In this document: piece by piece, positions 1-64,000 of the stretch | Numbering within the stretch: the stretch's first letter is position 1 | Layout of the letters: each line of letters starts with the position of its first letter | Origin: a virus | DNA: 64,000 nucleotides | Reading direction: 5' to 3' (one strand) | IMG/VR virus record: IMGVR_UViG_3300032304_000700 | Span: 1-64,000 of that record | Notes under the pieces: generated by a model | The model's input: the letters and a program-made list of their open reading frames with translations, nothing else | Database searches by the model: none | What the model was told of the DNA's origin: nothing | Made by a program: the position numbers and the translations under genes

Positions 1-1510
1 CTCCTTTTGCTCCCTGGTCTCCTTTATCTCCTTTTGCTCCCTGGTCTCCTTTATCTCCTTTTGTTCCCTGATTTCCCTGGTCTCCTTTATCTCCTTTATC
101 TCCTTTTGTTCCCTGATTTCCCTGGTCTCCTTTGTCACCTTTATTACCCTGGTCTCCCTTTGCTCCTTGTGCACCTTGTGAACCAGTTGCACCTTGTGAA
201 CCATTTGTACCTGCGGTACCTTGAACACCTTGTGCACCATTTGTACCTGCAGTACCTTGTGCACCTTGATTTCCTTGTGGGCCTTGTATACCTTGATTAC
301 CCTGAGTACCTTGGGGCCCGGTCAATCCTTGTAAACCATTGGCACCTTGTGAACCTTGCTGACCTTGTGCACCTTGTGCACCGGTATTTCCAGTTAAACC
401 TTGATTTCCCTGATGACCTTGTGCACCCTGTGCTCCTTGGTCACCATTTATACCATTTGTACCATTGACACCTTGTACACCCTGAAATCCCTGATGTCCT
501 TGTGCACCTACGGAACCTTGTGCACCATTTGCACCTTGTACACCTTGCACACCCTGAAATCCCTGATGTCCTTGTGCTCCAGTAGAACCCTGGTCACCAG
601 TCAAACCTTGTACACCTTGCGTACCTTGAAAACCTTGATGCCCTTGTGCACCTACGGAACCTTGTGCACCATTTGCACCTTGTACACCTTGAGTACCTAC
701 ACTACCTTGAGCACCGGTTGTTCCTTGTGCACCATCTGCACCTTGTGTACCAGCTAAACCTTGTGCACCCTGTACACCCTGTGTACCTTGAAAACCTTGT
801 TGGCCTGTAATACCTTTAACATTGATAGACCATGATGTTATACCGGTTCCACTACCAGTTGATGATGTTATATTTACTACAAGTGTTCCATTTCCACTAT
901 TATAAGATGTAACTTTTCCTTCTAAGTAATTATTAATATCATTCGAAATTAAAATATCTTGTGCAGGAGACCAATTTAATCCGGTTCCTATTGTAAATGT
1001 TTTTGAACCAGTAGATATATCATTTGATGTTGTAGATGTTGAACTAAATCTATCACTAACACCTTGATTTCCCTGCGTACCTTGAAATCCTTGTGCACCT
1101 TGTGAACCCTGGTCACCTTGTACACCTTGAAAACCCTGGTCACCCTGATAACCCTGTGTACCTTGTGAACCTTGCACACCCACAGAACCTTGTACACCTT
1201 GAAAACCTTGATGTCCCTGGTCTCCTTGTGCACCTATCGAACCTTGCACACCTTGTGAGCCTTGTACACCTTGGAAACCCTGATGCCCCTGGTCACCTTG
1301 TGCACCTACGGAACCTTGCACACCTTGTGAACCTTGTACACCTTGAAAACCTTGATGGCCTTGGTCACCTTGAGCTCCGGTTGAACCTTGTACACCTGTA
1401 AAACCTTGATGACCTTGAAATCCCTGGTCACCAGTATCTCCTTTTACTCCTTGAGTACCTTGTGGACCAGTTGTACCTTGTGGTCCAGTTGCACCTTGTG
1501 TACCACCCAA
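1..1510. repeat. 9-bp-periodic collagen-coding repeats, including a 27-bp tandem unit at 1-54
   Basis: ctccttttgctccctggtctcctttat occurs twice at 1-54. accttg recurs every 9 bp. A block of about 49 bp is repeated near 499 and 642. Confidence 0.9.
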
Positions 1511-1924
1511 TGAAACGGATGTTCTATATTTTAACAAACCATTACCATCTCTTACTAATATATCTGTTTCTCCGGAATTACTTAAAGCAATTTCAGGAGC
1601 ATTGATTGAACCTTTTATTCTTACACTACCTGTGAATTCATGTATATCGTCAACAGTATTACCAAATTTAGTAGAACCAGAATTAAACACCGAAGATGCA
1701 CTAACATAAGTTACATGAAATTCATTTGCAGTTATGTTTCCAGTAACAACAAGTGAACCTGTAATAAATTGACTTTGTTTAAAATGGTTTGAACCAGAAA
1801 CACTTGCTATTGGTAATTCTAATGTACCATTACCTACAACCAATGTTTGTTTATCAGTATTGAATTCTAACTGACCTTGTGTAGTTACTGGTGTTGTTGT
1901 ACTATTTAATATTAATGTTGCCAT
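1..1924 (-). CDS. Collagen-like (Gly-X-Y) tail fibre/virion protein, 3'-truncated by window edge (not in ORF track)
   Basis: Manual translation from ATG at 1924: MATLILNSTTTPVTTQGQLEFNTDKQ...SGSTKFGNTVDDIHEFTGSV..., then long G-X-Q/G-D-K triplet runs (GTQGATGPQGTTGPQG...GDQGHQGFQGVQ) interrupted by a ~80-aa beta domain (STGSKTFTIGTGLNWSPAQ...GKVTSYNSGNGTLVVNI...SWSINVKG). The frame appears open to base 1. Confidence 0.9.
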   Translation of the reverse strand, partial: MATLILNSTTTPVTTQGQLEFNTDKQTLVVGNGTLELPIASVSGSNHFKQSQFITGSLVVTGNITANEFHVTYVSASSVFNSGSTKFGNTVDDIHEFTGSVRIKGSINAPEIALSNSGETDILVRDGNGLLKYRTSVSLGGTQGATGPQGTTGPQGTQGVKGDTGDQGFQGHQGFTGVQGSTGAQGDQGHQGFQGVQGSQGVQGSVGAQGDQGHQGFQGVQGSQGVQGSIGAQGDQGHQGFQGVQGSVGVQGSQGTQGYQGDQGFQGVQGDQGSQGAQGFQGTQGNQGVSDRFSSTSTTSNDISTGSKTFTIGTGLNWSPAQDILISNDINNYLEGKVTSYNSGNGTLVVNITSSTGSGTGITSWSINVKGITGQQGFQGTQGVQGAQGLAGTQGADGAQGTTGAQGSVGTQGVQGANGAQGSVGAQGHQGFQGTQGVQGLTGDQGSTGAQGHQGFQGVQGVQGANGAQGSVGAQGHQGFQGVQGVNGTNGINGDQGAQGAQGHQGNQGLTGNTGAQGAQGQQGSQGANGLQGLTGPQGTQGNQGIQGPQGNQGAQGTAGTNGAQGVQGTAGTNGSQGATGSQGAQGAKGDQGNKGDKGDQGNQGTKGDKGDKGDQGNQGTKGDKGDQGAKGDKGDQGAKG

Positions 1925-1943
1925 TTAATTCTTTATGTTTGTT

Positions 1944-1951
1944 ATAAATAT
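1944..1951 (-). promoter_or_regulatory. ATATTTAT putative late-promoter motif
   Basis: Intergenic, 19 nt upstream of the ATG at 1924. Recurrent motif. Confidence 0.6.
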
Positions 1952-1972
1952 AATAATATCTTTTTTCTTTTA

Positions 1973-3622
1973 TTATCTAATATAGACTTCTACTCTTGCA
2001 CTTCTATTTATACCAGTAGTATCTTGACAACAATTAATTATATCACCTGCGGAATAACTACCAAATTGTGCATCCATACCTATACCACCACCGACATCGT
2101 TTGAACCTGGTGCACCACCTGTCACCAATGTTGCGGGTGATGAATACAATCCTTCACCATTTTCATTCCACCCAAAACCCCATCTACATCTGGTTCTATC
2201 ATTTCCAAAATAATTTCCAGGACCGTCAAAATTAAATCCATAAAATCTAATATCCACCTGACTTGAAAATATTCCACTTGCCCAACCACTAAATGTTTTT
2301 GCATCTCTAATAAAATATCCACCATATCCACTTGTAAATGTTCCTGCATTCGTAAAAAAATCAACTAAATTTGTTCTACTACTAGCTCTACCACTATTAA
2401 AACTTTTTTCTAACCAAGTCCAACAACCCGCTCCAGATATACTACCACCATCGGTTGCAATATCTGGCCATCTTGCCATCAAATCGGAACCTTCAAAGTA
2501 ATTAAATGTATCAAATTTTGCATCTCCATCGTCTAAATTCAAATTAGATTGATTTAATGAATTTCTATTAGTCCAATAACTTGCAGCATAATTGAAAGTA
2601 GTTCCTCTCGTTGCTTTCATTGCCAACATCCATCCACCTCCATCAAATAAGCTATCCATAATACAATATGTTTTAGTTGGCCCTGCTGTTGGTAAATTTA
2701 TATAATATACACCATTTGGTGCATTTGGATACATTGCTTTAATAGTTGCTGCGGAATCCGCGGGATTGAATGCTGAACCCAATGGTGCATCTACTCCATA
2801 TCTCCCCCTTTGTTCATTGAATACATTTCCAATTTCTTCATCTGTTAATGCTCTATTATAAATCATAACTGCACCTAAATACCCAACAAGTAATTCACCA
2901 TCATTACCTTCACCAAATCTTAAAGTTTCAGTATTACTACTTGAATTAACAACTCCTGTTACATATGCACATCTTATTGTATTAATAAAAGTTGCTTTTG
3001 ATGAACCATTGCTTCTAATGACAACTTGTTGCCATTTACTACCTTCTATTGAATTTGTAGGTGTATCCATTGCTGCCAATGAATAGTTTGTTTCATAATG
3101 AATATATTTTAATGCACTTCGTAATGTTGCAGCATATTGTTGTGAGTTTCCTTTGCTTATTAACCCATGCCAAGTCGTTCCACCTAATGATGGATTAACC
3201 CAAATTACTGCAGTATATTGTTGTGTTCCTGAAAAATCCAATGAAGTATGGTGTGCAACATTTGCTCTCGCTGTTCCATCAAAGTATAAAGAACCTCCAC
3301 CGGTAGTATTAAATGTTACGCCGGACCCAGGTAAAGTTAAATTATTTCCATATCCCGATAAGTCCGTCAAAGTACTACCATTACCACTATAACATTGTGG
3401 ATTTCCTGCATCTATATAACACACCAATCCAGATGTGCTATAATTTTCTTTTCTTTTTTGTGCACTAATCCAGTTTGACCCATTATACACTTCAACTTCG
3501 GAACGAGATGAATTATATCTCATCATTCCTGTTGATGGTGATGGTCTTTCTGCACCTGTTCCCGCTGGTAATGCTATATACCCGGTTGAACTTGTTATAG
3601 TTGTATTTTTTAAACTTGCCAT
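1973..3622 (-). CDS. Virion adhesin: shared N-terminal adaptor + LamG/concanavalin-like domain + fibrinogen-like C-terminal domain
   Basis: N-term GYIALPAGTGAERP..GMMRYN..EVYNG..W; LamG hallmarks GLVCYIDAGN...DLSGYGNN...IYNRALTDEEI; fibrinogen-like start NGVYYI..P..TYCIMD...GGGWML. Confidence 0.8.
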   Translation of the reverse strand: MASLKNTTITSSTGYIALPAGTGAERPSPSTGMMRYNSSRSEVEVYNGSNWISAQKRKENYSTSGLVCYIDAGNPQCYSGNGSTLTDLSGYGNNLTLPGSGVTFNTTGGGSLYFDGTARANVAHHTSLDFSGTQQYTAVIWVNPSLGGTTWHGLISKGNSQQYAATLRSALKYIHYETNYSLAAMDTPTNSIEGSKWQQVVIRSNGSSKATFINTIRCAYVTGVVNSSSNTETLRFGEGNDGELLVGYLGAVMIYNRALTDEEIGNVFNEQRGRYGVDAPLGSAFNPADSAATIKAMYPNAPNGVYYINLPTAGPTKTYCIMDSLFDGGGWMLAMKATRGTTFNYAASYWTNRNSLNQSNLNLDDGDAKFDTFNYFEGSDLMARWPDIATDGGSISGAGCWTWLEKSFNSGRASSRTNLVDFFTNAGTFTSGYGGYFIRDAKTFSGWASGIFSSQVDIRFYGFNFDGPGNYFGNDRTRCRWGFGWNENGEGLYSSPATLVTGGAPGSNDVGGGIGMDAQFGSYSAGDIINCCQDTTGINRSARVEVYIR

Positions 3623-3623
3623 A

Positions 3624-4331
3624 CTATTTTATCCATAATTGAACATGTGAAAGATATTCCGCTTCATCCGCTTGTGCTTGGTCTGCACCCAATACATGCC
3701 TTGCGGTAAATGAAGTAGATGTGTGGTCATAATATCCACTATCAAATACATAATATCCATCTTTATTATATGCACCATTTGCCCAAGGCCTATAAGTATA
3801 TGATTTTGGGCCACTCCAAGTTGCACTTGCGCCTGATTGTAAAACCGATGGAGATGGGTCTGTGTTATATGTTTTTGTAAATCTTAAAAATTCGGTTTCG
3901 GTACCAGACGAATTCATTAAATATAAATAGTTTGTTTCAGTATCCAATGAATCAACCATATGCCAAAAAACAACATATCGAACTTGAGTATGAGTTGGTA
4001 TAGAACCTAATGTTAAAGTATATGTTGCAGGGCCTGTTGACCACCCATGTGCTGTAACATGTCCTAAACCACCAAAATTTAACATTGAATATGTTGTTGA
4101 ATTATTCCAATTTCCGGTATATAATGAGGCATCTCTACCTTCATAATAATACATATATCCTTCACTTCTAGCATCAGTATTAAACCAACTTCCTACATAT
4201 ATTTCAGGTTTTCCTGAACTAGTGTTAAATCTTAAATATCCGTTTGAAGCGGATGGTCTTTCTGCAGTAGTTCCTGTTGGTAGTTTTAGATACCCAGTAT
4301 CGTTTATTGTTAAATTTTTAAAAGTTGCCAT
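3624..4331 (-). CDS. Virion/tail-associated protein with shared N-terminal adaptor and an unrecognised beta-rich domain
   Basis: N-term MATFKNLTINDTGYLKLPTGTTAERP..GYLRFN is paralogous to both neighbours. Confidence 0.7.
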   Translation of the reverse strand: MATFKNLTINDTGYLKLPTGTTAERPSASNGYLRFNTSSGKPEIYVGSWFNTDARSEGYMYYYEGRDASLYTGNWNNSTTYSMLNFGGLGHVTAHGWSTGPATYTLTLGSIPTHTQVRYVVFWHMVDSLDTETNYLYLMNSSGTETEFLRFTKTYNTDPSPSVLQSGASATWSGPKSYTYRPWANGAYNKDGYYVFDSGYYDHTSTSFTARHVLGADQAQADEAEYLSHVQLWIK

Positions 4332-5212
4332 TATAATCCAAATCTATATTTTTGTGCGTTATAATTTTGTAATACATCTGAAGAGGATAATGCAGTATTA
4401 TATATTCTAAATACACCCATAGTTATTGGTGCATAATATCCATCAGCATTTGAAACTATTCTTCCCAATGTAACACCTATACCCGATGTTGATGTATTAT
4501 ATTGTGGAGCGGATGTTTGTGAACGTGTTAGTGTTAACGCTTTTTCTACACCATTTACATAACATTTTGTGGTTGAAGTACTAATTGTTGAACCCGATTT
4601 TACCCATGCAACATGTACATATGTATTCAATGGATAATCCGTTGCACTATCTAATCTAGTAGAATCATACACATCTATATGTATTCTATTTGTAGTTGGA
4701 GTCCAACCGGATATTGCATTTCCTTGTCCTGTACCACCAATTCCCCAAAATGCACCTACATTAAAATCGGTAGTTCTTTTTACAAAAAAATCTACTGTGA
4801 AATTTGGGTCACCATCTAATGTAGTATTTTTTATATTTGATGTCATATATTGAGATGAACCATTAAATGCAATACTCCCATTTCCATCAGTCGAACTATA
4901 AGTTGGTGAATTATAAAATATTCCGTGATGTCCATTTCCACTAATATCATACCACATTTTTCCACCTCTATAACTTGTTGATTTTGCAGCATCCAAATGA
5001 AGTTGTAAACCGGATGTTACAATAGTTCCTTCTGCAACTTTTCCAGTTGTTTGGTCTATCCAATAACTACCATTATAATATTCAATGATACCCAATGTTG
5101 TATTAAATCTAACATATCCCGTTACAGGTGAACCTGGTCTTTGGTCGGTTGTTCCTGATGGTAATCCTATATAACCCGTATCGTTTATGGTGAGATTGAT
5201 AAGATTTGCCAT
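4331..5212 (-). CDS. LamG/concanavalin-like virion adhesin with shared N-terminal adaptor
   Basis: IVTSGLQLHLDAAKSTSY...WYDISGNGHHG...FNGSSQY...IYNTALSSSDVLQNYNAQKYRFGL is a typical phage LamG protein. Confidence 0.85.
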   Translation of the reverse strand: MANLINLTINDTGYIGLPSGTTDQRPGSPVTGYVRFNTTLGIIEYYNGSYWIDQTTGKVAEGTIVTSGLQLHLDAAKSTSYRGGKMWYDISGNGHHGIFYNSPTYSSTDGNGSIAFNGSSQYMTSNIKNTTLDGDPNFTVDFFVKRTTDFNVGAFWGIGGTGQGNAISGWTPTTNRIHIDVYDSTRLDSATDYPLNTYVHVAWVKSGSTISTSTTKCYVNGVEKALTLTRSQTSAPQYNTSTSGIGVTLGRIVSNADGYYAPITMGVFRIYNTALSSSDVLQNYNAQKYRFGL

Positions 5213-8109
5213 TATCTATTTGATTTTAAATCTTCAATTTCTTTCTTTAAATCTTTTATTGCTTCAATTAATACACCAACAATTCTACCATATGAAACTG
5301 AGTCTATTTCACCCTCTTCATTTTTCAAAACTACTTCAGGCAAAACTTCATAAATTTCTTCAGCTATTACACCCATTTCTCGTACACCATTATCTTTTTT
5401 ATCATATGTAACACCTCTCATTTGAAGAACTTTATCTAAACCATATTTTATAGTTTCAATATTTTCTTTATATCGTATTGATGAATTTTCAGTAATTGTT
5501 CCTGCAAATGTTGCATTTTGAGCACTACTAATTGTTATAGCAGTTGTTCCATTTGTTGATAAATACATTGGATTTGCACCTTCTGCGTGTAAGGTCATAC
5601 CACCTGCTTGGTTACTATAAACATACATACCAGATTGTCTATATTGTCCGGATGTTGTAAAAGTGCTACCAAACAATGCCATACCGGAACCATTTGCAGT
5701 AGTATCATTTCCTAATTGGTAATTTGAATTATTTGCAGAACTCAATGTTCTAAGATTATGTACTAAAAATCCAGAACCAGTTATTGATTGATTTCCTACG
5801 AATGAATTAGAACCAGTAGTTGCCAATCTTGCAATGTTTGTTGTAGACATTACATCAATTTGAGAACTACCACTTACAACCGTTTCTGCATTTAATCTTG
5901 TCTTAATGGTCGTATTAATAGACGATGTAAATGTTTCCAAATTAGCCGTTTCAACTTCTAATGTAGACAATCTTGTTAATGCAGAAGAACTGAATGAATT
6001 AATGTTACTATTCAATACCGATACATCAACTCCATCAACATTTCCCGAAATTGTAATACTACCTGTAATATTAACATTTGAACCTAATGAAATTGTAGTT
6101 CCATCGTCTGTAATATTTGAATCAACTAAATGTTCTTTACCTGTTCCTTTTGGTAATCTATTATTTGTAAGATAAATTTCGTTTCCTAAATTATCGTATG
6201 TTTCGGGTCCTAATACAAAATGAGATGATGTTACATTTGTACCATTTCCTCTATGTACAAATATGAATTCATCTTGTACCGAATCGTATAACAATGAACC
6301 CGAACCTCCAACTGACCCACTATCTATTATAGTCAAACCTGCAAATCTTACCGATGGGTTTGCTGTATTTAATTGAACAATATTGGTTCCAATTGATACA
6401 GATGATGCTGAAATATATTGAATTGATGAACTACCTTGTACAATTAAGTCATTTGCAACATAAAGTGAACCACTAAATGTTTGTGTACCATAAAAAGTAT
6501 TAGAACCGGTTGTTGCATAACTTCCTGTTTTACTTTCTATACTTGTCAATCTTTGATTTGATGAACCCGTATTAGTTTGGATTGTAGATATTTGTGTTGC
6601 AACCGAAGAACTAAATGTTGTAAGATTTATACCATTAATATTTCCGGTACTTTCCAAAGAACCACTTACTACTATATTATTTCCAAAAACAATAGCATTT
6701 CCTCCTGAGGATGTTACTTTATTTCCATCTTGTATTTGTAAAGTTCCTCTAACATCGATTAATCCAGTTGTTGGGTCAAATAATAAATTACCTCCACCTG
6801 ATGATTTTAGTTCAATATTTCCGTCAGCAGATTGTAAAATAATATTATCACTTCCTGCTTCTAAAATCTTAATTGATTGACCTGCATCAGTTGTAATTTG
6901 TAATTCGTTTCCAGTTGAACTTAAAACTTTTGTTCCATCTATATAAAGTGAACCAGATGAAACATATATATCTCTCCATTGGTACTCCGAACTACCTAAA
7001 TCGTATGTATTATCTATGGCAGGTATAATTGAACCACTTAATGTTTGAGTTCCTCTAAATGTATTAGAACCCGTTGTGGCGTAACTTCCCGTTTTTTCTA
7101 TTAAAGATGTTAATCTTGTTTCTATTGATGCAGTTGAAACTGAAGCAGTGTAAGTATTTAATGAATCTAATATACCAATTACTTGTGATGAACCACTTAC
7201 TATTCCAGAAGGTTTACTTGCAATGTTATCCCAATTTGTTTGTGTTATACTACCACTTAAAACATATCTTGTATCATATGAACTTGTCAATTGAGATGAA
7301 CCACTCACAGTTCCTGCGGGTGGTATCGATTCTATACCATTAGGCCCTACTAACGCGACTTGTTGATTTCCTACAATAAATTTAATACCAGCTTCAGTTG
7401 GAACAATTTGTGAACTACCTGTTACATTTGATATAAATGTTTTAAATCCAATCGGAGTCCCGACTTCACTATCCCATTGAAAATCTATTAAATATTTTCT
7501 AGATTCATTATTAAATTCACTAATTGATGCAGAACTATTTGAATTATAATCCCAACCATCAATTGGCAAATCATCACTAACTACTCCTCTCAACCCACTA
7601 CCATCTCCTGTAAATGAACCAGTAAATGAACCCGATGTTGTACCACCACCCACTTCTTGTCCATTTAATAAAAATGAACCCGTAATATTTACTGAACCTG
7701 TAAAACTATGTATGTCATCCGAAGTATTACCGAATTTAGAACTGCCACTTTCAAAAAGAACAGATGATGATATTACCGAAATGTTAAATTGTCTTGCATT
7801 GATTTGACCTAAAACCGTCAAATCGGATGTAATTCCCAAAGAACCACTTATTACACTTACACCATGATTTACGGTAAGTGTATCGTTTACTCTTAAAGAA
7901 CCGAAAGAACCAGTTCCCTCTAATCTAATAGACCCCGTTACTACGGAATTTGTTGTTAATACACTTTCAACCGATTCAATTGAACCCGATTTTTTAAAGT
8001 AAATCTTACCATCGTAAGTGTTTACCGCTAATTCTCCTAAATTTAATGAACCCGTACCAGGTACCTTTCCCGATAACGCAGAGCGTTTCAGTTGAACAAT
8101 TGATGCCAT
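5212..8109 (-). CDS. Tail fibre with Mtd-like N-terminus and C-terminal intramolecular chaperone (peptidase S74)
   Basis: N-term VQLKRS...VP...L..GELAVNTYDGKIY; C-term SSIRYKENI...GVIAEE...PEVV...VSYGRIVGVLIEAIKDL. Confidence 0.85.
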   Translation of the reverse strand: MASIVQLKRSALSGKVPGTGSLNLGELAVNTYDGKIYFKKSGSIESVESVLTTNSVVTGSIRLEGTGSFGSLRVNDTLTVNHGVSVISGSLGITSDLTVLGQINARQFNISVISSSVLFESGSSKFGNTSDDIHSFTGSVNITGSFLLNGQEVGGGTTSGSFTGSFTGDGSGLRGVVSDDLPIDGWDYNSNSSASISEFNNESRKYLIDFQWDSEVGTPIGFKTFISNVTGSSQIVPTEAGIKFIVGNQQVALVGPNGIESIPPAGTVSGSSQLTSSYDTRYVLSGSITQTNWDNIASKPSGIVSGSSQVIGILDSLNTYTASVSTASIETRLTSLIEKTGSYATTGSNTFRGTQTLSGSIIPAIDNTYDLGSSEYQWRDIYVSSGSLYIDGTKVLSSTGNELQITTDAGQSIKILEAGSDNIILQSADGNIELKSSGGGNLLFDPTTGLIDVRGTLQIQDGNKVTSSGGNAIVFGNNIVVSGSLESTGNINGINLTTFSSSVATQISTIQTNTGSSNQRLTSIESKTGSYATTGSNTFYGTQTFSGSLYVANDLIVQGSSSIQYISASSVSIGTNIVQLNTANPSVRFAGLTIIDSGSVGGSGSLLYDSVQDEFIFVHRGNGTNVTSSHFVLGPETYDNLGNEIYLTNNRLPKGTGKEHLVDSNITDDGTTISLGSNVNITGSITISGNVDGVDVSVLNSNINSFSSSALTRLSTLEVETANLETFTSSINTTIKTRLNAETVVSGSSQIDVMSTTNIARLATTGSNSFVGNQSITGSGFLVHNLRTLSSANNSNYQLGNDTTANGSGMALFGSTFTTSGQYRQSGMYVYSNQAGGMTLHAEGANPMYLSTNGTTAITISSAQNATFAGTITENSSIRYKENIETIKYGLDKVLQMRGVTYDKKDNGVREMGVIAEEIYEVLPEVVLKNEEGEIDSVSYGRIVGVLIEAIKDLKKEIEDLKSNR

Positions 8110-8158
8110 ATGGCGTATTTTAAGTTATTTAACAACAAATGTAGTATATACTACGAAC

Positions 8159-8166
8159 ATAAATAT
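8159..8166 (-). promoter_or_regulatory. ATATTTAT putative late-promoter motif
   Basis: Lies immediately after a terminator, 49 nt upstream of ATG 8109. Confidence 0.55.
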
Positions 8167-8173
8167 ATTATAA

Positions 8174-8200
8174 AATAAAAAACCCCTACTATGAGGGGTT
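8174..8200 (-). terminator. Rho-independent terminator
   Basis: Hairpin aacccct-actatg-aggggtt (8181-8200) followed by a U-tract on the minus strand, downstream of ORF 8224..8784. Confidence 0.75.
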
Positions 8201-8223
8201 TCTATTATAATTTTATTTAATCT

Positions 8224-8784
8224 TTAGAATTGACCTGCATCTGGTCCGAATGATGCTGAAAGTTCTAATTGATATAATCTACCATGAACTGAGCCACTAA
8301 ATGCCAACACATCACCAATTCCGTAAAGAGAACCACTAAATCCTTGTGCAGTTGTGATAGTTGCAATTGTTACATCGTTATATCTAAAGTCAACTGCATT
8401 TTCAGTAGTTGCTACTTTATAAAGAGAACCACTACCTTGAATATATCCGATTGTACCTGCAAATGGGTCAGAGTTGAAATCAAAGTCATCAGGTCTCATT
8501 GATGCGGTTACACCACTAATTCCACTACCATCACCTACTAAGAATGATGCAGATACTACCGATGCACTAACTGCTCCAGAGAGACTAATCGAACCAGTTA
8601 CCTTTGCTCCGGCAACTACGATTTCTACTACCTCATCGGTTGAACCTGACTTGTGTAAAAACGCTTTACCATCATAGGTATTTAATGCTATTTCACCTAC
8701 CTGTAACGATGTGGTTGTAGGTACCGAACCTGCGACACCCGAGCGTTTCAGTAAAATTGATGAAGTTGTGTTATTTGTTGCCAT
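8224..8784 (-). CDS. Short fibre-like virion protein with Mtd-like N-terminus
   Basis: ILLKRSGVAGSVP...LQVGEIALNTYDGKAF is paralogous to 5212..8109. Ends DAGQF. Confidence 0.7.
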   Translation of the reverse strand: MATNNTTSSILLKRSGVAGSVPTTTSLQVGEIALNTYDGKAFLHKSGSTDEVVEIVVAGAKVTGSISLSGAVSASVVSASFLVGDGSGISGVTASMRPDDFDFNSDPFAGTIGYIQGSGSLYKVATTENAVDFRYNDVTIATITTAQGFSGSLYGIGDVLAFSGSVHGRLYQLELSASFGPDAGQF

Positions 8785-8813
8785 ATATTTTTATTTATCT
8801 TTCTTTTTTATTA

Positions 8814-11800
8814 TTAATAAGTTCCTCCGTCTATTACTGAAATTCTTGTTTCAATTGATGCACTAAATGTATTAAATCCAGTTGTTTGTGTAATATCAAT
8901 TTGTGATGAACCACTTACAACAGTTTCAGCGTTTAATTTAGTTTTAATAGTAGTATCAATCGAAGAAGTAAATAAATTTAAACTTCCAGTTGATGTTTCT
9001 AATAAACCTAATCTAGTATTTTGTGTAGTTTGAGACGATGCAAATGAAGAACTCAAAGATAATTGAGATGCTGCACTTGCAGAGAATGATGTTGCTACCG
9101 ATGAACTAAAGTTTCCAGTCACACTTGCCACACTTGCAGATAATGCAGTGATACTAGCGTTACTTGCTGAGAATGAAGTTGCGACAGATGAACTAAAGTC
9201 TCCAGTTACACTTGCTACACTTGCAGATAATGCAGTAATACTAGCGTTACTTCCACTAAATGAAGTTGCTATTGAACCACTAAATGTGTCAAATCCAGTC
9301 GTTGATGAAATTGTAATTTGAGACGAACCACTTACAACTGAATCACCAAATTGTCTTAATAATTTAGATTCATTACCTAATGTTCCACCTTTCCAATAAT
9401 CATTTGCAGAATCCCACAATAATGAACCAGATGCAGTTGAAGGTGCAGTTGGGTCTTTAACTAATAAACCACCATTTGCAGCTCCTGTACCATTTAATTC
9501 GATGATGTTATCACCAATTTGTACAGTTGTTGATGAAATTGATGTAGTAGTACCTTTAACCGTTAAGTCACCTTGTATTTCTACATTTTGTCCACTTAAA
9601 CTGATAGCCTGTTTGAATGAAGATGTAAAGTTGTTTAATTCTATTATTGAAACCTTAGCACTTCCACTTGCAGTTTCTAATTGTGATAATCTATCTAAAT
9701 TTGAACCACTAACTACATTCAATGCATTAATACTAATTTGTTGAGATGCAGATGAACTATTTAAAGCTGATATTGAAGTATTTACACTTGCAGATGTAGA
9801 TTCTAAATTAGATAATCTACCACTTGCAGATGATGTAAATGAATTAATATTTGTAATTGAAGTATTAACACTTGCAGATGTAGATTCTAAGTTTGTTAAT
9901 CTACCCAATGTAGAGCCACTAAATGTATTCAATGCATCTATACTAATTTGTTGTGATGCAGATGAAGTATTTAAAGCAGATACGGATGTGTTTACGCTTG
10001 CCGATGTACTTTCTAAGTTTGTTAATCTTCCCAAAGTTGAACCACTAACTACATTTAATGCATCTATACTAATTTGTTGAGATGCAGATGAAGTATTTAA
10101 TGCCGATACCGAAGTATTAACACTTGCACTAAATAATTCAATATTAGTTAATCTACCATCTTGTGTATCATTTGTAGATTTTGCTGCTGATGCAGATGCA
10201 ATCAATGAACCACTCACAACTCCAATTTCAGTAAACTTATCAATTGCTGATGCAGTAAATGCGTTTAATGCAGTTGTAGAAGTATTAGAAGATGTGTAAG
10301 AATTTAAAGCTGCAATTGAAATATCAACACTTGATGATTTAGATTCTAAATTATCCAATCTAAGTCCTTGCGAATCATTTGTTGTCTTAGCAGCTGATGC
10401 TGAAGCAATTAGTGAACCACTTACAACTCCAATTTCAGTCAATCTTGTTAATACAGATGAACTAAATGAATTGATATTTGTAATTGAAGTATTAACACTT
10501 GCAGAAGTTGTTTCTAAATTAGATAATCTACCTAAGTTTGAACCACTTACCGTATTTAAAGCGTCAATGCTAATTTGTTGAGAAGCAGAAGAACTATTTA
10601 AAGCCGATACCGATGTATTAACACTTGCAGACGTACTTTCTAAATTAGATAATCTAGTTAAAGACGAACCACTAAATATATTTAATGCATCGATACTAAT
10701 TTGTTGTGATGCAGATGAAGTATTTAACGCAGATACCGAAGTATTAACACTTGCAGAAGTATTTTCTAAGTTTGTTAATCTACCTAATGTAGAACCACTA
10801 AATGTATTTAAGTTATCTAATGATACTTGTTGAGATGCTGATGAACTATTTAATGCTGTTACTGAAGTATTTACACTTGCACTAAATGTGTTTAAATTTG
10901 TTATCGAAACCCCTTGTGAATCATTTGTTGTTTTTGCTGCAGATGCTGAAGCTATTAAACTTCCACTAACAACTCCAATCTCAATTAATTTTGTTTCAAC
11001 TGATGAACTAAATAATTCAATATTAGATAATCTACCTAATGTAGAAGAACTAAATGAGTTTAAGTTTGTAATTGAAACTCCAACACCACTACCTACATTT
11101 GCAGTGATTGATGCTAATGAAGCACTAACTGATTGAGAATATTCGGTTACATTTCCAATACCTGCAATTGAACCACTAAATCCTGCTGATGCACTTATTG
11201 GACCAGTTACATTTAATGAAGTTTCAATGAATACACCATTTACACCCTTAACAGTTACAGTTTGTAAACTATCATTAATCTCTACAAAGTTAGTATCGTC
11301 ACCTAAGAAGGTTTGTCCACCCGTTGCTTTAATATGAACATCTGTTACCGAAGTGTTATAAATTTCAAGCTTTCTTGCATCGTTAATATCAGGTTGTAAG
11401 AATATACTTCCAGTACCTATGATTGCGTTATTAACAATAATTGAACCACTAACACCTAAACCACCACCAATATTTATTTTAGAATTGTCTAATTGTGTAA
11501 TGATTGAGTCACCAAGATGGTCATCACCAACTGCAAGTGTGATTTTACCCGCAGTAAGTCCTAATTCGTTACCTATTGAACCAGAATTTGCAGGGCCAGA
11601 TATCAATCTTGCAGTGAAACCTGATTCTGCACCACCAGATGGATGTTGATAAATCCAATGATTATTTTGAGAATCCCATAATAATGAACCACTTGCACCT
11701 GCTCCACTACCACTATCCGATACCGATATTCCACCAAATCTAACTGCTGGTGTTGCGGTACTTAATTTAACTATATTAGTTCCGATTTCAACTACGGATG

Positions 11801-13067
11801 CAGATACATTAGCAAACGATGATGAACCATATACTACCAATGAACCTGTAATATAAACCGAACCGGTTATTACTTGTGTTCCGTCAAAATTGTTACCTCC
11901 AGCTAATTTTGCGTATGAACCACTATTACTATTTAAGTTTGCAATTGCGATTGCTGCAGCTGATGCTGAACTAATCAATGAACCACTTACAACTCCAATT
12001 TCAGTAAATCTTGTATTTGCTGAACTACTAAATGAATTTATGTTTGTAATTGAAGTATTTACACTTGCAGATGTAGTTTCTAAATTAGATAATCTACCAT
12101 CTTGTGTGTCGTTTGTAGTTTTTGCAGTTGATGCTGAACTAATCAAAGAACCTGTAATAGTTGCTAATGCACTATTTTGAGTCAATTGAGAAGAACTAAA
12201 TGAATTTAAAGATGAAACCGAAGTGTTTAAACTTGCAGTTGTTGTATTTAAATTAGAAATAGATGTATTTACACTTGCACTAAACGTCTCAATATTAGTT
12301 AATCTACCATCTTGTGTATCATTTGTAGATTTTGCAGTTGATGCAGAACTAATCAAAGAACCTGTAATAGTTGCTAAATCACTATTTTGAGTTAATTGAG
12401 AACCACTAAATGATTCTAATGAAGAAATTCTTTGACTTTGAGTTGTAAATGTTTGAGCAACTGAAGCACTGAAGTTTCCTGTTACTGATGCAACTGATGC
12501 AGATAAAGCAGTTTGAGAAGCTTGACTTGCACTAAATGAAGTTGCAACTGAAGAACTAAAGTCTCCGGTTACTGATGCAACTGAAGCAGATAAAGCAACT
12601 ATACTTGCATTACTTGCTGAGAATGAAGTTGCAACTGAAGAACTAAAATTACCAGTTACCGAAGCAACTGAAGCAGATAATGATGTTATACTTGCATTAC
12701 TTGCTGAGAAGGAAGTTACAACTGATGCACTGAAATTACTAATGTTACCCGTTAAATCTGGGATATCATTTTTGTCAGAACCAAGTAAGTATAAAGTTGA
12801 ACTACCACTTGCATAGTAAGGAACACCTTTAACTAACCCATTATAAGCAGAAGAACTAAATACATTTGGTGCATTTGTTCCTACTAAAAATCTATTTACT
12901 GCTTGTATTGAACCACTTTCTACGGCTGCAAACACCATACCAGAACCGTTGGTTGTGGTAAGGTTTGACGAACCTGATACTATTATTAATTCACCTTTTT
13001 GAAACGATGAGGTTGCTGCCGAAAGGGCTTCTAAACTACCACGTCTGTGTCTAATGATTTGTGCCAT
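8814..13067 (-). CDS. Large Ser-rich repetitive coiled-coil fibre protein
   Basis: 1417 aa with 14-aa and 29-aa repeats and two fibre modules (IG.NI..L...GG....D....SGSLLWDS). Ends IDGGTY. Confidence 0.8.
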   Translation of the reverse strand: MAQIIRHRRGSLEALSAATSSFQKGELIIVSGSSNLTTTNGSGMVFAAVESGSIQAVNRFLVGTNAPNVFSSSAYNGLVKGVPYYASGSSTLYLLGSDKNDIPDLTGNISNFSASVVTSFSASNASITSLSASVASVTGNFSSSVATSFSASNASIVALSASVASVTGDFSSSVATSFSASQASQTALSASVASVTGNFSASVAQTFTTQSQRISSLESFSGSQLTQNSDLATITGSLISSASTAKSTNDTQDGRLTNIETFSASVNTSISNLNTTTASLNTSVSSLNSFSSSQLTQNSALATITGSLISSASTAKTTNDTQDGRLSNLETTSASVNTSITNINSFSSSANTRFTEIGVVSGSLISSASAAAIAIANLNSNSGSYAKLAGGNNFDGTQVITGSVYITGSLVVYGSSSFANVSASVVEIGTNIVKLSTATPAVRFGGISVSDSGSGAGASGSLLWDSQNNHWIYQHPSGGAESGFTARLISGPANSGSIGNELGLTAGKITLAVGDDHLGDSIITQLDNSKINIGGGLGVSGSIIVNNAIIGTGSIFLQPDINDARKLEIYNTSVTDVHIKATGGQTFLGDDTNFVEINDSLQTVTVKGVNGVFIETSLNVTGPISASAGFSGSIAGIGNVTEYSQSVSASLASITANVGSGVGVSITNLNSFSSSTLGRLSNIELFSSSVETKLIEIGVVSGSLIASASAAKTTNDSQGVSITNLNTFSASVNTSVTALNSSSASQQVSLDNLNTFSGSTLGRLTNLENTSASVNTSVSALNTSSASQQISIDALNIFSGSSLTRLSNLESTSASVNTSVSALNSSSASQQISIDALNTVSGSNLGRLSNLETTSASVNTSITNINSFSSSVLTRLTEIGVVSGSLIASASAAKTTNDSQGLRLDNLESKSSSVDISIAALNSYTSSNTSTTALNAFTASAIDKFTEIGVVSGSLIASASAAKSTNDTQDGRLTNIELFSASVNTSVSALNTSSASQQISIDALNVVSGSTLGRLTNLESTSASVNTSVSALNTSSASQQISIDALNTFSGSTLGRLTNLESTSASVNTSITNINSFTSSASGRLSNLESTSASVNTSISALNSSSASQQISINALNVVSGSNLDRLSQLETASGSAKVSIIELNNFTSSFKQAISLSGQNVEIQGDLTVKGTTTSISSTTVQIGDNIIELNGTGAANGGLLVKDPTAPSTASGSLLWDSANDYWKGGTLGNESKLLRQFGDSVVSGSSQITISSTTGFDTFSGSIATSFSGSNASITALSASVASVTGDFSSSVATSFSASNASITALSASVASVTGNFSSSVATSFSASAASQLSLSSSFASSQTTQNTRLGLLETSTGSLNLFTSSIDTTIKTKLNAETVVSGSSQIDITQTTGFNTFSASIETRISVIDGGTY

Positions 13068-13104
13068 ATTTTTTTGTTATTCTCTTAATTAAGGTTATTC
13101 CTCA

Positions 13105-13112
13105 ATAAATAT
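13105..13112 (-). promoter_or_regulatory. ATATTTAT putative late-promoter motif
   Basis: Intergenic, 37 nt upstream of ATG 13067. Confidence 0.55.
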
Positions 13113-13185
13113 CTATTTTAAGTTAAAACATATTTAATTAATAGATTTATTTCGGTTATTTTTATATATTTTATTTTACTATGTG

Positions 13186-13566
13186 TTAAAACTCTCCTGC
13201 ATCCAAGTTTGAAGATGTAACATACAACTCCTGGTCTGTTGCAAAGGTATTGTCGATTGATTGTGTAAATTGAGTAAAATTTGATAAAATTATATCAATT
13301 ACTTGTTGTGAACTACTTATAACTCCACTTGGTAGATTTGTTTCCAAACTTCCTATTACCAATTGTAACCAACCATTTGAATTTCCAACATTTGCTGTAT
13401 CGGTTAGTACCCAAATTTGATTTGTATCTCTTTGATAAACTTGCAATCCCTCATATACATTAGCTGATGATAAAGCATAACGTGCCGACTGGTCTGCTAA
13501 ACTTATTCTAGCATCAACAGGCTCATTGTTCGTTATGTTAAACCCACCAGGTAATATAATTGCCAT
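13186..13566 (-). CDS. Small virion structural protein
   Basis: N-term F.I...EPVDAR...YEGLQVY is typical of phage fibre-associated proteins. Ends LDAGEF. Confidence 0.7.
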   Translation of the reverse strand: MAIILPGGFNITNNEPVDARISLADQSARYALSSANVYEGLQVYQRDTNQIWVLTDTANVGNSNGWLQLVIGSLETNLPSGVISSSQQVIDIILSNFTQFTQSIDNTFATDQELYVTSSNLDAGEF

Positions 13567-13581
13567 TTCTTATCGTTCTAT

Positions 13582-15270
13582 TTATGTTAATATATATGTT
13601 ATACTACTTCCTGCTCCACCTGCTTGTAGTGTATTTGATTTGTATACTTTGTATTGCCCAACTGTACTTAATGTAAATTGTCCTAATACTCCAAATCCAC
13701 TTGTAGTAATACTTGTTAAGTTTGCTCTCGCCGAATCAAATACTATATAATGGAATTTATCTCCTGTCCAAGTAATTGTTAGACTTTGGCCACTTGCAGT
13801 TGTTGTTCCTTTTACAATTGTTCCTATCGTTCCACCTAATGTAGTATCCCATGCACCAACATTTTCCAATTCTCCAGCAGTAAATGATGTTGCTGCACTT
13901 GCACCATGTCTTAAACTTCTAATTTTTGTATAAGTAGTAGTTGCAGTTGATGTAGTTGTAGTATCAGGAATATTATCACCCGTTGGAGATGCGTAGTTTG
14001 CAGTTGCAGTGATACTAATTGAAGTAGAACCCGTTGCAGAACCCGTTACTGAATATGGTGATGCCACATTCGTTGTTACACTTGTCAAATTCCAACCATT
14101 AGAAGGATTTGCCGAAGATGATATAAAAGAAATACTACCAGTTGCACCTTGTTCAATTTGATTTGAAGTAGTTCCTAATTGAATTGTTGTGGTTGGTGTT
14201 AATGTAGGTGAAGCAGGATTTGTTTTAGATACTGTTCCCGTTGTTGTAGTTGATGTTTTATATAAACTATTATCCAATGGAGAACTTGCCGTATATTCCA
14301 ATCTATATGTGTGAGAACCCGATGTTGTTGTACTATATGTTAAAGATGTTCCACTACCAACTTGTGTTAATAGGGTTGCTCCTTCGTATAATGATGCACT
14401 TACTAATGTATATCCTTGATTATTCCAAGTTCCATTAACTGAATATATATCTGTTACATTATTAAATCTATCCGTTGCAAATCCGGTTAAAGATGCTGCT
14501 ACTGATGTTGGTGCTAATGGTGTTCCAAAAATAAATTTCAATGTTCCGTTTACAAATGTCACTGCAACATCCGAACTATAATCTGCAACTTCTATTCCTG
14601 TTAGGTTTTGAACACTATTTGTTACATATTGTATAAACCCACTACTTGCACTCAAACTTGCCAATGAAGCCGATACTGATGAACTTAAACTTGTAATCGA
14701 TGCAGCACTTCCACTTAAAGTTGATGCTATTGATGTACTAATTGAAGATGATATTAAAGCTTGTGACGATGATAATGATGCACTAACAATTGCAACTTCT
14801 ATATCCGTTGCTATTACCGATAATGAACTACTCAATGATGCACTTACAATATCAACAATGGATTGGGAAATGGAAGAACTTAAAGTATTTAAACTTACAT
14901 TACTTGCACTAAATGATGTTGCTACCGATGCACTAAATGCACCAATGTTACCTGTTAAGTTAATTGGAGTATTGCCATCATTTCCTAACAAATATAAAGT
15001 TCCACTACCACTATCATAATAAGGAACTCCATTTACTAAACCACCATAAGTCGATGTTGGAAATTGATTTGGTGCCGAACTGCCAATTATAAATCTATTG
15101 GTAGCTTGAACCAAACCACTTTCAGTTGCTGCAAATACAATGGATGAACCATTTGAAGATGTAATATTAGATGAACCGGTTACAATTAAGATTTCTCCTT
15201 TTTTCAGAGAACCCGTAATATTGGATAATCTTTCTAAGGCACCCCTTTTATGTTGTATTAATTGAGCCAT
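13582..15270 (-). CDS. Ser/Thr-rich virion protein, N-terminally paralogous to 8814..13067, with Ig-like C-terminal half
   Basis: MAQLIQHKRGALERLS...KGEILIVTGSSNITSSNGS aligns with MAQIIRHRRGSLEALS...KGELIIVSGSSNLTTTNGS. Confidence 0.75.
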   Translation of the reverse strand: MAQLIQHKRGALERLSNITGSLKKGEILIVTGSSNITSSNGSSIVFAATESGLVQATNRFIIGSSAPNQFPTSTYGGLVNGVPYYDSGSGTLYLLGNDGNTPINLTGNIGAFSASVATSFSASNVSLNTLSSSISQSIVDIVSASLSSSLSVIATDIEVAIVSASLSSSQALISSSISTSIASTLSGSAASITSLSSSVSASLASLSASSGFIQYVTNSVQNLTGIEVADYSSDVAVTFVNGTLKFIFGTPLAPTSVAASLTGFATDRFNNVTDIYSVNGTWNNQGYTLVSASLYEGATLLTQVGSGTSLTYSTTTSGSHTYRLEYTASSPLDNSLYKTSTTTTGTVSKTNPASPTLTPTTTIQLGTTSNQIEQGATGSISFISSSANPSNGWNLTSVTTNVASPYSVTGSATGSTSISITATANYASPTGDNIPDTTTTSTATTTYTKIRSLRHGASAATSFTAGELENVGAWDTTLGGTIGTIVKGTTTASGQSLTITWTGDKFHYIVFDSARANLTSITTSGFGVLGQFTLSTVGQYKVYKSNTLQAGGAGSSITYILT

Positions 15271-15300
15271 CTATATTATTCTTAATTTACTTTATTATGT

Positions 15301-15308
15301 ATAAATAT
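15301..15308 (-). promoter_or_regulatory. ATATTTAT putative late-promoter motif
   Basis: Intergenic, 30 nt upstream of ATG 15270. Confidence 0.55.
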
Positions 15309-15317
15309 AACTTTTAA

Positions 15318-15791
15318 TTAAAACTCTCCCTGGTCAATAATGTTCGATGCAGTAAGATAAACTTCCAAGTCGGTTGCAAATGTATCTCCTAAAGATGCGG
15401 TGTATGAATGGAAAGATGCAGTTGTTGTATAAGATGTAGTTATAGTTCGTAAACTTGCACTTACCGATTGACTTAATGCAGTCACCGATAATGCACTTCC
15501 ACTTAATGTTGCAGCAATTGACGAACTTATTGATGAAGATATTAAAACTTGTGATGCCGATAACGAAGAACTTATAACTGCTACTTCTAAATCAGTTGCT
15601 ATATCATTATATCCAATTGTTCCAGTAATATAAATTTGAGATGAACCTGATACAACTCCATCAGGTAATATTCCAGCCACTTCACTCTGTACTATATTAA
15701 TTACAGATTGACTAAAGTCTTGTCCAACTTCTGCTGCTTGTTCTAATGATGAACCACTCTCTATTTGTTTTAATCTTATTAAACTTGCCAT
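15318..15791 (-). CDS. Small Ser-rich virion protein
   Basis: Shares the IATDLEVAVISSSLSASQ block with 13582..15270 and the DTFATD.E..DxGEF C-terminus with 13186..13566. Confidence 0.7.
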   Translation of the reverse strand: MASLIRLKQIESGSSLEQAAEVGQDFSQSVINIVQSEVAGILPDGVVSGSSQIYITGTIGYNDIATDLEVAVISSSLSASQVLISSSISSSIAATLSGSALSVTALSQSVSASLRTITTSYTTTASFHSYTASLGDTFATDLEVYLTASNIIDQGEF

Positions 15792-15796
15792 TACCT

Positions 15797-15804
15797 ATAA
15801 ATAT
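15797..15804 (-). promoter_or_regulatory. ATATTTAT putative late-promoter motif
   Basis: Occupies the 15-nt gap between two genes, 5 nt upstream of ATG 15791. Confidence 0.55.
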
Positions 15805-15806
15805 CT

Positions 15807-17588
15807 TTAAAATAATCTTTCTATTGAAATGAAGTTGTTGTTGTATGCACCACCAATTATCATAATAATTCTATATACTCTATTGTTTGTATTATCTCTT
15901 AAAATGTAGGTAGCGGTATCACCTTCACTAACAAAGTTATATGCAAACAAAGATGTACTAGCTGATGTTGTTAAACTTACAGATATAGCTGTACCATTAT
16001 TTCCACCCGTCATTACTTGGTATTGTGCAGATATATAACCGGAAATACTTCCAGCCACCGTTGCTAAACTTAATCCTCTATTACCACTTGTTGTAATAGT
16101 TGCTTTTAAATTATCCAATGTTACAAATGTTCCTGCATTTACAATTCCACTTGCTTTCCACATTAACTCACCTGCATTACCACCGGGTGTTTTACTTAAA
16201 TCAATATACACACCTCTTGCGTTTCCACCGGCTTCAAAAATTCTTAATCTATCTTGATAAATGTCCAGACTAACTACATTACCTGTTAGAGTTGTATTAG
16301 TTTGTGCGGTTGCAAGTTGTAGTTCACCACCTTCATCACCACCTGCACCACCTAATGTTACTTGTCCATTAAATCTATTTGTTCCGGTGAATGTATTATT
16401 TGTAGATGGTAAGTTTGTATTTGTGTTTAATTCTACTATTGTTAAAGTAGGGCCTGTTGATTCACCAAAGTCAAAAAGACCTGAAATACCACTAACAGTT
16501 CTCATACTATATGTATAAGTTCCGGCCGATGCGGTATCTATTACATTTACACAATATGGTACATTTAAGTTTGAACTATTTTCAACTTGAACAATATTTC
16601 CAATTGCAGTTTCATTTCTGTAAATTTGTAATCTAGTCCAAGATGTAACATTTACTGGGTTTGCATCACCGGTCACCATAATTTGGACAGGATTACCCGT
16701 TGTAGTAATACTTCCACTTATTATTGATACACCAAGCGTTGTGATACTTGTTCTTCTATTTCCTAATACTTGCACATAATTTATACTTCCCGTTATGATT
16801 GATGCTTCTAATGTATCTAATCTACTATCTACCGAAGAACTTAATGTGTTAAATGATGATGTAGTTACTAATGAACCACTATCAATTGTTTGTGACGAAC
16901 TTATAAATCCAAATGCAGTTATTTGTGCTGATGAACTTAATAAATTTGAAGGTAATGGTTGAACACTACCACTCAATGTATATCTTGTATCGTATGATGA
17001 TGTTAATTGAGATGAAGAACTTATTGCTCCACTTAAATTTCTCAAAAACGAACCCGTTTCACTTTCGGTAATCCAACTGCCACTTACACTTTCAATTGCG
17101 TTTAATCTATTTACTAATGATGATGTAGATTGTGAAGCAGTAAATGTATTTAAATTTAAAATAGATGTTACTAAACTTGCAGTTGAAATACTTGCAGTGA
17201 ATGTATTCAAAGAACTCAAATCCGTAGATTGTGAAACTATACCCGTTGGTTTATTTGCAATATTATCCCAAGTTGTTTGAGTAATACTTCCACTTACTAC
17301 ATATCTTTGGTCTAATGAACTTGTCAATTGTGATGAACCACTTATTGTACCATTTATAGCTGATGCAGTATAAGAATTAAAAGATGATGTAGATAATTTA
17401 CTATTTAATGAACTACTTAATGTATTAGTTACTAAGTCCGTTGCAAATGTACCATCCAATGAAGATGTTAAATTGTTTATAGAAATTTTATATGTCGTGC
17501 TACCTGAAATACCAAGTACAAATGTTGTGTCTAATGAAGCAACATTTAATGGAGGTAATTCTGATATTCTTTTTCTTGAGTTTGCCAT
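15807..17588 (-). CDS. Tail-fibre-like protein
   Basis: N-term KRISELP...TYKISINNL phage fibre motif. Shares SGSSQLTSS.D.RYV.SGSITQT.WDNIA.KP.GIVS with 5212..8109. Confidence 0.75.
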   Translation of the reverse strand: MANSRKRISELPPLNVASLDTTFVLGISGSTTYKISINNLTSSLDGTFATDLVTNTLSSSLNSKLSTSSFNSYTASAINGTISGSSQLTSSLDQRYVVSGSITQTTWDNIANKPTGIVSQSTDLSSLNTFTASISTASLVTSILNLNTFTASQSTSSLVNRLNAIESVSGSWITESETGSFLRNLSGAISSSSQLTSSYDTRYTLSGSVQPLPSNLLSSSAQITAFGFISSSQTIDSGSLVTTSSFNTLSSSVDSRLDTLEASIITGSINYVQVLGNRRTSITTLGVSIISGSITTTGNPVQIMVTGDANPVNVTSWTRLQIYRNETAIGNIVQVENSSNLNVPYCVNVIDTASAGTYTYSMRTVSGISGLFDFGESTGPTLTIVELNTNTNLPSTNNTFTGTNRFNGQVTLGGAGGDEGGELQLATAQTNTTLTGNVVSLDIYQDRLRIFEAGGNARGVYIDLSKTPGGNAGELMWKASGIVNAGTFVTLDNLKATITTSGNRGLSLATVAGSISGYISAQYQVMTGGNNGTAISVSLTTSASTSLFAYNFVSEGDTATYILRDNTNNRVYRIIMIIGGAYNNNFISIERLF

Positions 17589-17591
17589 TTA

Positions 17592-18143
17592 TTACATTAT
17601 TATATCTAAACCATCTTCGGTTATTATTATTGAATCATTTTCGGTTGCAATTGGAATTTCTAACAATTTACCTATAACATAAATATCATTTATTGTGACA
17701 GAATCAAAATCTATGTATTCATCATTTAAAGTTATAACCACATTATTTCCAACTTCTTTAATTGTATAATCTCCTGGTATATGTAAACCATACACCAACA
17801 CTTCAAAATTGTCAGATGATGCACCTTCAGTTCCATAATCTAAACTAACATCGTATATTGTCAATGTATTCTCAATATTATCAAATGCATCAATTTGTCT
17901 ACTAACATATCTCGCACTATGTTCTAATATCTCTTGATAAAAATTAGATATATTTGATTTGTTGTTTACTAATTTTATTGAGTTGGGGTTAGAACGAGTA
18001 TTTGAATTAAATTTATTTGTAGTTGGTAATTCTATATTTTGTAAACTTCCAGTTAAATCTAAATTGACAAGATTTTCCGTATTCACTCTTGGAGGAATAA
18101 CTCTATTTAATTTTCTATTATTTGAATTAAATTGTTTAAGCAT
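17592..18143 (-). CDS. Hypothetical virion protein
   Basis: In the structural operon. C-term IATENDSIIITEDGLDII motif is common in phage structural proteins. Confidence 0.65.
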   Translation of the reverse strand: MLKQFNSNNRKLNRVIPPRVNTENLVNLDLTGSLQNIELPTTNKFNSNTRSNPNSIKLVNNKSNISNFYQEILEHSARYVSRQIDAFDNIENTLTIYDVSLDYGTEGASSDNFEVLVYGLHIPGDYTIKEVGNNVVITLNDEYIDFDSVTINDIYVIGKLLEIPIATENDSIIITEDGLDIIM

Positions 18144-18465
18144 ATCTTTCTATGTCTCCTTTAATTTCAATAAAATCCTGACTATCCAAATTGTATTCAA
18201 AACTTTCTTTTATAAACTTTATCAATAACCCATTAGGGCCTTGTTCGGTTATATAATCTCTAGGACTTATATTTTGTGTATTTATAAAAATTCTTAATCT
18301 ATCTTGTTCCTTTCTATATTGAATTTCTCTTAATATATCAACAAATCTCCAACCTGTTGCTTCCCAAATAAAATAAGTTGAATCATTTAAATCTTTTGGA
18401 GTTAAAATTGCATTACCAGGTTTTCTAAACAATTTTTGAGTTATATCTAAAAGTGTTCGTTTCAT
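18136..18465 (-). CDS. Hypothetical virion protein
   Basis: Overlaps both neighbours. IFINTQ...DFIEIKG resembles the C-terminal domain of the adjacent gp15-like protein (VYINGV...DEITITGKF). Confidence 0.65.
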   Translation of the reverse strand: MKRTLLDITQKLFRKPGNAILTPKDLNDSTYFIWEATGWRFVDILREIQYRKEQDRLRIFINTQNISPRDYITEQGPNGLLIKFIKESFEYNLDSQDFIEIKGDIERYA

Positions 18466-19577
18466 TATACTAAATCTATAAATTTACCAGTTATTGTGAT
18501 TTCATCCTGTGAGTCTATTGAAAATCCAGGAAATAAATTTAATTGTAAAGTATTATTAGTATAAGATGTTACTGAAAAATGTGATGTTTGATAATATCTA
18601 ACACCATTTATATAAACTTTAATATCATAAGATTTTCCATCATATGTTAGGCCTGCAGTGATTACTGATTCTAATTGTGCAGGTGCAGGTATAAGTTTGA
18701 TATTGGTAAACGATACATTAGATGTTTCTGCACTTATTACTTTACTATTATTTAAAGATAAGAAATCAATCAAATCTTTATTGTCATAATATGGAGATGG
18801 TGTTGTCAATAATCCTTCTAATCTACCCGTACCACTTGTAATATCAACTTCGGTAGACATAACAACTCTTTTGGTAGAGAATGATTTTTTAATAGTATTT
18901 TCTCCATCAAACTTTTCAGGAAGTAAATATGCTTTAACTGCCAATGAAAATTCAATTCTATTTATTCTTTCAGTTCCTTCTCCTACTTCATTTATAACTT
19001 CAAAATCGGATAAAATTACTTTAAATTTAAACTTATCTTTGTCTCCCCAAAAACTTCCTGCAAATTGTAATTGTTCTATTACCTTATTCAAATGTTCGGT
19101 ATATGATGTCCAGGCCATACATTGATAACTAACCTCTACATATTGTGGCATTGTTATACTATACAATTCGTATTTAGGTTTTACACTTGTACCCATTAAA
19201 CTAAACCTGTCGTATCTATTGTCTTTTGAATATTTTGTTACTGCTGGATATGATACATGTCTATTTAACATAGGCATAGATTCGTCTTTCGTAATTGAGT
19301 TTCTACGAATCATCATCAATGGTAATTGTATTCTACCTTTATTATCTCTGAAAATACCATCTCTTTGTGCACCCTTCCATCTTTCCGAATTACCATATAT
19401 AACTGGAATCTTTAAAGCTTTACCATTATCGTCTAAAGTTGGTAATGCAGTATCTTCCAAATAAGACATCATTGCATAATCTATATCAAAAAGAGATACA
19501 CTTTGTTTCAAGTCTTGTTTTGTAACTTTAACTTGCTCTGCTCTATTTAGATTTTCTCTAAGTGGGTTTGTAGACAT
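18465..19577 (-). CDS. gp15: T4 gp15-like tail sheath stabiliser/tail completion protein with C-terminal extension
   Basis: KIPVIYGNSERWK...LPLMMIRRNSITKD...PQYVEVSYQ; synteny with the neck genes. Confidence 0.65.
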   Translation of the reverse strand: MSTNPLRENLNRAEQVKVTKQDLKQSVSLFDIDYAMMSYLEDTALPTLDDNGKALKIPVIYGNSERWKGAQRDGIFRDNKGRIQLPLMMIRRNSITKDESMPMLNRHVSYPAVTKYSKDNRYDRFSLMGTSVKPKYELYSITMPQYVEVSYQCMAWTSYTEHLNKVIEQLQFAGSFWGDKDKFKFKVILSDFEVINEVGEGTERINRIEFSLAVKAYLLPEKFDGENTIKKSFSTKRVVMSTEVDITSGTGRLEGLLTTPSPYYDNKDLIDFLSLNNSKVISAETSNVSFTNIKLIPAPAQLESVITAGLTYDGKSYDIKVYINGVRYYQTSHFSVTSYTNNTLQLNLFPGFSIDSQDEITITGKFIDLV

Positions 19578-19578
19578 A

Positions 19579-20034
19579 TTATTTTATTCTTTCTTCTATG
19601 TTTAAAGCCGATTTTCTTACCATAAATGTAGAACATACAACACTAAAATTATTAGATGGCAATCCACCTACAAATTGTACTTCCGTTGTATTATCAATTT
19701 CATAATAAGATTGGTCAAAGAAAATAATATCACCAATTTCTGGATATGTATTTTTTTCCTCTAACATCCATCTATCAAATCTAAATTCTACATTTTGTGA
19801 TGTATCCGAACCAAATCCTTCGTATCCTGCAGTGTTTGGTGATTTATTTATTAACACATTTAATTCTACTCCTGGATACCATGTCTTATTTGTAGCTTCA
19901 CCATATAGGTTTACTTTAGTTTCATTTAAATTTACTTTAAACAAAACTGCAATGTTTTCTACAACATCGTCTACCACTTCTCTGGCAAAACTCTTAAATA
20001 ATTCGATATCTCTACCGACTGCAAATTTTGGCAT
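19579..20034 (-). CDS. gp14: T4 gp14-like neck/head-closure protein
   Basis: NLYGEA...FG...F.F......PEIGDII.....YYEI pattern; lies between gp13-like and gp15-like genes. Confidence 0.65.
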   Translation of the reverse strand: MPKFAVGRDIELFKSFAREVVDDVVENIAVLFKVNLNETKVNLYGEATNKTWYPGVELNVLINKSPNTAGYEGFGSDTSQNVEFRFDRWMLEEKNTYPEIGDIIFFDQSYYEIDNTTEVQFVGGLPSNNFSVVCSTFMVRKSALNIEERIK

Positions 20035-20035
20035 A

Positions 20036-21247
20036 TTATCCTACATATAATTTTAAAGGAACTTTTCTTAACATTTCTTGGTGGTGTGTAGATTCATGTG
20101 CTTTATTTTCCATCACATTCTTTCTACTCATTTCTTCTAAATTTCCTCTAAGTTGTTCAAGTAACATATCTTTTTCAACTTGAGCTTCAGCTCTCAATGC
20201 TGCACCATCCAATTGTAATTCACCATCTGGAATAGGAACCGAACTATACTTTTCTCTAATTGCACCTAATAATTCTTTTGCAAGTGCTAAAGTATATTTT
20301 CTAATCCATTGTTTACCCACATCATTTATGTTTCTATATTGAATAAAATCATATGGAATATCCGAATAGTCAGAAAGTGAATCTGATTGAATAGTTTGTG
20401 AATCATGTTCAAATTCATCTCTATTAATATATTCAAAATAAACTTTAGTTTTTCCCATACCCGTTGGAACTGGAAATATTTCTAATTTATTATCTACTAT
20501 ATTAAATGAAAAAGTTGATTTTCTAATATGGTCATTAAATTCAATTTGTTGCATTCTTAATACATCCTCATATATTGGCATCATTAAGAATTGTGCTGCA
20601 GGTGAGAAATTACCAAATCCCAACTCACTCATTAAGTTCAATGTACCTTGTGCACCAACTGAATATGGGTCAAAGAATCTTGTAATTGCAGGAACTGCTT
20701 CATGATATACTTTGAATACATCTATTGTCGATGATGAACCTGATAGTGATGATGAAATACTATTTCCAGTTGTTGCATCATATGCATTATTTATTAAATC
20801 ATATATTTGAACCGATGATGTTAAATTTACATATGCCTTTTTAATTGCAGTATTACCACCTACTCCTGCAAGTGTTCCGTATTGTTGTGACATACGAACT
20901 GCGGTTGGTAAATATGAACCATCTACAAGTGTTTGTGAATAGTTTGAAACTTTACCTTTAGGTTGTCCTCTTAGAATATCAATATTATTTCTAATATTAA
21001 ATTGATTAACTTGTGCAGAATATTCCGAAACTGATTCTTCAAAACATGCCCAAATTTGTTGATTATCTAATTCAATATTTACAATAGGATAACCTAATCT
21101 TCTAGCTACCCAAGTTGCTGTTTTTGGAGCATCTAATCTAAAATCAGTATCACTATCATACAATCCAAATGGAGTTGCAATTGACAATACTGCCGATGAT
21201 GAAAATTCTGATGCAGATGAACCCGTCCAATATGTGTTTACAGACAT
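20036..21247 (-). CDS. gp13: T4 gp13-like neck/head-tail adaptor protein
   Basis: RRLGYPIVNIELDNQQI...WIRKYTLALAKELLG..R.KY...P.P.G...LDG. Confidence 0.85.
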   Translation of the reverse strand: MSVNTYWTGSSASEFSSSAVLSIATPFGLYDSDTDFRLDAPKTATWVARRLGYPIVNIELDNQQIWACFEESVSEYSAQVNQFNIRNNIDILRGQPKGKVSNYSQTLVDGSYLPTAVRMSQQYGTLAGVGGNTAIKKAYVNLTSSVQIYDLINNAYDATTGNSISSSLSGSSSTIDVFKVYHEAVPAITRFFDPYSVGAQGTLNLMSELGFGNFSPAAQFLMMPIYEDVLRMQQIEFNDHIRKSTFSFNIVDNKLEIFPVPTGMGKTKVYFEYINRDEFEHDSQTIQSDSLSDYSDIPYDFIQYRNINDVGKQWIRKYTLALAKELLGAIREKYSSVPIPDGELQLDGAALRAEAQVEKDMLLEQLRGNLEEMSRKNVMENKAHESTHHQEMLRKVPLKLYVG

Positions 21248-21273
21248 TACTTAAAATTTATAGTTTTACTACT

Positions 21274-21281
21274 ATAAATAT
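21274..21281 (-). promoter_or_regulatory. ATATTTAT putative late-promoter motif
   Basis: Directly after a terminator, 26 nt upstream of the gp13 ATG. Confidence 0.6.
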
Positions 21282-21285
21282 AAGA

Positions 21286-21319
21286 ATAAAAAAAGAGATG
21301 ACATTTCTATCATCTCTTT
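21286..21319 (-). terminator. Rho-independent terminator
   Basis: Stem aaagagatga/tcatctcttt (21292-21319) plus a U-run on the minus strand. Confidence 0.8.
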
Positions 21320-21334
21320 CATATTTTAGTTTTG

Positions 21335-22801
21335 TTATGCCACCTGTGTGACCGTTAGTATTATAGATGGGATTGCCGGTATATTTCCCGTTGCAGCTTC
21401 ATATAAAATACGAGCATCGGCATCGGTTGATTGCCACACCAATTCATAATAATCGTTTGGTGAAGTTGCAGGAACTACATAATTCCAAGATGCTATTACT
21501 TCTTTATTTGCTTGTAAGAAAATTCTACCTGCTGAATTGGGAACATTTTGTCCATTTTTCTTTATCCAAATGTGTATTATAGAATCACCTGCACCAGTAT
21601 CTACTAATTGTGCTGAAAATTGTATATTATATACTCCGACATTTGCTAAAACTATTCTTGTATTATTACTAATAGTAACACCTTGTGAATAATCGGTTGA
21701 ATTAAATTGAATAGATTGAGATACATTTGCCGAACCACTTTGTGTACGGGTATCGTAAAATGCTCCATAGTTAAATAATTTATTGCCCCAACGATAGAAT
21801 GATGAACCACTTGCTATATTTACATCTCCTTTAATATCCAATGAACCAGTAATTACTTGTGAACCGGTCGTGTACATCGAACCCGTCATTATAATTGTAT
21901 GATTGTGGAAATTTGTTGAACCATGTATATCTAATGCACCACTTACACTAACACTACCACTCATTATAGTATTTCCTAAAATTGAGTTTGAACCACTTAA
22001 TTGGTGAACTCCTCTAAATGTTGTAGAACCACTTACATCTAATGTTCCACTCATTATGGTATTTCCCGATAAAGTGTTATTACCAATTTGTGTAGTTGAA
22101 CCACTTACTAAAAATGAACCCGTAATTGTTTGATTGCCAATAAATGTATTTGAACCGGTTGTTGCTAATGAACCCGTATTTATTGTCTGTGAAGAACTAA
22201 TAAACCCAAATGAAGTTATTTGTGTAGATGAACTTATAATACTTCTACCAGTAGTTTCATATGAACCACTAACTACACCACTTCCACCCAATACTTGTAC
22301 TGAACTACTTACTATTCCGATAGGTAATAATGAAACTATTTGTAAACTACTACTTACAATTCCTCTACCCGTTGTTTCATAACTTCCACTAACAAATCCA
22401 AATGCAGTTATTTGTGTAGATGAACTTACTACACCATTAGTTGCATTGATTACTCCGTTGATACCACCAATTACATTTAATGAACCAGTAATTCTAACTG
22501 AACCAGTGTATGTGTGTACATCTTCTATATGTGAACCATGATTAGTTGAACCCGTAAATAATAATGTTGATGAAGTTACAAAATTAGCTGCATAAATGTC
22601 ACCAGTAACGGTAACATTTCCATCTATAATTTGTCCTCCTTCAAATATATTAGAACCAGTAGTTGCGAATTGACCTGCCGAAACATATCCCAACATACCA
22701 TCTTCTTGACGAGTTACTATTGAATCAATACTATCTAATTCGTATTGTTTTGTATAATTTTTAGCTTTTTCAAAGGCCGTATATCTTTGTTCAACTGGCA
22801 T
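21335..22801 (-). CDS. Fibre-like virion protein with C-terminal BclA/C1q-like beta-sandwich
   Basis: ATTGSN.F.G.Q.I.G modules and GxVSSSxQI repeats; C-term YGAFYD...GVYNIQFSAQL...IWIKKNG..VPNSA...PAIPSIILTVTQV. Confidence 0.75.
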   Translation of the reverse strand: MPVEQRYTAFEKAKNYTKQYELDSIDSIVTRQEDGMLGYVSAGQFATTGSNIFEGGQIIDGNVTVTGDIYAANFVTSSTLLFTGSTNHGSHIEDVHTYTGSVRITGSLNVIGGINGVINATNGVVSSSTQITAFGFVSGSYETTGRGIVSSSLQIVSLLPIGIVSSSVQVLGGSGVVSGSYETTGRSIISSSTQITSFGFISSSQTINTGSLATTGSNTFIGNQTITGSFLVSGSTTQIGNNTLSGNTIMSGTLDVSGSTTFRGVHQLSGSNSILGNTIMSGSVSVSGALDIHGSTNFHNHTIIMTGSMYTTGSQVITGSLDIKGDVNIASGSSFYRWGNKLFNYGAFYDTRTQSGSANVSQSIQFNSTDYSQGVTISNNTRIVLANVGVYNIQFSAQLVDTGAGDSIIHIWIKKNGQNVPNSAGRIFLQANKEVIASWNYVVPATSPNDYYELVWQSTDADARILYEAATGNIPAIPSIILTVTQVA

Positions 22802-22819
22802 GGTGTATTAGTTTTAATA

Positions 22820-22827
22820 ATAAATAT
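22820..22827 (-). promoter_or_regulatory. ATATTTAT putative late-promoter motif
   Basis: After a terminator, 18 nt upstream of ATG 22801. Confidence 0.6.
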
Positions 22828-22849
22828 GAATAATTTGTCATATAAATAA

Positions 22850-22881
22850 AAAAAGGGGAAAGTATTTCTACTCTCCCCTTT
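22850..22881 (-). terminator. Rho-independent terminator, copy 1 of an identical 32-bp repeat
   Basis: Minus strand reads AAAGGGGAGAGTA-GAAA-TACTTTCCCCTTTTT, with a GNRA loop. Confidence 0.85.
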
Positions 22882-22905
22882 AATCAATTATTATCTTTAA
22901 TTATA

Positions 22906-23442
22906 TTATGCGTGAGCTATACATATATTATCACCATTTCTATAAATATCACCATATCCCAAACCACCACTCAATGCTGCTGCGTTTGATGCGTATGTTG
23001 GAATATTTGTAATATTTAATCTATTTGCACCACTACCACCAATTGTTGGCATCGATGAACCACTACCAAATTGAATGTATCCTGCTAATCTACTTTGTTG
23101 ACCGGATACAATCATAGTATTTACTAAGTTCATATCTCCAATATATGCATCATCACCAACTTTAAAGTTAGTACCCGTTCCATTGATGTTTGCTTGAACC
23201 GTATTAAATATACCATCACCGGTACCATTAAATGCGGTTGCAATGGATGCACTTAATGCTTGTACGTCAGCGTCTGTTGCTAAACCTGCACCATCTAAAG
23301 TTGTTTGTAAATTTGATGCGGAAATATATCCCCACATACCATCTTGATTTTTTGCTAATAAAGTTGTTCCTGTTACACTTTGGTATTCAGGAAAGTCCAT
23401 TGCTTTACCATACGTTGAATAAAGTTTTTCTGGATATGCCAT
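22906..23442 (-). CDS. Putative head-decoration/virion protein
   Basis: Directly downstream of the MCP. N-term (KNQDGMWGYISA) resembles 21335..22801 (RQEDGMLGYVSA). C-term PTYASNAAALSGGL..GDIYR is a phage fibre-end motif. Confidence 0.65.
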   Translation of the reverse strand: MAYPEKLYSTYGKAMDFPEYQSVTGTTLLAKNQDGMWGYISASNLQTTLDGAGLATDADVQALSASIATAFNGTGDGIFNTVQANINGTGTNFKVGDDAYIGDMNLVNTMIVSGQQSRLAGYIQFGSGSSMPTIGGSGANRLNITNIPTYASNAAALSGGLGYGDIYRNGDNICIAHA

Positions 23443-23468
23443 TTTTAATTTGTTTTAATTGTTCTTAT

Positions 23469-23476
23469 ATAAATAT
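23469..23476 (-). promoter_or_regulatory. ATATTTAT putative late-promoter motif
   Basis: After a terminator, 26 nt upstream of ATG 23442. Confidence 0.6.
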
Positions 23477-23481
23477 AAAAC

Positions 23482-23513
23482 AAAAAGGGGAAAGTATTTC
23501 TACTCTCCCCTTT
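23482..23513 (-). terminator. Rho-independent terminator of the MCP gene, copy 2 of the identical 32-bp repeat
   Basis: aaaaaggggaaagtatttctactctccccttt is identical to 22850-22881. T-runs on both sides suggest it may be bidirectional. Confidence 0.85.
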
Positions 23514-23554
23514 TTTTATTTTTTTAGTTTTAACTACTAAAATCTACTCAAAGA

Positions 23555-25162
23555 TTAAAGTTGGTCTAAACCATCAATGATAATCTTACCGTAGAACTCA
23601 GGTCTAACGATTTTCTTAGCGTAACGAGTCATAACACCTCTTCTTGGAGTGAAGTTAGTTGGGTCATAAACTAATGGAGTCATAATCAATGGTACATATG
23701 GTGCGTAAACTGCTCCTGTTTCGAAGAAGTTAGAACCTTTGAAGCCCATTAATAATACGTTCTCAGTCATGTATGGGTTTTTGTAAACGTCATATCTGTT
23801 AGAGATAGAACCGATGTTAGAAACACCTGCTGCGAAAGATAAAGCGTCTTTACCTGGGTTAGCAGAGAAACCATTCATTGATTCCAATATAGTTGCAACG
23901 TTTGGAGATACTACTACGAAGTTAGCACCACCTCTCATTGTTAACTGATGGATTTTGTTAGATACCTTTTGTAATTTGATACCTAAAGTTTGATACCAAG
24001 TGCTCTTAGTGTAAGCAGATGCTGCAGCAGCGTTAGAATCGATAGCGAATCCAGCACCATTCCAGTCATATCCTACTTTAGAAGACCAGTAGTCAGTTGT
24101 GAAAGCATTTTGTTGTAACATTTCTAAGATTTCTAAATCGATTTCTAAAGAGATGTACTCAGACAACATTTGAGTTAACTCAGCTTCAGCGTCTACACTA
24201 TGGTAAGCGTTTAAGTCTTGAGCTAATTCTGGAGTCCAAATAGCTTTTAATTTTCTTGTCTTAGCAACGATAGGCTCAGATTTCAATTCTAATTCGATTT
24301 CTGGGATAGCTAAATCATTACCTCTATCTTCGAAGTCACCTCTTAAAGCTGCAGTAGGTTGTACGTGGTATGCTAAAGATGTTCCAACAGATGGAGCTGT
24401 AGCTGTTCCACTTACTACGAACTCAACATTAGTACCATTCTTAGTAGTATATTGAGGGAAATAAGCTAAGTTTGAACCAGTCAACATAGTTAATTCGAAT
24501 GCTCTAATACCATTAAAATCAGCGTCTGCAGGCAATGCTACAGTTACTTTCTTCAAAGTGTTAGCTGCAAAAGATGCAGAAACAGCTGAAACTGATAAAT
24601 CGTAGTCGATATCTGCTAAAGATGCAGAAGCAACTGTTGCAGTGATTGCAGCAGTAGCGTTATTGATTGTATATCCGAATCTACCTGCACCATACAAACC
24701 ACCTTCAGCTACTTGAGTTGAACCTAATTTGTTACCTGATGGAGATAAAGAATCTTTACCAAAAGTTCCACCATTACCGAATAATGAAGAACCAGTAAAG
24801 TTTGGATTACCTGCTGGGTTAGTACCATATTTGAAGTCCATGTAGAAGATAAGACCTGAAGGCAAGTTCATTGGTTGTACAGAAACGAATTCTTTAGAAG
24901 CGATGCTTCCGAAAACTCTTCTTACCAATGGTAATGCCACACCAGCCCACTCTTCAGAACCTGCAGATGTACCTGTTCTTGTAGCTTCGTCTAATAATTG
25001 TTTTGCTTGGTTTTCTAACATTACTGCCATACCATGCTTAGTTGTTTCGGAACCTGCGTTCTCTAACAATCCTGTTTTTTCCCACTTAGCTTTCAAACCT
25101 CTTGTTTGCTCAAGCATTACTGATTGAGGGTTTGCGCCAGTCATAATTTGTTTTAAGTCCAT
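23555..25162 (-). CDS. gp23: Major capsid protein, T4 gp23 family
   Basis: LPLVRRVF...VSVQPMNLPSGLIFY...AKTRKLKAIWTPELAQDLNAYHSVDAEAEL...EIDLEIL...YAPYVPL...F.P.RGVMTRYA. Confidence 0.97.
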   Translation of the reverse strand: MDLKQIMTGANPQSVMLEQTRGLKAKWEKTGLLENAGSETTKHGMAVMLENQAKQLLDEATRTGTSAGSEEWAGVALPLVRRVFGSIASKEFVSVQPMNLPSGLIFYMDFKYGTNPAGNPNFTGSSLFGNGGTFGKDSLSPSGNKLGSTQVAEGGLYGAGRFGYTINNATAAITATVASASLADIDYDLSVSAVSASFAANTLKKVTVALPADADFNGIRAFELTMLTGSNLAYFPQYTTKNGTNVEFVVSGTATAPSVGTSLAYHVQPTAALRGDFEDRGNDLAIPEIELELKSEPIVAKTRKLKAIWTPELAQDLNAYHSVDAEAELTQMLSEYISLEIDLEILEMLQQNAFTTDYWSSKVGYDWNGAGFAIDSNAAAASAYTKSTWYQTLGIKLQKVSNKIHQLTMRGGANFVVVSPNVATILESMNGFSANPGKDALSFAAGVSNIGSISNRYDVYKNPYMTENVLLMGFKGSNFFETGAVYAPYVPLIMTPLVYDPTNFTPRRGVMTRYAKKIVRPEFYGKIIIDGLDQL

Positions 25163-25187
25163 TTTTAATGAATTTATTTGTTTTTGT

Positions 25188-26450
25188 TTATTTAATGATA
25201 CCTGCTAATTTCTTAAATCTATCAGAGAAGTTTGCATTTTCAGAAATTACTTCTTTTTGTTCTGCAACTGCTGGCTTAGTAGATTTTGTTACTTTACTAG
25301 CAATTCCTTCTTGAATTGATTTTTTAGCGATTTTGTTAGATGGTGTATATTTGAAATTCTCTGCTAATGTAGAGTATACCAATTTAACTTCTCTAACTGA
25401 GTTTGTTCTATCCAAAGTTTCAATCACTTTCACTTTTTGTTCGTTAGTCATGTTGTGAGCTCTGAATAATTTATTAGCGAATAATAACTTAGCGTTTAAT
25501 AAGTTTACTTCGTTAATAGTTTTTTGTAAAGATTTGATAGTAGAATATGCTTCTTCAAGTTCTTTCTCTTTTTCGTCATCTTTAGATTCTTCAGCTTCGT
25601 TTGTTAAGTCAGCTTCCATTTCTTTTAAGATTTCTTCTAAATCGATAACTTCATCCAAATCATCTTCTTTTTTATCATCTTCTTTAGCTTCTTCGTTAGT
25701 AGCTTCTTTTTCTTCGGTTTCGTCTTTAGCTTCTTCAACTTTTTCTTCTTTTTCAGTTTCTTCAGCTTCGTACATAGATTCTTCGTTTTCGTCAGAATCT
25801 TCACCTTCTAATTGTCTTTCTAACTCTTTTATGATAGAGTCTAAGTCCATATCATCTTCTGACATTTGGTCATCGGAATCCATATCCATAGAATCATCTT
25901 CCATGTCGTGGTCAGCCATATCATGGTCACCATCGTTATCCAAATCACCTTCTTCAGGTGTAATTGAATCCATAGAATCTTCTTCAGAATCATCACCACC
26001 TTCTAATTCTGCAATTCTAGCTTTCAATTCTGCAATTTCTGCATCTTTGTCATCACCAGCCATAGCATCATCAGCAAATGGGTTTTCTTCTTCAGAAATG
26101 TCTGCTACTTTCTTATAGTCAGTACCAGCTTGTTCAGGTTTACCAGCATCTTTCTTTACACCAACTGATAAATCAGTCATTGCATCTAAAATTGGGTTTG
26201 AACCTGGAGTCTCAGCGTATCCAGCGTCTACTTTAGACCCGATACCAGTTGAGCTTAATTCTTCGTTTGTTGTTTCTTGTTCATCATCCATATCCATTTC
26301 TTCAGCTTCTGCTCTCATCTTTTGAGATAAGATAGATTGAAGTCTTGGAGTAAATGCTTCTTCAAGAGCCAACTTAGCGTTAGCTAATGCAGTTTCTTTA
26401 ACGGCTTTAGCGTCAGCGATTGCTTCTTTCAATAATTTTGAATTTGCCAT
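25188..26450 (-). CDS. Prohead core/scaffold protein (gp22-like position)
   Basis: Highly acidic coiled-coil directly upstream of the MCP; LLKEAIADAKAVKE...EVNLLNAKLLFANKLF...RFKKLAGI. Confidence 0.8.
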   Translation of the reverse strand: MANSKLLKEAIADAKAVKETALANAKLALEEAFTPRLQSILSQKMRAEAEEMDMDDEQETTNEELSSTGIGSKVDAGYAETPGSNPILDAMTDLSVGVKKDAGKPEQAGTDYKKVADISEEENPFADDAMAGDDKDAEIAELKARIAELEGGDDSEEDSMDSITPEEGDLDNDGDHDMADHDMEDDSMDMDSDDQMSEDDMDLDSIIKELERQLEGEDSDENEESMYEAEETEKEEKVEEAKDETEEKEATNEEAKEDDKKEDDLDEVIDLEEILKEMEADLTNEAEESKDDEKEKELEEAYSTIKSLQKTINEVNLLNAKLLFANKLFRAHNMTNEQKVKVIETLDRTNSVREVKLVYSTLAENFKYTPSNKIAKKSIQEGIASKVTKSTKPAVAEQKEVISENANFSDRFKKLAGIIK

Positions 26451-26458
26451 CTTGTTTT

Positions 26459-26464
26459 CTCCTT
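26459..26464 (-). promoter_or_regulatory. Shine-Dalgarno-like AAGGAG of the scaffold gene
   Basis: TTTAAGGAGAAAACAAG-ATG, 8-nt spacing. Confidence 0.55.
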
Positions 26465-26638
26465 AAATTTTGTTGTGAAGTTATTCTTGTAGGGAACTCC
26501 AATGTAATTATGTTGATTGTTCGGTCACACCTTATAGAGAAGGGTATTCATTAATCAACTATGTCTTGTAATCTCATAATAAAAAATGAGATATTTAGTA
26601 ATATATATGTAAATTTTTTAGAAAACTAAAGAAAACTA

Positions 26639-26815
26639 TTAAAATAGTTTGTTTTTTCTTATAGTTTCTTGCCTTTCTATCCTTTTTCTTTTGGAAGGTT
26701 TAATAAAATTCTTCCTTTCTCTAAGTTCTTCTATTTGTTTTATGGACTGAACTCTCTTTTTGTAATCTTTTATTGCCCACTCTATGTTTCCACCTTTAAC
26801 ACTAACTATTAACAT
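26639..26815 (-). CDS. rpsU: Phage-encoded ribosomal protein bS21 (58 aa, not in ORF track)
   Basis: Manual translation MLIVSVKGGNIEWAIKDYKKRVQSIKQIEELRERKNFIKPSKRKRIERQETIRKNKLF carries the bS21 pattern NI..A.K.YK.....LR.R..F.KPS..R and a Bacteroidota-style MLI..VK start. Confidence 0.88.
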   Translation of the reverse strand: MLIVSVKGGNIEWAIKDYKKRVQSIKQIEELRERKNFIKPSKRKRIERQETIRKNKLF

Positions 26816-26817
26816 CC

Positions 26818-27189
26818 TTATTGTAAATTAACCAATTTGTATTTTGTTGAGTATAATAAAGTTACAACTGTATCTATGTCGTTTTGTAACCAACTCATTT
26901 GTAATTTTTCGTCTTGTCTTAACTTTGCAACTGCTGCAATCAATTTATCAAAATATGCAACTACATTTTTAATGTCATTGTTTGTATCTAATCCACTTAC
27001 TGCTTGTAATTTGATTAAACCATATTGTCCTTGATATGCTTCAACTAATCCGTCTACTATTCCACCAATTGAGTCGTAATAATTTCCCAATGCTAAATGT
27101 GCAGATAATGAACCAACACCTCTCTGTCCTAAATGAAATGAATGTGCCTGCGTTCTACTATGTAATAATAATGATGCTAGTTGTTCCAA
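26818..27189 (-). CDS. Ferritin/Dps-like four-helix protein (DUF5856-like)
   Basis: QAHSFH...AHLALGNYYD......D.LVEAYQG.YG...L.N..D......STKYKL. Confidence 0.7.
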   Translation of the reverse strand: MEQLASLLLHSRTQAHSFHLGQRGVGSLSAHLALGNYYDSIGGIVDGLVEAYQGQYGLIKLQAVSGLDTNNDIKNVVAYFDKLIAAVAKLRQDEKLQMSWLQNDIDTVVTLLYSTKYKLVNLQ

Positions 27190-27199
27190 TTTATTTCTT

Positions 27200-27610
27200 T
27201 TATTTTATTCCCAATCTTTCTTTCATAACATCTTCAGAAATGTCTGCAATTTCAAAATATCTACCCAATACATTTCCCATATCTTCATAAAGTGCTTCCA
27301 ATCTTTGTTGTTGTTGAGATGCTTCTTTAGCTTCTTTTTCAAATGCACCTTGTAGTTTTTTCAATTCACCCATATTTCTTTTAATAGTGACTCTATCAAA
27401 CCAATCATCACCTTCTCTCAAAGTGTATTCTTGTGCAGCATCTGCAATTGCTCCCAATGTTTCTGCAACCTGTCTAATGTCAGATTTTCTACTTATTCCT
27501 TCTCTATGTTGACCATATGTTGAAATGATTTCCAAAAAATGCTTCTTTAAGTTTGAAGGCAATTTTTGAAATTCTTCATTTTCTTTCATTAAATCTTTTA
27601 ACTTTATCAT
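27200..27610 (-). CDS. Hypothetical head-module protein
   Basis: Starts MIKLKDLMKE; coiled-coil; adjacent to the protease. Confidence 0.7.
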   Translation of the reverse strand: MIKLKDLMKENEEFQKLPSNLKKHFLEIISTYGQHREGISRKSDIRQVAETLGAIADAAQEYTLREGDDWFDRVTIKRNMGELKKLQGAFEKEAKEASQQQQRLEALYEDMGNVLGRYFEIADISEDVMKERLGIK

Positions 27611-27614
27611 CTTA

Positions 27615-28205
27615 TTAGTTTAATTCTATTATAATTTCTCTCATTAAATCTTGTGACTTACACCACTTACCACATTCCTCTGCTACTTTTGCCCATTGTT
27701 TACTTTCGTTCATAGGAGCCATAAATGCACCATGTGTTGATGGGTTTGATACAAAGTCCCATCCAACTAATTCAAAGTCTTCCTGAACCATTACAGTACC
27801 ATCTCTAAGTTCTTTTACCGAACCCAATCCTCTACTACTAATACCTAGACGGATATTATTTTTCAATAATTCTTTTAAGATATTACCAGATGGAGTTGAT
27901 AGTATTTCTACTACACCACACACATCATCACCTTCCCAAAAAATTTCTCTAATATTATGAGAAACATTTTTTAAGTTAATAACAGGAGAATCTGGATGGT
28001 CTAATTCACCCAATGCTCTTCTTTCTTTGATAAGTTGTTCGTATTTCTTACATTCTCTTTCTAAGATTTCTTTAGGATATCTTCTATGATTTTGATTTGG
28101 TGCACCTGCTCTTTGTAGGATTCCCTTAACCAAATAAGTTCCATTGTCTTCTTGTTGAAGTTTTGCTTCAAACAAATGGGTTTCTATCAATAATCCTTTA
28201 TTCAT
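27615..28205 (-). CDS. gp21: Prohead protease, T4 gp21 family
   Basis: GILQRA...NQNHRRYP...ALGELDHP...NVSH...TPSG....LGISSRGLGS...DFVSNPS. Confidence 0.95.
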   Translation of the reverse strand: MNKGLLIETHLFEAKLQQEDNGTYLVKGILQRAGAPNQNHRRYPKEILERECKKYEQLIKERRALGELDHPDSPVINLKNVSHNIREIFWEGDDVCGVVEILSTPSGNILKELLKNNIRLGISSRGLGSVKELRDGTVMVQEDFELVGWDFVSNPSTHGAFMAPMNESKQWAKVAEECGKWCKSQDLMREIIIELN

Positions 28206-28498
28206 TATTTCTTATTTCTCAATGTTTCTAAATCAGAAGCTTCAATTTCACCATCACCATCGGTATCTAACTTATCTTGATTTCCAACCAATTCTTCTGG
28301 TAAGTTTGATAATCTACCTTCGTTCTTAGCTTTGTATGCTTTATCTACTGCAGTAAAGAACTTAGATTTTTGATTTGCGTCCATATCTTTTAAAGACTTA
28401 TGTGTTCTTTTCAACATATGTCTAAAAAGTTTTTCGTAGTCATCTTTGGACTCATCTAATACTTCTCTAACTACATTTCTTAATTGTTCTAAATTCAT
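28205..28498 (-). CDS. Hypothetical head protein with EF-hand-like motif
   Basis: Probable start MNLEQLR (ATG 28498). C-term QDKLDTDGDGEIEASDL. Confidence 0.65.
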   Translation of the reverse strand: MNLEQLRNVVREVLDESKDDYEKLFRHMLKRTHKSLKDMDANQKSKFFTAVDKAYKAKNEGRLSNLPEELVGNQDKLDTDGDGEIEASDLETLRNKK

Positions 28499-28499
28499 T

Positions 28500-29084
28500 T
28501 TATTGTGCAATTTTTCTGATTTGTTGTTCTAATTTAAGTAATCTCTCTTTTATAGTATAAATATGTTTATTTGTCCTTTTCCAGAAATTTTGATTACTCA
28601 CACCATTTTCTTGCTTTATTCTACCATACCACCCCATAAATTTTTCAATTTCTGCAAGTTGTTTGTTGATATTTGAAATCCCTTTATTAACTTTTATATA
28701 AGCTGGTGAATCTTCTTTTTTCAATTCTATCCAACGATTCTCATTAACTACACTATATCCGGTTAACTTTGCAGCTTTTTTTGCACTTTTTTTATCACTA
28801 CCTTTCTTACCAAATGCATTAGGAATTTCATATCCTTGCACATTACCTGTAACATTCATTTCATCAACCATACCCCTAATTATTTCTTTAAGTTTATCGA
28901 TTGATTCCGATTTTACTTTATTTGGCAATCCTTTATGTTTAGTTGATGCAAAGTCTTTTGCAGATTTGTCATCGATATCCTCTGCAGCTTTTGCAACTTC
29001 AGGAGAAGGTGCATCCATATCACCTTTTTGTACGGCATGAACCATACCCATAAATCTTTGTTGTGCTTTACTTTTTGCTGGCAT
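28500..29084 (-). CDS. Hypothetical protein with DUF3008-like N-terminus
   Basis: MPAKSKAQQRFMG...DFASTKHKGLP; GGAG SD-like sequence at 29091-29094. Confidence 0.7.
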   Translation of the reverse strand: MPAKSKAQQRFMGMVHAVQKGDMDAPSPEVAKAAEDIDDKSAKDFASTKHKGLPNKVKSESIDKLKEIIRGMVDEMNVTGNVQGYEIPNAFGKKGSDKKSAKKAAKLTGYSVVNENRWIELKKEDSPAYIKVNKGISNINKQLAEIEKFMGWYGRIKQENGVSNQNFWKRTNKHIYTIKERLLKLEQQIRKIAQ

Positions 29085-29103
29085 ATTATTCTCCGTTTAA
29101 ATT

Positions 29104-29376
29104 TTATGATAATAGATATGCCGAACCTGCCGTTACGGTAATACTTCTTACATGCATTGGTATTGGTTCTCCAACTGATAAATGTTCCAATTTAATTGTA
29201 GAACGATTGCTTGTTTGAGATATTGAACCACTATAATTTCCATCAACAACACCTTCTAAAACAACTGATCCAGATGTTATTCCATTTTTGGAAACCATAA
29301 CACCCCATGCATTTGTTAAAGAACCAGATTGTCCTGTGGTATATTCTTTTGCGTTATAAATTCTATAATTTACCAT
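29104..29376 (-). CDS. Small hypothetical (possibly surface) protein
   Basis: 90 aa, beta-rich, several SGS motifs, in operon context. Confidence 0.65.
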   Translation of the reverse strand: MVNYRIYNAKEYTTGQSGSLTNAWGVMVSKNGITSGSVVLEGVVDGNYSGSISQTSNRSTIKLEHLSVGEPIPMHVRSITVTAGSAYLLS

Positions 29377-29379
29377 TTT

Positions 29380-30252
29380 TTATTTTTTTATTGATTCTTT
29401 TAATTCACTTAATAATTCATAAGTCATCATCATTGCGGAAAGGTGTTGTTCTTTAATCTTTTTTACAGACTTAATCTTTTTAACATTTGCAATTGTTTCT
29501 GTTAGTTTGATTTTAGTTACTTTATCATTAATCTTAGAACCAACTTCTTTCAATGAATCTACTAATTTAGAAACTTCATTATTAACATATTCACTTAATT
29601 TACCAGTATTGTTGATGTTATTTATATATTCTCTCAATAATGATTTTTGTTCAGATGTAAGACTTTTGTATTTGTTATTAAAAGATTCTACTAATAATTT
29701 GTATGATACTGCTCTTAAATCTTCGTCTTGTTTTCTATATTCTTCTAAAACTGCATCTTTTACCTTTACATCTTTATTTTGAATAGATGAATTGATAATG
29801 TTTTCTGCAATAGTAAATCTAGATGAAACTATATCCGTTGGGTCAAATGATTCTTCAGATGTAACGGTTTCAAATATCTTATAAATAGATGCAAGAGTTT
29901 TGTAGTTTGATATTGGAGATTTAATAAACTCATCTAAATTATAAGTTTCCTTAATTTCTTTAATAAGGTTATACTTTTCTTTTGTAAGTTTTTTCTCGTC
30001 AATCTTTTTACGAGCTTCCAATATCGTATTGATAAATTGTTCAGCCTTTGATTCCGAATTATATTTTTCGTTAATCAAATATTGATATAACTTTAGTTCT
30101 TTAGATAATTCTTTTTTAGAATTAAAATGTTCTTTTAAAATTTTTTCTGCTACTGATTTATTTGCAGACATGATTTCAGACGTAATTTGTCTTACTAACA
30201 ATTCAAATATGAATCCAGTATTTTTAAATTTAGAATGCTTTATTTTTTTCAT
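29380..30252 (-). CDS. Hypothetical head-module protein
   Basis: MKKIKHSKFKNTGFIFELLVRQIT; helical; directly downstream of the portal gene. Confidence 0.75.
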   Translation of the reverse strand: MKKIKHSKFKNTGFIFELLVRQITSEIMSANKSVAEKILKEHFNSKKELSKELKLYQYLINEKYNSESKAEQFINTILEARKKIDEKKLTKEKYNLIKEIKETYNLDEFIKSPISNYKTLASIYKIFETVTSEESFDPTDIVSSRFTIAENIINSSIQNKDVKVKDAVLEEYRKQDEDLRAVSYKLLVESFNNKYKSLTSEQKSLLREYINNINNTGKLSEYVNNEVSKLVDSLKEVGSKINDKVTKIKLTETIANVKKIKSVKKIKEQHLSAMMMTYELLSELKESIKK

Positions 30253-30274
30253 CAATTGATATTATTTATCAGAT

Positions 30275-30282
30275 ATAAATAT
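30275..30282 (-). promoter_or_regulatory. ATATTTAT putative late-promoter motif
   Basis: Intergenic, 22 nt upstream of ATG 30252. Confidence 0.6.
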
Positions 30283-30302
30283 GTTTTTATATTAGTTTAT
30301 TA

Positions 30303-32045
30303 CTATTTATCCAAATTCTCTGTTAGAATTGTTTTTTTATTACCATTCATATCTTTAAAAACTTCTAAATATGATATTTTTCTTGGTTTGTATGGTATTG
30401 AGCCTTCTTTTGATTTAAGTGTTTTAATACCTAATGGGTCTCTACCAGCAATGTGGTCATCTTTACCATATCTAACTGTGTCTTTTGGTCTACCGATTTT
30501 ACTTTCACTTTCTAATTCGGAATTTATAGAATTAATCTCTTCCTCTACATCGGTAGGGCCTTCTGTACCTGTTGGTTTTGCCGGGTCCATTCCCTGAGTT
30601 TCAATTGAGTTTAATCTAAATGATTGTTTAGTATCCTCTAATACTTGCATTGCCATTTTCTCTTGTTCGTCTTTGGCCATATTTAAAATAGTCTCATACA
30701 TCCATTCTTTTGAAACCATCTTAGTTTGTTGCATTTGTTGAATCAATGCAACTTTGGAAGTATATAACTCAACTTTTTCTTGTTCATATATTTTAGATGG
30801 GATTGTCAATTCTAATGTAAAGTTTGTCAATCTATCATCATCAATTCCTTGTGCATATAAGTGAACAATTGCAATCTTTGTTAATTCCGAAACTATTACT
30901 CTTTGTATTCTTTCAATAGTTTTTGCAAATCTAACATCCATTGCGGCAAGTGTTGCCTTACCATTTGTGTCCTCTTCATATCCTAAATATGCTTTTGGAA
31001 TTTGTAATGCTGCCATAAACTTATTTTTCAAATAGTTAATGTCATCAATCATATTATATTCCAATCCTTTCAAAGTATCAATTGAAGTTCCATTATCACT
31101 ACCACGAACTGGCATGTAATAATCTTCAATTAAGTTTTGCATATTATATTTTAAGTTATACTCACCAGTTCTTTCATCGACAAATGGAACTTTTTTAGAT
31201 GAGTTAATAATTTTCTGCATGTAGTTATCCACTTCATTTGGTGGAATATTACCAACATCTACTTTAAAGATTCTCTTTTCAGGGGCTCTCATTACTCTGT
31301 GGATTAACATAGCGTCTTCCATCAATTGCAATTGTTTCCAAACTCTTCTACCACCTTCAATCATAGATTTTCCGTAAGGTAAGAAATTTGAGTCACCATT
31401 TAATCTAAAATGAGCTATTTCATAATTCTCATATTCTTTCTTAGGTGTAGATGATGGTCCTGAATATGGGTTTTGGTATGGTGCGTATACAAATTTAACT
31501 CTTTGTGGGTTGTTTGGGTCAAATCCTTCAACTCTACTCATTTCGTATGTTGATAGTGGCAATACATTAACAATTCCTAAGTTTTCTGCCATTTCTAATT
31601 GTAAATAAAAATCACCATACTTAACCAAATTTCTTGCCCATGGCCATAAATTAAATTCTATATTAAGAATATCGTAAAATAGATTTTCTAATATTTGTTT
31701 AATTTCTGCATCTTCGTGATGTATTTTTAAAACATTTCCAAATTCATTTCTAGCAGTACATTCATCTGCATATACATTCAATGCAGCAGATAAAATTGGG
31801 TCACTATCCATTGAATCGTAATCTCTAAACAAATCAATTCTAACTTGTTGATATGCTAATGATGATTCTACGGTACCGGATGCGTAGTTACTAACCTTCA
31901 ACTTCATAAATCTGTCTACTAGATTCGTAGTCATGTTTTGATACTCATCGGTATCAATAACTTTAATACCTCTCTCCGTTTTACGGACAATAGTATTTGT
32001 TGAAAATAATTTTTGTAACCTACTAAATATTGTTTTTTCTGCCAT
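30303..32045 (-). CDS. gp20: Portal protein, T4 gp20 family
   Basis: WKQLQLMEDAMLIHRVMRAPEKRIFKVDVGNIP...EDYYMPVRG...TSIDTLKG...DINYL...ALQIPKAYL...DVRFAKTIERIQ. Confidence 0.95.
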   Translation of the reverse strand: MAEKTIFSRLQKLFSTNTIVRKTERGIKVIDTDEYQNMTTNLVDRFMKLKVSNYASGTVESSLAYQQVRIDLFRDYDSMDSDPILSAALNVYADECTARNEFGNVLKIHHEDAEIKQILENLFYDILNIEFNLWPWARNLVKYGDFYLQLEMAENLGIVNVLPLSTYEMSRVEGFDPNNPQRVKFVYAPYQNPYSGPSSTPKKEYENYEIAHFRLNGDSNFLPYGKSMIEGGRRVWKQLQLMEDAMLIHRVMRAPEKRIFKVDVGNIPPNEVDNYMQKIINSSKKVPFVDERTGEYNLKYNMQNLIEDYYMPVRGSDNGTSIDTLKGLEYNMIDDINYLKNKFMAALQIPKAYLGYEEDTNGKATLAAMDVRFAKTIERIQRVIVSELTKIAIVHLYAQGIDDDRLTNFTLELTIPSKIYEQEKVELYTSKVALIQQMQQTKMVSKEWMYETILNMAKDEQEKMAMQVLEDTKQSFRLNSIETQGMDPAKPTGTEGPTDVEEEINSINSELESESKIGRPKDTVRYGKDDHIAGRDPLGIKTLKSKEGSIPYKPRKISYLEVFKDMNGNKKTILTENLDK

Positions 32046-32100
32046 TTTGATATAATTCTATTTTTTTAAATATATGGAAAATTTTTGGTTTTTCCAAATA

Positions 32101-33129
32101 TTACCACTTTCTACAACTCCAATATCTTGCCTTATGTCTTGGTCCTGGAGTATCACAATTATGTCTAGCTCTAAACGACTTTCTCGCCTTTGGGTTAGAT
32201 TTTCTTATTTTCATTGTTTTTTCACCCTTAGACGCTGCCGATGTTCCACCATGTCCAAAATTTACTTTAACAACATTACCTGCTGGATTTTTTACATAAA
32301 CTTTAAATTTCTTAACATCACCTCTCATTGGTTTTCCTAAAGGAACATTTCTACCTTGATACTCTGCTTCAGTCATACATTCACATGTTGCCTCAGATAG
32401 TTCTGTATTATATTCTCTTATAAATTTAATAAAGTCTTTGAAATCATCATAGTTGTCTACATCATATTCCTCTGGTTCTACTTTACCATAATTTACATCA
32501 TCAGAATTTATATCTTCATAAAATTCTTCTTTTGTTAAAACTACTGCAGTTGTATAATTATCTTCAATCTCTTTTATAGGAACACAATTTGGTACCATTT
32601 TACCATTTTTCATTTTACCACCCACTTCTTTATATCCATCCCAACACTCACATAATGCATTAGATTCTCCCTCATTACATTTTTTCCAGCCACCACCTTT
32701 ACTTTTGTAGTTTTTTGCTGCCCATCCGTTTGCGTATGCAGATGGATAAACATCAAATTTAGATTTTGCAGCTGATTTACTTGCAGACCATTTAGCCGGG
32801 TCAGTTGGACAATTCTTTTCTAAAAATAAATTTACTTTTTCTTCTATGTTCATAGTTTCATTTTTTGGTTTTGTTGAAACATATATTGGTTTTTTACCTT
32901 GTCCACTACTATCTTTACCACCTCTACCTGCTTTATTTTGTGCAGCTCTTTTTCTACGAGTTGCACTTTCTTTTTCTTTTTTACTCATTCCGGCTGCTTT
33001 TGCTGCAGGAACACATTTAGCATATCCTTTCTTTTCTCCCGAAGTTCCACATGGTGGATGTTTGCCATCAACTTTTTTGCCGATGTTTACCCATTTTTCT
33101 TTAAACCACTTATTTAAATCTTCGTTCAT
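32101..33129 (-). CDS. Basic multi-module hypothetical protein (DUF5872-like N-terminus; C-terminal RKSFRARH.C...ARYWSC module)
   Basis: LNKWFKEKWVNI..CG....CVP; KFDVYPSAYANGW; CWDGYK..G.KMK.GK.VPNCVP; EAEYQGR..LGKP...KKFKVYVK...KVNFG...RKSFRARHNC...ARYWSCRKW. Confidence 0.75.
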   Translation of the reverse strand: MNEDLNKWFKEKWVNIGKKVDGKHPPCGTSGEKKGYAKCVPAAKAAGMSKKEKESATRRKRAAQNKAGRGGKDSSGQGKKPIYVSTKPKNETMNIEEKVNLFLEKNCPTDPAKWSASKSAAKSKFDVYPSAYANGWAAKNYKSKGGGWKKCNEGESNALCECWDGYKEVGGKMKNGKMVPNCVPIKEIEDNYTTAVVLTKEEFYEDINSDDVNYGKVEPEEYDVDNYDDFKDFIKFIREYNTELSEATCECMTEAEYQGRNVPLGKPMRGDVKKFKVYVKNPAGNVVKVNFGHGGTSAASKGEKTMKIRKSNPKARKSFRARHNCDTPGPRHKARYWSCRKW

Positions 33130-33147
33130 CTATAATAGTTTCAACAT

Positions 33148-33155
33148 ATAAATAT
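33148..33155 (-). promoter_or_regulatory. ATATTTAT putative late-promoter motif
   Basis: Intergenic, 18 nt upstream of ATG 33129. Confidence 0.6.
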
Positions 33156-33162
33156 AAAAAAA

Positions 33163-34773
33163 TTACTTTAGCAACCAAGTTAGGTTTTCTTTCTCACCTT
33201 TGCCTAAATCCATTTCATATGGATTTCCTTGTTGTTGCCAATTAGATGTATAAACTCCTGAATTAGTGTTTATAGTTGTAGCGTTTAACATATTCTTTGT
33301 CAAATCAATTCCCTCTTGTTTTAATCTCAATGCAGTATTACGAACCCAAAGTCCAATACCTAAGGCCATAATAAGGTCATCATTATATCCTTTCATTGCT
33401 TCCGCTCTACCACTATGCCAAATGAATGTAAACATCTCATCTATCAATCTACTTGAACGAATTAAAATATCTTTATCATTCATATATGTGTCTAATGCCG
33501 ATATGATAAGTGGACGAGTTTTACTGGTTGTCGAAAATCCTGCAACCATTTGTCTTTCGTCTCTATAATATTTGTTTGACATTTGTCTTTCGGTATCAAT
33601 ATATTGTAAATCATTACTCATATAGAATAAATTTGGATACCCTCTATTGATAATTTGTTGAATACATGCCCATCCTACATTTGAGTTCTCCACTACTAAG
33701 AGTGCATTATTATATTCAGTTGCAAGTGATGTTAGAAAGTTACCAAAATCTTTTGTGTCAATTTTACCTCTATATTCTGCAACTTGTGAGCTATCTTCAA
33801 TGTCTATAACCTGTGCAGTAGAATAGTCAGCTCCGTCACCACGTGCAACGTCCGCACACACCATATATGCTCTATTGTAGTTTGGATGCTCCCACACCCA
33901 TAGATTACTATCAAATCCTCTTTTTTCAACCGGGTCCATAACATATGTATCTTTATACCATGTCAATAATGCGGGTTCAAATACTGTATCACCCGAACCT
34001 ACGAAGTCACAATCACATTCTTGTGCTGCACCTTTAACTCCTAAGATACGAGTTTGTTCATCTCTCCATGCCTGATTTCTTTCTGGATGAACTGTCCAAT
34101 GTAGATTGATATTATTAAATCCATTTTGGCCACTTTCACCATCTACCCACATTTTATGGAACCAGTTACCGATACCATTTGGAGTAGATAATACGATTGC
34201 GGAACCACCTGTTGATAAGGTTGATTGTGCTGATAACCAAATTTCATCGATATCTCTAATGAATGCTGCCTCATCCACAACTAATAGGGATAGGGCTTCA
34301 GAACGACCTGCGTCCGGAGAACTTGCGATTGCTTTTACTTGTGAACCATTTTTTAATTTAAGGGAAAGTTTGTTATCTTCTACCGAACTACTGCCACCAT
34401 CTCTTAACCAAATAGGAAGTAAGTCGTGCATAACTCTTACCTTCTCTACCAGATTCTTTGCCACAGTCACTTTCGTTGCAATTACCAATGCATTAAAGTC
34501 TTGGTTGAATAACATCTTCCATAAAATAAATCCTGCAGATAAGGTTGATAGACCCAACTGACGAGATTTAAGAATAATGTTAAAACGATTGTCTTTGAAG
34601 TCCGTTAAACAATCTTCCTGGAATGGATAAAGGTGAAAGGGTATTTTTCCTCTCACCGGATGCTGAATGACACAATACTTCTTCATAAAGTAAATTGGGT
34701 CTAACGCACACTTGCGATATTCTTCAGCAATTATCTCTTTTAAGGTTTTCTTAGGTTGCCCCTGAACTCCCAT
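33163..34773 (-). CDS. gp17: Terminase large subunit, T4 gp17 family
   Basis: FHLYPFQ, Walker A KSRQLGLST, Walker B LLVVDEAAFI, STPNG, nuclease ADVARG.G.DYS, VENSNVG, DDLIMA. Confidence 0.96.
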   Translation of the reverse strand: MGVQGQPKKTLKEIIAEEYRKCALDPIYFMKKYCVIQHPVRGKIPFHLYPFQEDCLTDFKDNRFNIILKSRQLGLSTLSAGFILWKMLFNQDFNALVIATKVTVAKNLVEKVRVMHDLLPIWLRDGGSSSVEDNKLSLKLKNGSQVKAIASSPDAGRSEALSLLVVDEAAFIRDIDEIWLSAQSTLSTGGSAIVLSTPNGIGNWFHKMWVDGESGQNGFNNINLHWTVHPERNQAWRDEQTRILGVKGAAQECDCDFVGSGDTVFEPALLTWYKDTYVMDPVEKRGFDSNLWVWEHPNYNRAYMVCADVARGDGADYSTAQVIDIEDSSQVAEYRGKIDTKDFGNFLTSLATEYNNALLVVENSNVGWACIQQIINRGYPNLFYMSNDLQYIDTERQMSNKYYRDERQMVAGFSTTSKTRPLIISALDTYMNDKDILIRSSRLIDEMFTFIWHSGRAEAMKGYNDDLIMALGIGLWVRNTALRLKQEGIDLTKNMLNATTINTNSGVYTSNWQQQGNPYEMDLGKGEKENLTWLLK

Positions 34774-35420
34774 TATTTTTTGAATTTAATCTTCCAATAA
34801 ACACCACCACCAATATATGGGGATAATGTTCCGTTAGTTCCATCAGTTACTCTATTAGCAACACCAACACCAACTTGATAAATTTTGTCTTTTTTGGTTT
34901 TTACTAATAATCCTGCACCGACATTTGAAACCACATCTTCTTTATTGAATCCACCGGTAAAACCATAATATACTTGTGTCTTTGGTAATTCTTTAACAAT
35001 CATAGTTTCTTTAATTGTTCTTTCTTTAACTTTTGCATCAAAGGTTCTACCCCATATTTTATTTTGTGAGATTGTATCGATTACTGAAACTGTTCCTAAT
35101 GAATCAGGTAATACTAAAACATCCTTATATAATACTTTTGAATAGTAATCTTTTAATAAAGCCTGTGTATCTACTACTGCAGGAATTACAACTTCTTTTT
35201 CAACGATTGTTTCGTGATAGATATCTTCACCTTTCTTAGTTACTACTTTAGTTTTAACTACTTCAAATGTATCGATATCATGTTTAATCACTTCATATTT
35301 TTTACCATCAATTCTAACGGTTCTTCCTGGCATCTTTCCACCTGGATTAAAATATTCCAATAATACAATTACAACCAATACCACGATTGCGATGTTTTTT
35401 AAATTTAAGAATTTTTTCAT
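34773..35420 (-). CDS. Membrane-anchored protein, possible spanin/lysis accessory
   Basis: N-terminal basic plus hydrophobic segment (KNIAIVVLVVIVLL); C-terminal amphipathic beta strands ending YIGGGVYWKIKF. Confidence 0.5.
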   Translation of the reverse strand: MKKFLNLKNIAIVVLVVIVLLEYFNPGGKMPGRTVRIDGKKYEVIKHDIDTFEVVKTKVVTKKGEDIYHETIVEKEVVIPAVVDTQALLKDYYSKVLYKDVLVLPDSLGTVSVIDTISQNKIWGRTFDAKVKERTIKETMIVKELPKTQVYYGFTGGFNKEDVVSNVGAGLLVKTKKDKIYQVGVGVANRVTDGTNGTLSPYIGGGVYWKIKFKK

Positions 35421-35425
35421 AATTT

Positions 35426-36094
35426 TTATTTTTTAATTAATTCTGGATGATTTAACTCAACCAATTTTTCTTCCAATAACCTTTTTCTTTCTATTAATAA
35501 TTCAATGGCCTCATATGCTCCATCGATGTCTTTTTTCAAATCTGTTTTTACTTTTTCAATATCTACATCCCATGTCCAAGTTTCAGTTCTACCATCTTCG
35601 GTGATAATTTCCATTTGTTTTCTAATACCACTCAAAGCTTCTTCATATCTATCCTTTAATTCTCTAACATAAGCAAGTTTGTTTCTTGTTATCTTATAAT
35701 CTTCATAGAAAGGATATGTTCCATCTTCTTTTAAACCTTGTTCAAACTTTGCAAGACAAACAATACACATTCCTGTTTTACGAATTAGTTTTTTGTCTGC
35801 ATTACTATATGATTCTGTTTTACAATCTTCATTTGAACATGTACTCAACTTTTGTAAAAATTGTCTTACATCGTCCATTTGAGTAACTGCAACTTTGAAT
35901 CCTTCTTTTTGTTCCCACTCTTTTCCTTCTTTGTCAGTCCATCTTTCTCCAACCTCTCTCTTTTCTTCAGCTTCACCTTCATAACCAAAATGAGTTTGAT
36001 TATTATCTGTTCTTCCAAAAACCGTGTCAATAATGAGTTTACGAGATTTGTGCATCCCCTTTGATTTCTCATCAAAACTTTTTCTTTTTGCCAT
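35426..36094 (-). CDS. Hypothetical protein with Cys cluster (CxxxxC...CxxC)
   Basis: CSNEDC...GMCIVC; otherwise coiled-coil. Confidence 0.7.
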   Translation of the reverse strand: MAKRKSFDEKSKGMHKSRKLIIDTVFGRTDNNQTHFGYEGEAEEKREVGERWTDKEGKEWEQKEGFKVAVTQMDDVRQFLQKLSTCSNEDCKTESYSNADKKLIRKTGMCIVCLAKFEQGLKEDGTYPFYEDYKITRNKLAYVRELKDRYEEALSGIRKQMEIITEDGRTETWTWDVDIEKVKTDLKKDIDGAYEAIELLIERKRLLEEKLVELNHPELIKK

Positions 36095-36162
36095 ATTTCT
36101 ATACTTTTATAACTGTTTCTTTATAGTATATATATCAAAATTATTCCTGAAAAATATACACA

Positions 36163-38415
36163 CTATCCTTTCATTGCCTGTTTTACTAATGTCACTGCTT
36201 GTTTTTTAACACGCATTGTATCATCATATTTCAATGCGGATTTAACTAAAATTGTATTTCCTGTGTCTGGATTTTTAATCTTAGTTTGTAATACTTTATC
36301 AACCCTCTTTTTAGTCTTAGGGTCTAATGATTTTAATTTTGATTTTAAATCTCCTTTTTTAGTAGTTTCTTTTGATTTTTTAGCAGCTTCTGCTTTTTTG
36401 GTTGTAACTACTATATTTGCAAATACATCTTTATCAAATTTAGGATAAACTTGATTGAATATATCTTTCTTTTCTTTTGTAGTTAATAAATCGTTTCCAA
36501 AAGTAGCTCTTAATTGTGTTCCACTAATATTTTTACCATTTACTTTTAATTGCATTTCAGGTGCAATTATATAATATCCTTCATCTTCATATCCTTTCTT
36601 TTTATTGTCAGGTACTTTATCATAATTTTTAAAATATTTACCACCTTGTTCTAATCTTTCTGCATCTTTTTCGGATACTGCAGTTACATATTTTGTATCC
36701 TCCGGGTATTTACTTAATATTTCAACTGGTGAATATGGATTTTTAACCTGAATGATTTTGTTTGTTGGAATACCAAACATCTTATTCATTATTGCCTTTT
36801 TATCTTTAAATGGAAAAGGAGATTTAACGGGGTCTATCGTATTTGATGATGATATATAAACATTATCTTTACCAAATTTATCAACTAATGATTTATAGAT
36901 ACTATAATGTCCTGCGTGAAATGGTTGGAATCTACCTGAAAAAATTGCAATTTCGTTTTTCTCCGTCTTATCTTCTTTTTTTGCAGGTTTGTCAAATTTG
37001 AAAGTTCCTTGTATTTGATTTATAGGTGCAAATGTTCCTGTGTATTTATATGGGTTTCCATTATACATAAAAACCACACCTTCCGATGGCACCAAATTAT
37101 CCAACCCAATACTATCTAATCTTTCTAACTCCTTTTGAAGTTTTGCAATTTTATCTGGGTCTTTACTATCTCTAATAGATTTTATTGCAGTAAGTGTATC
37201 TCTTTTTAATTCTTTTGCTGCAGTCGGACTATTTGTTGATAAAAAATTACTAACTCTTTTTAATGTTTGTGCACCTGCATTAAGAAATATATTCTCAATA
37301 GGTTTAATCATTTCTTTTTGAGATTGTTGTAATTCGTTTGTTTCAAAGTTTCTGAACCAATCCGATTTAGTACTATCATTAAAAGATTTTACACCAAAAG
37401 TTTTATCACCATTTGCCCATCTATTTACTAAACCTTGTTTTTCTTTAGGAGAAAGATTAAGGTTTAATTCTTTGTTTTCACTATCTATTTTTTTCTGCCA
37501 CCACTTATTACGATAATCTTCCAATTTAGATTTACTATTCAATCCATATTCCTTTGCAATATCATTTAAATTAGAATTATACTCTTTTGCAAGTTTTGCA
37601 TATTTCAAACTTTCTGCATCACTAAATGCAATTACTTTTGGGCCTTCAATTCCAAATGTTTTTTGTTTATCAGCACCTACTTTTTGAACCGCTTGTGCAA
37701 ATTCTTCACCATCCGTTGATGAACGATTTATTTGTTCACCTTCTTTGTTATACTCAATAGTACCATGCATTACCAATACACTCTTACCATACGGAATTAC
37801 ATTTTGAGTATCTGGTAATATGATTTCCAAACTCATAAATTTGGAACCATTTTTAAACATATTTTTAGTTTGTTCCGGTGTTAATTTTGAAATTGCACTT
37901 TGTAAATCTTCTGCAGCTCCAACGAATGCCTTTTCAATTCCACCTCTTCCTGCAAATTGTTGTGTTATACCTTTTACATCCAATGCATTTTTACCACTAT
38001 CTCTAACATGTCCTTTATTTCTACCAAATATAATTTTACCATCTTTGAAACTGAATGCTATGTTTTGCCCGTCTAATTTTTCAGTAACAGGTGCTTCCTT
38101 ATCCAATCCACCTACTAACCCCCTCTTTATCATTTCCTTCATATCATTGAATGTCAAATCACCATCTTCAAACGGATGTGCCAAATGACCTGCTGCACCA
38201 CCTTCCAAAAGTAATGCTTCATTTAATGTTAGGTCAAAATATTCATCTATAAAATTATTTACATCATCCGTTATTTCATCCACAATATTGTAGACATATT
38301 CGGAATCCGTATCTGATTTTTTACGAATTTCTTTGTTTTTCTTTTCTATTTTATCAACTTGTGATTTAGATGGATATCCTGCTGGCAATCCCATCATAGT
38401 ATTTTCTGAATTCAT
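36163..38415 (-). CDS. Fusion of an RNA-ligase-like nucleotidyltransferase domain and an HxGH cytidylyltransferase-like domain
   Basis: Motif I-like TEKLDGQN and EGVVF....YKYTG; FSGRFQPFHAGH...ISGTQLR. Confidence 0.75.
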   Translation of the reverse strand: MNSENTMMGLPAGYPSKSQVDKIEKKNKEIRKKSDTDSEYVYNIVDEITDDVNNFIDEYFDLTLNEALLLEGGAAGHLAHPFEDGDLTFNDMKEMIKRGLVGGLDKEAPVTEKLDGQNIAFSFKDGKIIFGRNKGHVRDSGKNALDVKGITQQFAGRGGIEKAFVGAAEDLQSAISKLTPEQTKNMFKNGSKFMSLEIILPDTQNVIPYGKSVLVMHGTIEYNKEGEQINRSSTDGEEFAQAVQKVGADKQKTFGIEGPKVIAFSDAESLKYAKLAKEYNSNLNDIAKEYGLNSKSKLEDYRNKWWQKKIDSENKELNLNLSPKEKQGLVNRWANGDKTFGVKSFNDSTKSDWFRNFETNELQQSQKEMIKPIENIFLNAGAQTLKRVSNFLSTNSPTAAKELKRDTLTAIKSIRDSKDPDKIAKLQKELERLDSIGLDNLVPSEGVVFMYNGNPYKYTGTFAPINQIQGTFKFDKPAKKEDKTEKNEIAIFSGRFQPFHAGHYSIYKSLVDKFGKDNVYISSSNTIDPVKSPFPFKDKKAIMNKMFGIPTNKIIQVKNPYSPVEILSKYPEDTKYVTAVSEKDAERLEQGGKYFKNYDKVPDNKKKGYEDEGYYIIAPEMQLKVNGKNISGTQLRATFGNDLLTTKEKKDIFNQVYPKFDKDVFANIVVTTKKAEAAKKSKETTKKGDLKSKLKSLDPKTKKRVDKVLQTKIKNPDTGNTILVKSALKYDDTMRVKKQAVTLVKQAMKG

Positions 38416-38419
38416 ACTT

Positions 38420-38427
38420 ATAAATAT
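38420..38427 (-). promoter_or_regulatory. ATATTTAT putative late-promoter motif
   Basis: 4 nt upstream of ATG 38415. Confidence 0.5.
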
Positions 38428-38436
38428 CGTAAAATA

Positions 38437-38562
38437 TTAGAAATTTTTATAGATAAATGGGTCTCTTTTTTTAAGTTCTTCTAATTTCTTTTTAAATCTT
38501 TGTTTTCTTTTTCTTTCTTCATATAATTTTACAAAAAAAGAAATAATTGGCCATTTTTTCAT
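38437..38562 (-). CDS. Small basic 41-aa protein (not in ORF track)
   Basis: MKKWPIISFFVKLYEERKRKQRFKKKLEELKKRDPFIYKNF fills the gap directly after the ThDP beta gene. Confidence 0.6.
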   Translation of the reverse strand: MKKWPIISFFVKLYEERKRKQRFKKKLEELKKRDPFIYKNF

Positions 38563-38566
38563 TTTA

Positions 38567-39109
38567 TTAATTTTTATAATATAATTCTGGATATTCTACT
38601 AATATATATACTCCTTTGTTTTGTGTAGCATATTTGTATGATAATTCTATATCGGTTGGTGTTTTTAAATCCAATAATTCTATATTTTTACACATAGATT
38701 TAAATTCTTCAAAATAATTACCTTTATGTTGATGTCCTGGGTCTAATGGTTTATCAGAACCCTTTCCCAATCTAATTATAATATGTGGTTTAAATCCTGT
38801 CATGGATTCGTATTTATCAATATGGTTTATTAATTGGTTTGTTGCACATATTATAAAATCCCAACGAGGATAAAATGTTACTACCAATTTATTAGTCATT
38901 GATAGTCCCAAACTCATTCCCATTTGAGTTTCTTCCATAACAGGCAATTCAATCATTTTTTCTTTTGATACTTCTCCCAATGTTGTACTCATTGGATTTC
39001 CTGCATAAACTATTTGTTGGCCAATGAATATTGAATTATCCAAATTGGATATGTTTTTCATTGCGATAGTTAATGCATCTTTATATGGTGTATATTCTGG
39101 TTTATTCAT
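38567..39109 (-). CDS. ThDP-dependent enzyme beta subunit (transketolase/E1-beta pyrimidine-binding domain only)
   Basis: FIGQ...IELPVMEETQMGMSLGLS......YPRWDF....NQLINH...GHQH; probable ATG at 39109. Confidence 0.8.
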   Translation of the reverse strand: MNKPEYTPYKDALTIAMKNISNLDNSIFIGQQIVYAGNPMSTTLGEVSKEKMIELPVMEETQMGMSLGLSMTNKLVVTFYPRWDFIICATNQLINHIDKYESMTGFKPHIIIRLGKGSDKPLDPGHQHKGNYFEEFKSMCKNIELLDLKTPTDIELSYKYATQNKGVYILVEYPELYYKN

Positions 39110-39111
39110 AA

Positions 39112-39741
39112 TTAAAAGGCTATCCATTTCCCACTTCCGTAGTGTGGATATTTTGATTTGTAAGTATAATGAATAACATCCGATGGGATGTCTCTTTTTT
39201 TATTCCAAGTTGATTCGGTTGGAGTATATGTTGATACCCCATTATCTTCTACAACAAATATAATTGGTAAGTCAAAGTTTCTTGCATATTTGTGCACCTC
39301 ATAGAATATACCACTTTCAAATGACATATCACCAATAAATACAAATACTTTCTCATCACTACCTTTTGATTTAATTCCCATTGCAACTCCTAAAGCAATT
39401 GATAGAGTACCGCCTACGATTGCAGAAGCGTAGAATTTTTCGTTATGTTCACACATAGTGATTGATTTACCCTCTTTGATTAATTCGGTTGCATAGTCTG
39501 CAGATAATCCTTTTAAAACCCAATGGTAATGAGAACGCCATGTACTGAATACCCAATCGGTTTCTTTAATTCTTTTAAATATTTCTATCAATTGTTCTTC
39601 GTTTCCATTTGATAAATGTACTGGTCCTCTGATTTTACCACTTTCCCATATATCAACAATTTCTTGTTCAAACCTAATAAGTTTTTCTACTGTCCAATCG
39701 ATATCTCTTACTATTGGATATTGTTCTAAATTTTTTAGCAT
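39112..39741 (-). CDS. ThDP-dependent enzyme alpha subunit (E1-alpha-like)
   Basis: GPVHLSNGNEE, STWRSHYH, SAIVGG; ThDP motif GDMSFESG...IFVVEDN. Confidence 0.88.
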   Translation of the reverse strand: MLKNLEQYPIVRDIDWTVEKLIRFEQEIVDIWESGKIRGPVHLSNGNEEQLIEIFKRIKETDWVFSTWRSHYHWVLKGLSADYATELIKEGKSITMCEHNEKFYASAIVGGTLSIALGVAMGIKSKGSDEKVFVFIGDMSFESGIFYEVHKYARNFDLPIIFVVEDNGVSTYTPTESTWNKKRDIPSDVIHYTYKSKYPHYGSGKWIAF

Positions 39742-40283
39742 CTATCTCTTTTTTGTAATATTGGTGAATCCGTTGGCCATTCGATTTGAAATTCAGGGTC
39801 ATTCCATTTTACAACACCTTGTGCGTTTTCTTCAACAAAATCACCTTCATAAAATAAATTATAATGAAATATACAATCGGTTAATGCATAATGTCCGTTT
39901 GCAAATCCTGGTGGAACTAATACTTGGTCTCTGGTTTTTTCAGTAAGTAAGTAAGAATTCCAATCACCATATGTAGGAGATTCTTTTCTAACATCCAATA
40001 CTACTAAAAATATATCACCAACCAAAGCTTGAACCAATTTCCAAGTCTTATTATCCCAATGTAATCCTCGTAACACACCTTTGTATGATTTTGAAAATCT
40101 ACCATGTACCTTCAAATCTCCGTGCATAAAATTATGAACAGGATGTTCCTCTGGATGATATGTTGTCCAAATTTCTCCTCTATATTCTCTATATACTGAT
40201 GGTGAAAATACTGGTACATCTTTACCAAATGGTTTTAAAAATGATACTTCTATATCATTCCATTTTTTGTCTTTGTAACTCAT
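39735..40283 (-). CDS. rmlC: dTDP-4-dehydrorhamnose 3,5-epimerase family (RmlC)
   Basis: SKSYKGVLRGLHW..KLVQ...G.IF.V.LDVR..SPTYG.W...VPPGFANGH...WNDP...IEWP...PILQKRDR. Confidence 0.88.
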   Translation of the reverse strand: MSYKDKKWNDIEVSFLKPFGKDVPVFSPSVYREYRGEIWTTYHPEEHPVHNFMHGDLKVHGRFSKSYKGVLRGLHWDNKTWKLVQALVGDIFLVVLDVRKESPTYGDWNSYLLTEKTRDQVLVPPGFANGHYALTDCIFHYNLFYEGDFVEENAQGVVKWNDPEFQIEWPTDSPILQKRDRC

Positions 40284-41107
40284 ATTAATTTATTTTTATT
40301 ATTTTTTTGAGGCCATCCTATAAATTCTGCAAGTTTTTTGGCATATTCTATGTGACCAAAATATCCAGGATGAGTATCAATATATTCCATCTTCCCCAAT
40401 GTCTCATCTTTTATTGTCATTTTATTTCGGAGACACCAACTGTATATATCATCTGATTTATTTTCTTTATTTGCAAATTTTATAATGTCCGATTTATTAA
40501 ATAGTTCCGAAAAATATAATGAATTTCCATTCATTATAAAAATTTTAATATTATTTAATTTGCAAAAAGAATATAATCCAATAAATGCCTTTTCATCTTG
40601 ACTAATATTATTCTCAAAACTATAATGGTTTTGATGCCAATTTTCAAATATATGCTTTGATGCACTATCCTCATTTCTATATGATAAATTAAAATAGTCT
40701 CTAGATGCACCGGCAAATGTGTGCACTGAATTATCAACTTTAGAATTTACAATAAAATATTCATTATGTTTTGCACTAAATACATCCGAACGAGACGAAT
40801 CTGGTTTTTCTAAAATTATAAAAAATTTATCTTTATTTTTCCAATTATTATAAATAAAATCATAAGTCATTCTTACAACCCTAGATGTGCTTCCTCCCGA
40901 ATTGGCTTCGTTTATACATTTTATTCCTATAATTTCTTCTAATCTTTTTCCAAAATTAACTTCACTTGTAGATTTCCAATCTATACCATACAATTCTTTA
41001 TATATTGGAATTACACCAATTCCCCGAATTTCACTTGGCTCCAGGCCTCCACCTTCACTATGTGAACATCCATTTACATAAAAACAATTATACTTACTAA
41101 AATCCAT
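40280..41107 (-). CDS. SGNH/GDSL-like acyl hydrolase/transferase (paralog 1)
   Basis: NGCSHSEG; NEANSGGS; DTHPG. Confidence 0.65.
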   Translation of the reverse strand: MDFSKYNCFYVNGCSHSEGGGLEPSEIRGIGVIPIYKELYGIDWKSTSEVNFGKRLEEIIGIKCINEANSGGSTSRVVRMTYDFIYNNWKNKDKFFIILEKPDSSRSDVFSAKHNEYFIVNSKVDNSVHTFAGASRDYFNLSYRNEDSASKHIFENWHQNHYSFENNISQDEKAFIGLYSFCKLNNIKIFIMNGNSLYFSELFNKSDIIKFANKENKSDDIYSWCLRNKMTIKDETLGKMEYIDTHPGYFGHIEYAKKLAEFIGWPQKNNKNKLI

Positions 41108-41108
41108 A

Positions 41109-42080
41109 CTATCCTAAATTTGCATATCCTAATGGAAACCCATTTCTAAACTCTGCTCCCATTTTTGGAACAATCATTTGATATCCTTGAATTAGTTGTT
41201 TAATTCCCATATCCAAATCCCATTCAGGTTTCCATCCAGTATCTTCTATTTTTTTATTTGAAACTATGTAATTTCTTTTATCTGGGTCTTGATAATAATC
41301 ATCATATACTACTGCAAAATCTTTTACATATTTTTGTATTTTTTCCAATAGTTCTTGTTTATTTAAATTTGCAGAAGTCAATCCTACATTAAAAACTTCA
41401 CTATTGTATGTTTTATAATTTTTTAACATAAATAAAAATGCAGATGCAACATCTTCTACATGAATAAAATTTCTTTTAAACGATTTTTCAAATACTACAA
41501 TATATTTGTCTGTGATTGCTTTGTAAACAAAATCGTTTACCAATAAGTCCGTTCTCATACGAGGAGATACACCAAACACAGTTGCTAATCTAAAAATTAT
41601 AGAATCAGTTGATGTTCTTAAAAAATTTTCTGCTTCACATTTGGTTTGACCATAAACGGATATTGGAGTTAATGGGGATTCTTCATCACATTCCAACTGG
41701 CCAGTACCCAACCCATATCCACTATTTGTATTTGGATATAGAATCTTTTTTCCTTTTTTGTTGGTAAATTTAACTATATTTACAATTTGGTCAAAGTTAA
41801 TTTCTTTTGCTAATTGTGGGTCGGCGGCACATGCTGGAAATCCTACAATGGCTGCTAATGGAATTATTATATCATGTTCGTTACACAATCTTTCTAATTC
41901 GGTTACATTACGAACATCACCATAAATGAATTTAAATTTTGAATTTGATGTATATTGTAATAAGGATGTTTGATTGAATAACAATTTATCTAAAACGGTA
42001 ACACTATATCCCGCATTTAACATAACTCCAGTAATTACTGAGCCCAAATACCCTGCACCTCCTGTGATAAGAATTTTCAT
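41109..42080 (-). CDS. NAD-dependent nucleotide-sugar epimerase/dehydratase (extended SDR)
   Basis: ITGGAGYLGS, LAAIVG, YGQTK, FRLATVFG.SPRMR.DL.VN. Confidence 0.92.
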   Translation of the reverse strand: MKILITGGAGYLGSVITGVMLNAGYSVTVLDKLLFNQTSLLQYTSNSKFKFIYGDVRNVTELERLCNEHDIIIPLAAIVGFPACAADPQLAKEINFDQIVNIVKFTNKKGKKILYPNTNSGYGLGTGQLECDEESPLTPISVYGQTKCEAENFLRTSTDSIIFRLATVFGVSPRMRTDLLVNDFVYKAITDKYIVVFEKSFKRNFIHVEDVASAFLFMLKNYKTYNSEVFNVGLTSANLNKQELLEKIQKYVKDFAVVYDDYYQDPDKRNYIVSNKKIEDTGWKPEWDLDMGIKQLIQGYQMIVPKMGAEFRNGFPLGYANLG

Positions 42081-42859
42081 AACTTATTTTTAATATAAGT
42101 ATAAAATTGTTTTGAAAAATTCTCATGCCACATTTCACCGGGATGGTGATTATCCCTACCCTTTAAATCATTTTTATAACAATTCATTGGATTAAAAAAT
42201 GTATCGTAATTTATAGTATTTTTTAATTGTGGTTCCAATTCTTTAAAAACATCATAATAATATCCAGCAATTGTATGGAATATTTTAATGTTATGTAATT
42301 TTGCAATAGTTTCTACAAATGTGTAAGCTTCCCAAAATGTCATTAAATCTTGATAATCATTTCTCAACTCTATAAATAATAAATCTTCACTTTCATTTTT
42401 CCAAACTAAATCATTATGGTTTGCAATTCTAAATCCTCCTACTTTTTTAAATGAACCATTTTCTCTTATATAATCTCTCCTACTAAATCCTGGCCACATT
42501 ATTAAAACCATATTTGGTATAAATTCGGTTGATATTATTTTATAAAGTGTTTTTGCAATAAATGATGTGGATACTCCATACATACCATAATTAAAAACTT
42601 TACCAAATTTATTACCAATTAGATTTGGCCAGATTTTATTATTATCAACACCGATGCCCATTGTCCAAGAACAACCCAATGTTATTACATTATACTCCGA
42701 TGTGTTATACAATGAATCCGAGCGATATCCATGTTCATTCATTTTATATTGAATTGTACCATCATCTATTGTATCACTTGCAAGAGTATTAAATGTTTTA
42801 TTTTTATATTGTTCAAAAACGAAAACATCATTTGATAATATTTTATTAACATCCATCAT
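42077..42859 (-). CDS. SGNH/GDSL-like protein (paralog 2)
   Basis: Y.MNEHGYRSD; LGCSWTMG.G; NYGMYGVS; DNHHPG. Confidence 0.7.
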   Translation of the reverse strand: MMDVNKILSNDVFVFEQYKNKTFNTLASDTIDDGTIQYKMNEHGYRSDSLYNTSEYNVITLGCSWTMGIGVDNNKIWPNLIGNKFGKVFNYGMYGVSTSFIAKTLYKIISTEFIPNMVLIMWPGFSRRDYIRENGSFKKVGGFRIANHNDLVWKNESEDLLFIELRNDYQDLMTFWEAYTFVETIAKLHNIKIFHTIAGYYYDVFKELEPQLKNTINYDTFFNPMNCYKNDLKGRDNHHPGEMWHENFSKQFYTYIKNKL

Positions 42860-44298
42860 TACAAAATGATATTGTTTTGTATATTATAAAGTTCATTTAT
42901 AAAGTTAACACCATGTGGTTTTATTTTATGATACTCTAACAATAATTTCTGATTATGAACCAATATGTCTTCCATTTTCCAATACCAATCATGCAATTCT
43001 TCGTTTGACATTGCACATAATTTTTTAATTTCATTGTGAATTGCCAACATTCTATCTTCTTTCGATTCAATTGTGTCGTAAGTTTCATCTATAAAACCAT
43101 CAAATGTTTTAAATCCTAATTCTCTTAATAATTTTAAACCACCTGCAAATGTTACAAATATAAATGGTTGAAAATTTGCAATTGGTTTGAATATTTTTTC
43201 CGTAAGTGATTTGTGTTCTCCGTCTACTAATGTCTCAAATAATATTTCAAAATAAGAATCTAAATGAGCTTTAAAATGCATATCAGTCCATGCATTAATA
43301 TCACCATAAGTATTTCCACTTTCACTTTGTAAATTATGTGGAAACATACTATACGATGATTTAATTTTTTCAATATCTACATCTAATTTATATTCATTTA
43401 TTAAATGTTGTATAGTTAATACATCCATACCATTTGTAGATAAAAAAGACCAATCACCATATTTTAATAAATCATCATTTATCATTCTATACATGACTGC
43501 CAATCTATGAAATCTGGCATTTCTCATTTTCATCAAATACTTATTTGGTCTTATAGTATTTCTACTATTATTAAAGTCATCTATACTCATTGATAACTTT
43601 AAGTTATTTGATATTCCATCTGCATAAAACCAAGAACTATGGTCTAAACAAAATGGTAAATTTCTAACCTGATATTTTCTTTGATGTGGAGGAAACCAGT
43701 TTTCATATAATTCTTTTGCATTAAAACTATTTACAATTATAAACACAGATGTAGCCGGTAATCCACTATTTTTTAAACATTCGGTTAAAGCATTATGCAT
43801 ATTTAAATCTAAAAAAGGTTCCATAGTATAATCTATGTAAATAATTCCTTTTTTTTCTTTTACTTTTTCTAAAACTTCTCTAGAAATGAATTTCCAAAAA
43901 TATGAACCATTTAATTTATCAGCAATTGCATTATTTACCCCTGTGAATTGTGTAAATATTGGATTTGGTCTTATTGGATATATAAATTTTTTGTTTGGAT
44001 TTCTTTCAAATAAAACAGAAGATTCTTTGTATTCTAAATGGTCTCTATAAACATTGGCTTGAAAAAAATACCCATGTGCAGTATTTGGGTTGTGTCCCAT
44101 AGAATCTTCAAATATATCTTTCATAAAAATTTGATTACCTCTTTCGTTTACAGGTGCTTCAAATATTGTAGAATGTAATGTTCTATTAGTGTGTAATGAG
44201 GAGATATAATTTATAATACCAAGTTGTGTATCTAATGCATTTGGTAATATAAATGTTGGAAATATATAATCAAATACAAATGTTAATCTTTTTTTCAT
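42859..44298 (-). CDS. Putative glycosyltransferase (C-terminal GT-B-like E..TEK..KP..PFI motif)
   Basis: SYFEILFET.....LTEKIFKPIANFQPFI...LRELGFKTF..IDETYD resembles the GT10-type E...TEK motif. Confidence 0.5.
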   Translation of the reverse strand: MKKRLTFVFDYIFPTFILPNALDTQLGIINYISSLHTNRTLHSTIFEAPVNERGNQIFMKDIFEDSMGHNPNTAHGYFFQANVYRDHLEYKESSVLFERNPNKKFIYPIRPNPIFTQFTGVNNAIADKLNGSYFWKFISREVLEKVKEKKGIIYIDYTMEPFLDLNMHNALTECLKNSGLPATSVFIIVNSFNAKELYENWFPPHQRKYQVRNLPFCLDHSSWFYADGISNNLKLSMSIDDFNNSRNTIRPNKYLMKMRNARFHRLAVMYRMINDDLLKYGDWSFLSTNGMDVLTIQHLINEYKLDVDIEKIKSSYSMFPHNLQSESGNTYGDINAWTDMHFKAHLDSYFEILFETLVDGEHKSLTEKIFKPIANFQPFIFVTFAGGLKLLRELGFKTFDGFIDETYDTIESKEDRMLAIHNEIKKLCAMSNEELHDWYWKMEDILVHNQKLLLEYHKIKPHGVNFINELYNIQNNIIL

Positions 44299-44300
44299 AG

Positions 44301-45074
44301 TTAAGAAAATATTTGAGGCCCTAATTGGTGGGATTTATTAAATGGTATTAAAATTTTTTTAGCGTAAGCTTGGAATTGAGATTCTATACTTCGTGTGTCA
44401 ACAGCTGTTAATGATAATTCATATCTTTCTTTAGATTCTAATGTATCATATTCTGGAAAAATTTCTTTTAAATATTGATAATGCATTAATTGTGTAGGAT
44501 GTGTGTCATGTGTGTCTCTATCTTCATATTTTACATAATTGGATTCATTTTCAAAATTTATACGTTTCCAATCATCCATTGCTTCTTTTATATCTAATGT
44601 ATCTTTTATATATGTGAAATATTTATTCATTAATTTATTTAATCTATGTTCGTTTTCTAATACAATATTATTCATAGATGTTAAAAATGTATGTTTAATA
44701 TTTTTTAGAGTTAATATTTCTTTTATGGTTTTTACTGCTATATAAGTTTGATAAATACTCCATTCGTCAGACCACATATTTTCTAAAAAATCCTTTGGTA
44801 TATCTGTGTTCCAGTAAATATTACCACCATGTTTCCAATTGTTTTTATTTCTGAATGAGAATCTGTCCATATTCGTAAACATAACAACTACATAATCATC
44901 TTCATTTAAAATATTACTAACTTCTATAAATCTATTCATTATAAATGTATTAGATGCACCTCCTTGGCCATAATTCATATATTCTTCAAAATTAGCACCC
45001 ATATAATCTGCCCAAGTTGCAGTTACATATCCCGTATAACTACACCCAAATGTTATTAATCTTTTACCAACCAT
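44301..45074 (-). CDS. SGNH/GDSL-like protein (paralog 3)
   Basis: FGCSYT; NYGQGGASN; DTHPT; probable ATG at 45074. Confidence 0.65.
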   Translation of the reverse strand: MVGKRLITFGCSYTGYVTATWADYMGANFEEYMNYGQGGASNTFIMNRFIEVSNILNEDDYVVVMFTNMDRFSFRNKNNWKHGGNIYWNTDIPKDFLENMWSDEWSIYQTYIAVKTIKEILTLKNIKHTFLTSMNNIVLENEHRLNKLMNKYFTYIKDTLDIKEAMDDWKRINFENESNYVKYEDRDTHDTHPTQLMHYQYLKEIFPEYDTLESKERYELSLTAVDTRSIESQFQAYAKKILIPFNKSHQLGPQIFS

Positions 45075-45849
45075 TATTTTTAATTTTTTCAATTATAGAA
45101 TTATAAACAATTTCATGCCCGGTCTTTGAGGTATGCATGGTTCCCATATCATCCGGATATTGATGTGATAATTTCATAAAATCTGCATCTACTATATTTT
45201 CATCATTAATATAACCATCAAATCCTTTGTCGTATGTTAAAAATAAATGTCGTATTCCTTTATTTTTCAAAAGTATATGTGACATCACCATCATTCCTAT
45301 ATCATATTGTCTTTGAATCTGGTCATCAAATATATTTAAATAATAATCTTTAAGTAATTTCATTTTATCATTACCTTCACTATCAAATCGGGCATAATAA
45401 TTAGATTGCCAGTTAGGATTATCTATACAATTATCAACATAATCTATTATACTATTAAAATTTTCGGTTAATAGTTTCCCATTATAATTTTTGTCATTTT
45501 GCATTGGATTGGGTATGGTGTATTTATAATTATCTTTACCATATGGTGGATACTGATGATAGTTTACATCCGTATTTTTAATTTCTCCAACAAAATCATA
45601 TCCTTCCTTAAACCACTCCGTTCTATTATATGTGGTCACACCTATACACATGAAATCTATATTAGATATATTTTCCAATGCATATTTTACTTGTAAAGAT
45701 ATTGAAAAATTTGAACTGGAACCTTTAGCTAAATTTATTAAATTTTTATTTAGATTTGATGCCAATAAACTGCCATACGGTTCCTTTTCTAAATTATGAC
45801 ATCCTATTCCAATATTGAAGGAATCACCACATATAACTAAATTATTCAT
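45064..45849 (-). CDS. SGNH/GDSL-like protein (paralog 4)
   Basis: CGDSFNIG; NLAKGSSSN; MHTS..GH. Confidence 0.65.
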   Translation of the reverse strand: MNNLVICGDSFNIGIGCHNLEKEPYGSLLASNLNKNLINLAKGSSSNFSISLQVKYALENISNIDFMCIGVTTYNRTEWFKEGYDFVGEIKNTDVNYHQYPPYGKDNYKYTIPNPMQNDKNYNGKLLTENFNSIIDYVDNCIDNPNWQSNYYARFDSEGNDKMKLLKDYYLNIFDDQIQRQYDIGMMVMSHILLKNKGIRHLFLTYDKGFDGYINDENIVDADFMKLSHQYPDDMGTMHTSKTGHEIVYNSIIEKIKNNGW

Positions 45850-46723
45850 TTATAATTTTATTTTCTTTTATATAATTATACAATTCTTCTGCCCATATTT
45901 TGTGTGAGGATGGTGATGGGTGCCAACCACTATAAACATCTTCTTTATTGTTTAATTCCATAAAACTTTTAAATGTATTATTAATTTTATTTTTTTTATA
46001 AAATCTAATATCATCGATTATGTTCCACATTGATAAATATTCTTGTTTATAATATTTTCTTTTAATATCATTAGATGACTGATAGGGGTGTAAATTCAAA
46101 TCTAATTTAGATATTTCATCGGTAATGTTTACATCAAACCATTCATTTGGAGATTTTCCCACATTTTGATAAAAAGAATTAAAACACATCCAATTAATGT
46201 TATATGTTCTACAAAAATTTTGAAATTGTAAAATATTTGTAATGTGTCTTGGTAAGTATTCTTCTTTATTCCAAAGATATTCTACATAGTAATCCCAAAA
46301 TATTTTTTGATTTTCTATTTGTAAATTTGGTATAGAAGGCCATATTCTTAATTTTTGAGAATTGTTCTCATCTTTATACCAAAAAGAATTTCTTTCAGGG
46401 GATGACCATCCAACCAATAAAAATAAATCATTTGTAGGTATTTCTTTTGAAATATAATTTGAAATAACAAATGATATAATTCTATTTAATATAGTTCCAT
46501 TGTCATCTGCAGGCCATGCTAAATTTATTAAATTTGCATTTAATTTTTCTGCAAGGTATGTTGGGAATATTTTTGATAATCTATAAGGTGTATTATCTTC
46601 AATCCAATCATATTCTCCCATATGTTTATCGAATGGTTGTGTTTTTATTATATCAGGGTCTACAATTTCTGAACCAAATACCCAACTGTCTCCATCACAT
46701 ATTATAGTTAATTTATTTTTCAT
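45842..46723 (-). CDS. SGNH/GDSL-like protein (paralog 5)
   Basis: DGDSWVFG; NLAWPADDN; GWSSPER; GWHPS..SH..WA. Confidence 0.65.
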   Translation of the reverse strand: MKNKLTIICDGDSWVFGSEIVDPDIIKTQPFDKHMGEYDWIEDNTPYRLSKIFPTYLAEKLNANLINLAWPADDNGTILNRIISFVISNYISKEIPTNDLFLLVGWSSPERNSFWYKDENNSQKLRIWPSIPNLQIENQKIFWDYYVEYLWNKEEYLPRHITNILQFQNFCRTYNINWMCFNSFYQNVGKSPNEWFDVNITDEISKLDLNLHPYQSSNDIKRKYYKQEYLSMWNIIDDIRFYKKNKINNTFKSFMELNNKEDVYSGWHPSPSSHKIWAEELYNYIKENKIINE

Positions 46724-47361
46724 TAAATTAATTTTTTATCATTTATAAAATTAACCATTAAATGATTTGCAAAGTCTCTATGTCCTTTGAATGACCAATG
46801 GTTATCATTTATTTTATTATTAGTTGCAGTTTTAATATTTTCAAATGATGTCCATAAATCAGTAACTTCCCAAAATATACAATTATTAATTTTTTTAGAA
46901 TATAAAAATTTTTCAATAAATGCATATCTAAAATTAGTTCTATCAATGAAAGATTGGTCATTTACTAAATTTAAAAAATAAATAATATGTTCACCTTCTT
47001 CTTTACTAAATCCCAATTGTATCAATAAATCATAGGCCGATGGGGTGATAGTTGTAAATCGTTTGTACAATGGTAAATTTATATTTTGATTATTTGGAAT
47101 ATCAAATCTATGATAAAAAGTTTTACCAATTATAACAAAATCATTTTCACCTATTAAATGGTGATTTTCTAATATACTATCTATTATTCTGTCGTTTGAT
47201 AGTGAACCATATCCAAAATTTACAAGTTCTAAATTTAATTTAGATGCAATAATTTCAGCCCAATGAAAATCATTTAATTTTCTATATAATATAGAATATT
47301 CATCTTCTTCATGAGTTTTATTAAATGTAAAAGAATCACCAAAAGTAAACAATTTATTCAT
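46723..47361 (-). CDS. SGNH/GDSL-like protein (paralog 6)
   Basis: FGDSFT; NFGYGSLSN; DNHWS..GH..FA. Confidence 0.65.
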   Translation of the reverse strand: MNKLFTFGDSFTFNKTHEEDEYSILYRKLNDFHWAEIIASKLNLELVNFGYGSLSNDRIIDSILENHHLIGENDFVIIGKTFYHRFDIPNNQNINLPLYKRFTTITPSAYDLLIQLGFSKEEGEHIIYFLNLVNDQSFIDRTNFRYAFIEKFLYSKKINNCIFWEVTDLWTSFENIKTATNNKINDNHWSFKGHRDFANHLMVNFINDKKLI

Positions 47362-47364
47362 ATA

Positions 47365-48234
47365 CTATATTTTACCAAAAGAAGGGCCATACCAATCCAT
47401 TGATAGTTGTCTAATTTCTTTCCAATCTTCCATACTATGTAGGTTTCGGTCTTCCGCTGCTTTTCTAACTAAATAATAATTAGTAGTGTGTTCACCTTTT
47501 GGGTGTATATTCCAATTTACTAAATGTTTATATAATGTAGTTCCAGGTCCATAATAAAATTCTGGTCCATCCATAATTTCAAATGAATTTAATTTAATAA
47601 AATCATTATAAATAATTTTATGTTGCCAACGATACGCTTGTGCAATTATATCCATAGTTGGTGAATCTGCATAAAAAAAGATATCATCAAATGATGTATA
47701 ATTAAATTCTCTTGTAAATCTTGGTAAATATGATGAAGATGCATATGCAACAAATGGTTCTGTTGGATGTATATAAAACTTATTGGTCATTACTCCAAAT
47801 TTATTTTCTTCATCTAATGGAAAATTCAAATCAAATCTACCTTTTATTACTAAATCATAAACAAATTCATTTTCTATTTCATATTTTCTTTTTAAAAAAA
47901 CACTTTTCATAAAACTATAAAAAAGTGGAGACCATGCATTTGTAAATCGTGATTGTTCAAAATGTTCAAACTCCATTAAAACAGGATTGAATGCATTTTG
48001 AATTGCCAATCTATCATTATCATCTAATGTATAAATGGTAGATTCTTCTCTTTGTGTTGCATCGGTTTCTCTGTAAGAATTTATGTCCCAGGTATGAATA
48101 AAAAAATCAACTTTAACACGTTGTTTTGTATTATTGTTTATTTTTATATCAAAATAATTTAATATGTTTTCTACTGCGTTTTTCCATGTTCTCGATTGAC
48201 CTGTTAAACACACTGCAACTCTAAATGTTTTCAT
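47365..48234 (-). CDS. Putative glycosyltransferase (A.C..GQ.R / D.F.HTW / YD.VI..R.D family)
   Basis: VAVCLTGQSR...DFFIHTWD...YDLVIKGRFDL; the pattern is familiar from viral and bacterial glycan clusters. Confidence 0.55.
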   Translation of the reverse strand: MKTFRVAVCLTGQSRTWKNAVENILNYFDIKINNNTKQRVKVDFFIHTWDINSYRETDATQREESTIYTLDDNDRLAIQNAFNPVLMEFEHFEQSRFTNAWSPLFYSFMKSVFLKRKYEIENEFVYDLVIKGRFDLNFPLDEENKFGVMTNKFYIHPTEPFVAYASSSYLPRFTREFNYTSFDDIFFYADSPTMDIIAQAYRWQHKIIYNDFIKLNSFEIMDGPEFYYGPGTTLYKHLVNWNIHPKGEHTTNYYLVRKAAEDRNLHSMEDWKEIRQLSMDWYGPSFGKI

Positions 48235-48986
48235 TATATCAAATTTAGCTTTGGTTCAATTGGAATATTTAATCTTTTTATTTTTATATCAAACATTCTT
48301 AAAAAAAATCCAAAAATTAATTCATTGGATGTATTTTTATTAAAATGTGTCTCATTTAACATTGGTAACATATTATATATGGATGTTATTATATCAAATG
48401 TATGAGAGTTTGCAAAAAATAGATTGTAATCAATTTTATCGTATGGAAAAGTAAATGTTTTAATTGCCGATGCCGTATAAATAGTTTTATTTTCAGGTAT
48501 ACAAAATTGGTCTGCTATTAAATTGTAACTAATTGTATCGAATTCAATATCTGGAGTTATTCTAATACAAACATCATATTCAAAATTATTAGATAATTCA
48601 TATTCTCTTTTTAAATGTGCAGACATCATTAAACTATATAGTTCCGGGCCGTACTTCGATATTAGACAATTTTGTGTTTCATCATTTGTAAAGTTTTTTC
48701 TAAGTTCATTTAAATGAGTTTCTCTACTATTGTATTTATCAAAATTATCGATTATTATTGATTTAGGTTTAATAAAATTTTTAAAATCTTCCAATGAAGA
48801 GTTGTGAATAATTTGGGTTTGATTGTGTTTAATATCAAAGTCCCAAGTATGAACAAATACATCAAATGATGTCTTTTCACTTGAAAATTGTGATAGTGCA
48901 CTTAATTTATAAAACAAATTTATCCAACTTTGATATTTGTTTGGCCAATTGTTTAAATGTCCTGATATACAAAATGCAAATTTCAT
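48234..48986 (-). CDS. Putative glycosyltransferase, paralog of 47365..48234
   Basis: FAFCISGHL...DVFVHTWD...KREYE..N.F.YDVCIRITPDI. Confidence 0.55.
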   Translation of the reverse strand: MKFAFCISGHLNNWPNKYQSWINLFYKLSALSQFSSEKTSFDVFVHTWDFDIKHNQTQIIHNSSLEDFKNFIKPKSIIIDNFDKYNSRETHLNELRKNFTNDETQNCLISKYGPELYSLMMSAHLKREYELSNNFEYDVCIRITPDIEFDTISYNLIADQFCIPENKTIYTASAIKTFTFPYDKIDYNLFFANSHTFDIITSIYNMLPMLNETHFNKNTSNELIFGFFLRMFDIKIKRLNIPIEPKLNLI

Positions 48987-48987
48987 T

Positions 48988-49734
48988 TTAAAAATAAATG
49001 TTGTTTTCTATATAAAATTGAAAATAATTACCTATACCAGTCATATCCCATATTTTATATTCAGTTGAATTTTTAAAATCACAAAATATTTTATATTTGT
49101 CTTTATATGGTATAGATTCATTTAATATAGGTAATCCCTGAAATGTATCCGTTTCTAAATATTTATTTTCATAATTACTTTTTGCATCGATAACATCTGT
49201 AATTTTTAATTTATCATTTAATGCAAATAATAATTTATATTCAAATGAACCAATATTTTTATATTCATCTTCAGTAATCATATTACCACATCCCAACCAT
49301 ATTAAAGAATCGGTATATGTTAGTTTTTTCATATTCGTATATTCTATAAAACAAACAAGATTATCATTTACATATAAATTAATAATTGAATTAACATCAT
49401 CACATATCACTACATATTCATTAAATTCATTTTCTAATTCAGTTGGTAATGTATATGTTGCATTCTTGCAAATAATTTCTTCGTTGGAATCAAAAAACCA
49501 ATAATTTAATTGAATCATTGTATTTCCATCATCATTTAATATTGCAGAAAGTCCACAATGTCTACCATTTCTTGCAAAAAAATATGAAGGATTTTCTTTC
49601 ATTATAGATTCTTTTATAATTTTTACACTTGCAAAAATAGTAAAATCTTTTTCCATAAAATCATCAATTCTTTTTGATGTCTCATATCTTCCAACTGGAA
49701 GAATACAAAATATATTATCTTTATTGACTATCAT
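48988..49734 (-). CDS. Stand-alone LamG-like protein resembling the inserts of the GT7 enzymes
   Basis: FTIFAS...INLYVND...IWLGCGN...YKIWDMTGIGN parallels ITLFAS...FYLGAGDP...YKLIDLSANNN in 52598..54019. Confidence 0.55.
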   Translation of the reverse strand: MIVNKDNIFCILPVGRYETSKRIDDFMEKDFTIFASVKIIKESIMKENPSYFFARNGRHCGLSAILNDDGNTMIQLNYWFFDSNEEIICKNATYTLPTELENEFNEYVVICDDVNSIINLYVNDNLVCFIEYTNMKKLTYTDSLIWLGCGNMITEDEYKNIGSFEYKLLFALNDKLKITDVIDAKSNYENKYLETDTFQGLPILNESIPYKDKYKIFCDFKNSTEYKIWDMTGIGNYFQFYIENNIYF

Positions 49735-49737
49735 AAA

Positions 49738-51153
49738 TTATAATTTAATACTTTTGCAAAAATGATAAAATTCTTCCAATTCAGGGAATGTTTTACAAAA
49801 ATCAGTTCCTCTTCTAATATCATGATTAGAAAAATATTGATAAAAATTATATCTGTTTTTCATTTGTTGTTCTATATCTTGTGGTGAAATCATCCAATCG
49901 TAAATTCTTTTCACTTTTTGTACCTCCACATCACTATATCCAATATATTCCGGTGTGAATGATGGGGATGCATAATAGGTTATTAATTTGGATTGTTCTA
50001 AAATATATTTAGAAAAATCATATGGTAAAATTTGAACAGTTTGATGTTGTGGATGTCTTAAGTAAGATGAATCTAAAAATGTTGCAGAATTCCAATATCT
50101 ATCGGTTGAACCATATTCTCTTTTTAAATTATAAACTTCAGTAATTAACTTATTATAATTAAATAAACTTAATGCATTATACGTAGACATAAAAGTTATA
50201 TTAGTTCTTTTTAATGAACCTAATATTTTATTTACATTGTCCCAAAAACGATTAAATTCTAATCCTGTTCTAATATATTCAGCTTGTTCTCCCCATGTAT
50301 CAGTAGATGTAAAAATTACAATTTCTTTAACTCTATCTTCACCTTCTATTATTTTAAGTTTTTCTATAAATTTATCTATCAAATTATCCGGTGCACCTAA
50401 ATTTGAATTAATTGCTAATTTTAATTCTTTGTTTGGATTTTTATTTTCAATTATAAAATCTAATACACCCCACGTATCTTTCGATAATAGTGGTTCTCCT
50501 CCGGTAATTCTAAATGTATGTAAATCTCTATATAATTCTGGCCACCACTTCCAAAAGGCTTCTACATATGGATTATATTGACTATGTGGGATTGGGAATT
50601 TATCTTCAGCCTTTAACCATGCATCACCATTGAATCCATCTAATGTTGGATATGCACCAAATTTATTTATTTCCTCAACCCACTTGGAACTATATGCAGG
50701 GCCACAATATGAACATTTAAAATTACAAGCATTACTAAATGCAACTTCTACATATTTTGGATTATAATCATCTCTCCAATTTGAATTAAATATTTCTTCT
50801 TTAAATGGGAGTGACCAACTTTCTCCTGATTTAAAGATTCTATCACTAAACCTATCCGAATTATCTTCTACATTCCAACAATAATCACATTCGGTGGGCC
50901 TTGCACCACTTAACATTTCTTTTCTACGAAGTTTTTTATATCTCGTATTATGTAGTGCAGATGGATTTCTTGCAATTTCCGTTTCTGATATTTTATGAGT
51001 ACGAGGGTGGTGGCATGAGTGATTGTGGCCACTTTGTAATTGTAAAGTTACTTGTGTCCATTTTGCCAAACACATTCCATTTCCTACTTGATTTAAATCT
51101 TCTTTTACTTTAACATAAAATGGATTATCAAAATTTCCTTTATCTTCTGCCAT
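49738..51153 (-). CDS. Radical SAM protein with N-terminal twitch/SPASM-like Cys cluster
   Basis: CNFKCSYC (CxxxCxxC), ITGGEPLL; N-term CLAKW...SCHH...CDYCW..E. Confidence 0.9.
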   Translation of the reverse strand: MAEDKGNFDNPFYVKVKEDLNQVGNGMCLAKWTQVTLQLQSGHNHSCHHPRTHKISETEIARNPSALHNTRYKKLRRKEMLSGARPTECDYCWNVEDNSDRFSDRIFKSGESWSLPFKEEIFNSNWRDDYNPKYVEVAFSNACNFKCSYCGPAYSSKWVEEINKFGAYPTLDGFNGDAWLKAEDKFPIPHSQYNPYVEAFWKWWPELYRDLHTFRITGGEPLLSKDTWGVLDFIIENKNPNKELKLAINSNLGAPDNLIDKFIEKLKIIEGEDRVKEIVIFTSTDTWGEQAEYIRTGLEFNRFWDNVNKILGSLKRTNITFMSTYNALSLFNYNKLITEVYNLKREYGSTDRYWNSATFLDSSYLRHPQHQTVQILPYDFSKYILEQSKLITYYASPSFTPEYIGYSDVEVQKVKRIYDWMISPQDIEQQMKNRYNFYQYFSNHDIRRGTDFCKTFPELEEFYHFCKSIKL

Positions 51154-51155
51154 AA

Positions 51156-52601
51156 TTACGATTTTACGTTTATAAGTTTATGTTTGTCAAATATTGTATC
51201 AGTACTAATATATGTATATTTCATATTATTTATACCATCATTTTTATAATTAATATTACCTTGTTGCATTTCTAATATGTATCTTTTTTCATTTTTTGCA
51301 GTAGTGTCTCCTTTTGCCCATTTATCTATTCCACCAACACTTATTAAACCTTCGGTTTGATGTGGTAAACATTTAAATTTGCCGTCGCGTCTGTATGGTA
51401 ATATAGTATGTGGTATTATTATATCATCATTTTCAAAAGAAACATTTTTAATATTAAATTGTGTATTTTCTACATTGTTTTTAATTTTATTATTTGCAAA
51501 TGATAAATCAAATATCATTCCATTTTCTATATCATTTTTATGCAATGATTTTATCTCATTTGGATTTAAACATCTATCCCATATTTTTATTTTAGATATA
51601 TTTCCTTTAAAATATTTAGAATTAGTATCACTTTGGGTTGGTGAATATCCTATATAAAAATCTTCCATTCCATATCTTTTTAATGGTTCTTCAAAAATTA
51701 ATGGTGATAGAGTTCCAGTTCCTAATCTTGCATCACTTTCTCTACCATTTAAATAAAAATGTATTTTTTTATTTGTTGCATCAACTGACATAGTTACCCA
51801 GCTCCATTGGTTTTCATATCTTTTAATCCATTGATATAGATGTTGTTTTTTTCTGTCCCATAACATAGCAGTATATGCTCTACTATTATTGAATGATATA
51901 CCCCAATCAAAACCTGGTTTTCTAAGAATTGGATATTCACAAAATCTTCTTTCGGTGTCACCAATCAAATAAATAGGGACTTTTTCTATTTGTTGTTCTG
52001 CTTTTACTAATATAGAAACAGTATGAGAGTTTGATATGGCATTTCTTAATTTAATATTAACTGGAAATGATATTTTTGAATTTTTACCATTAAAATATCC
52101 AGTTGTATCATTTTCATTATAATCTAATTTAGTTTTTTCGACATATCCTTCCATTACACATCTCCAAAATAGGTCATCATCTTCCATGCCCCAATCCCAA
52201 TAATCATTGGAATATCCATTGGTTTTTTCTACTTGTTCTTTTGAAAATACAACCGCACCCCCAAAGTATTCCTCATATTTTAATTGATAATCCGATTGTG
52301 AAATACGAACTGCAATATGTTGTGGATTTCCTTCTGGAAATGAATAATCACAACTTTCATCTTCTGGTACCATATCAATATCATGCCAAACTATATAATC
52401 ACATCCATCATCAAATGCATATTTTGCAGCAATGTTCTTCATTAAACCTCTATTAAAAAGTTTATCGTCACATTGATGTGCTAGATAAATTGTATGTTCA
52501 ATTCCTCTTTCGGTTAAGAACTTGGATACATGTGGAACAAATATATTCATATGTTCCTCTCTATTTCTATATGGTACGCATACTCCTAATTTGTGGCTCA
52601 T
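51156..52601 (-). CDS. GT7 (beta-1,4-galactosyltransferase-like) glycosyltransferase with inserted LamG domain
   Basis: VPYRNR, FNRG, HDIDM, YFGG, NGYSNDYWDWGMEDDD; then FNGKNSKI...FKGNI..I.IWDR.L...EI; the GT7 C-terminus (L.H...N..R...DG.N) resumes after the insert. Confidence 0.85.
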   Translation of the reverse strand: MSHKLGVCVPYRNREEHMNIFVPHVSKFLTERGIEHTIYLAHQCDDKLFNRGLMKNIAAKYAFDDGCDYIVWHDIDMVPEDESCDYSFPEGNPQHIAVRISQSDYQLKYEEYFGGAVVFSKEQVEKTNGYSNDYWDWGMEDDDLFWRCVMEGYVEKTKLDYNENDTTGYFNGKNSKISFPVNIKLRNAISNSHTVSILVKAEQQIEKVPIYLIGDTERRFCEYPILRKPGFDWGISFNNSRAYTAMLWDRKKQHLYQWIKRYENQWSWVTMSVDATNKKIHFYLNGRESDARLGTGTLSPLIFEEPLKRYGMEDFYIGYSPTQSDTNSKYFKGNISKIKIWDRCLNPNEIKSLHKNDIENGMIFDLSFANNKIKNNVENTQFNIKNVSFENDDIIIPHTILPYRRDGKFKCLPHQTEGLISVGGIDKWAKGDTTAKNEKRYILEMQQGNINYKNDGINNMKYTYISTDTIFDKHKLINVKS

Positions 52602-54019
52602 ATTGATACTGTAATATGTGTTTGATTTCCTACTGTTGATTTACTTAATTCCTTAAATTTTAAATTAGACAACCCGTCATGTTTTGTATTTTTATGGCCA
52701 GGTGCAACTTCATTTATATATCGTAACTGATTATATCTAGTTGTTATATTTTTCCAAGAACCATTTACGAAACCATTTTCTTCATGTGGTAATAATTCAA
52801 AAGTACAATCTCTTCTATGTGGGATATAAATTATTTTATTTTTTTCAGTAGATACTCCGGCCATTCCACAATTATTAACAATTCCATCATTATTATTGGC
52901 GGATAAATCTATAAGTTTATATTCTTTCATAAATTTGGCATCGTAATAAGTTTTTAATAAATGAGGTGATTGATATTCCCCATAACTTTGACTAAGACCA
53001 AAAAAATCATTTGTGGATATTTCTAAAATTTCTTCTTCTTTCAATATTCCATCAAATATTGCAAATGATTGAATCAATCCTTTAAAGAATTTAGGATTAG
53101 TTTCTCTATTTGGGTCACCTGCTCCTAAATAAAAATATGGTTCTTTTTTATATAAGTGTAATCTATTTTCTATTTTTTTGGAACCAACGATAATACCATC
53201 TTGATACATTGTCACTATTTCATTTTTTGGGTCAATAGTTACACATATATTTGTTTTATAATTTGGTTTTATTTCTGAATTTATATAAATGATATTTTCA
53301 CATGCATCATATATTTCAAAATTATATCTACCATATGAATTATAATTTATACTCATGTCAAATCCAGGTATTGTAAATACTGAAAATGTGTCATCATAAG
53401 TTTCCGGATTACAATTTAATTCTTCCGGCATAAATGATGCAAATAATGTAATCTGATTTTTTGTATCTATTGGATTTTTACCAACTACATATGAGTCTTT
53501 TCCATTAAATTGTAAAGATGCCATATTAACACCTGGCATTTTTATTTCTTTTCTATATAATTCAACATTATGTTCTCTACATCGATGTAGTAAATCATTA
53601 TCCTCATATCCCCAACCCCAATATTCATTTGAGTAACCATTAATTGCTTCAAATATAGAATTAGGAAACATTGTTACTCCACCAAAATATTCGTCAAACA
53701 AAATTCTATTAAAAGATTTGTCAATTGATATAAAATTTGATGCCAAATGTATAGGGTGGTTAGAATAAGTATAATCTGCATCTATTGGTATCATATCTAC
53801 ATCATGAAAGACAATATAATCACATTTTAATTTTTTGGCATAAAAAAATCCTATATTTAATAGTTTTCCTCTATTAAATATTTTAGAATCATCTTGTTCA
53901 ACTACAATTAATTCATAAGGTATATCCGTATTACTTAGATAATTTGATATAACTCTTTTGAATATTAGTAATTGTCTATCTCTAGCCCTGTATGGAACTA
54001 TGATACCTAATTTTTGCAT
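52598..54019 (-). CDS. GT7 glycosyltransferase with inserted LamG domain (paralog)
   Basis: VPYRAR, EQDD..FNRGKLLNIG, HDVDM, FGGV, INGYSNEYWGWGYEDND, LamG insert, DGLSNL. Confidence 0.88.
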   Translation of the reverse strand: MQKLGIIVPYRARDRQLLIFKRVISNYLSNTDIPYELIVVEQDDSKIFNRGKLLNIGFFYAKKLKCDYIVFHDVDMIPIDADYTYSNHPIHLASNFISIDKSFNRILFDEYFGGVTMFPNSIFEAINGYSNEYWGWGYEDNDLLHRCREHNVELYRKEIKMPGVNMASLQFNGKDSYVVGKNPIDTKNQITLFASFMPEELNCNPETYDDTFSVFTIPGFDMSINYNSYGRYNFEIYDACENIIYINSEIKPNYKTNICVTIDPKNEIVTMYQDGIIVGSKKIENRLHLYKKEPYFYLGAGDPNRETNPKFFKGLIQSFAIFDGILKEEEILEISTNDFFGLSQSYGEYQSPHLLKTYYDAKFMKEYKLIDLSANNNDGIVNNCGMAGVSTEKNKIIYIPHRRDCTFELLPHEENGFVNGSWKNITTRYNQLRYINEVAPGHKNTKHDGLSNLKFKELSKSTVGNQTHITVSI

Positions 54020-54189
54020 TACTTATCCTGACTTAATTTATGAAATTCAGTCAAATAATATTGAATACGATTGCTCCACTCATCTTTATCAATTTCTTCA
54101 AACCAAACGGTAAGTGCGTCTAATGAATTTGCAATCTTTTCTAAAGCTTTTATTTTTTTTGTTTCTAATAATAACTCTTCGTCTGTCAT
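54019..54189 (-). CDS. Small 56-aa hypothetical protein (not in ORF track)
   Basis: MTDEELLLETKKIKALEKIANSLDALTVWFEEIDKDEWSNRIQYYLTEFHKLSQDK; TAATG overlap with the GT7 start. Confidence 0.7.
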   Translation of the reverse strand: MTDEELLLETKKIKALEKIANSLDALTVWFEEIDKDEWSNRIQYYLTEFHKLSQDK

Positions 54190-54237
54190 AATTTATTTAT
54201 TTTTAGTAATATATGATTTTTTATTTAAATTACCAAA

Positions 54238-55086
54238 TTATATTGCAATAATTTTTTTAAGTAATTTTATCCATTGTTTATATCCAAATTCTTTTCCTAT
54301 GTATTCAAACATATATTCCGTATTTGTAACATCTATTTCAAAATTATTACTTCTCAATGATTGATACATTTTTAAATATTCATTTGAAAAAGAATAATCT
54401 TTTTTAATATCAGCAACTTCTTTAATCCTTTTAATGCAAGTTGAATCCCATTTGAAATGATGTACCTGAACATTATATTCATCAATAGGTGCAATCAACG
54501 GATGATTCCAACCTTGCCATCTCCATGTTGTTTGTCCGTCTATTTTTGCGTAGTGTTGACCGGGTGTAATTTCAATATATCCCCTCATTATACATATTTT
54601 ATTTGGACATGCACCACTCATTGGGTATCTAAAAAATCCTGCAACTGGAAATTGGTCGAATATATTTTCTTTTTTATTTATCTTTGGAAAATCTCCTGTT
54701 TGGCCAATTCTATCAATGAATCCACCTCTTACTAATTCCCACCCGTTTCTATCACAATCTGAAATTATTTCTTTTAGTGGTTTTGAGTAAATATGTAATT
54801 CATCATCATCCGAAACTACCCACCAATCATTAGGAAATAACATTTTAGTTTCATTATATAATTCGGTAACATATTCCCAATTAAATTTTTCTTTGGTTAC
54901 TCTTTGTACAATTTTTGCTGTATTAAATTCTTTTGTTATTTTTAAAACTTCATTATAAGTACTAGAACCTTCCCACTCATAAACTACTACATACATTTCG
55001 TCCACCAAATCTTTATAATGATTCAGCATATGCCACAAAGTGTCTACCCTGCTGCCAGTAACAGTAACTAATCTTATTTTATTCAT
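54238..55086 (-). CDS. GT-A fold (GT2-like) glycosyltransferase
   Basis: L.HY..LVD, WWVVSDDDE (DxD), GGFIDR, G.H, VHHFKW. Confidence 0.7.
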   Translation of the reverse strand: MNKIRLVTVTGSRVDTLWHMLNHYKDLVDEMYVVVYEWEGSSTYNEVLKITKEFNTAKIVQRVTKEKFNWEYVTELYNETKMLFPNDWWVVSDDDELHIYSKPLKEIISDCDRNGWELVRGGFIDRIGQTGDFPKINKKENIFDQFPVAGFFRYPMSGACPNKICIMRGYIEITPGQHYAKIDGQTTWRWQGWNHPLIAPIDEYNVQVHHFKWDSTCIKRIKEVADIKKDYSFSNEYLKMYQSLRSNNFEIDVTNTEYMFEYIGKEFGYKQWIKLLKKIIAI

Positions 55087-55107
55087 TTAATTTTTTATTA
55101 ATCTTTT

Positions 55108-55866
55108 TTAAAGCTTTCTTGTTAGCAGTGCTAAACCAGTGCTTGTAACTTTTTTATCAAACATACGAAAATTTTTTAAATTTACCAAATTCCATTTTTT
55201 ATCCTCTTCTAATTCTTTAATAAATTTACATGGTCCGTCAAAAGGAACAAAATCTTCCTTTGAATTTTCCGTAACAACTAATGTATCATGGTAGGTTTGG
55301 TCGGTATCGTGAATTGTTATAATACCATTTTCAGACATTATAGTTGAATATAATTCAAAATCTTTTTTAACTCCTTCGTATGAATGGTCTCCGTCAATAT
55401 GTAAATAATCTATTTTCATATCTTGTCTTACAAAATAATCATAAAAAGCTCTTTCGGATGTTTCTAATATAACTTGTGGTGAAAAGTGTTGTCTTAAAAA
55501 ACTATTTTCATTTGTCCAATCGGTAAACCCACCAACACCATTAGCAGCATCTATTATTATTGTAGTTCCAATATCACCCCATTCTGCTTGGCCATTTCCT
55601 TCAAATATATTTTGAGAATGTAAATCCATTCTAGCTTGTGTCATAAGTCTTGGAATAAAACCTCCTCCTGACCCAATACAGACACATATTTTTGCTCTAA
55701 TAAATTGAATGAAAGAATATACCAATAATCCATCACCCAGGTGTAAATCGGTTGCACCATGTGTCCAACGATATTTGACAGGTTCTAAAACTTCTTCATC
55801 ATTTTCGTTTATTGTATGATTATTTGTTAAATACTTTTTTATAAGTACATCATTAAGTAACTGCAT
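55108..55866 (-). CDS. Class I SAM-dependent methyltransferase (Methyltransf_24-like)
   Basis: VCIGSGGG; IDYLHIDGDHSYEGVKKDF...GIITIHDT. Confidence 0.85.
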   Translation of the reverse strand: MQLLNDVLIKKYLTNNHTINENDEEVLEPVKYRWTHGATDLHLGDGLLVYSFIQFIRAKICVCIGSGGGFIPRLMTQARMDLHSQNIFEGNGQAEWGDIGTTIIIDAANGVGGFTDWTNENSFLRQHFSPQVILETSERAFYDYFVRQDMKIDYLHIDGDHSYEGVKKDFELYSTIMSENGIITIHDTDQTYHDTLVVTENSKEDFVPFDGPCKFIKELEEDKKWNLVNLKNFRMFDKKVTSTGLALLTRKL

Positions 55867-56825
55867 ATTTCTTTAATCCAATTTTGTTTATTTGTATATT
55901 TTGTCAATCCATCTCTCAATTTACAAAATTCTAAATTTACTTTTTCAAATTCATCCTCTTGTAATTCTAAATATCTTTGATGAAATTCCCCTTTACTACT
56001 TGCTCTATATTTGTAATCAATACCTTTCATCCAATCGGTATGTATAATTGGAACTTTACCATTATCAACTGCATCAAAAATTGCATATCCAAATGGTTCT
56101 TTGGTATAACATCCATGAAATATTTGAAAGTTTTTTTGAAAAAAATTATTATGAAAATTATAATCAAATTCCATAAAATTATGATAGTCCGAATTAGTTT
56201 TTGACCCTTCTAACATTCTTTTGTAATCGTATTTGTTTGAAAAGATAATTGATGGAATGCAATCTAAATAGTGTGCATTCTTTCTGGTCTCACATCTTGC
56301 AGCATATCCAATTTTATTAGTTATTATTCCTGTGAATGGTTTATTGTGTTTCCATTCATAGTAGTTTGTAATCGTTTTTGTTTTTGGATATTGATTGTGT
56401 ATTGTATCGTTTTCATATCCTATCCAAACTATGTTTTCGGAATTATCTAATATTTCTTTTTGCCATTCCCAATCGACTTTTGTCATTATATTTTCGTAAT
56501 CAGAATTTAAACCCAACATATCAGGAATAAACGCATGGACAAATGTAAGATAAGTTTTGTGTAAATAGTTTTTAATAATAGGATTTTGTTTGTAAGAGTG
56601 ATGTAAGAAAATAATCTTATCACATTCATCTAATATTTTATCAACTTCTTTTTCGTTTCCAAAAGTGTAGATTGCATCAATTTCTCTAATCAACGGCCTG
56701 CCATCAATTATAATTTTATAATCTTCTTTGACTAATGGTAAAACATTTTCTATAAAGTTATTGCACCAAATATCAGCACCACCGATAACATTTTTTCCAT
56801 AACCTGTTGTAATAAAAACTATCAT
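55839..56825 (-). CDS. GT-B fold (GT4-like) glycosyltransferase
   Basis: N-term GG..W; ARCETRKN; EPFGYAIFDAVDNGKVPI (EPFG..ExA-like motif). Confidence 0.7.
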   Translation of the reverse strand: MIVFITTGYGKNVIGGADIWCNNFIENVLPLVKEDYKIIIDGRPLIREIDAIYTFGNEKEVDKILDECDKIIFLHHSYKQNPIIKNYLHKTYLTFVHAFIPDMLGLNSDYENIMTKVDWEWQKEILDNSENIVWIGYENDTIHNQYPKTKTITNYYEWKHNKPFTGIITNKIGYAARCETRKNAHYLDCIPSIIFSNKYDYKRMLEGSKTNSDYHNFMEFDYNFHNNFFQKNFQIFHGCYTKEPFGYAIFDAVDNGKVPIIHTDWMKGIDYKYRASSKGEFHQRYLELQEDEFEKVNLEFCKLRDGLTKYTNKQNWIKEICSYLMMYL

Positions 56826-56843
56826 AACTTATTTTAATATTTT

Positions 56844-57242
56844 TTACAATCCACAATCACCTAAATATCTAAAATCTCCAGAATTACTTATTCTACCATA
56901 TGAAGTAGCATCTGAGTAAATTCTTCCACCACCAGCAAATTCGGTACCATCTGAATTATAATATGTTGTTCCATCATTTAAACCACCATACTCATTACTA
57001 TAAAGTACATTAGTATAATTTCCATTTCCGGCATTTAAACAAGCTGTTCCAGTTGGTCCAGTTGTTCCAGTTGCAACAAAAAATGCATAAGTATATCCAC
57101 CACCCCCTCCTCCTGGATTTAGCCAACTATCAAATTCCGACATACTATCTGGTGCAGTAAGTCCTCTAGCAGCGGCATAACTTCTAAGATTTAAATCCGA
57201 GCTTCCTAATTTATTTTTTATAGCTAACATTGATTGACTCAT
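56844..57242 (-). CDS. Small Gly-rich virion-associated protein
   Basis: TAATG-coupled to the tail fibre. P.SMSEF motif is typical of proteins following S74 fibres. Confidence 0.65.
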   Translation of the reverse strand: MSQSMLAIKNKLGSSDLNLRSYAAARGLTAPDSMSEFDSWLNPGGGGGGYTYAFFVATGTTGPTGTACLNAGNGNYTNVLYSNEYGGLNDGTTYYNSDGTEFAGGGRIYSDATSYGRISNSGDFRYLGDCGL

Positions 57243-60200
57243 TATCTATTCCTTTTTAATTCTTCAATTTCTGATTTTAATTCTTTAATACACTCAACCA
57301 ATAATGGAACGATTCTTTCATAATTTAAAGTCATATAATTTTCACCAGATTTACTTTGATTAGTTTGACCAAGAGAATCAAAAGGTGCCAAATCAATCAC
57401 TTCAGGTAAAACTTCGTTAACTTCTTGTGCAATTAATCCAATTTGTCTTTTTTTATTTTTAAATCCAAAATCTTCCGCTAATTTATTTTGTGTATAATAT
57501 ACCCCGTTTAACTTTTCAATTTTATCTAACGGATTTTCAATTTTGCCTTCAATATTTTTTAATCTACCATCAGAATAGTTTGCCACTACATCACCCCAAA
57601 CCTGTAATTTTGTACCATTTAAAGTTGCCCATGGCCCCCCTGCATATTGACCAAAAGTAAATGAAGTCAGAGCACTCAATACCGTATTTCTTTCAATAGA
57701 TTCTAATCCTGGTATCCCCTCATTATATATAGTTTTATATCCTCTAAGAAATCCCATTATAGTTGCCGGTGTGTCCGGGTCCCTAAATTCAAAATTACCC
57801 CCAGGTGTAATCGTTTGCGGGTTCATACCTGATGCTAGAACATCTTTCCACCCTCTTATTATGACATTTGAATTTACAGTCATATTACCAGATAATGTTG
57901 CATTTCCACTACTATCTACTGAAAATTTATCCGGCCCGATATTAATAGTACCACCGGTTATGGTTGTACCACTTAAGGTTCCACCGGTTATGGTTGTACC
58001 ACTTATTGTTGTACCACTTATTGTTGTACCACTTAATGTTCCACCGGTTATAGTAGAACCACTTACTGCTCCTTTAAAGAATGCATTCCCCGATGTATCA
58101 ATATAAAATTGTTGTGCATGTATAGAACCACCACTATTTAAAGTTATACCAGATGTTGAAAAACCATCTGTATCTTTTGTTCCACTAAATATTGAATTAC
58201 TATCTATTGTCCAACCACCAACAGTACCTGCCGTTTTAGCAGAACCATTTTGTTGAGCAGTTGCACCACTAGCCGCACCATCTTTAACGGTTGTTGCATC
58301 TGTTCCACCAATTGTTGCCGTACCTGAAATTGAAACACTACCTGCTATTACAACTCCTTCACTTTCAGTGAATTTTATGTGTGCACCAGACGGGTCTCCA
58401 AATCTCATACTACCTGTTGTATCTAAGTAATATCCTTTTCCGGTCATTAATGCCGATGCATTTGCACTTCTAATAAATCCTTTATCACTTGTACCATATG
58501 TTCCCATTACTAAACCTCGTGTAATAGTTGCATCTTGTGCCAAAAGAATATCAGTTGCAACCGAACTAAACGTTGCACCAAATGAACTCCATTGATTTAA
58601 ATATGATGTACCAGTTATTGGTTTATCCACTGCACCATCTGCAGTAGATGTGTGTCCTACTTTTGTTAAATAGTATTGTGAATTACTACCTCTTACAACA
58701 TCTATTCTAACGGATGATGAAAAATATGCTGTATTAGGTGCCCAATCTCCTCTATAAACTACACCTGGTCCTGCACCACCATCTGCACCATTTAAACCGT
58801 TACTTCCTGCAGTTCCCGTATTCACTTTTGTAAATCTTGCAACAATAGTTTGTGTTTGACCAGTAGTACCTTCACTATCAGTATGTGTTACAACAATTGT
58901 AGCAGATGCTTCAGCTGCATTCATTACTGCAGATGTCATTGTTAATATTGCACTACTAATTGTTGGATTTGTTGAAAACCCTGAATATGTTGCAGTCATA
59001 GATGTAAATCTACTCGTAGTTCCTTCCAATGCAGTTACTGTCACATTTGATAAAATTCCAGTTTGAACACCAGCAGCATTGGCCAATACCGATTGTGCTT
59101 GTGGAGTTGCAGATATAACTACATTTGGAACTGCTTTTTTAGTTTTTGATAATGCCAATGTATCTGTTATAGTTCTACTTACACCTTCCGAATCTGTAAC
59201 TACTGCACTAATATCTACAGTTGTTGAATTTACTCCGTTTGCTAAAGTTTTTCCATTTAAAGTAATCAATCCTGTTGATGGTGTTGTTGATATAGTTGCA
59301 ATATTTGCAGATGTTGCAGTTAAAGATGTTATCGTTAAATTTGTAGTAACACCATTATAAGTTTCTTTTACCGATATGGTTACATTTGAAAATGCATCTA
59401 TTTGTTCACCTGTTGATTTTGCAGTTACTGTTTGGTCTTTTGGTGTTGATGTAATTTGCAAAACGGGTGCAGCTTTTTTGTTTTTAGTATATGTTACTAA
59501 TTTTGTTGTATCAGATGTATCACCCGCACCATCTTTATATCTTATAGTCAAATTCAAAGAACCACTATCAGCATCTAATCTTGTTATGAAATAGTCGGTT
59601 GTTGAATAATTCAATGAACCAGTTTGAACATTTGTTGCAACTGCCGATACAACATCAAATCTATTATTTGCAGATAATCCATTATTATGTGTTATAGTTT
59701 CATTACCAACTTTAACACTAACCGAACCACTACTCAATACAAAAGAACCACTTTCTACAAATCCAGTAGAACGTGCCGGTAGTGATGCATTATCGTTTGT
59801 CAAAGATACAGATAATCCATCTAATATTTTTACAGGACTTATTTTAATTGCATCTGAAAATACATTCCCAAATTGGTCAGAACCAGAAATAGAATAAATC
59901 GTTTCACCCGTTCCATATGGATAAGATGTTCCTGATAATGTATAAGTATCTACACCATTTGTTGTATTTGTGGAAACATATGTTAGAGCGGGTTTTCCAC
60001 TTCCAGAATTTACAGTTAAAGGAGTGTCTGCAGATGCTAAGTTTTTTCTTTTAGCTTCAAGTGTTATAACTTGACCTGTTGGGTTTAATGATAAATCGGT
60101 TGCTTTGTAAATAAATTGATTTGTATTTGCAGTTACAAAAACACCAGGTGCATTATCACCATCTTCAAATCTATAAATTGTTTCATGTTGATGTAATTCT

Positions 60201-61864
60201 TCACATGATGCAGTATATGTAATTGACCCAATCGTTATATTTGCAAGACTTCCAGTAAACTCATCTATATGTGCAATAAAACCATTTTCACTTGGATTTG
60301 TAGGTTCTCCTGGATATGGATAAGGGCCACCTGGAGCTGAAGCATAAACGGATGGTGCAATATAACTTCCTGTTAGGTCAAAAACTGAACGGCCGTATGT
60401 TACCGAACCTGTTAAATTTGTCCTTCCAACTGTAAATGCAATTTGTTGAAATCTCGGATTACCAATTGAACCAGTAGCAAATCTAAATGCATTTCTATCC
60501 GAATCAAATGTTAATGTTTTTGCTACTCTATTTAAATTACCTCCTGTAAAATTTGCACTTTGAGTAACAAACACAGGTACATAGTTATTATTAACATCGT
60601 AAAATTCAAACTTAAAATTATAATCTTCATTACCAATTGAAGTAGGCATTGTAGTTATAAAAGAAACCTCATCAGGAGAAAAAGCTGTATCTTGTGATAA
60701 TCTCAAACTAATATTTCCTAAATGCCATTCACCTTGAGATTGTGAAAAATACAAAGATGCAGTTGGATAATCTCTATCTATTTTAAATGGTATTACCGTA
60801 TCTAATAAATTTTTAGTTGGTTGTGTTCCTACTAAAGTTGCAAGACTACTTGTAAATGTTGTAGACTGAGAAACATAACTCAAATATATCCCCAAATTAC
60901 TAGATGTGGATGCTGAATAAAATGCATCTAAATTTAATTCATATGTATTTGCACTTTTTATATCTAAAGATGAGGTATATGTTAATTTTCCGTTACCAGT
61001 CATCTTTATACCACTCTCAACTCTATTATTTGATAATTGTGTATTCAATGAACCAGTATTCCAATAATTTTTAAGTGTTTCTGATGTAAATGTTCCTGTA
61101 TTTCCTACGACACTTCCCGATAGTCCAAATGTAGTTAATAATTCTTTTGATTCAACTAATATATCTTGTATCAAACTAAAATCGGATATATCACCCAATG
61201 AAGTTCTAAATACTTTTACTCTTTTTACATCTCCGGCAAATGTTTCTAAATTTGATAACTTAATATCTGCAAATGATTGACTTATTCCTGAATTTATTTT
61301 TGAACCACTATCTATTCTATAAATTGGTTCTAATAATTCAGTAATACTTACGGTAGGCCTTTTATAAAATCTAATCTTAGTGGTATTTGCAAGAGATGGG
61401 TTTACATCAATTTGCTTTTGCCATTTTACATTATACTTATTTTCCCAATCCAACGGCACAGGAAGTGTAAGACCATTTGAATCTTGATATTCACTTAATT
61501 CACCCAATATAGTAAGTGTACAAGGGCCATATGCAGTATCCGGATAAACATATACTGCAACTACTTTAGAAACACCTTCATAATATTCTGCAATAAATGG
61601 TTCACCACCTAATGATGAAGAAATCAAACCCTCACCAGGTTCGTGATAGATAACATTTCCGGCAGAATCTTTTAATTCAATCTGTATTTTAGTATCCGGA
61701 ACCAAATATTCCGAACCTGCGATTAAGAATGCATTTTTTCCACCTGTAAATGTGTCAGGTAGTTCGGTTATTTTAAAATATTTACTATCCGATTGAGTAT
61801 CGTTTACTAATATAGCGTACTTATCTAAATTCTTTGGGAATAATGTTTTCTTTATAACAGCCAT
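57242..61864 (-). CDS. Large tail fibre/baseplate-associated protein with C-terminal S74 chaperone
   Basis: N-term SKYFKITELPDTFTGGKNAFLIAGS; GTTISG pentapeptide repeats; YSDGRLKNI...GLIAQEV..VLPE...YERIVPLLVECIKEL. Confidence 0.85.
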   Translation of the reverse strand: MAVIKKTLFPKNLDKYAILVNDTQSDSKYFKITELPDTFTGGKNAFLIAGSEYLVPDTKIQIELKDSAGNVIYHEPGEGLISSSLGGEPFIAEYYEGVSKVVAVYVYPDTAYGPCTLTILGELSEYQDSNGLTLPVPLDWENKYNVKWQKQIDVNPSLANTTKIRFYKRPTVSITELLEPIYRIDSGSKINSGISQSFADIKLSNLETFAGDVKRVKVFRTSLGDISDFSLIQDILVESKELLTTFGLSGSVVGNTGTFTSETLKNYWNTGSLNTQLSNNRVESGIKMTGNGKLTYTSSLDIKSANTYELNLDAFYSASTSSNLGIYLSYVSQSTTFTSSLATLVGTQPTKNLLDTVIPFKIDRDYPTASLYFSQSQGEWHLGNISLRLSQDTAFSPDEVSFITTMPTSIGNEDYNFKFEFYDVNNNYVPVFVTQSANFTGGNLNRVAKTLTFDSDRNAFRFATGSIGNPRFQQIAFTVGRTNLTGSVTYGRSVFDLTGSYIAPSVYASAPGGPYPYPGEPTNPSENGFIAHIDEFTGSLANITIGSITYTASCEELHQHETIYRFEDGDNAPGVFVTANTNQFIYKATDLSLNPTGQVITLEAKRKNLASADTPLTVNSGSGKPALTYVSTNTTNGVDTYTLSGTSYPYGTGETIYSISGSDQFGNVFSDAIKISPVKILDGLSVSLTNDNASLPARSTGFVESGSFVLSSGSVSVKVGNETITHNNGLSANNRFDVVSAVATNVQTGSLNYSTTDYFITRLDADSGSLNLTIRYKDGAGDTSDTTKLVTYTKNKKAAPVLQITSTPKDQTVTAKSTGEQIDAFSNVTISVKETYNGVTTNLTITSLTATSANIATISTTPSTGLITLNGKTLANGVNSTTVDISAVVTDSEGVSRTITDTLALSKTKKAVPNVVISATPQAQSVLANAAGVQTGILSNVTVTALEGTTSRFTSMTATYSGFSTNPTISSAILTMTSAVMNAAEASATIVVTHTDSEGTTGQTQTIVARFTKVNTGTAGSNGLNGADGGAGPGVVYRGDWAPNTAYFSSSVRIDVVRGSNSQYYLTKVGHTSTADGAVDKPITGTSYLNQWSSFGATFSSVATDILLAQDATITRGLVMGTYGTSDKGFIRSANASALMTGKGYYLDTTGSMRFGDPSGAHIKFTESEGVVIAGSVSISGTATIGGTDATTVKDGAASGATAQQNGSAKTAGTVGGWTIDSNSIFSGTKDTDGFSTSGITLNSGGSIHAQQFYIDTSGNAFFKGAVSGSTITGGTLSGTTISGTTISGTTITGGTLSGTTITGGTINIGPDKFSVDSSGNATLSGNMTVNSNVIIRGWKDVLASGMNPQTITPGGNFEFRDPDTPATIMGFLRGYKTIYNEGIPGLESIERNTVLSALTSFTFGQYAGGPWATLNGTKLQVWGDVVANYSDGRLKNIEGKIENPLDKIEKLNGVYYTQNKLAEDFGFKNKKRQIGLIAQEVNEVLPEVIDLAPFDSLGQTNQSKSGENYMTLNYERIVPLLVECIKELKSEIEELKRNR
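57948..58062. repeat. 15-bp-unit repeats encoding G-T-T/L-I-S/T pentapeptides
   Basis: Tandem ttgtaccacttattg / ccaccggttatgg units; protein GSTITGGTLSGTTISGTTISGTTITGGTLSGTTITGGTI. Confidence 0.8.
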
Positions 61865-61877
61865 TTAATCTTTTTAA

Positions 61878-61885
61878 ATAAATAT
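61878..61885 (-). promoter_or_regulatory. ATATTTAT putative late-promoter motif for the tail fibre/glycan operon
   Basis: 13 nt upstream of ATG 61864; divergent partner at 61907. Confidence 0.6.
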
Positions 61886-61906
61886 CTCCAAAAAAATTAT
61901 TATCTC

Positions 61907-61914
61907 ATATTTAT
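61907..61914 (+). promoter_or_regulatory. ATATTTAT motif on the plus strand upstream of the only credible plus-strand gene
   Basis: 51 nt upstream of ATG 61966; supports the sense orientation of the motif. Confidence 0.6.
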
Positions 61915-61916
61915 AT

Positions 61917-61960
61917 AAAGAAAACTAATAAAGTCTTTAAAAAACTAAAGAAAACTAAAT
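61917..61960 (+). repeat. 10-bp-phased direct repeats (AAAACTAA), putative RHH operator
   Basis: aaaactaa at 61921, 61941 and 61951, between the motif and the RHH start codon. Confidence 0.6.
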
Positions 61961-61965
61961 AAGTT

Positions 61966-62151
61966 ATGAAATACGCAATGTTACAAATCAAAAAAGAAAC
62001 CCATGAACTTCTCAAAGAATATTGTGAAGAACACGGGTTTAAAATGGGTAGTCTAGTTGAAAATCTAATTAAGAAACACATTGGTGTCTCAAAACCACAA
62101 TCAAGTGTGTTGAAGGCTGATAAGGTAGTTCTTAGAAATCAATCTTACTAA
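61966..62151 (+). CDS. Ribbon-helix-helix-like DNA-binding protein
   Basis: MKYAMLQIKKETHELLKEYCEEHGFKMGSLVENLIKKH: alternating beta strand, helix, G-x-x turn, helix. Confidence 0.7.
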   Translation: MKYAMLQIKKETHELLKEYCEEHGFKMGSLVENLIKKHIGVSKPQSSVLKADKVVLRNQSY

Positions 62152-64000
62152 ATCCATTTTCTTTTTTTATTTCAATCAATCCGTCTACGATGTCTCTCAT
62201 TTGTTCTAAGTGAGAAATCATCCATATAAAATCAAATTGAGTTTTAAGATATTGCATCATCATAAATAAAGATGATAAATTGTCTGCATCTAATGTTCCA
62301 AATCCTTCATCTACTACTAAGAAATTTGGACGAGGTAGGTTACATACATTAATAAGTGCAACTCTAATAGCAAGTCCACTAACAAACTTCTCCATACCAC
62401 TACACATCTCCAACGGCCATTCCTGGTCTTCGTAAACAATCTTTGCATTGATTGACTTGCCGTCCATTTCCATTGTAATACCAAAATCTACAACCTGTCC
62501 TAAAATATTATTAATTTCATTCTCAATTACTGGAAGTGCTTTACTAATTAACTCATAAGGAATACCATCTCTCTTTACGGCATCCAAATAATAGGTGTAT
62601 AATCTGTTCTTTTCTTCTAAGTCCTTAACATCATTCATCTTTTGTTTAATACCTCCTATATAGGTCTCTAATGATGAAATAGAACCATTCTTAAATGATA
62701 TTTGTTTACTGATATCTTTGATGTCCGACTCAATTTTCTTTTTCTCTACTTCTAATTCTTTAATTTGTTTTTCTAACTCTTTATTACTTTGAATTGTTTC
62801 TTCGTTTTCATAATACTTTTCAATATCTTCTTCAACTTTATCCAATTGATGTTGTAATAATTCTTCTTTTGTTTCTAAACCAGATAATTCAGCTTCGGCC
62901 GTCTTTAAGATGCCTTTGGATTGTCCAAGTTTTATTTTTAAGTCGGTCAATTCATTATATTGTTCCTCAACACCTTCCATCGTATCTATGGTTTGTTGAA
63001 TACTGGTACAATCAACTAAGGCTTCTCTAAGTATTTCTTTTAATTGAGGTAATAATTCTTTTACTCTCATTGCATCTTTTACAAAAGTATTATCACAACA
63101 AAATTCACAATTTGGGTCGTATTTATGATTATCCAAATGTGTAATCGTTTCTTCTGCGGAACTTACATGCAATTTTGCAATATCATAAGTTTTAGTTGCT
63201 TCTATTAATGCTTTTTCTTCTCGTTGATAATTTGAATATGCCGTTTCAATATCAATACTACCAAATAATTTTTTATCTTCTATTGATTGTGAAATTTCTT
63301 CAATTTTTCCTTCTAATATTTTAATGAATGTTTCTTTTGTACCAATTAAAGTTGTATTGTTTTGAATATCTTCACTCAAACCCTTTCTTTTTTCTTTCAA
63401 AATAGGTAAGTCCAAATTAGAATCAATTGGAGTAAGATTTCTACTTAATTCCAATATAACACTATCTAATCCACCTTTGTCACCATTTAATCTAGCCAAT
63501 TCGGTTTCTAATTCTTTTAATTCAACCTTTGTTTCTTTTAAGATATTTGCATTATTTGCAAGTTCCGTTGTAAAGTCGGTTTTCTTAAAGTTCTTAATCA
63601 ATACTGAAACTTCTTTGATATCCTCAATTGCTGTATCGTATAATTTATCAAAAACATTTAATCCCATAAATTGAGCAAGTAAATCTTTTCTTTCACTTTG
63701 TGACTTATCAATGAATATAGAGTTATTACCTTGTAAAGATAATGTAGTCAATACGAAATCTTCATACTTACCAACATATTGTTCAATGACTTGATTTGTA
63801 TCTCTCCTTTCGGTTCCGTTTAGGGACACCTTCTCACCACCCATGTCAATATACCAAAAGTTTACATCAACCTTTACATTCTTACCTTTGTTAATTGTTT
63901 TAGCAGTTCTTTCAATAAAGTAATCCACTCCATTAACTTGGAAATTCAAATAACATCTAAAATCAGTCTTACGATTGTTTAAGATATTAGCTGCTTTGAA
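62132..64000 (-). CDS. gp46: SbcC/Rad50-like recombination ATPase (T4 gp46 family), 5'-truncated by window edge
   Basis: Frame open to 64000 (FKAANILNNRKTDFRCYLNFQ...); Q-loop SLQG, zinc hook CEFC, signature CSGMEKF, Walker B/D-loop VVDEGFGTLD, H-loop ISH. Confidence 0.9.
   Translation of the reverse strand, partial: FKAANILNNRKTDFRCYLNFQVNGVDYFIERTAKTINKGKNVKVDVNFWYIDMGGEKVSLNGTERRDTNQVIEQYVGKYEDFVLTTLSLQGNNSIFIDKSQSERKDLLAQFMGLNVFDKLYDTAIEDIKEVSVLIKNFKKTDFTTELANNANILKETKVELKELETELARLNGDKGGLDSVILELSRNLTPIDSNLDLPILKEKRKGLSEDIQNNTTLIGTKETFIKILEGKIEEISQSIEDKKLFGSIDIETAYSNYQREEKALIEATKTYDIAKLHVSSAEETITHLDNHKYDPNCEFCCDNTFVKDAMRVKELLPQLKEILREALVDCTSIQQTIDTMEGVEEQYNELTDLKIKLGQSKGILKTAEAELSGLETKEELLQHQLDKVEEDIEKYYENEETIQSNKELEKQIKELEVEKKKIESDIKDISKQISFKNGSISSLETYIGGIKQKMNDVKDLEEKNRLYTYYLDAVKRDGIPYELISKALPVIENEINNILGQVVDFGITMEMDGKSINAKIVYEDQEWPLEMCSGMEKFVSGLAIRVALINVCNLPRPNFLVVDEGFGTLDADNLSSLFMMMQYLKTQFDFIWMISHLEQMRDIVDGLIEIKKENGFSKIDF

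What the first reader, a model, noticed from the sequence alone, without database searches (positions are those of the whole stretch)
5212..61864. Candidate glycosylation sequon: [S/T]-[G/A/S/Q]-S saturates surface structural proteins
Seen: SGS/TGS/SAS/SQS/TAS tripeptides recur at very high density in otherwise unrelated proteins. These include the fibres (965, 186, 1417, 562, 157, 593, 488 aa), gp13 (TGSSASEFSSS, SLSGSSS), the variable central part of the MCP (FTGSS, VASAS, VSASF, LTGSN), the 90-aa protein and the N-terminal half of the 1540-aa fibre (DSGSK, ISQSF, LSGSV, NTGSL, ATGSI, LTGSV, ESGSF, QTGSL). By eye they are scarce in scaffold, portal, terminase, protease, gp46 and the sugar enzymes. 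Established: virion glycosylation is known in some actinobacteriophages and giant viruses, and eukaryotic GT7 member B4GALT7 extends xylose on Ser-Gly sites. Inference: the motif is an acceptor sequon selected on exposed virion surfaces for the phage's own glycosyltransferases, giving a glycan-coated virion.
Basis: partly seen in the sequence, partly recalled or inferred. Interest (0 to 1): 0.85.

Follow-up and report, generated by a model that had tools for sequence, protein, structure and literature searches.

The report
Serine tripeptide tag on phage fibres
The outer tail and fibre proteins of this uncultured freshwater T4-like phage carry the tripeptide Ser/Thr-Gly/Ala-Ser about four times more often than chance, in a way that looks like a recognition tag for the phage's own sugar-adding enzymes, although no attached sugar has been shown.

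Summary
In eight fibre proteins [ST]-[GASQ]-S occurs 273 times against about 105 (whole-protein shuffles) or about 118 (10-40-aa block shuffles). The true motif is narrower: hydrophobic-[ST]-[GA]-Ser-hydrophobic, with Ser only at the third place (SGS 4.8x, SGT 0.9x). It is selected at protein level and is not explained by composition, repeats or shared modules. It sits in register with two shaft designs: a six-residue beta-helix-like repeat and a heptad coiled coil.

The excess marks one clade (this lineage, Flavobacterium phage immuto, Microcystis phage Mel-JY01). It is absent from T4, KVP40, four Kyanoviridae-type phages (two cyanophages, HTVC008M, Melnitz), a Campylobacter phage and the related huge phage LR756508. 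Orthologous non-repeat virion proteins keep the motif count (63 v 62) but share only 13 positions.

The GT7-LamG genes are not the common factor. A conserved pair of GT-B glycosyltransferases, found in complete relatives, tracks the motif, but a three-gene tree allows a single origin.

An O-glycosylation acceptor is my leading reading (0.45); a purely structural habit is the rival (0.35). This scan has already noted the same motif on at least eight other genomes.

The parts
5212..8109 (-). 965-aa fibre with an Mtd_N-like N-terminus (name recalled) and a C-terminal Peptidase_S74 chaperone; motif-rich shaft and motif-free distal 200 aa
   Evidence: [ST][GASQ]S 41 v 12.6, z=8.4. [ST][GA]S 33 v 5.8. 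PF13884 at 876-928. Sequence.
8224..8784 (-). 186-aa fibre piece sharing its N-terminal module with the 965-aa fibre
   Evidence: 10 v 2.2, z=5.7. 51% identity over residues 5-65 to the 965-aa fibre.
8814..13067 (-). 1417-aa serine-rich (22% Ser) coiled-coil fibre with about 42-aa repeats carrying SAS/SGS at fixed heptad places
   Evidence: 101 v 45.5, z=9.2. Hydrophobic period 3.5 with power 11.7-17.3, and Ser period 7/14 with power 18.7/20.5. Coiled-coil Pfam families SlyX, DUF7310 and DUF16.
13582..15270 (-). 562-aa fibre; N-terminal 134 aa are 63% identical to the 1417-aa fibre
   Evidence: 25 v 13.4, z=3.5. 4 of 300 20-aa block shuffles reach the observed count. Module sharing.
15318..15791 (-). 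157-aa fibre piece with 13 motifs
   Evidence: 13 v 4.2, z=4.8. Pattern phi|S/T|G/A/S|S|phi kept in 21 distinct orthologues.
15807..17588 (-). 593-aa fibre; motif in the N-terminal 300 aa, with only 2 in the C-terminal globular half
   Evidence: 29 v 9.4, z=6.9. Sequence.
21335..22801 (-). 488-aa fibre: hexapeptide (G-x5) beta-helix-like shaft plus a C-terminal knob. [ST]-G-S is the commonest filling of the x-G-x turn of the hexad.
   Evidence: 26 v 6.4, z=8.3. Gly period-6 power 15.1 and the hexad rows are. Weak LpxA match, E=0.038 and 0.29. Atlas structural look-alikes are lambda Stf repeat and Phage_base_V, with C1q by features (leads only).
57242..61864 (-). 1540-aa fibre directly upstream of the glycan cluster. 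Motifs lie in non-repetitive N-terminal parts. S74 chaperone at the C-terminus.
   Evidence: 28 v 11.6, z=4.9. 1423 aa have no shared or repeated segment and give 18 v 6.7. PF13884 at 1431-1489. A large ORF upstream of the GT7 genes is enriched in 17 of 20 related loci with a full upstream flank.
20036..21247 (-). gp13-like neck / head-tail adaptor protein with two Ser-rich patches
   Evidence: [ST][GASQ]S 7 v 1.7. [ST][GA]S 3 v 0.8, p=0.037. phrog_211, E=2e-10. None of its 3 sites falls in the same column in immuto, Mel-JY01 or RM378, which have 1, 4 and 3 of their own.
23555..25162 (-). Gp23-type major capsid protein, with 4 motifs in the variable central part (marginal)
   Evidence: PF07068, E=2e-76. 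4 v 1.3, p=0.044. Sites conserved in 63 distinct close orthologues. 6 v 1.3 in relative G003.
29104..29376 (-). 90-aa head-module protein with three SGS (marginal)
   Evidence: 3 v 0.5, p=0.014.
51156..54019 (-). Two paralogous GT7 (beta-1,4-galactosyltransferase-type) genes, each with a LamG-like domain inside the catalytic fold
   Evidence: PF13733, PF02709 and PF13385. Best solved relative is beta4GalT7 (3lw6), E=5e-26, with the DVD and WGWG-ED motifs aligned. The paralogues are 31% identical over the full length.
38567..56825 (-). Co-directional glycan-building cluster between the 1540-aa fibre and the head genes. It holds a split ThDP E1 pair, an RmlC-like epimerase, an SDR, an N_Twi radical SAM, a methyltransferase, the GT7 pair and about 10 orphans.
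   Evidence: Only one gap over 40 nt lies inside the cluster (54020-54237); the next gaps are upstream of the fibre and just downstream of the cluster.
1973..5212 (-). Three structural-type proteins (549 aa with LamG_3, 235 aa, 293 aa) that are Ser/Thr/Gly-rich but NOT motif-enriched
   Evidence: 0 v 2.2, 1 v 0.9 and 1 v 1.1. Homologues in immuto are annotated as structural proteins.

Best explanation
Hydrophobic-[Ser/Thr]-[Gly/Ala]-Ser-hydrophobic is a short surface turn or cap element of outer virion proteins: fibres, baseplate periphery, neck, and marginally the capsid. Selection keeps it at high density because a phage-encoded trans-acting enzyme recognises it.

The most likely enzyme is a cytoplasmic O-glycosyltransferase that primes the invariant Ser during late assembly. 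The best candidate primer is the pair of adjacent GT-B (GT4-type, E-x7-E) glycosyltransferases conserved in every motif-rich lineage. In this lineage the GT7-LamG enzymes and the deoxy/branched-sugar genes of the 18-kb cluster next to the 1540-aa fibre would then extend and tailor the glycan. The result would be sugar-coated fibre shafts with bare receptor-binding tips.

Shown:
- the motif, its order specificity, its restriction to outer virion proteins and to one clade;
- its positional turnover;
- the presence of the enzymes.

Inferred:
- that any sugar is attached;
- which Ser is used;
- which enzyme primes.
For: 1. The excess is order-specific and survives every null:
- whole-protein, 40-, 20-, 10- and 6-aa block shuffles;
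- a first-order Markov expectation, 1.7-2.2x.

2. Selection acts on the protein. 193 instances use 63 different 9-mers and both Ser codon families.

3. The third position is Ser only, while the first is S or T. SGS is 4.8x and TGS 4.3x, against SGT 0.9x and SAT 0.4x. This looks like enzyme specificity.

4. The same tripeptide fills exposed-type positions in two unrelated shaft designs (hexad repeat and heptad coiled coil) and in non-repetitive proteins.

5. Density is conserved while positions turn over.
- In 7 orthologous virion proteins, G000 has 63 aligned motifs and immuto/Mel-JY01/RM378 have 62, but only 13 coincide.
- Against the close relative G003 the figures are 49, 55 and 33.
- Each of four lineages is still 2.7-3.8x over 6-aa block shuffles (0 of 400 shuffles).

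6. The excess is clade-specific.
- SGS/TGS are among the top genome-wide tripeptides in G000, G003, immuto and Mel-JY01 only, out of the 12 genomes ranked (LR756508 was not ranked).
- Enriched ORFs in the clade: 8 of 54, 13 of 126, 7 of 90 and 9 of 101.
- Outside it: 0 of 89 (T4), 0 of 122 (KVP40), 0 of 70 (Melnitz), 0 of 80 (HTVC008M), 0 of 82 (NCTC12673), 1 of 127 (P-SSM2), 1 of 118 (S-SCSM1) and 0 of 234 (LR756508).

7. A GT-B pair tracks the motif.
- It is present in G003, G005, immuto and Mel-JY01 at 44-50% identity between lineages, similar to the MCP.
- The 460-aa member occurs in only 7 of 50,697 phage records.
- The 422-aa partner is missing from RM378 and LR756508.

8. The nearest solved relative of the 460-aa enzyme is chlorovirus glycosyltransferase B736L (3oy2, E=5e-12). 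A review links it tentatively to the virus's capsid glycan (PMC4691112, passages).

9. Immuto DNA shows three canonical nucleosides plus fdPreQ1 (PMC10516641, passages). Its glycosyltransferases are therefore not needed for DNA glycosylation.

10. The glycan cluster is packed co-directionally behind a fibre gene, inside the structural region.
Against: - There is no chemical evidence of any modification.
- The motif is flanked by core-type hydrophobic residues and lies in register with structural repeats. It may be needed for folding alone.
- The association with the GT-B pair is not phylogenetically independent. A concatenated MCP+portal+TerL tree puts the motif-rich lineages in one group (support 88/90) with LR756508 outside, so one ancestral event suffices. 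The MCP-only tree disagrees at 83/93.
- The GT-B pair is not on the window's own contig, which is a 49%-complete fragment.
- In relatives the pair sits beside a PD-(D/E)XK nuclease and a clamp loader, not among late genes.
- GT7 enzymes extend sugars; they do not prime proteins (established knowledge).
- Three Ser/Thr/Gly-rich structural proteins (1973-5212) lack the motif.
- P-SSM2 and S-SCSM1 have GT2/GT4 clusters but essentially no excess.
- Published work reads fibre-adjacent glycosyltransferases of aquatic myophages as modifiers of the host O-chain (PMC7029224, passages).
- Surface exposure could not be tested.
Confidence: 0.45

Rival explanations
1. The motif is a purely structural habit. 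It would spread by duplication and module exchange and be retained for folding and trimer packing. The glycan genes would act on something else, such as the host envelope.
For: - Hydrophobic residues occupy 64% of position -1 and 56% of position +3, against a 30% background.
- In the 488-aa fibre the motif is one filling of a strict G-x5 repeat, alongside IGN, SGN, SGT and RGV.
- Ser shows period 7/14 in the coiled-coil fibre.
- Fibres exchange modules.
- Motifs are concentrated in shafts and absent from distal tips.
- Many sites are highly conserved among 38 homologues of the 488-aa fibre.
- A single origin of the trait fits the three-gene tree.
- PMC7029224 (passages) proposes host O-chain modification for fibre-adjacent glycosyltransferases.
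Against: - General turn preferences are not clade-specific. T4 long tail fibres give 2 v 2.7 and 6 v 3.6.
- Seven other T4-type genomes and LR756508, which has orthologous baseplate proteins and 10 large Ser-rich ORFs (46 v 30.6), show no such excess.
- Only 13 of about 63 sites are positionally shared across lineages while the count is maintained. Inherited structural positions would not be expected to behave this way.
- The excess also holds in segments with no detected repeat or shared module.
Confidence: 0.35
2. The motif is recognised by a different clade-specific factor. This could be another post-translational modification of Ser (phosphorylation, acylation, phospho-sugar or glycerol-phosphate addition), or an assembly chaperone that docks on the tripeptide.
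For: The arguments for a trans-acting factor apply equally here: clade specificity, positional turnover and the Ser-only third place. The cluster also holds a strongly matched N_Twi radical SAM enzyme (337 bits against a cut-off of 170), a methyltransferase and about 10 orphan genes of unknown chemistry.
Against: No kinase, acyltransferase or chaperone candidate was found that tracks the motif. Among 25 genes shared by G003, immuto and Mel-JY01 and absent from 7 out-clade genomes, the only recognisable enzymes outside replication and structure are glycosyltransferases.
Confidence: 0.1
3. The excess is a statistical or evolutionary by-product. Very local Ser/Gly-rich loop composition plus dipeptide bias would be inherited by descent, with no selection on the tripeptide.
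For: The dipeptides SG, TG and GS are each 1.3-2.0x enriched. Many sites in globular proteins lie next to alignment gaps, which suggests variable loops.
Against: The excess remains 2.7-3.8x over 6-aa block shuffles. It remains 1.7-2.2x over a first-order Markov expectation that already contains the motif's own dipeptides. The permuted forms SSG (0.4x), GSS (1.5x) and ASS (0.3x) are not enriched.
Confidence: 0.05

Closest known systems
Virion O-glycosylation of mycobacteriophages by phage-encoded glycosyltransferases (Freeman et al. 2023). The paper is not held; I know it only from a citing passage in PMC12619734 and from recall.
   Same: A tailed phage carries its own glycosyltransferases and would decorate its own structural proteins in the cytoplasm.
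   Different: There, glycans sit at the C-termini of the capsid and tail-tube subunits (citing passage). Here the candidate sites are hundreds of internal tripeptides in fibres and baseplate proteins. The enzymes differ (GT-B pair, GT7-LamG). Nothing has been shown chemically.
GtfA-GtfB priming of serine-rich-repeat adhesins in streptococci and staphylococci (recalled; not tested by any search beyond the PDB searches)
   Same: Two adjacent GT-B/GT4-type proteins, and acceptor proteins with dense arrays of Ser-small-Ser. The 1417-aa fibre has runs of the F-SAS-V type.
   Different: - No sequence match to GtfA or GtfB among PDB chains at E<=1.
- Both phage proteins keep an E-x7-E motif.
- The acceptors here are folded shafts with hydrophobic periodicity, not disordered repeats.
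Animal beta-1,4-galactosyltransferases 7 and 1 (CAZy GT7; PDB 3lw6, 1nf5)
   Same: Both window enzymes match the N and C Pfam domains of GT7 over the cut-offs, with the DVD and WGWG-ED motifs aligned.
   Different: A LamG-like domain of about 220 aa is inserted in the fold. The context is a phage. The Ser-Gly proteoglycan sequon with acidic flanks (recalled) does not fit the hydrophobic flanks seen here.
Chlorovirus NY-2A glycosyltransferase B736L (PDB 3oy2) and autonomous capsid glycosylation of giant viruses (PMC4691112, passages)
   Same: It is the nearest solved relative of the clade-conserved 460-aa GT-B (E=5e-12). It is a virus-encoded enzyme tentatively assigned to glycosylation of the virus's own capsid protein.
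   Different: Chlorovirus capsid glycans are N-linked at atypical sites (recalled). The match covers only residues 199-331. The function of B736L itself is unproven.
Host recognition cluster of pelagimyophages and cyanomyophages (PMC7029224, passages)
   Same: A variable island in the structural region mixes tail-fibre genes with glycosyltransferases and sugar-nucleotide enzymes.
   Different: The authors propose modification of the host O-chain and report no motif. HTVC008M and Melnitz, of that group, have 0 of 80 and 0 of 70 enriched ORFs here.
Autotransporter heptosyltransferases (Aah/AIDA-I, TibC/TibA), which glycosylate Ser in beta-helix repeat turns (recalled; not tested)
   Same: Cytoplasmic O-glycosylation of serines located in strand-turn-strand elements of a repetitive beta-helix.
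   Different: A different enzyme family, and no defined tripeptide. No homologue was sought or found here.

Membership tests
CAZy GT7 / beta-1,4-galactosyltransferase fold (window genes 51156-52601 and 52598-54019) | Matches to Glyco_transf_7N and Glyco_transf_7C over Pfam's gathering scores | tested here: met
   64.9-70.8 bits (cut-off 27) and 68.5-69.3 bits (cut-off 23).
CAZy GT7 / beta-1,4-galactosyltransferase fold (window genes 51156-52601 and 52598-54019) | D-x-D metal/nucleotide motif and the W-G-W-G-x-E-D acceptor-side motif | tested here: met
   HDVDMIP and YWGWGYEDND align with the same motifs of beta4GalT7 3lw6.
CAZy GT7 / beta-1,4-galactosyltransferase fold (window genes 51156-52601 and 52598-54019) | Transfers Gal/GalNAc to a sugar acceptor (Xyl-O-Ser for B4GALT7) | not testable with these tools
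   This is a biochemical property. The scores for beta4GalT7 (94.8 bits) and beta4GalT1 (88.5 bits) do not discriminate.
Proteoglycan xylosylation sequon (Ser-Gly with acidic flanks; recalled definition) | Acidic residues flanking Ser-Gly, and G-S-G or S-G-x-G cores | tested here: not met
   Flanks are hydrophobic: F/V/I/L make up 59% of position -1. GSG is only 1.5x and SGG 0.5x.
Mycobacteriophage-type virion glycosylation | Phage-encoded glycosyltransferases | tested here: met
   GT7 x2 in the window. GT-B pair, GT2 and Glyco_trans_1_2 in the complete relative G003.
Mycobacteriophage-type virion glycosylation | Glycans at the C-termini of capsid and tail-tube subunits (as stated in PMC12619734) | tested here: not met
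   The candidate sites are internal. The four MCP motifs lie at residues 123-230 of 535, and fibre motifs run along the shafts.
Mycobacteriophage-type virion glycosylation | Glycan detected on virion proteins | not testable with these tools
   No isolate of this lineage and no proteomic data were available.
GtfA/GtfB-type priming pair of serine-rich-repeat glycoproteins (recalled definition) | Two adjacent GT-B proteins | tested here: met
   G003 41554-42822 (422 aa) and 42824-44206 (460 aa) are adjacent and share the GT4 EGFG...E region. They are not on the window's own fragment.
GtfA/GtfB-type priming pair of serine-rich-repeat glycoproteins (recalled definition) | Sequence homology to GtfA/GtfB | tested here: not met
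   No GtfA or GtfB chain appears among PDB matches at E<=1. The best match is B736L, and the 422-aa protein has no match at all.
Hexapeptide-repeat beta-helix (shaft of the 488-aa fibre) | Six-residue periodicity with Gly at a fixed place | tested here: met
   Gly period-6 power 15.1 and hydrophobic period-6 power 11.0 over residues 196-345, with 15 consecutive G-x5 rows.
Hexapeptide-repeat beta-helix (shaft of the 488-aa fibre) | Match to the Hexapep family or to a solved left-handed beta-helix | tested here: inconclusive
   No Pfam family at E<=0.01. LpxA 4eqy matches only at E=0.038 (sequence) and 0.29 (profile). The hydrophobic residue sits one place off the canonical register (sequence; canonical register recalled).
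Alpha-helical coiled-coil fibre (1417-aa protein) | Heptad (3.5-residue) hydrophobic periodicity | tested here: met
   Power 11.7 and 17.3 at period 3.5, and 11.9 at 3.6 in the third region. Coiled-coil Pfam families SlyX, DUF7310 and DUF16 match, the latter two below cut-off.

The most novel reading that the evidence does not exclude
An abundant clade of aquatic T4-like phages runs its own cytoplasmic protein O-glycosylation system with a defined three-residue sequon, hydrophobic-[S/T]-[G/A]-S-hydrophobic.
- A conserved GT-B pair, as old as the clade's capsid gene, primes hundreds of serines on fibre shafts, baseplate periphery, neck and sheath.
- Fast-changing lineage-specific islands then build different glycans on that primer. 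In this lineage the island holds LamG-split GT7 enzymes, a twitch radical SAM enzyme and a ThDP-dependent sugar-branching pair.
- Particles would therefore wear a variable sugar coat while their receptor-binding tips stay bare.
Probability: 0.4. Interest if true: 0.8.

Novelty: new variant of a known kind. Interest (0 to 1): 0.62.

Why it matters
If the motif is a glycosylation site, it would be the first defined sequon for self-glycosylation of tailed-phage particles outside actinobacteriophages. It would occur in a clade that includes cultured phages of Flavobacterium and of the bloom-former Microcystis, so it is directly testable.

It would also reassign the many 'LPS-type' sugar genes found beside fibre genes in aquatic phage genomes from host modification to virion decoration. 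That has consequences for host range, particle stability, stickiness and grazing in natural waters.

If the motif is only structural, it is still a useful sequence marker. It identifies outer virion proteins in this otherwise poorly annotated clade.

Tried and rejected
Rejected as explanations:
- Composition: whole-protein shuffles.
- Local composition: block shuffles down to 6 aa.
- Dipeptide bias: first-order Markov expectation.
- A DNA-level word: 63 different 9-mers, almost no out-of-frame or opposite-strand copies.
- Recent duplication: 171 of 273 flank contexts are distinct at 50% identity.
- Shared modules.
- 'All phage fibres do this': T4 gp34-37 show nothing, and seven other genomes show nothing.
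- GT7 as the determinant: absent over the cut-off from immuto and Mel-JY01, which have the excess.
- Avoidance of the motif in non-virion proteins: 34 v 28.1, so no depletion.

Led nowhere:
- megablast of 24 kb against phages and a tRNA scan.
- PHROGs and NCBIfam left 8 of the 10 cluster orphans scanned with PHROGs unmatched at E<=0.01; the other two hit only families of unknown function.
- PDB sequence searches of the 965-aa fibre found no match. The 488- and 1540-aa fibres gave only a spurious propeller match, a weak LpxA match and the S74 region.
- The 750-aa gene 36163-38415 turned out NMN-adenylyltransferase-like, not a sugar enzyme.
- The LamG domain of the GT7 enzymes shows no similarity to the LamG of the 549-aa protein.
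- T4-late-promoter words are not enriched on the coding strand: 7 against 15 expected. One copy lies 44 nt upstream of the 1540-aa fibre.
- GT8 is absent from all ten reference genomes.
- A 41.6-kb head region of LR756508 was uninformative, so the whole genome was read.

Literature:
- Searches for phage virion glycosylation listed no paper describing this motif. I read only the listings and abstract openings shown.
- Mel-JY01 has no held paper.
- Supplementary files were not opened. Those of PMC10516641 and PMC7029224 may bear on the DNA chemistry and on the glycosyltransferase lists.

Full report
What the window is. All genes lie on the minus strand of an 89.4-kb viral contig that CheckV rates 49% complete.
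- It is a distant T4-type myophage. It has a Gp23-family capsid protein, a T4-type portal and large terminase, a prohead protease and a gp6-like baseplate wedge.
- The nearest named phages by capsid protein are Microcystis phage Mel-JY01 (53.8%), Flavobacterium phage immuto (53.5%), the uncultured 484-kb phage LR756508 (53.0%) and Rhodothermus phage RM378 (38.5%).
- IMG/VR holds 502 close capsid relatives. I fetched the 80 best, at 82-98% identity.

- In the eight fibres, [ST][GASQ]S occurs 273 times. Whole-protein shuffles expect about 105, the sum of the means. Each fibre has z between 3.5 and 9.2.
- SGS, SAS and TGS are the three most over-represented of all tripeptides in these proteins (73 v 15.1, 55 v 12.9, 46 v 10.7).
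- Shuffling only within blocks of 40, 20 or 10 residues leaves the expectation near 118. For the sharper pattern [ST][GA]S it is near 50, against 193 observed. None of 300 shuffles reaches the observed count.

- Of the 64 tripeptides made from S, T, G and A, only SGS (4.8x), TGS (4.3x), SAS (4.3x), ASA (3.0x) and TAS (2.3x) stand out.
- Thr at the third place abolishes the excess: SGT 0.9x, SAT 0.4x, TGT 0.7x.
- Ser in the middle does not count: SSS 1.4x, TSS 1.2x.
- Permuted orders are depleted: SSG 0.4x, ASS 0.3x.
- SQS is 10 v 5.5, and 20 of 300 shuffles reach it.
- Position -1 is hydrophobic in 64% of 273 sites and position +3 in 56%, against a 30% background.

The signal is at protein level and is not a copying artefact.
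- The 193 [ST][GA]S sites are written with 63 different 9-mers and use both Ser codon families. The commonest 9-mers hardly occur out of frame or on the other strand.
- Gly in the motif is GGT in 81% of cases, against 53% elsewhere. I did not explain this.
- 171 of 273 flanking contexts are distinct at 50% identity.
- The fibres are not 'otherwise unrelated'. blastp shows shared modules among the 965-, 186-, 1417-, 593-, 488-, 562-, 157- and 1540-aa proteins.
- Segments with no shared or repeated match still give 106 v 29.6. This figure is inflated by under-detected repeats in the 1417-aa protein; without that protein it is 50 v 15.3.
- A first-order Markov expectation, which already contains the motif's own dipeptides, is still exceeded 1.7-fold in the fibres and 2.0-2.2-fold in non-repeat proteins of four lineages.

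Structural setting. The motif lives in two unrelated shaft designs.
- Residues about 204-330 of the 488-aa fibre are a strict six-residue repeat with Gly at a fixed place (period-6 power 15.1). Here [ST]-G-S alternates with I-G-N, S-G-N, S-G-T and R-G-V.
- For this fibre there is a weak match to the hexapeptide helix of LpxA. Some sources name homologues 'bactofilin' or 'isoleucine patch'. Atlas look-alikes are lambda Stf repeats, Phage_base_V and C1q. All of these are leads only.
- The 1417-aa fibre has hydrophobic period 3.5 (power up to 17.3) and Ser period 7 and 14 (18.7 and 20.5), and it matches coiled-coil families.
- The tripeptide is therefore part of the architecture.

Which proteins carry the motif.
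- Enriched: the eight fibres, the gp13-like neck protein, four baseplate-region proteins beyond the window (67614-68843, 68863-70101, 70782-75392, 77873-78940), and marginally the capsid protein, the 90-aa protein, a 178-aa protein and the collagen-like protein.
- Not enriched: portal, terminase, protease, scaffold region, gp6-like wedge, gp46-like nuclease and the sugar enzymes. These show 0-2 sites where 0.1-2.1 are expected, so there is no avoidance. The 46 non-fibre proteins give 34 v 28.1 in total.
- Three Ser/Thr/Gly-rich structural-type proteins at 1973-5212 also lack the motif.

Comparison of genomes. I scored every non-nested ORF of at least 200 aa, read from its first ATG, in 13 genomes. 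An ORF counted as enriched when z was at least 3.5 and it held at least 5 sites.

Motif-rich genomes:
- G000: 8 of 54 ORFs, genome-wide observed/expected 3.26
- G003, a complete relative: 13 of 126, ratio 2.76
- Mel-JY01: 9 of 101, ratio 2.64
- immuto: 7 of 90, ratio 2.20
- RM378: 2 of 84, ratio 2.22

Other genomes:
- LR756508: 0 of 234, ratio 1.39
- P-SSM2: 1 of 127, ratio 1.27. The one ORF is a collagen/His-rich tail fibre with SGSGS runs.
- S-SCSM1: 1 of 118, ratio 1.31
- HTVC008M: 0 of 80, ratio 1.57
- NCTC12673: 0 of 82, ratio 1.56
- KVP40: 0 of 122, ratio 1.23
- Melnitz: 0 of 70, ratio 1.12
- T4: 0 of 89, ratio 0.70

Tripeptide ranking. I ranked tripeptides spread over at least 5 proteins in 12 of these genomes (LR756508 was not ranked). 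SGS is first in G000, G003 and immuto and second in Mel-JY01. It is not in the top seven of the other eight.

Turnover. I aligned seven non-repeat virion proteins with their orthologues.
- Against immuto, Mel-JY01 and RM378 (25-59% identity), G000 has 63 motifs in gap-free aligned triplets and the orthologues have 62. Only 13 coincide.
- Against G003 (53-89% identity) the numbers are 49, 55 and 33.
- Each lineage on its own remains 2.7-3.8x over 6-aa block shuffles: G000 51 v 19.1, G003 59 v 21.8, immuto 26 v 9.2, Mel-JY01 49 v 13.0, with 0 of 400 shuffles each.
- Internal proteins (portal, terminase and others) have 0-1 motifs in every lineage.
- The LR756508 orthologues of the same set total 9 v about 4.2.
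- Density is thus maintained while sites move. This is the behaviour of a recognition site under selection for number rather than place.

The enzymes in the window.
- There are two GT7-type genes, each interrupted by a LamG-like domain.
- They sit within an 18-kb co-directional cluster. It holds a split ThDP E1 pair, an RmlC-like epimerase, an SDR, a twitch radical SAM enzyme (337 bits, cut-off 170), a methyltransferase and about ten orphans.
- The cluster lies immediately downstream of the 1540-aa fibre.
- GT7 is present over the cut-off in 5 of 5 large close relatives.
- In 17 of 20 GT7 loci with a full 10-kb upstream flank, a 1000-2200-aa ORF upstream is motif-enriched. None is enriched in the 9 loci with cut flanks (only + strand ORFs of at least 200 aa were examined).
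- GT7 is absent over the cut-off from immuto, Mel-JY01, RM378, Melnitz and T4 (0 of 5, with two sub-threshold hits) and from five further genomes (0 of 5). GT7 therefore cannot define the motif.

The conserved GT-B pair.
- I looked for genes shared by G003, immuto and Mel-JY01 and absent (E>1e-4) from seven out-clade genomes. This gave 25 genes.
- Among them is a block at G003 39986-45101. It holds a GT2 (208 aa), two adjacent GT-B proteins (422 and 460 aa, both with the EGFG...E region) and a PD-(D/E)XK nuclease, with a Glyco_trans_1_2 gene and a clamp loader nearby.
- The 460-aa enzyme matches only 7 of 50,697 phage records: Mel-JY01 50%, four immuto records 44%, LR756508 31% and RM378 26%.
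- The 422-aa partner is found in G005 (87%), immuto (48%) and Mel-JY01 (49%). It is not found in RM378 or LR756508 (3 of 5 handles).
- The pair is in both complete close relatives, G003 and G005. It is in none of the four fragments, including the window's own contig, where absence says nothing (1 of 5 handles).
- The presence of the full pair therefore coincides with SGS being a top tripeptide.

Limit of this association.
- A concatenated MCP+portal+TerL tree of 9 rows groups the motif-rich lineages together (88/90) with LR756508 outside.
- The MCP tree alone nests LR756508 with immuto and Mel-JY01 (83/93), and the portal tree is unresolved.
- One ancestral event can explain both traits, so the co-occurrence is one observation, not several.

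What else the sugar genes could do.
- Immuto carries an 11-kb glycan cluster around its copy of the pair. Its DNA shows three canonical nucleosides plus fdPreQ1 by LC-MS (PMC10516641, passages), so DNA glycosylation is unlikely there.
- For pelagimyophages, fibre-adjacent glycosyltransferases have been read as modifiers of the host O-chain that block co-infection (PMC7029224, passages). This remains a live alternative for the cluster.
- The nearest solved relative of the 460-aa enzyme is chlorovirus B736L. A review discusses it as a possible contributor to the virus's own capsid glycan (PMC4691112, passages).

Reading. A clade-specific, order-specific, Ser-specific tripeptide is confined to outer virion proteins and kept in number while its positions drift. 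This is hard to explain by fold alone and points to a clade-specific factor that reads it. Glycosyltransferases are the only such candidates I found, so I rank an O-glycosylation acceptor first (0.45). I keep a purely structural habit close behind (0.35). The reasons are that the motif is plainly built into the shafts, the phylogenetic association is a single contrast, the primer is unidentified, and no modification has been observed.

Relation to earlier work.
- My three literature searches on phage virion glycosylation listed no description of this motif (listings only).
- Within this scan, the same or a near-identical motif has been followed up on at least eight other genomes, and the LamG-split GT7 genes on at least six. 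Those notes are unchecked AI readings.
- Here I independently reproduced the motif statistics, the clade restriction and the conserved pair. I add that the three-gene tree does not make the association independent.

Noticed in passing
L163:1986-7101 (G003 39986-45101); homologues in immuto 47964-52985 and Mel-JY01 81375-86972: A conserved block of PD-(D/E)XK nuclease, GT-B 460 aa, GT-B 422 aa and a GT2, as conserved as the capsid gene. The 460-aa enzyme occurs in only 7 of 50,697 phage records. Its position beside replication genes is unexplained.
   Followed up: partly
window 8224-8784, 8814-13067, 13186-13566, 15318-15791: Four fibre pieces end in short D-x-G-x-F/Y tails (…DAGQF, …DGGTY, …DAGEF, …DQGEF), and several fibre genes begin with a K/R-R-G/S…GE head. 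Earlier scan notes read this as end-to-end joints of a chained fibre.
   Followed up: no
window 49738-51153: A radical SAM enzyme matches NCBIfam N_Twi_rSAM (NF033640) at 337 bits against a cut-off of 170, directly downstream of the two GT7-LamG genes. Its chemistry is unknown.
   Followed up: no
window 36163-38415: A 750-aa protein whose residues about 485-640 are NMN-adenylyltransferase/cytidylyltransferase-like. The N-terminal 485 aa resemble only viral clusters (DUF6267 on 24% of one cluster). It is conserved next to the terminase in Mel-JY01 as well.
   Followed up: partly
window 2-1924: A collagen triple-helix repeat protein (Gly 25.6%, Gln 16.2%; Pfam Collagen E=1e-68) runs off the window start. 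It also carries 8 [ST][GA]S sites against 2.6 expected.
   Followed up: no
window 61908-61915: The only intergenic TATAAATA on the coding strand lies 44 nt upstream of the 1540-aa fibre gene. From there to 38567, only one gap over 40 nt (54020-54237) interrupts the gene string.
   Followed up: partly
the eight fibre genes of the window: Gly inside the motif is encoded by GGT in 81% of cases, against 53% elsewhere in the same proteins. Ser AGT is 41% against 29%. The cause is unknown.
   Followed up: no
L230:3954-5747 (P-SSM2 PSSM2_023): A cyanophage tail fibre combines a collagen-like stretch with repeated H-x-H…SGSGS units. This is a different kind of Ser-Gly repeat and is the only enriched ORF of that genome.
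   Followed up: no
Mel-JY01 32085-34415 and immuto 146982-149111: The tail sheath proteins of both cultured relatives are motif-enriched (7 v 1.7 and 8 v 2.4). The sheath gene of the window's own phage is not on the fragment.
   Followed up: no
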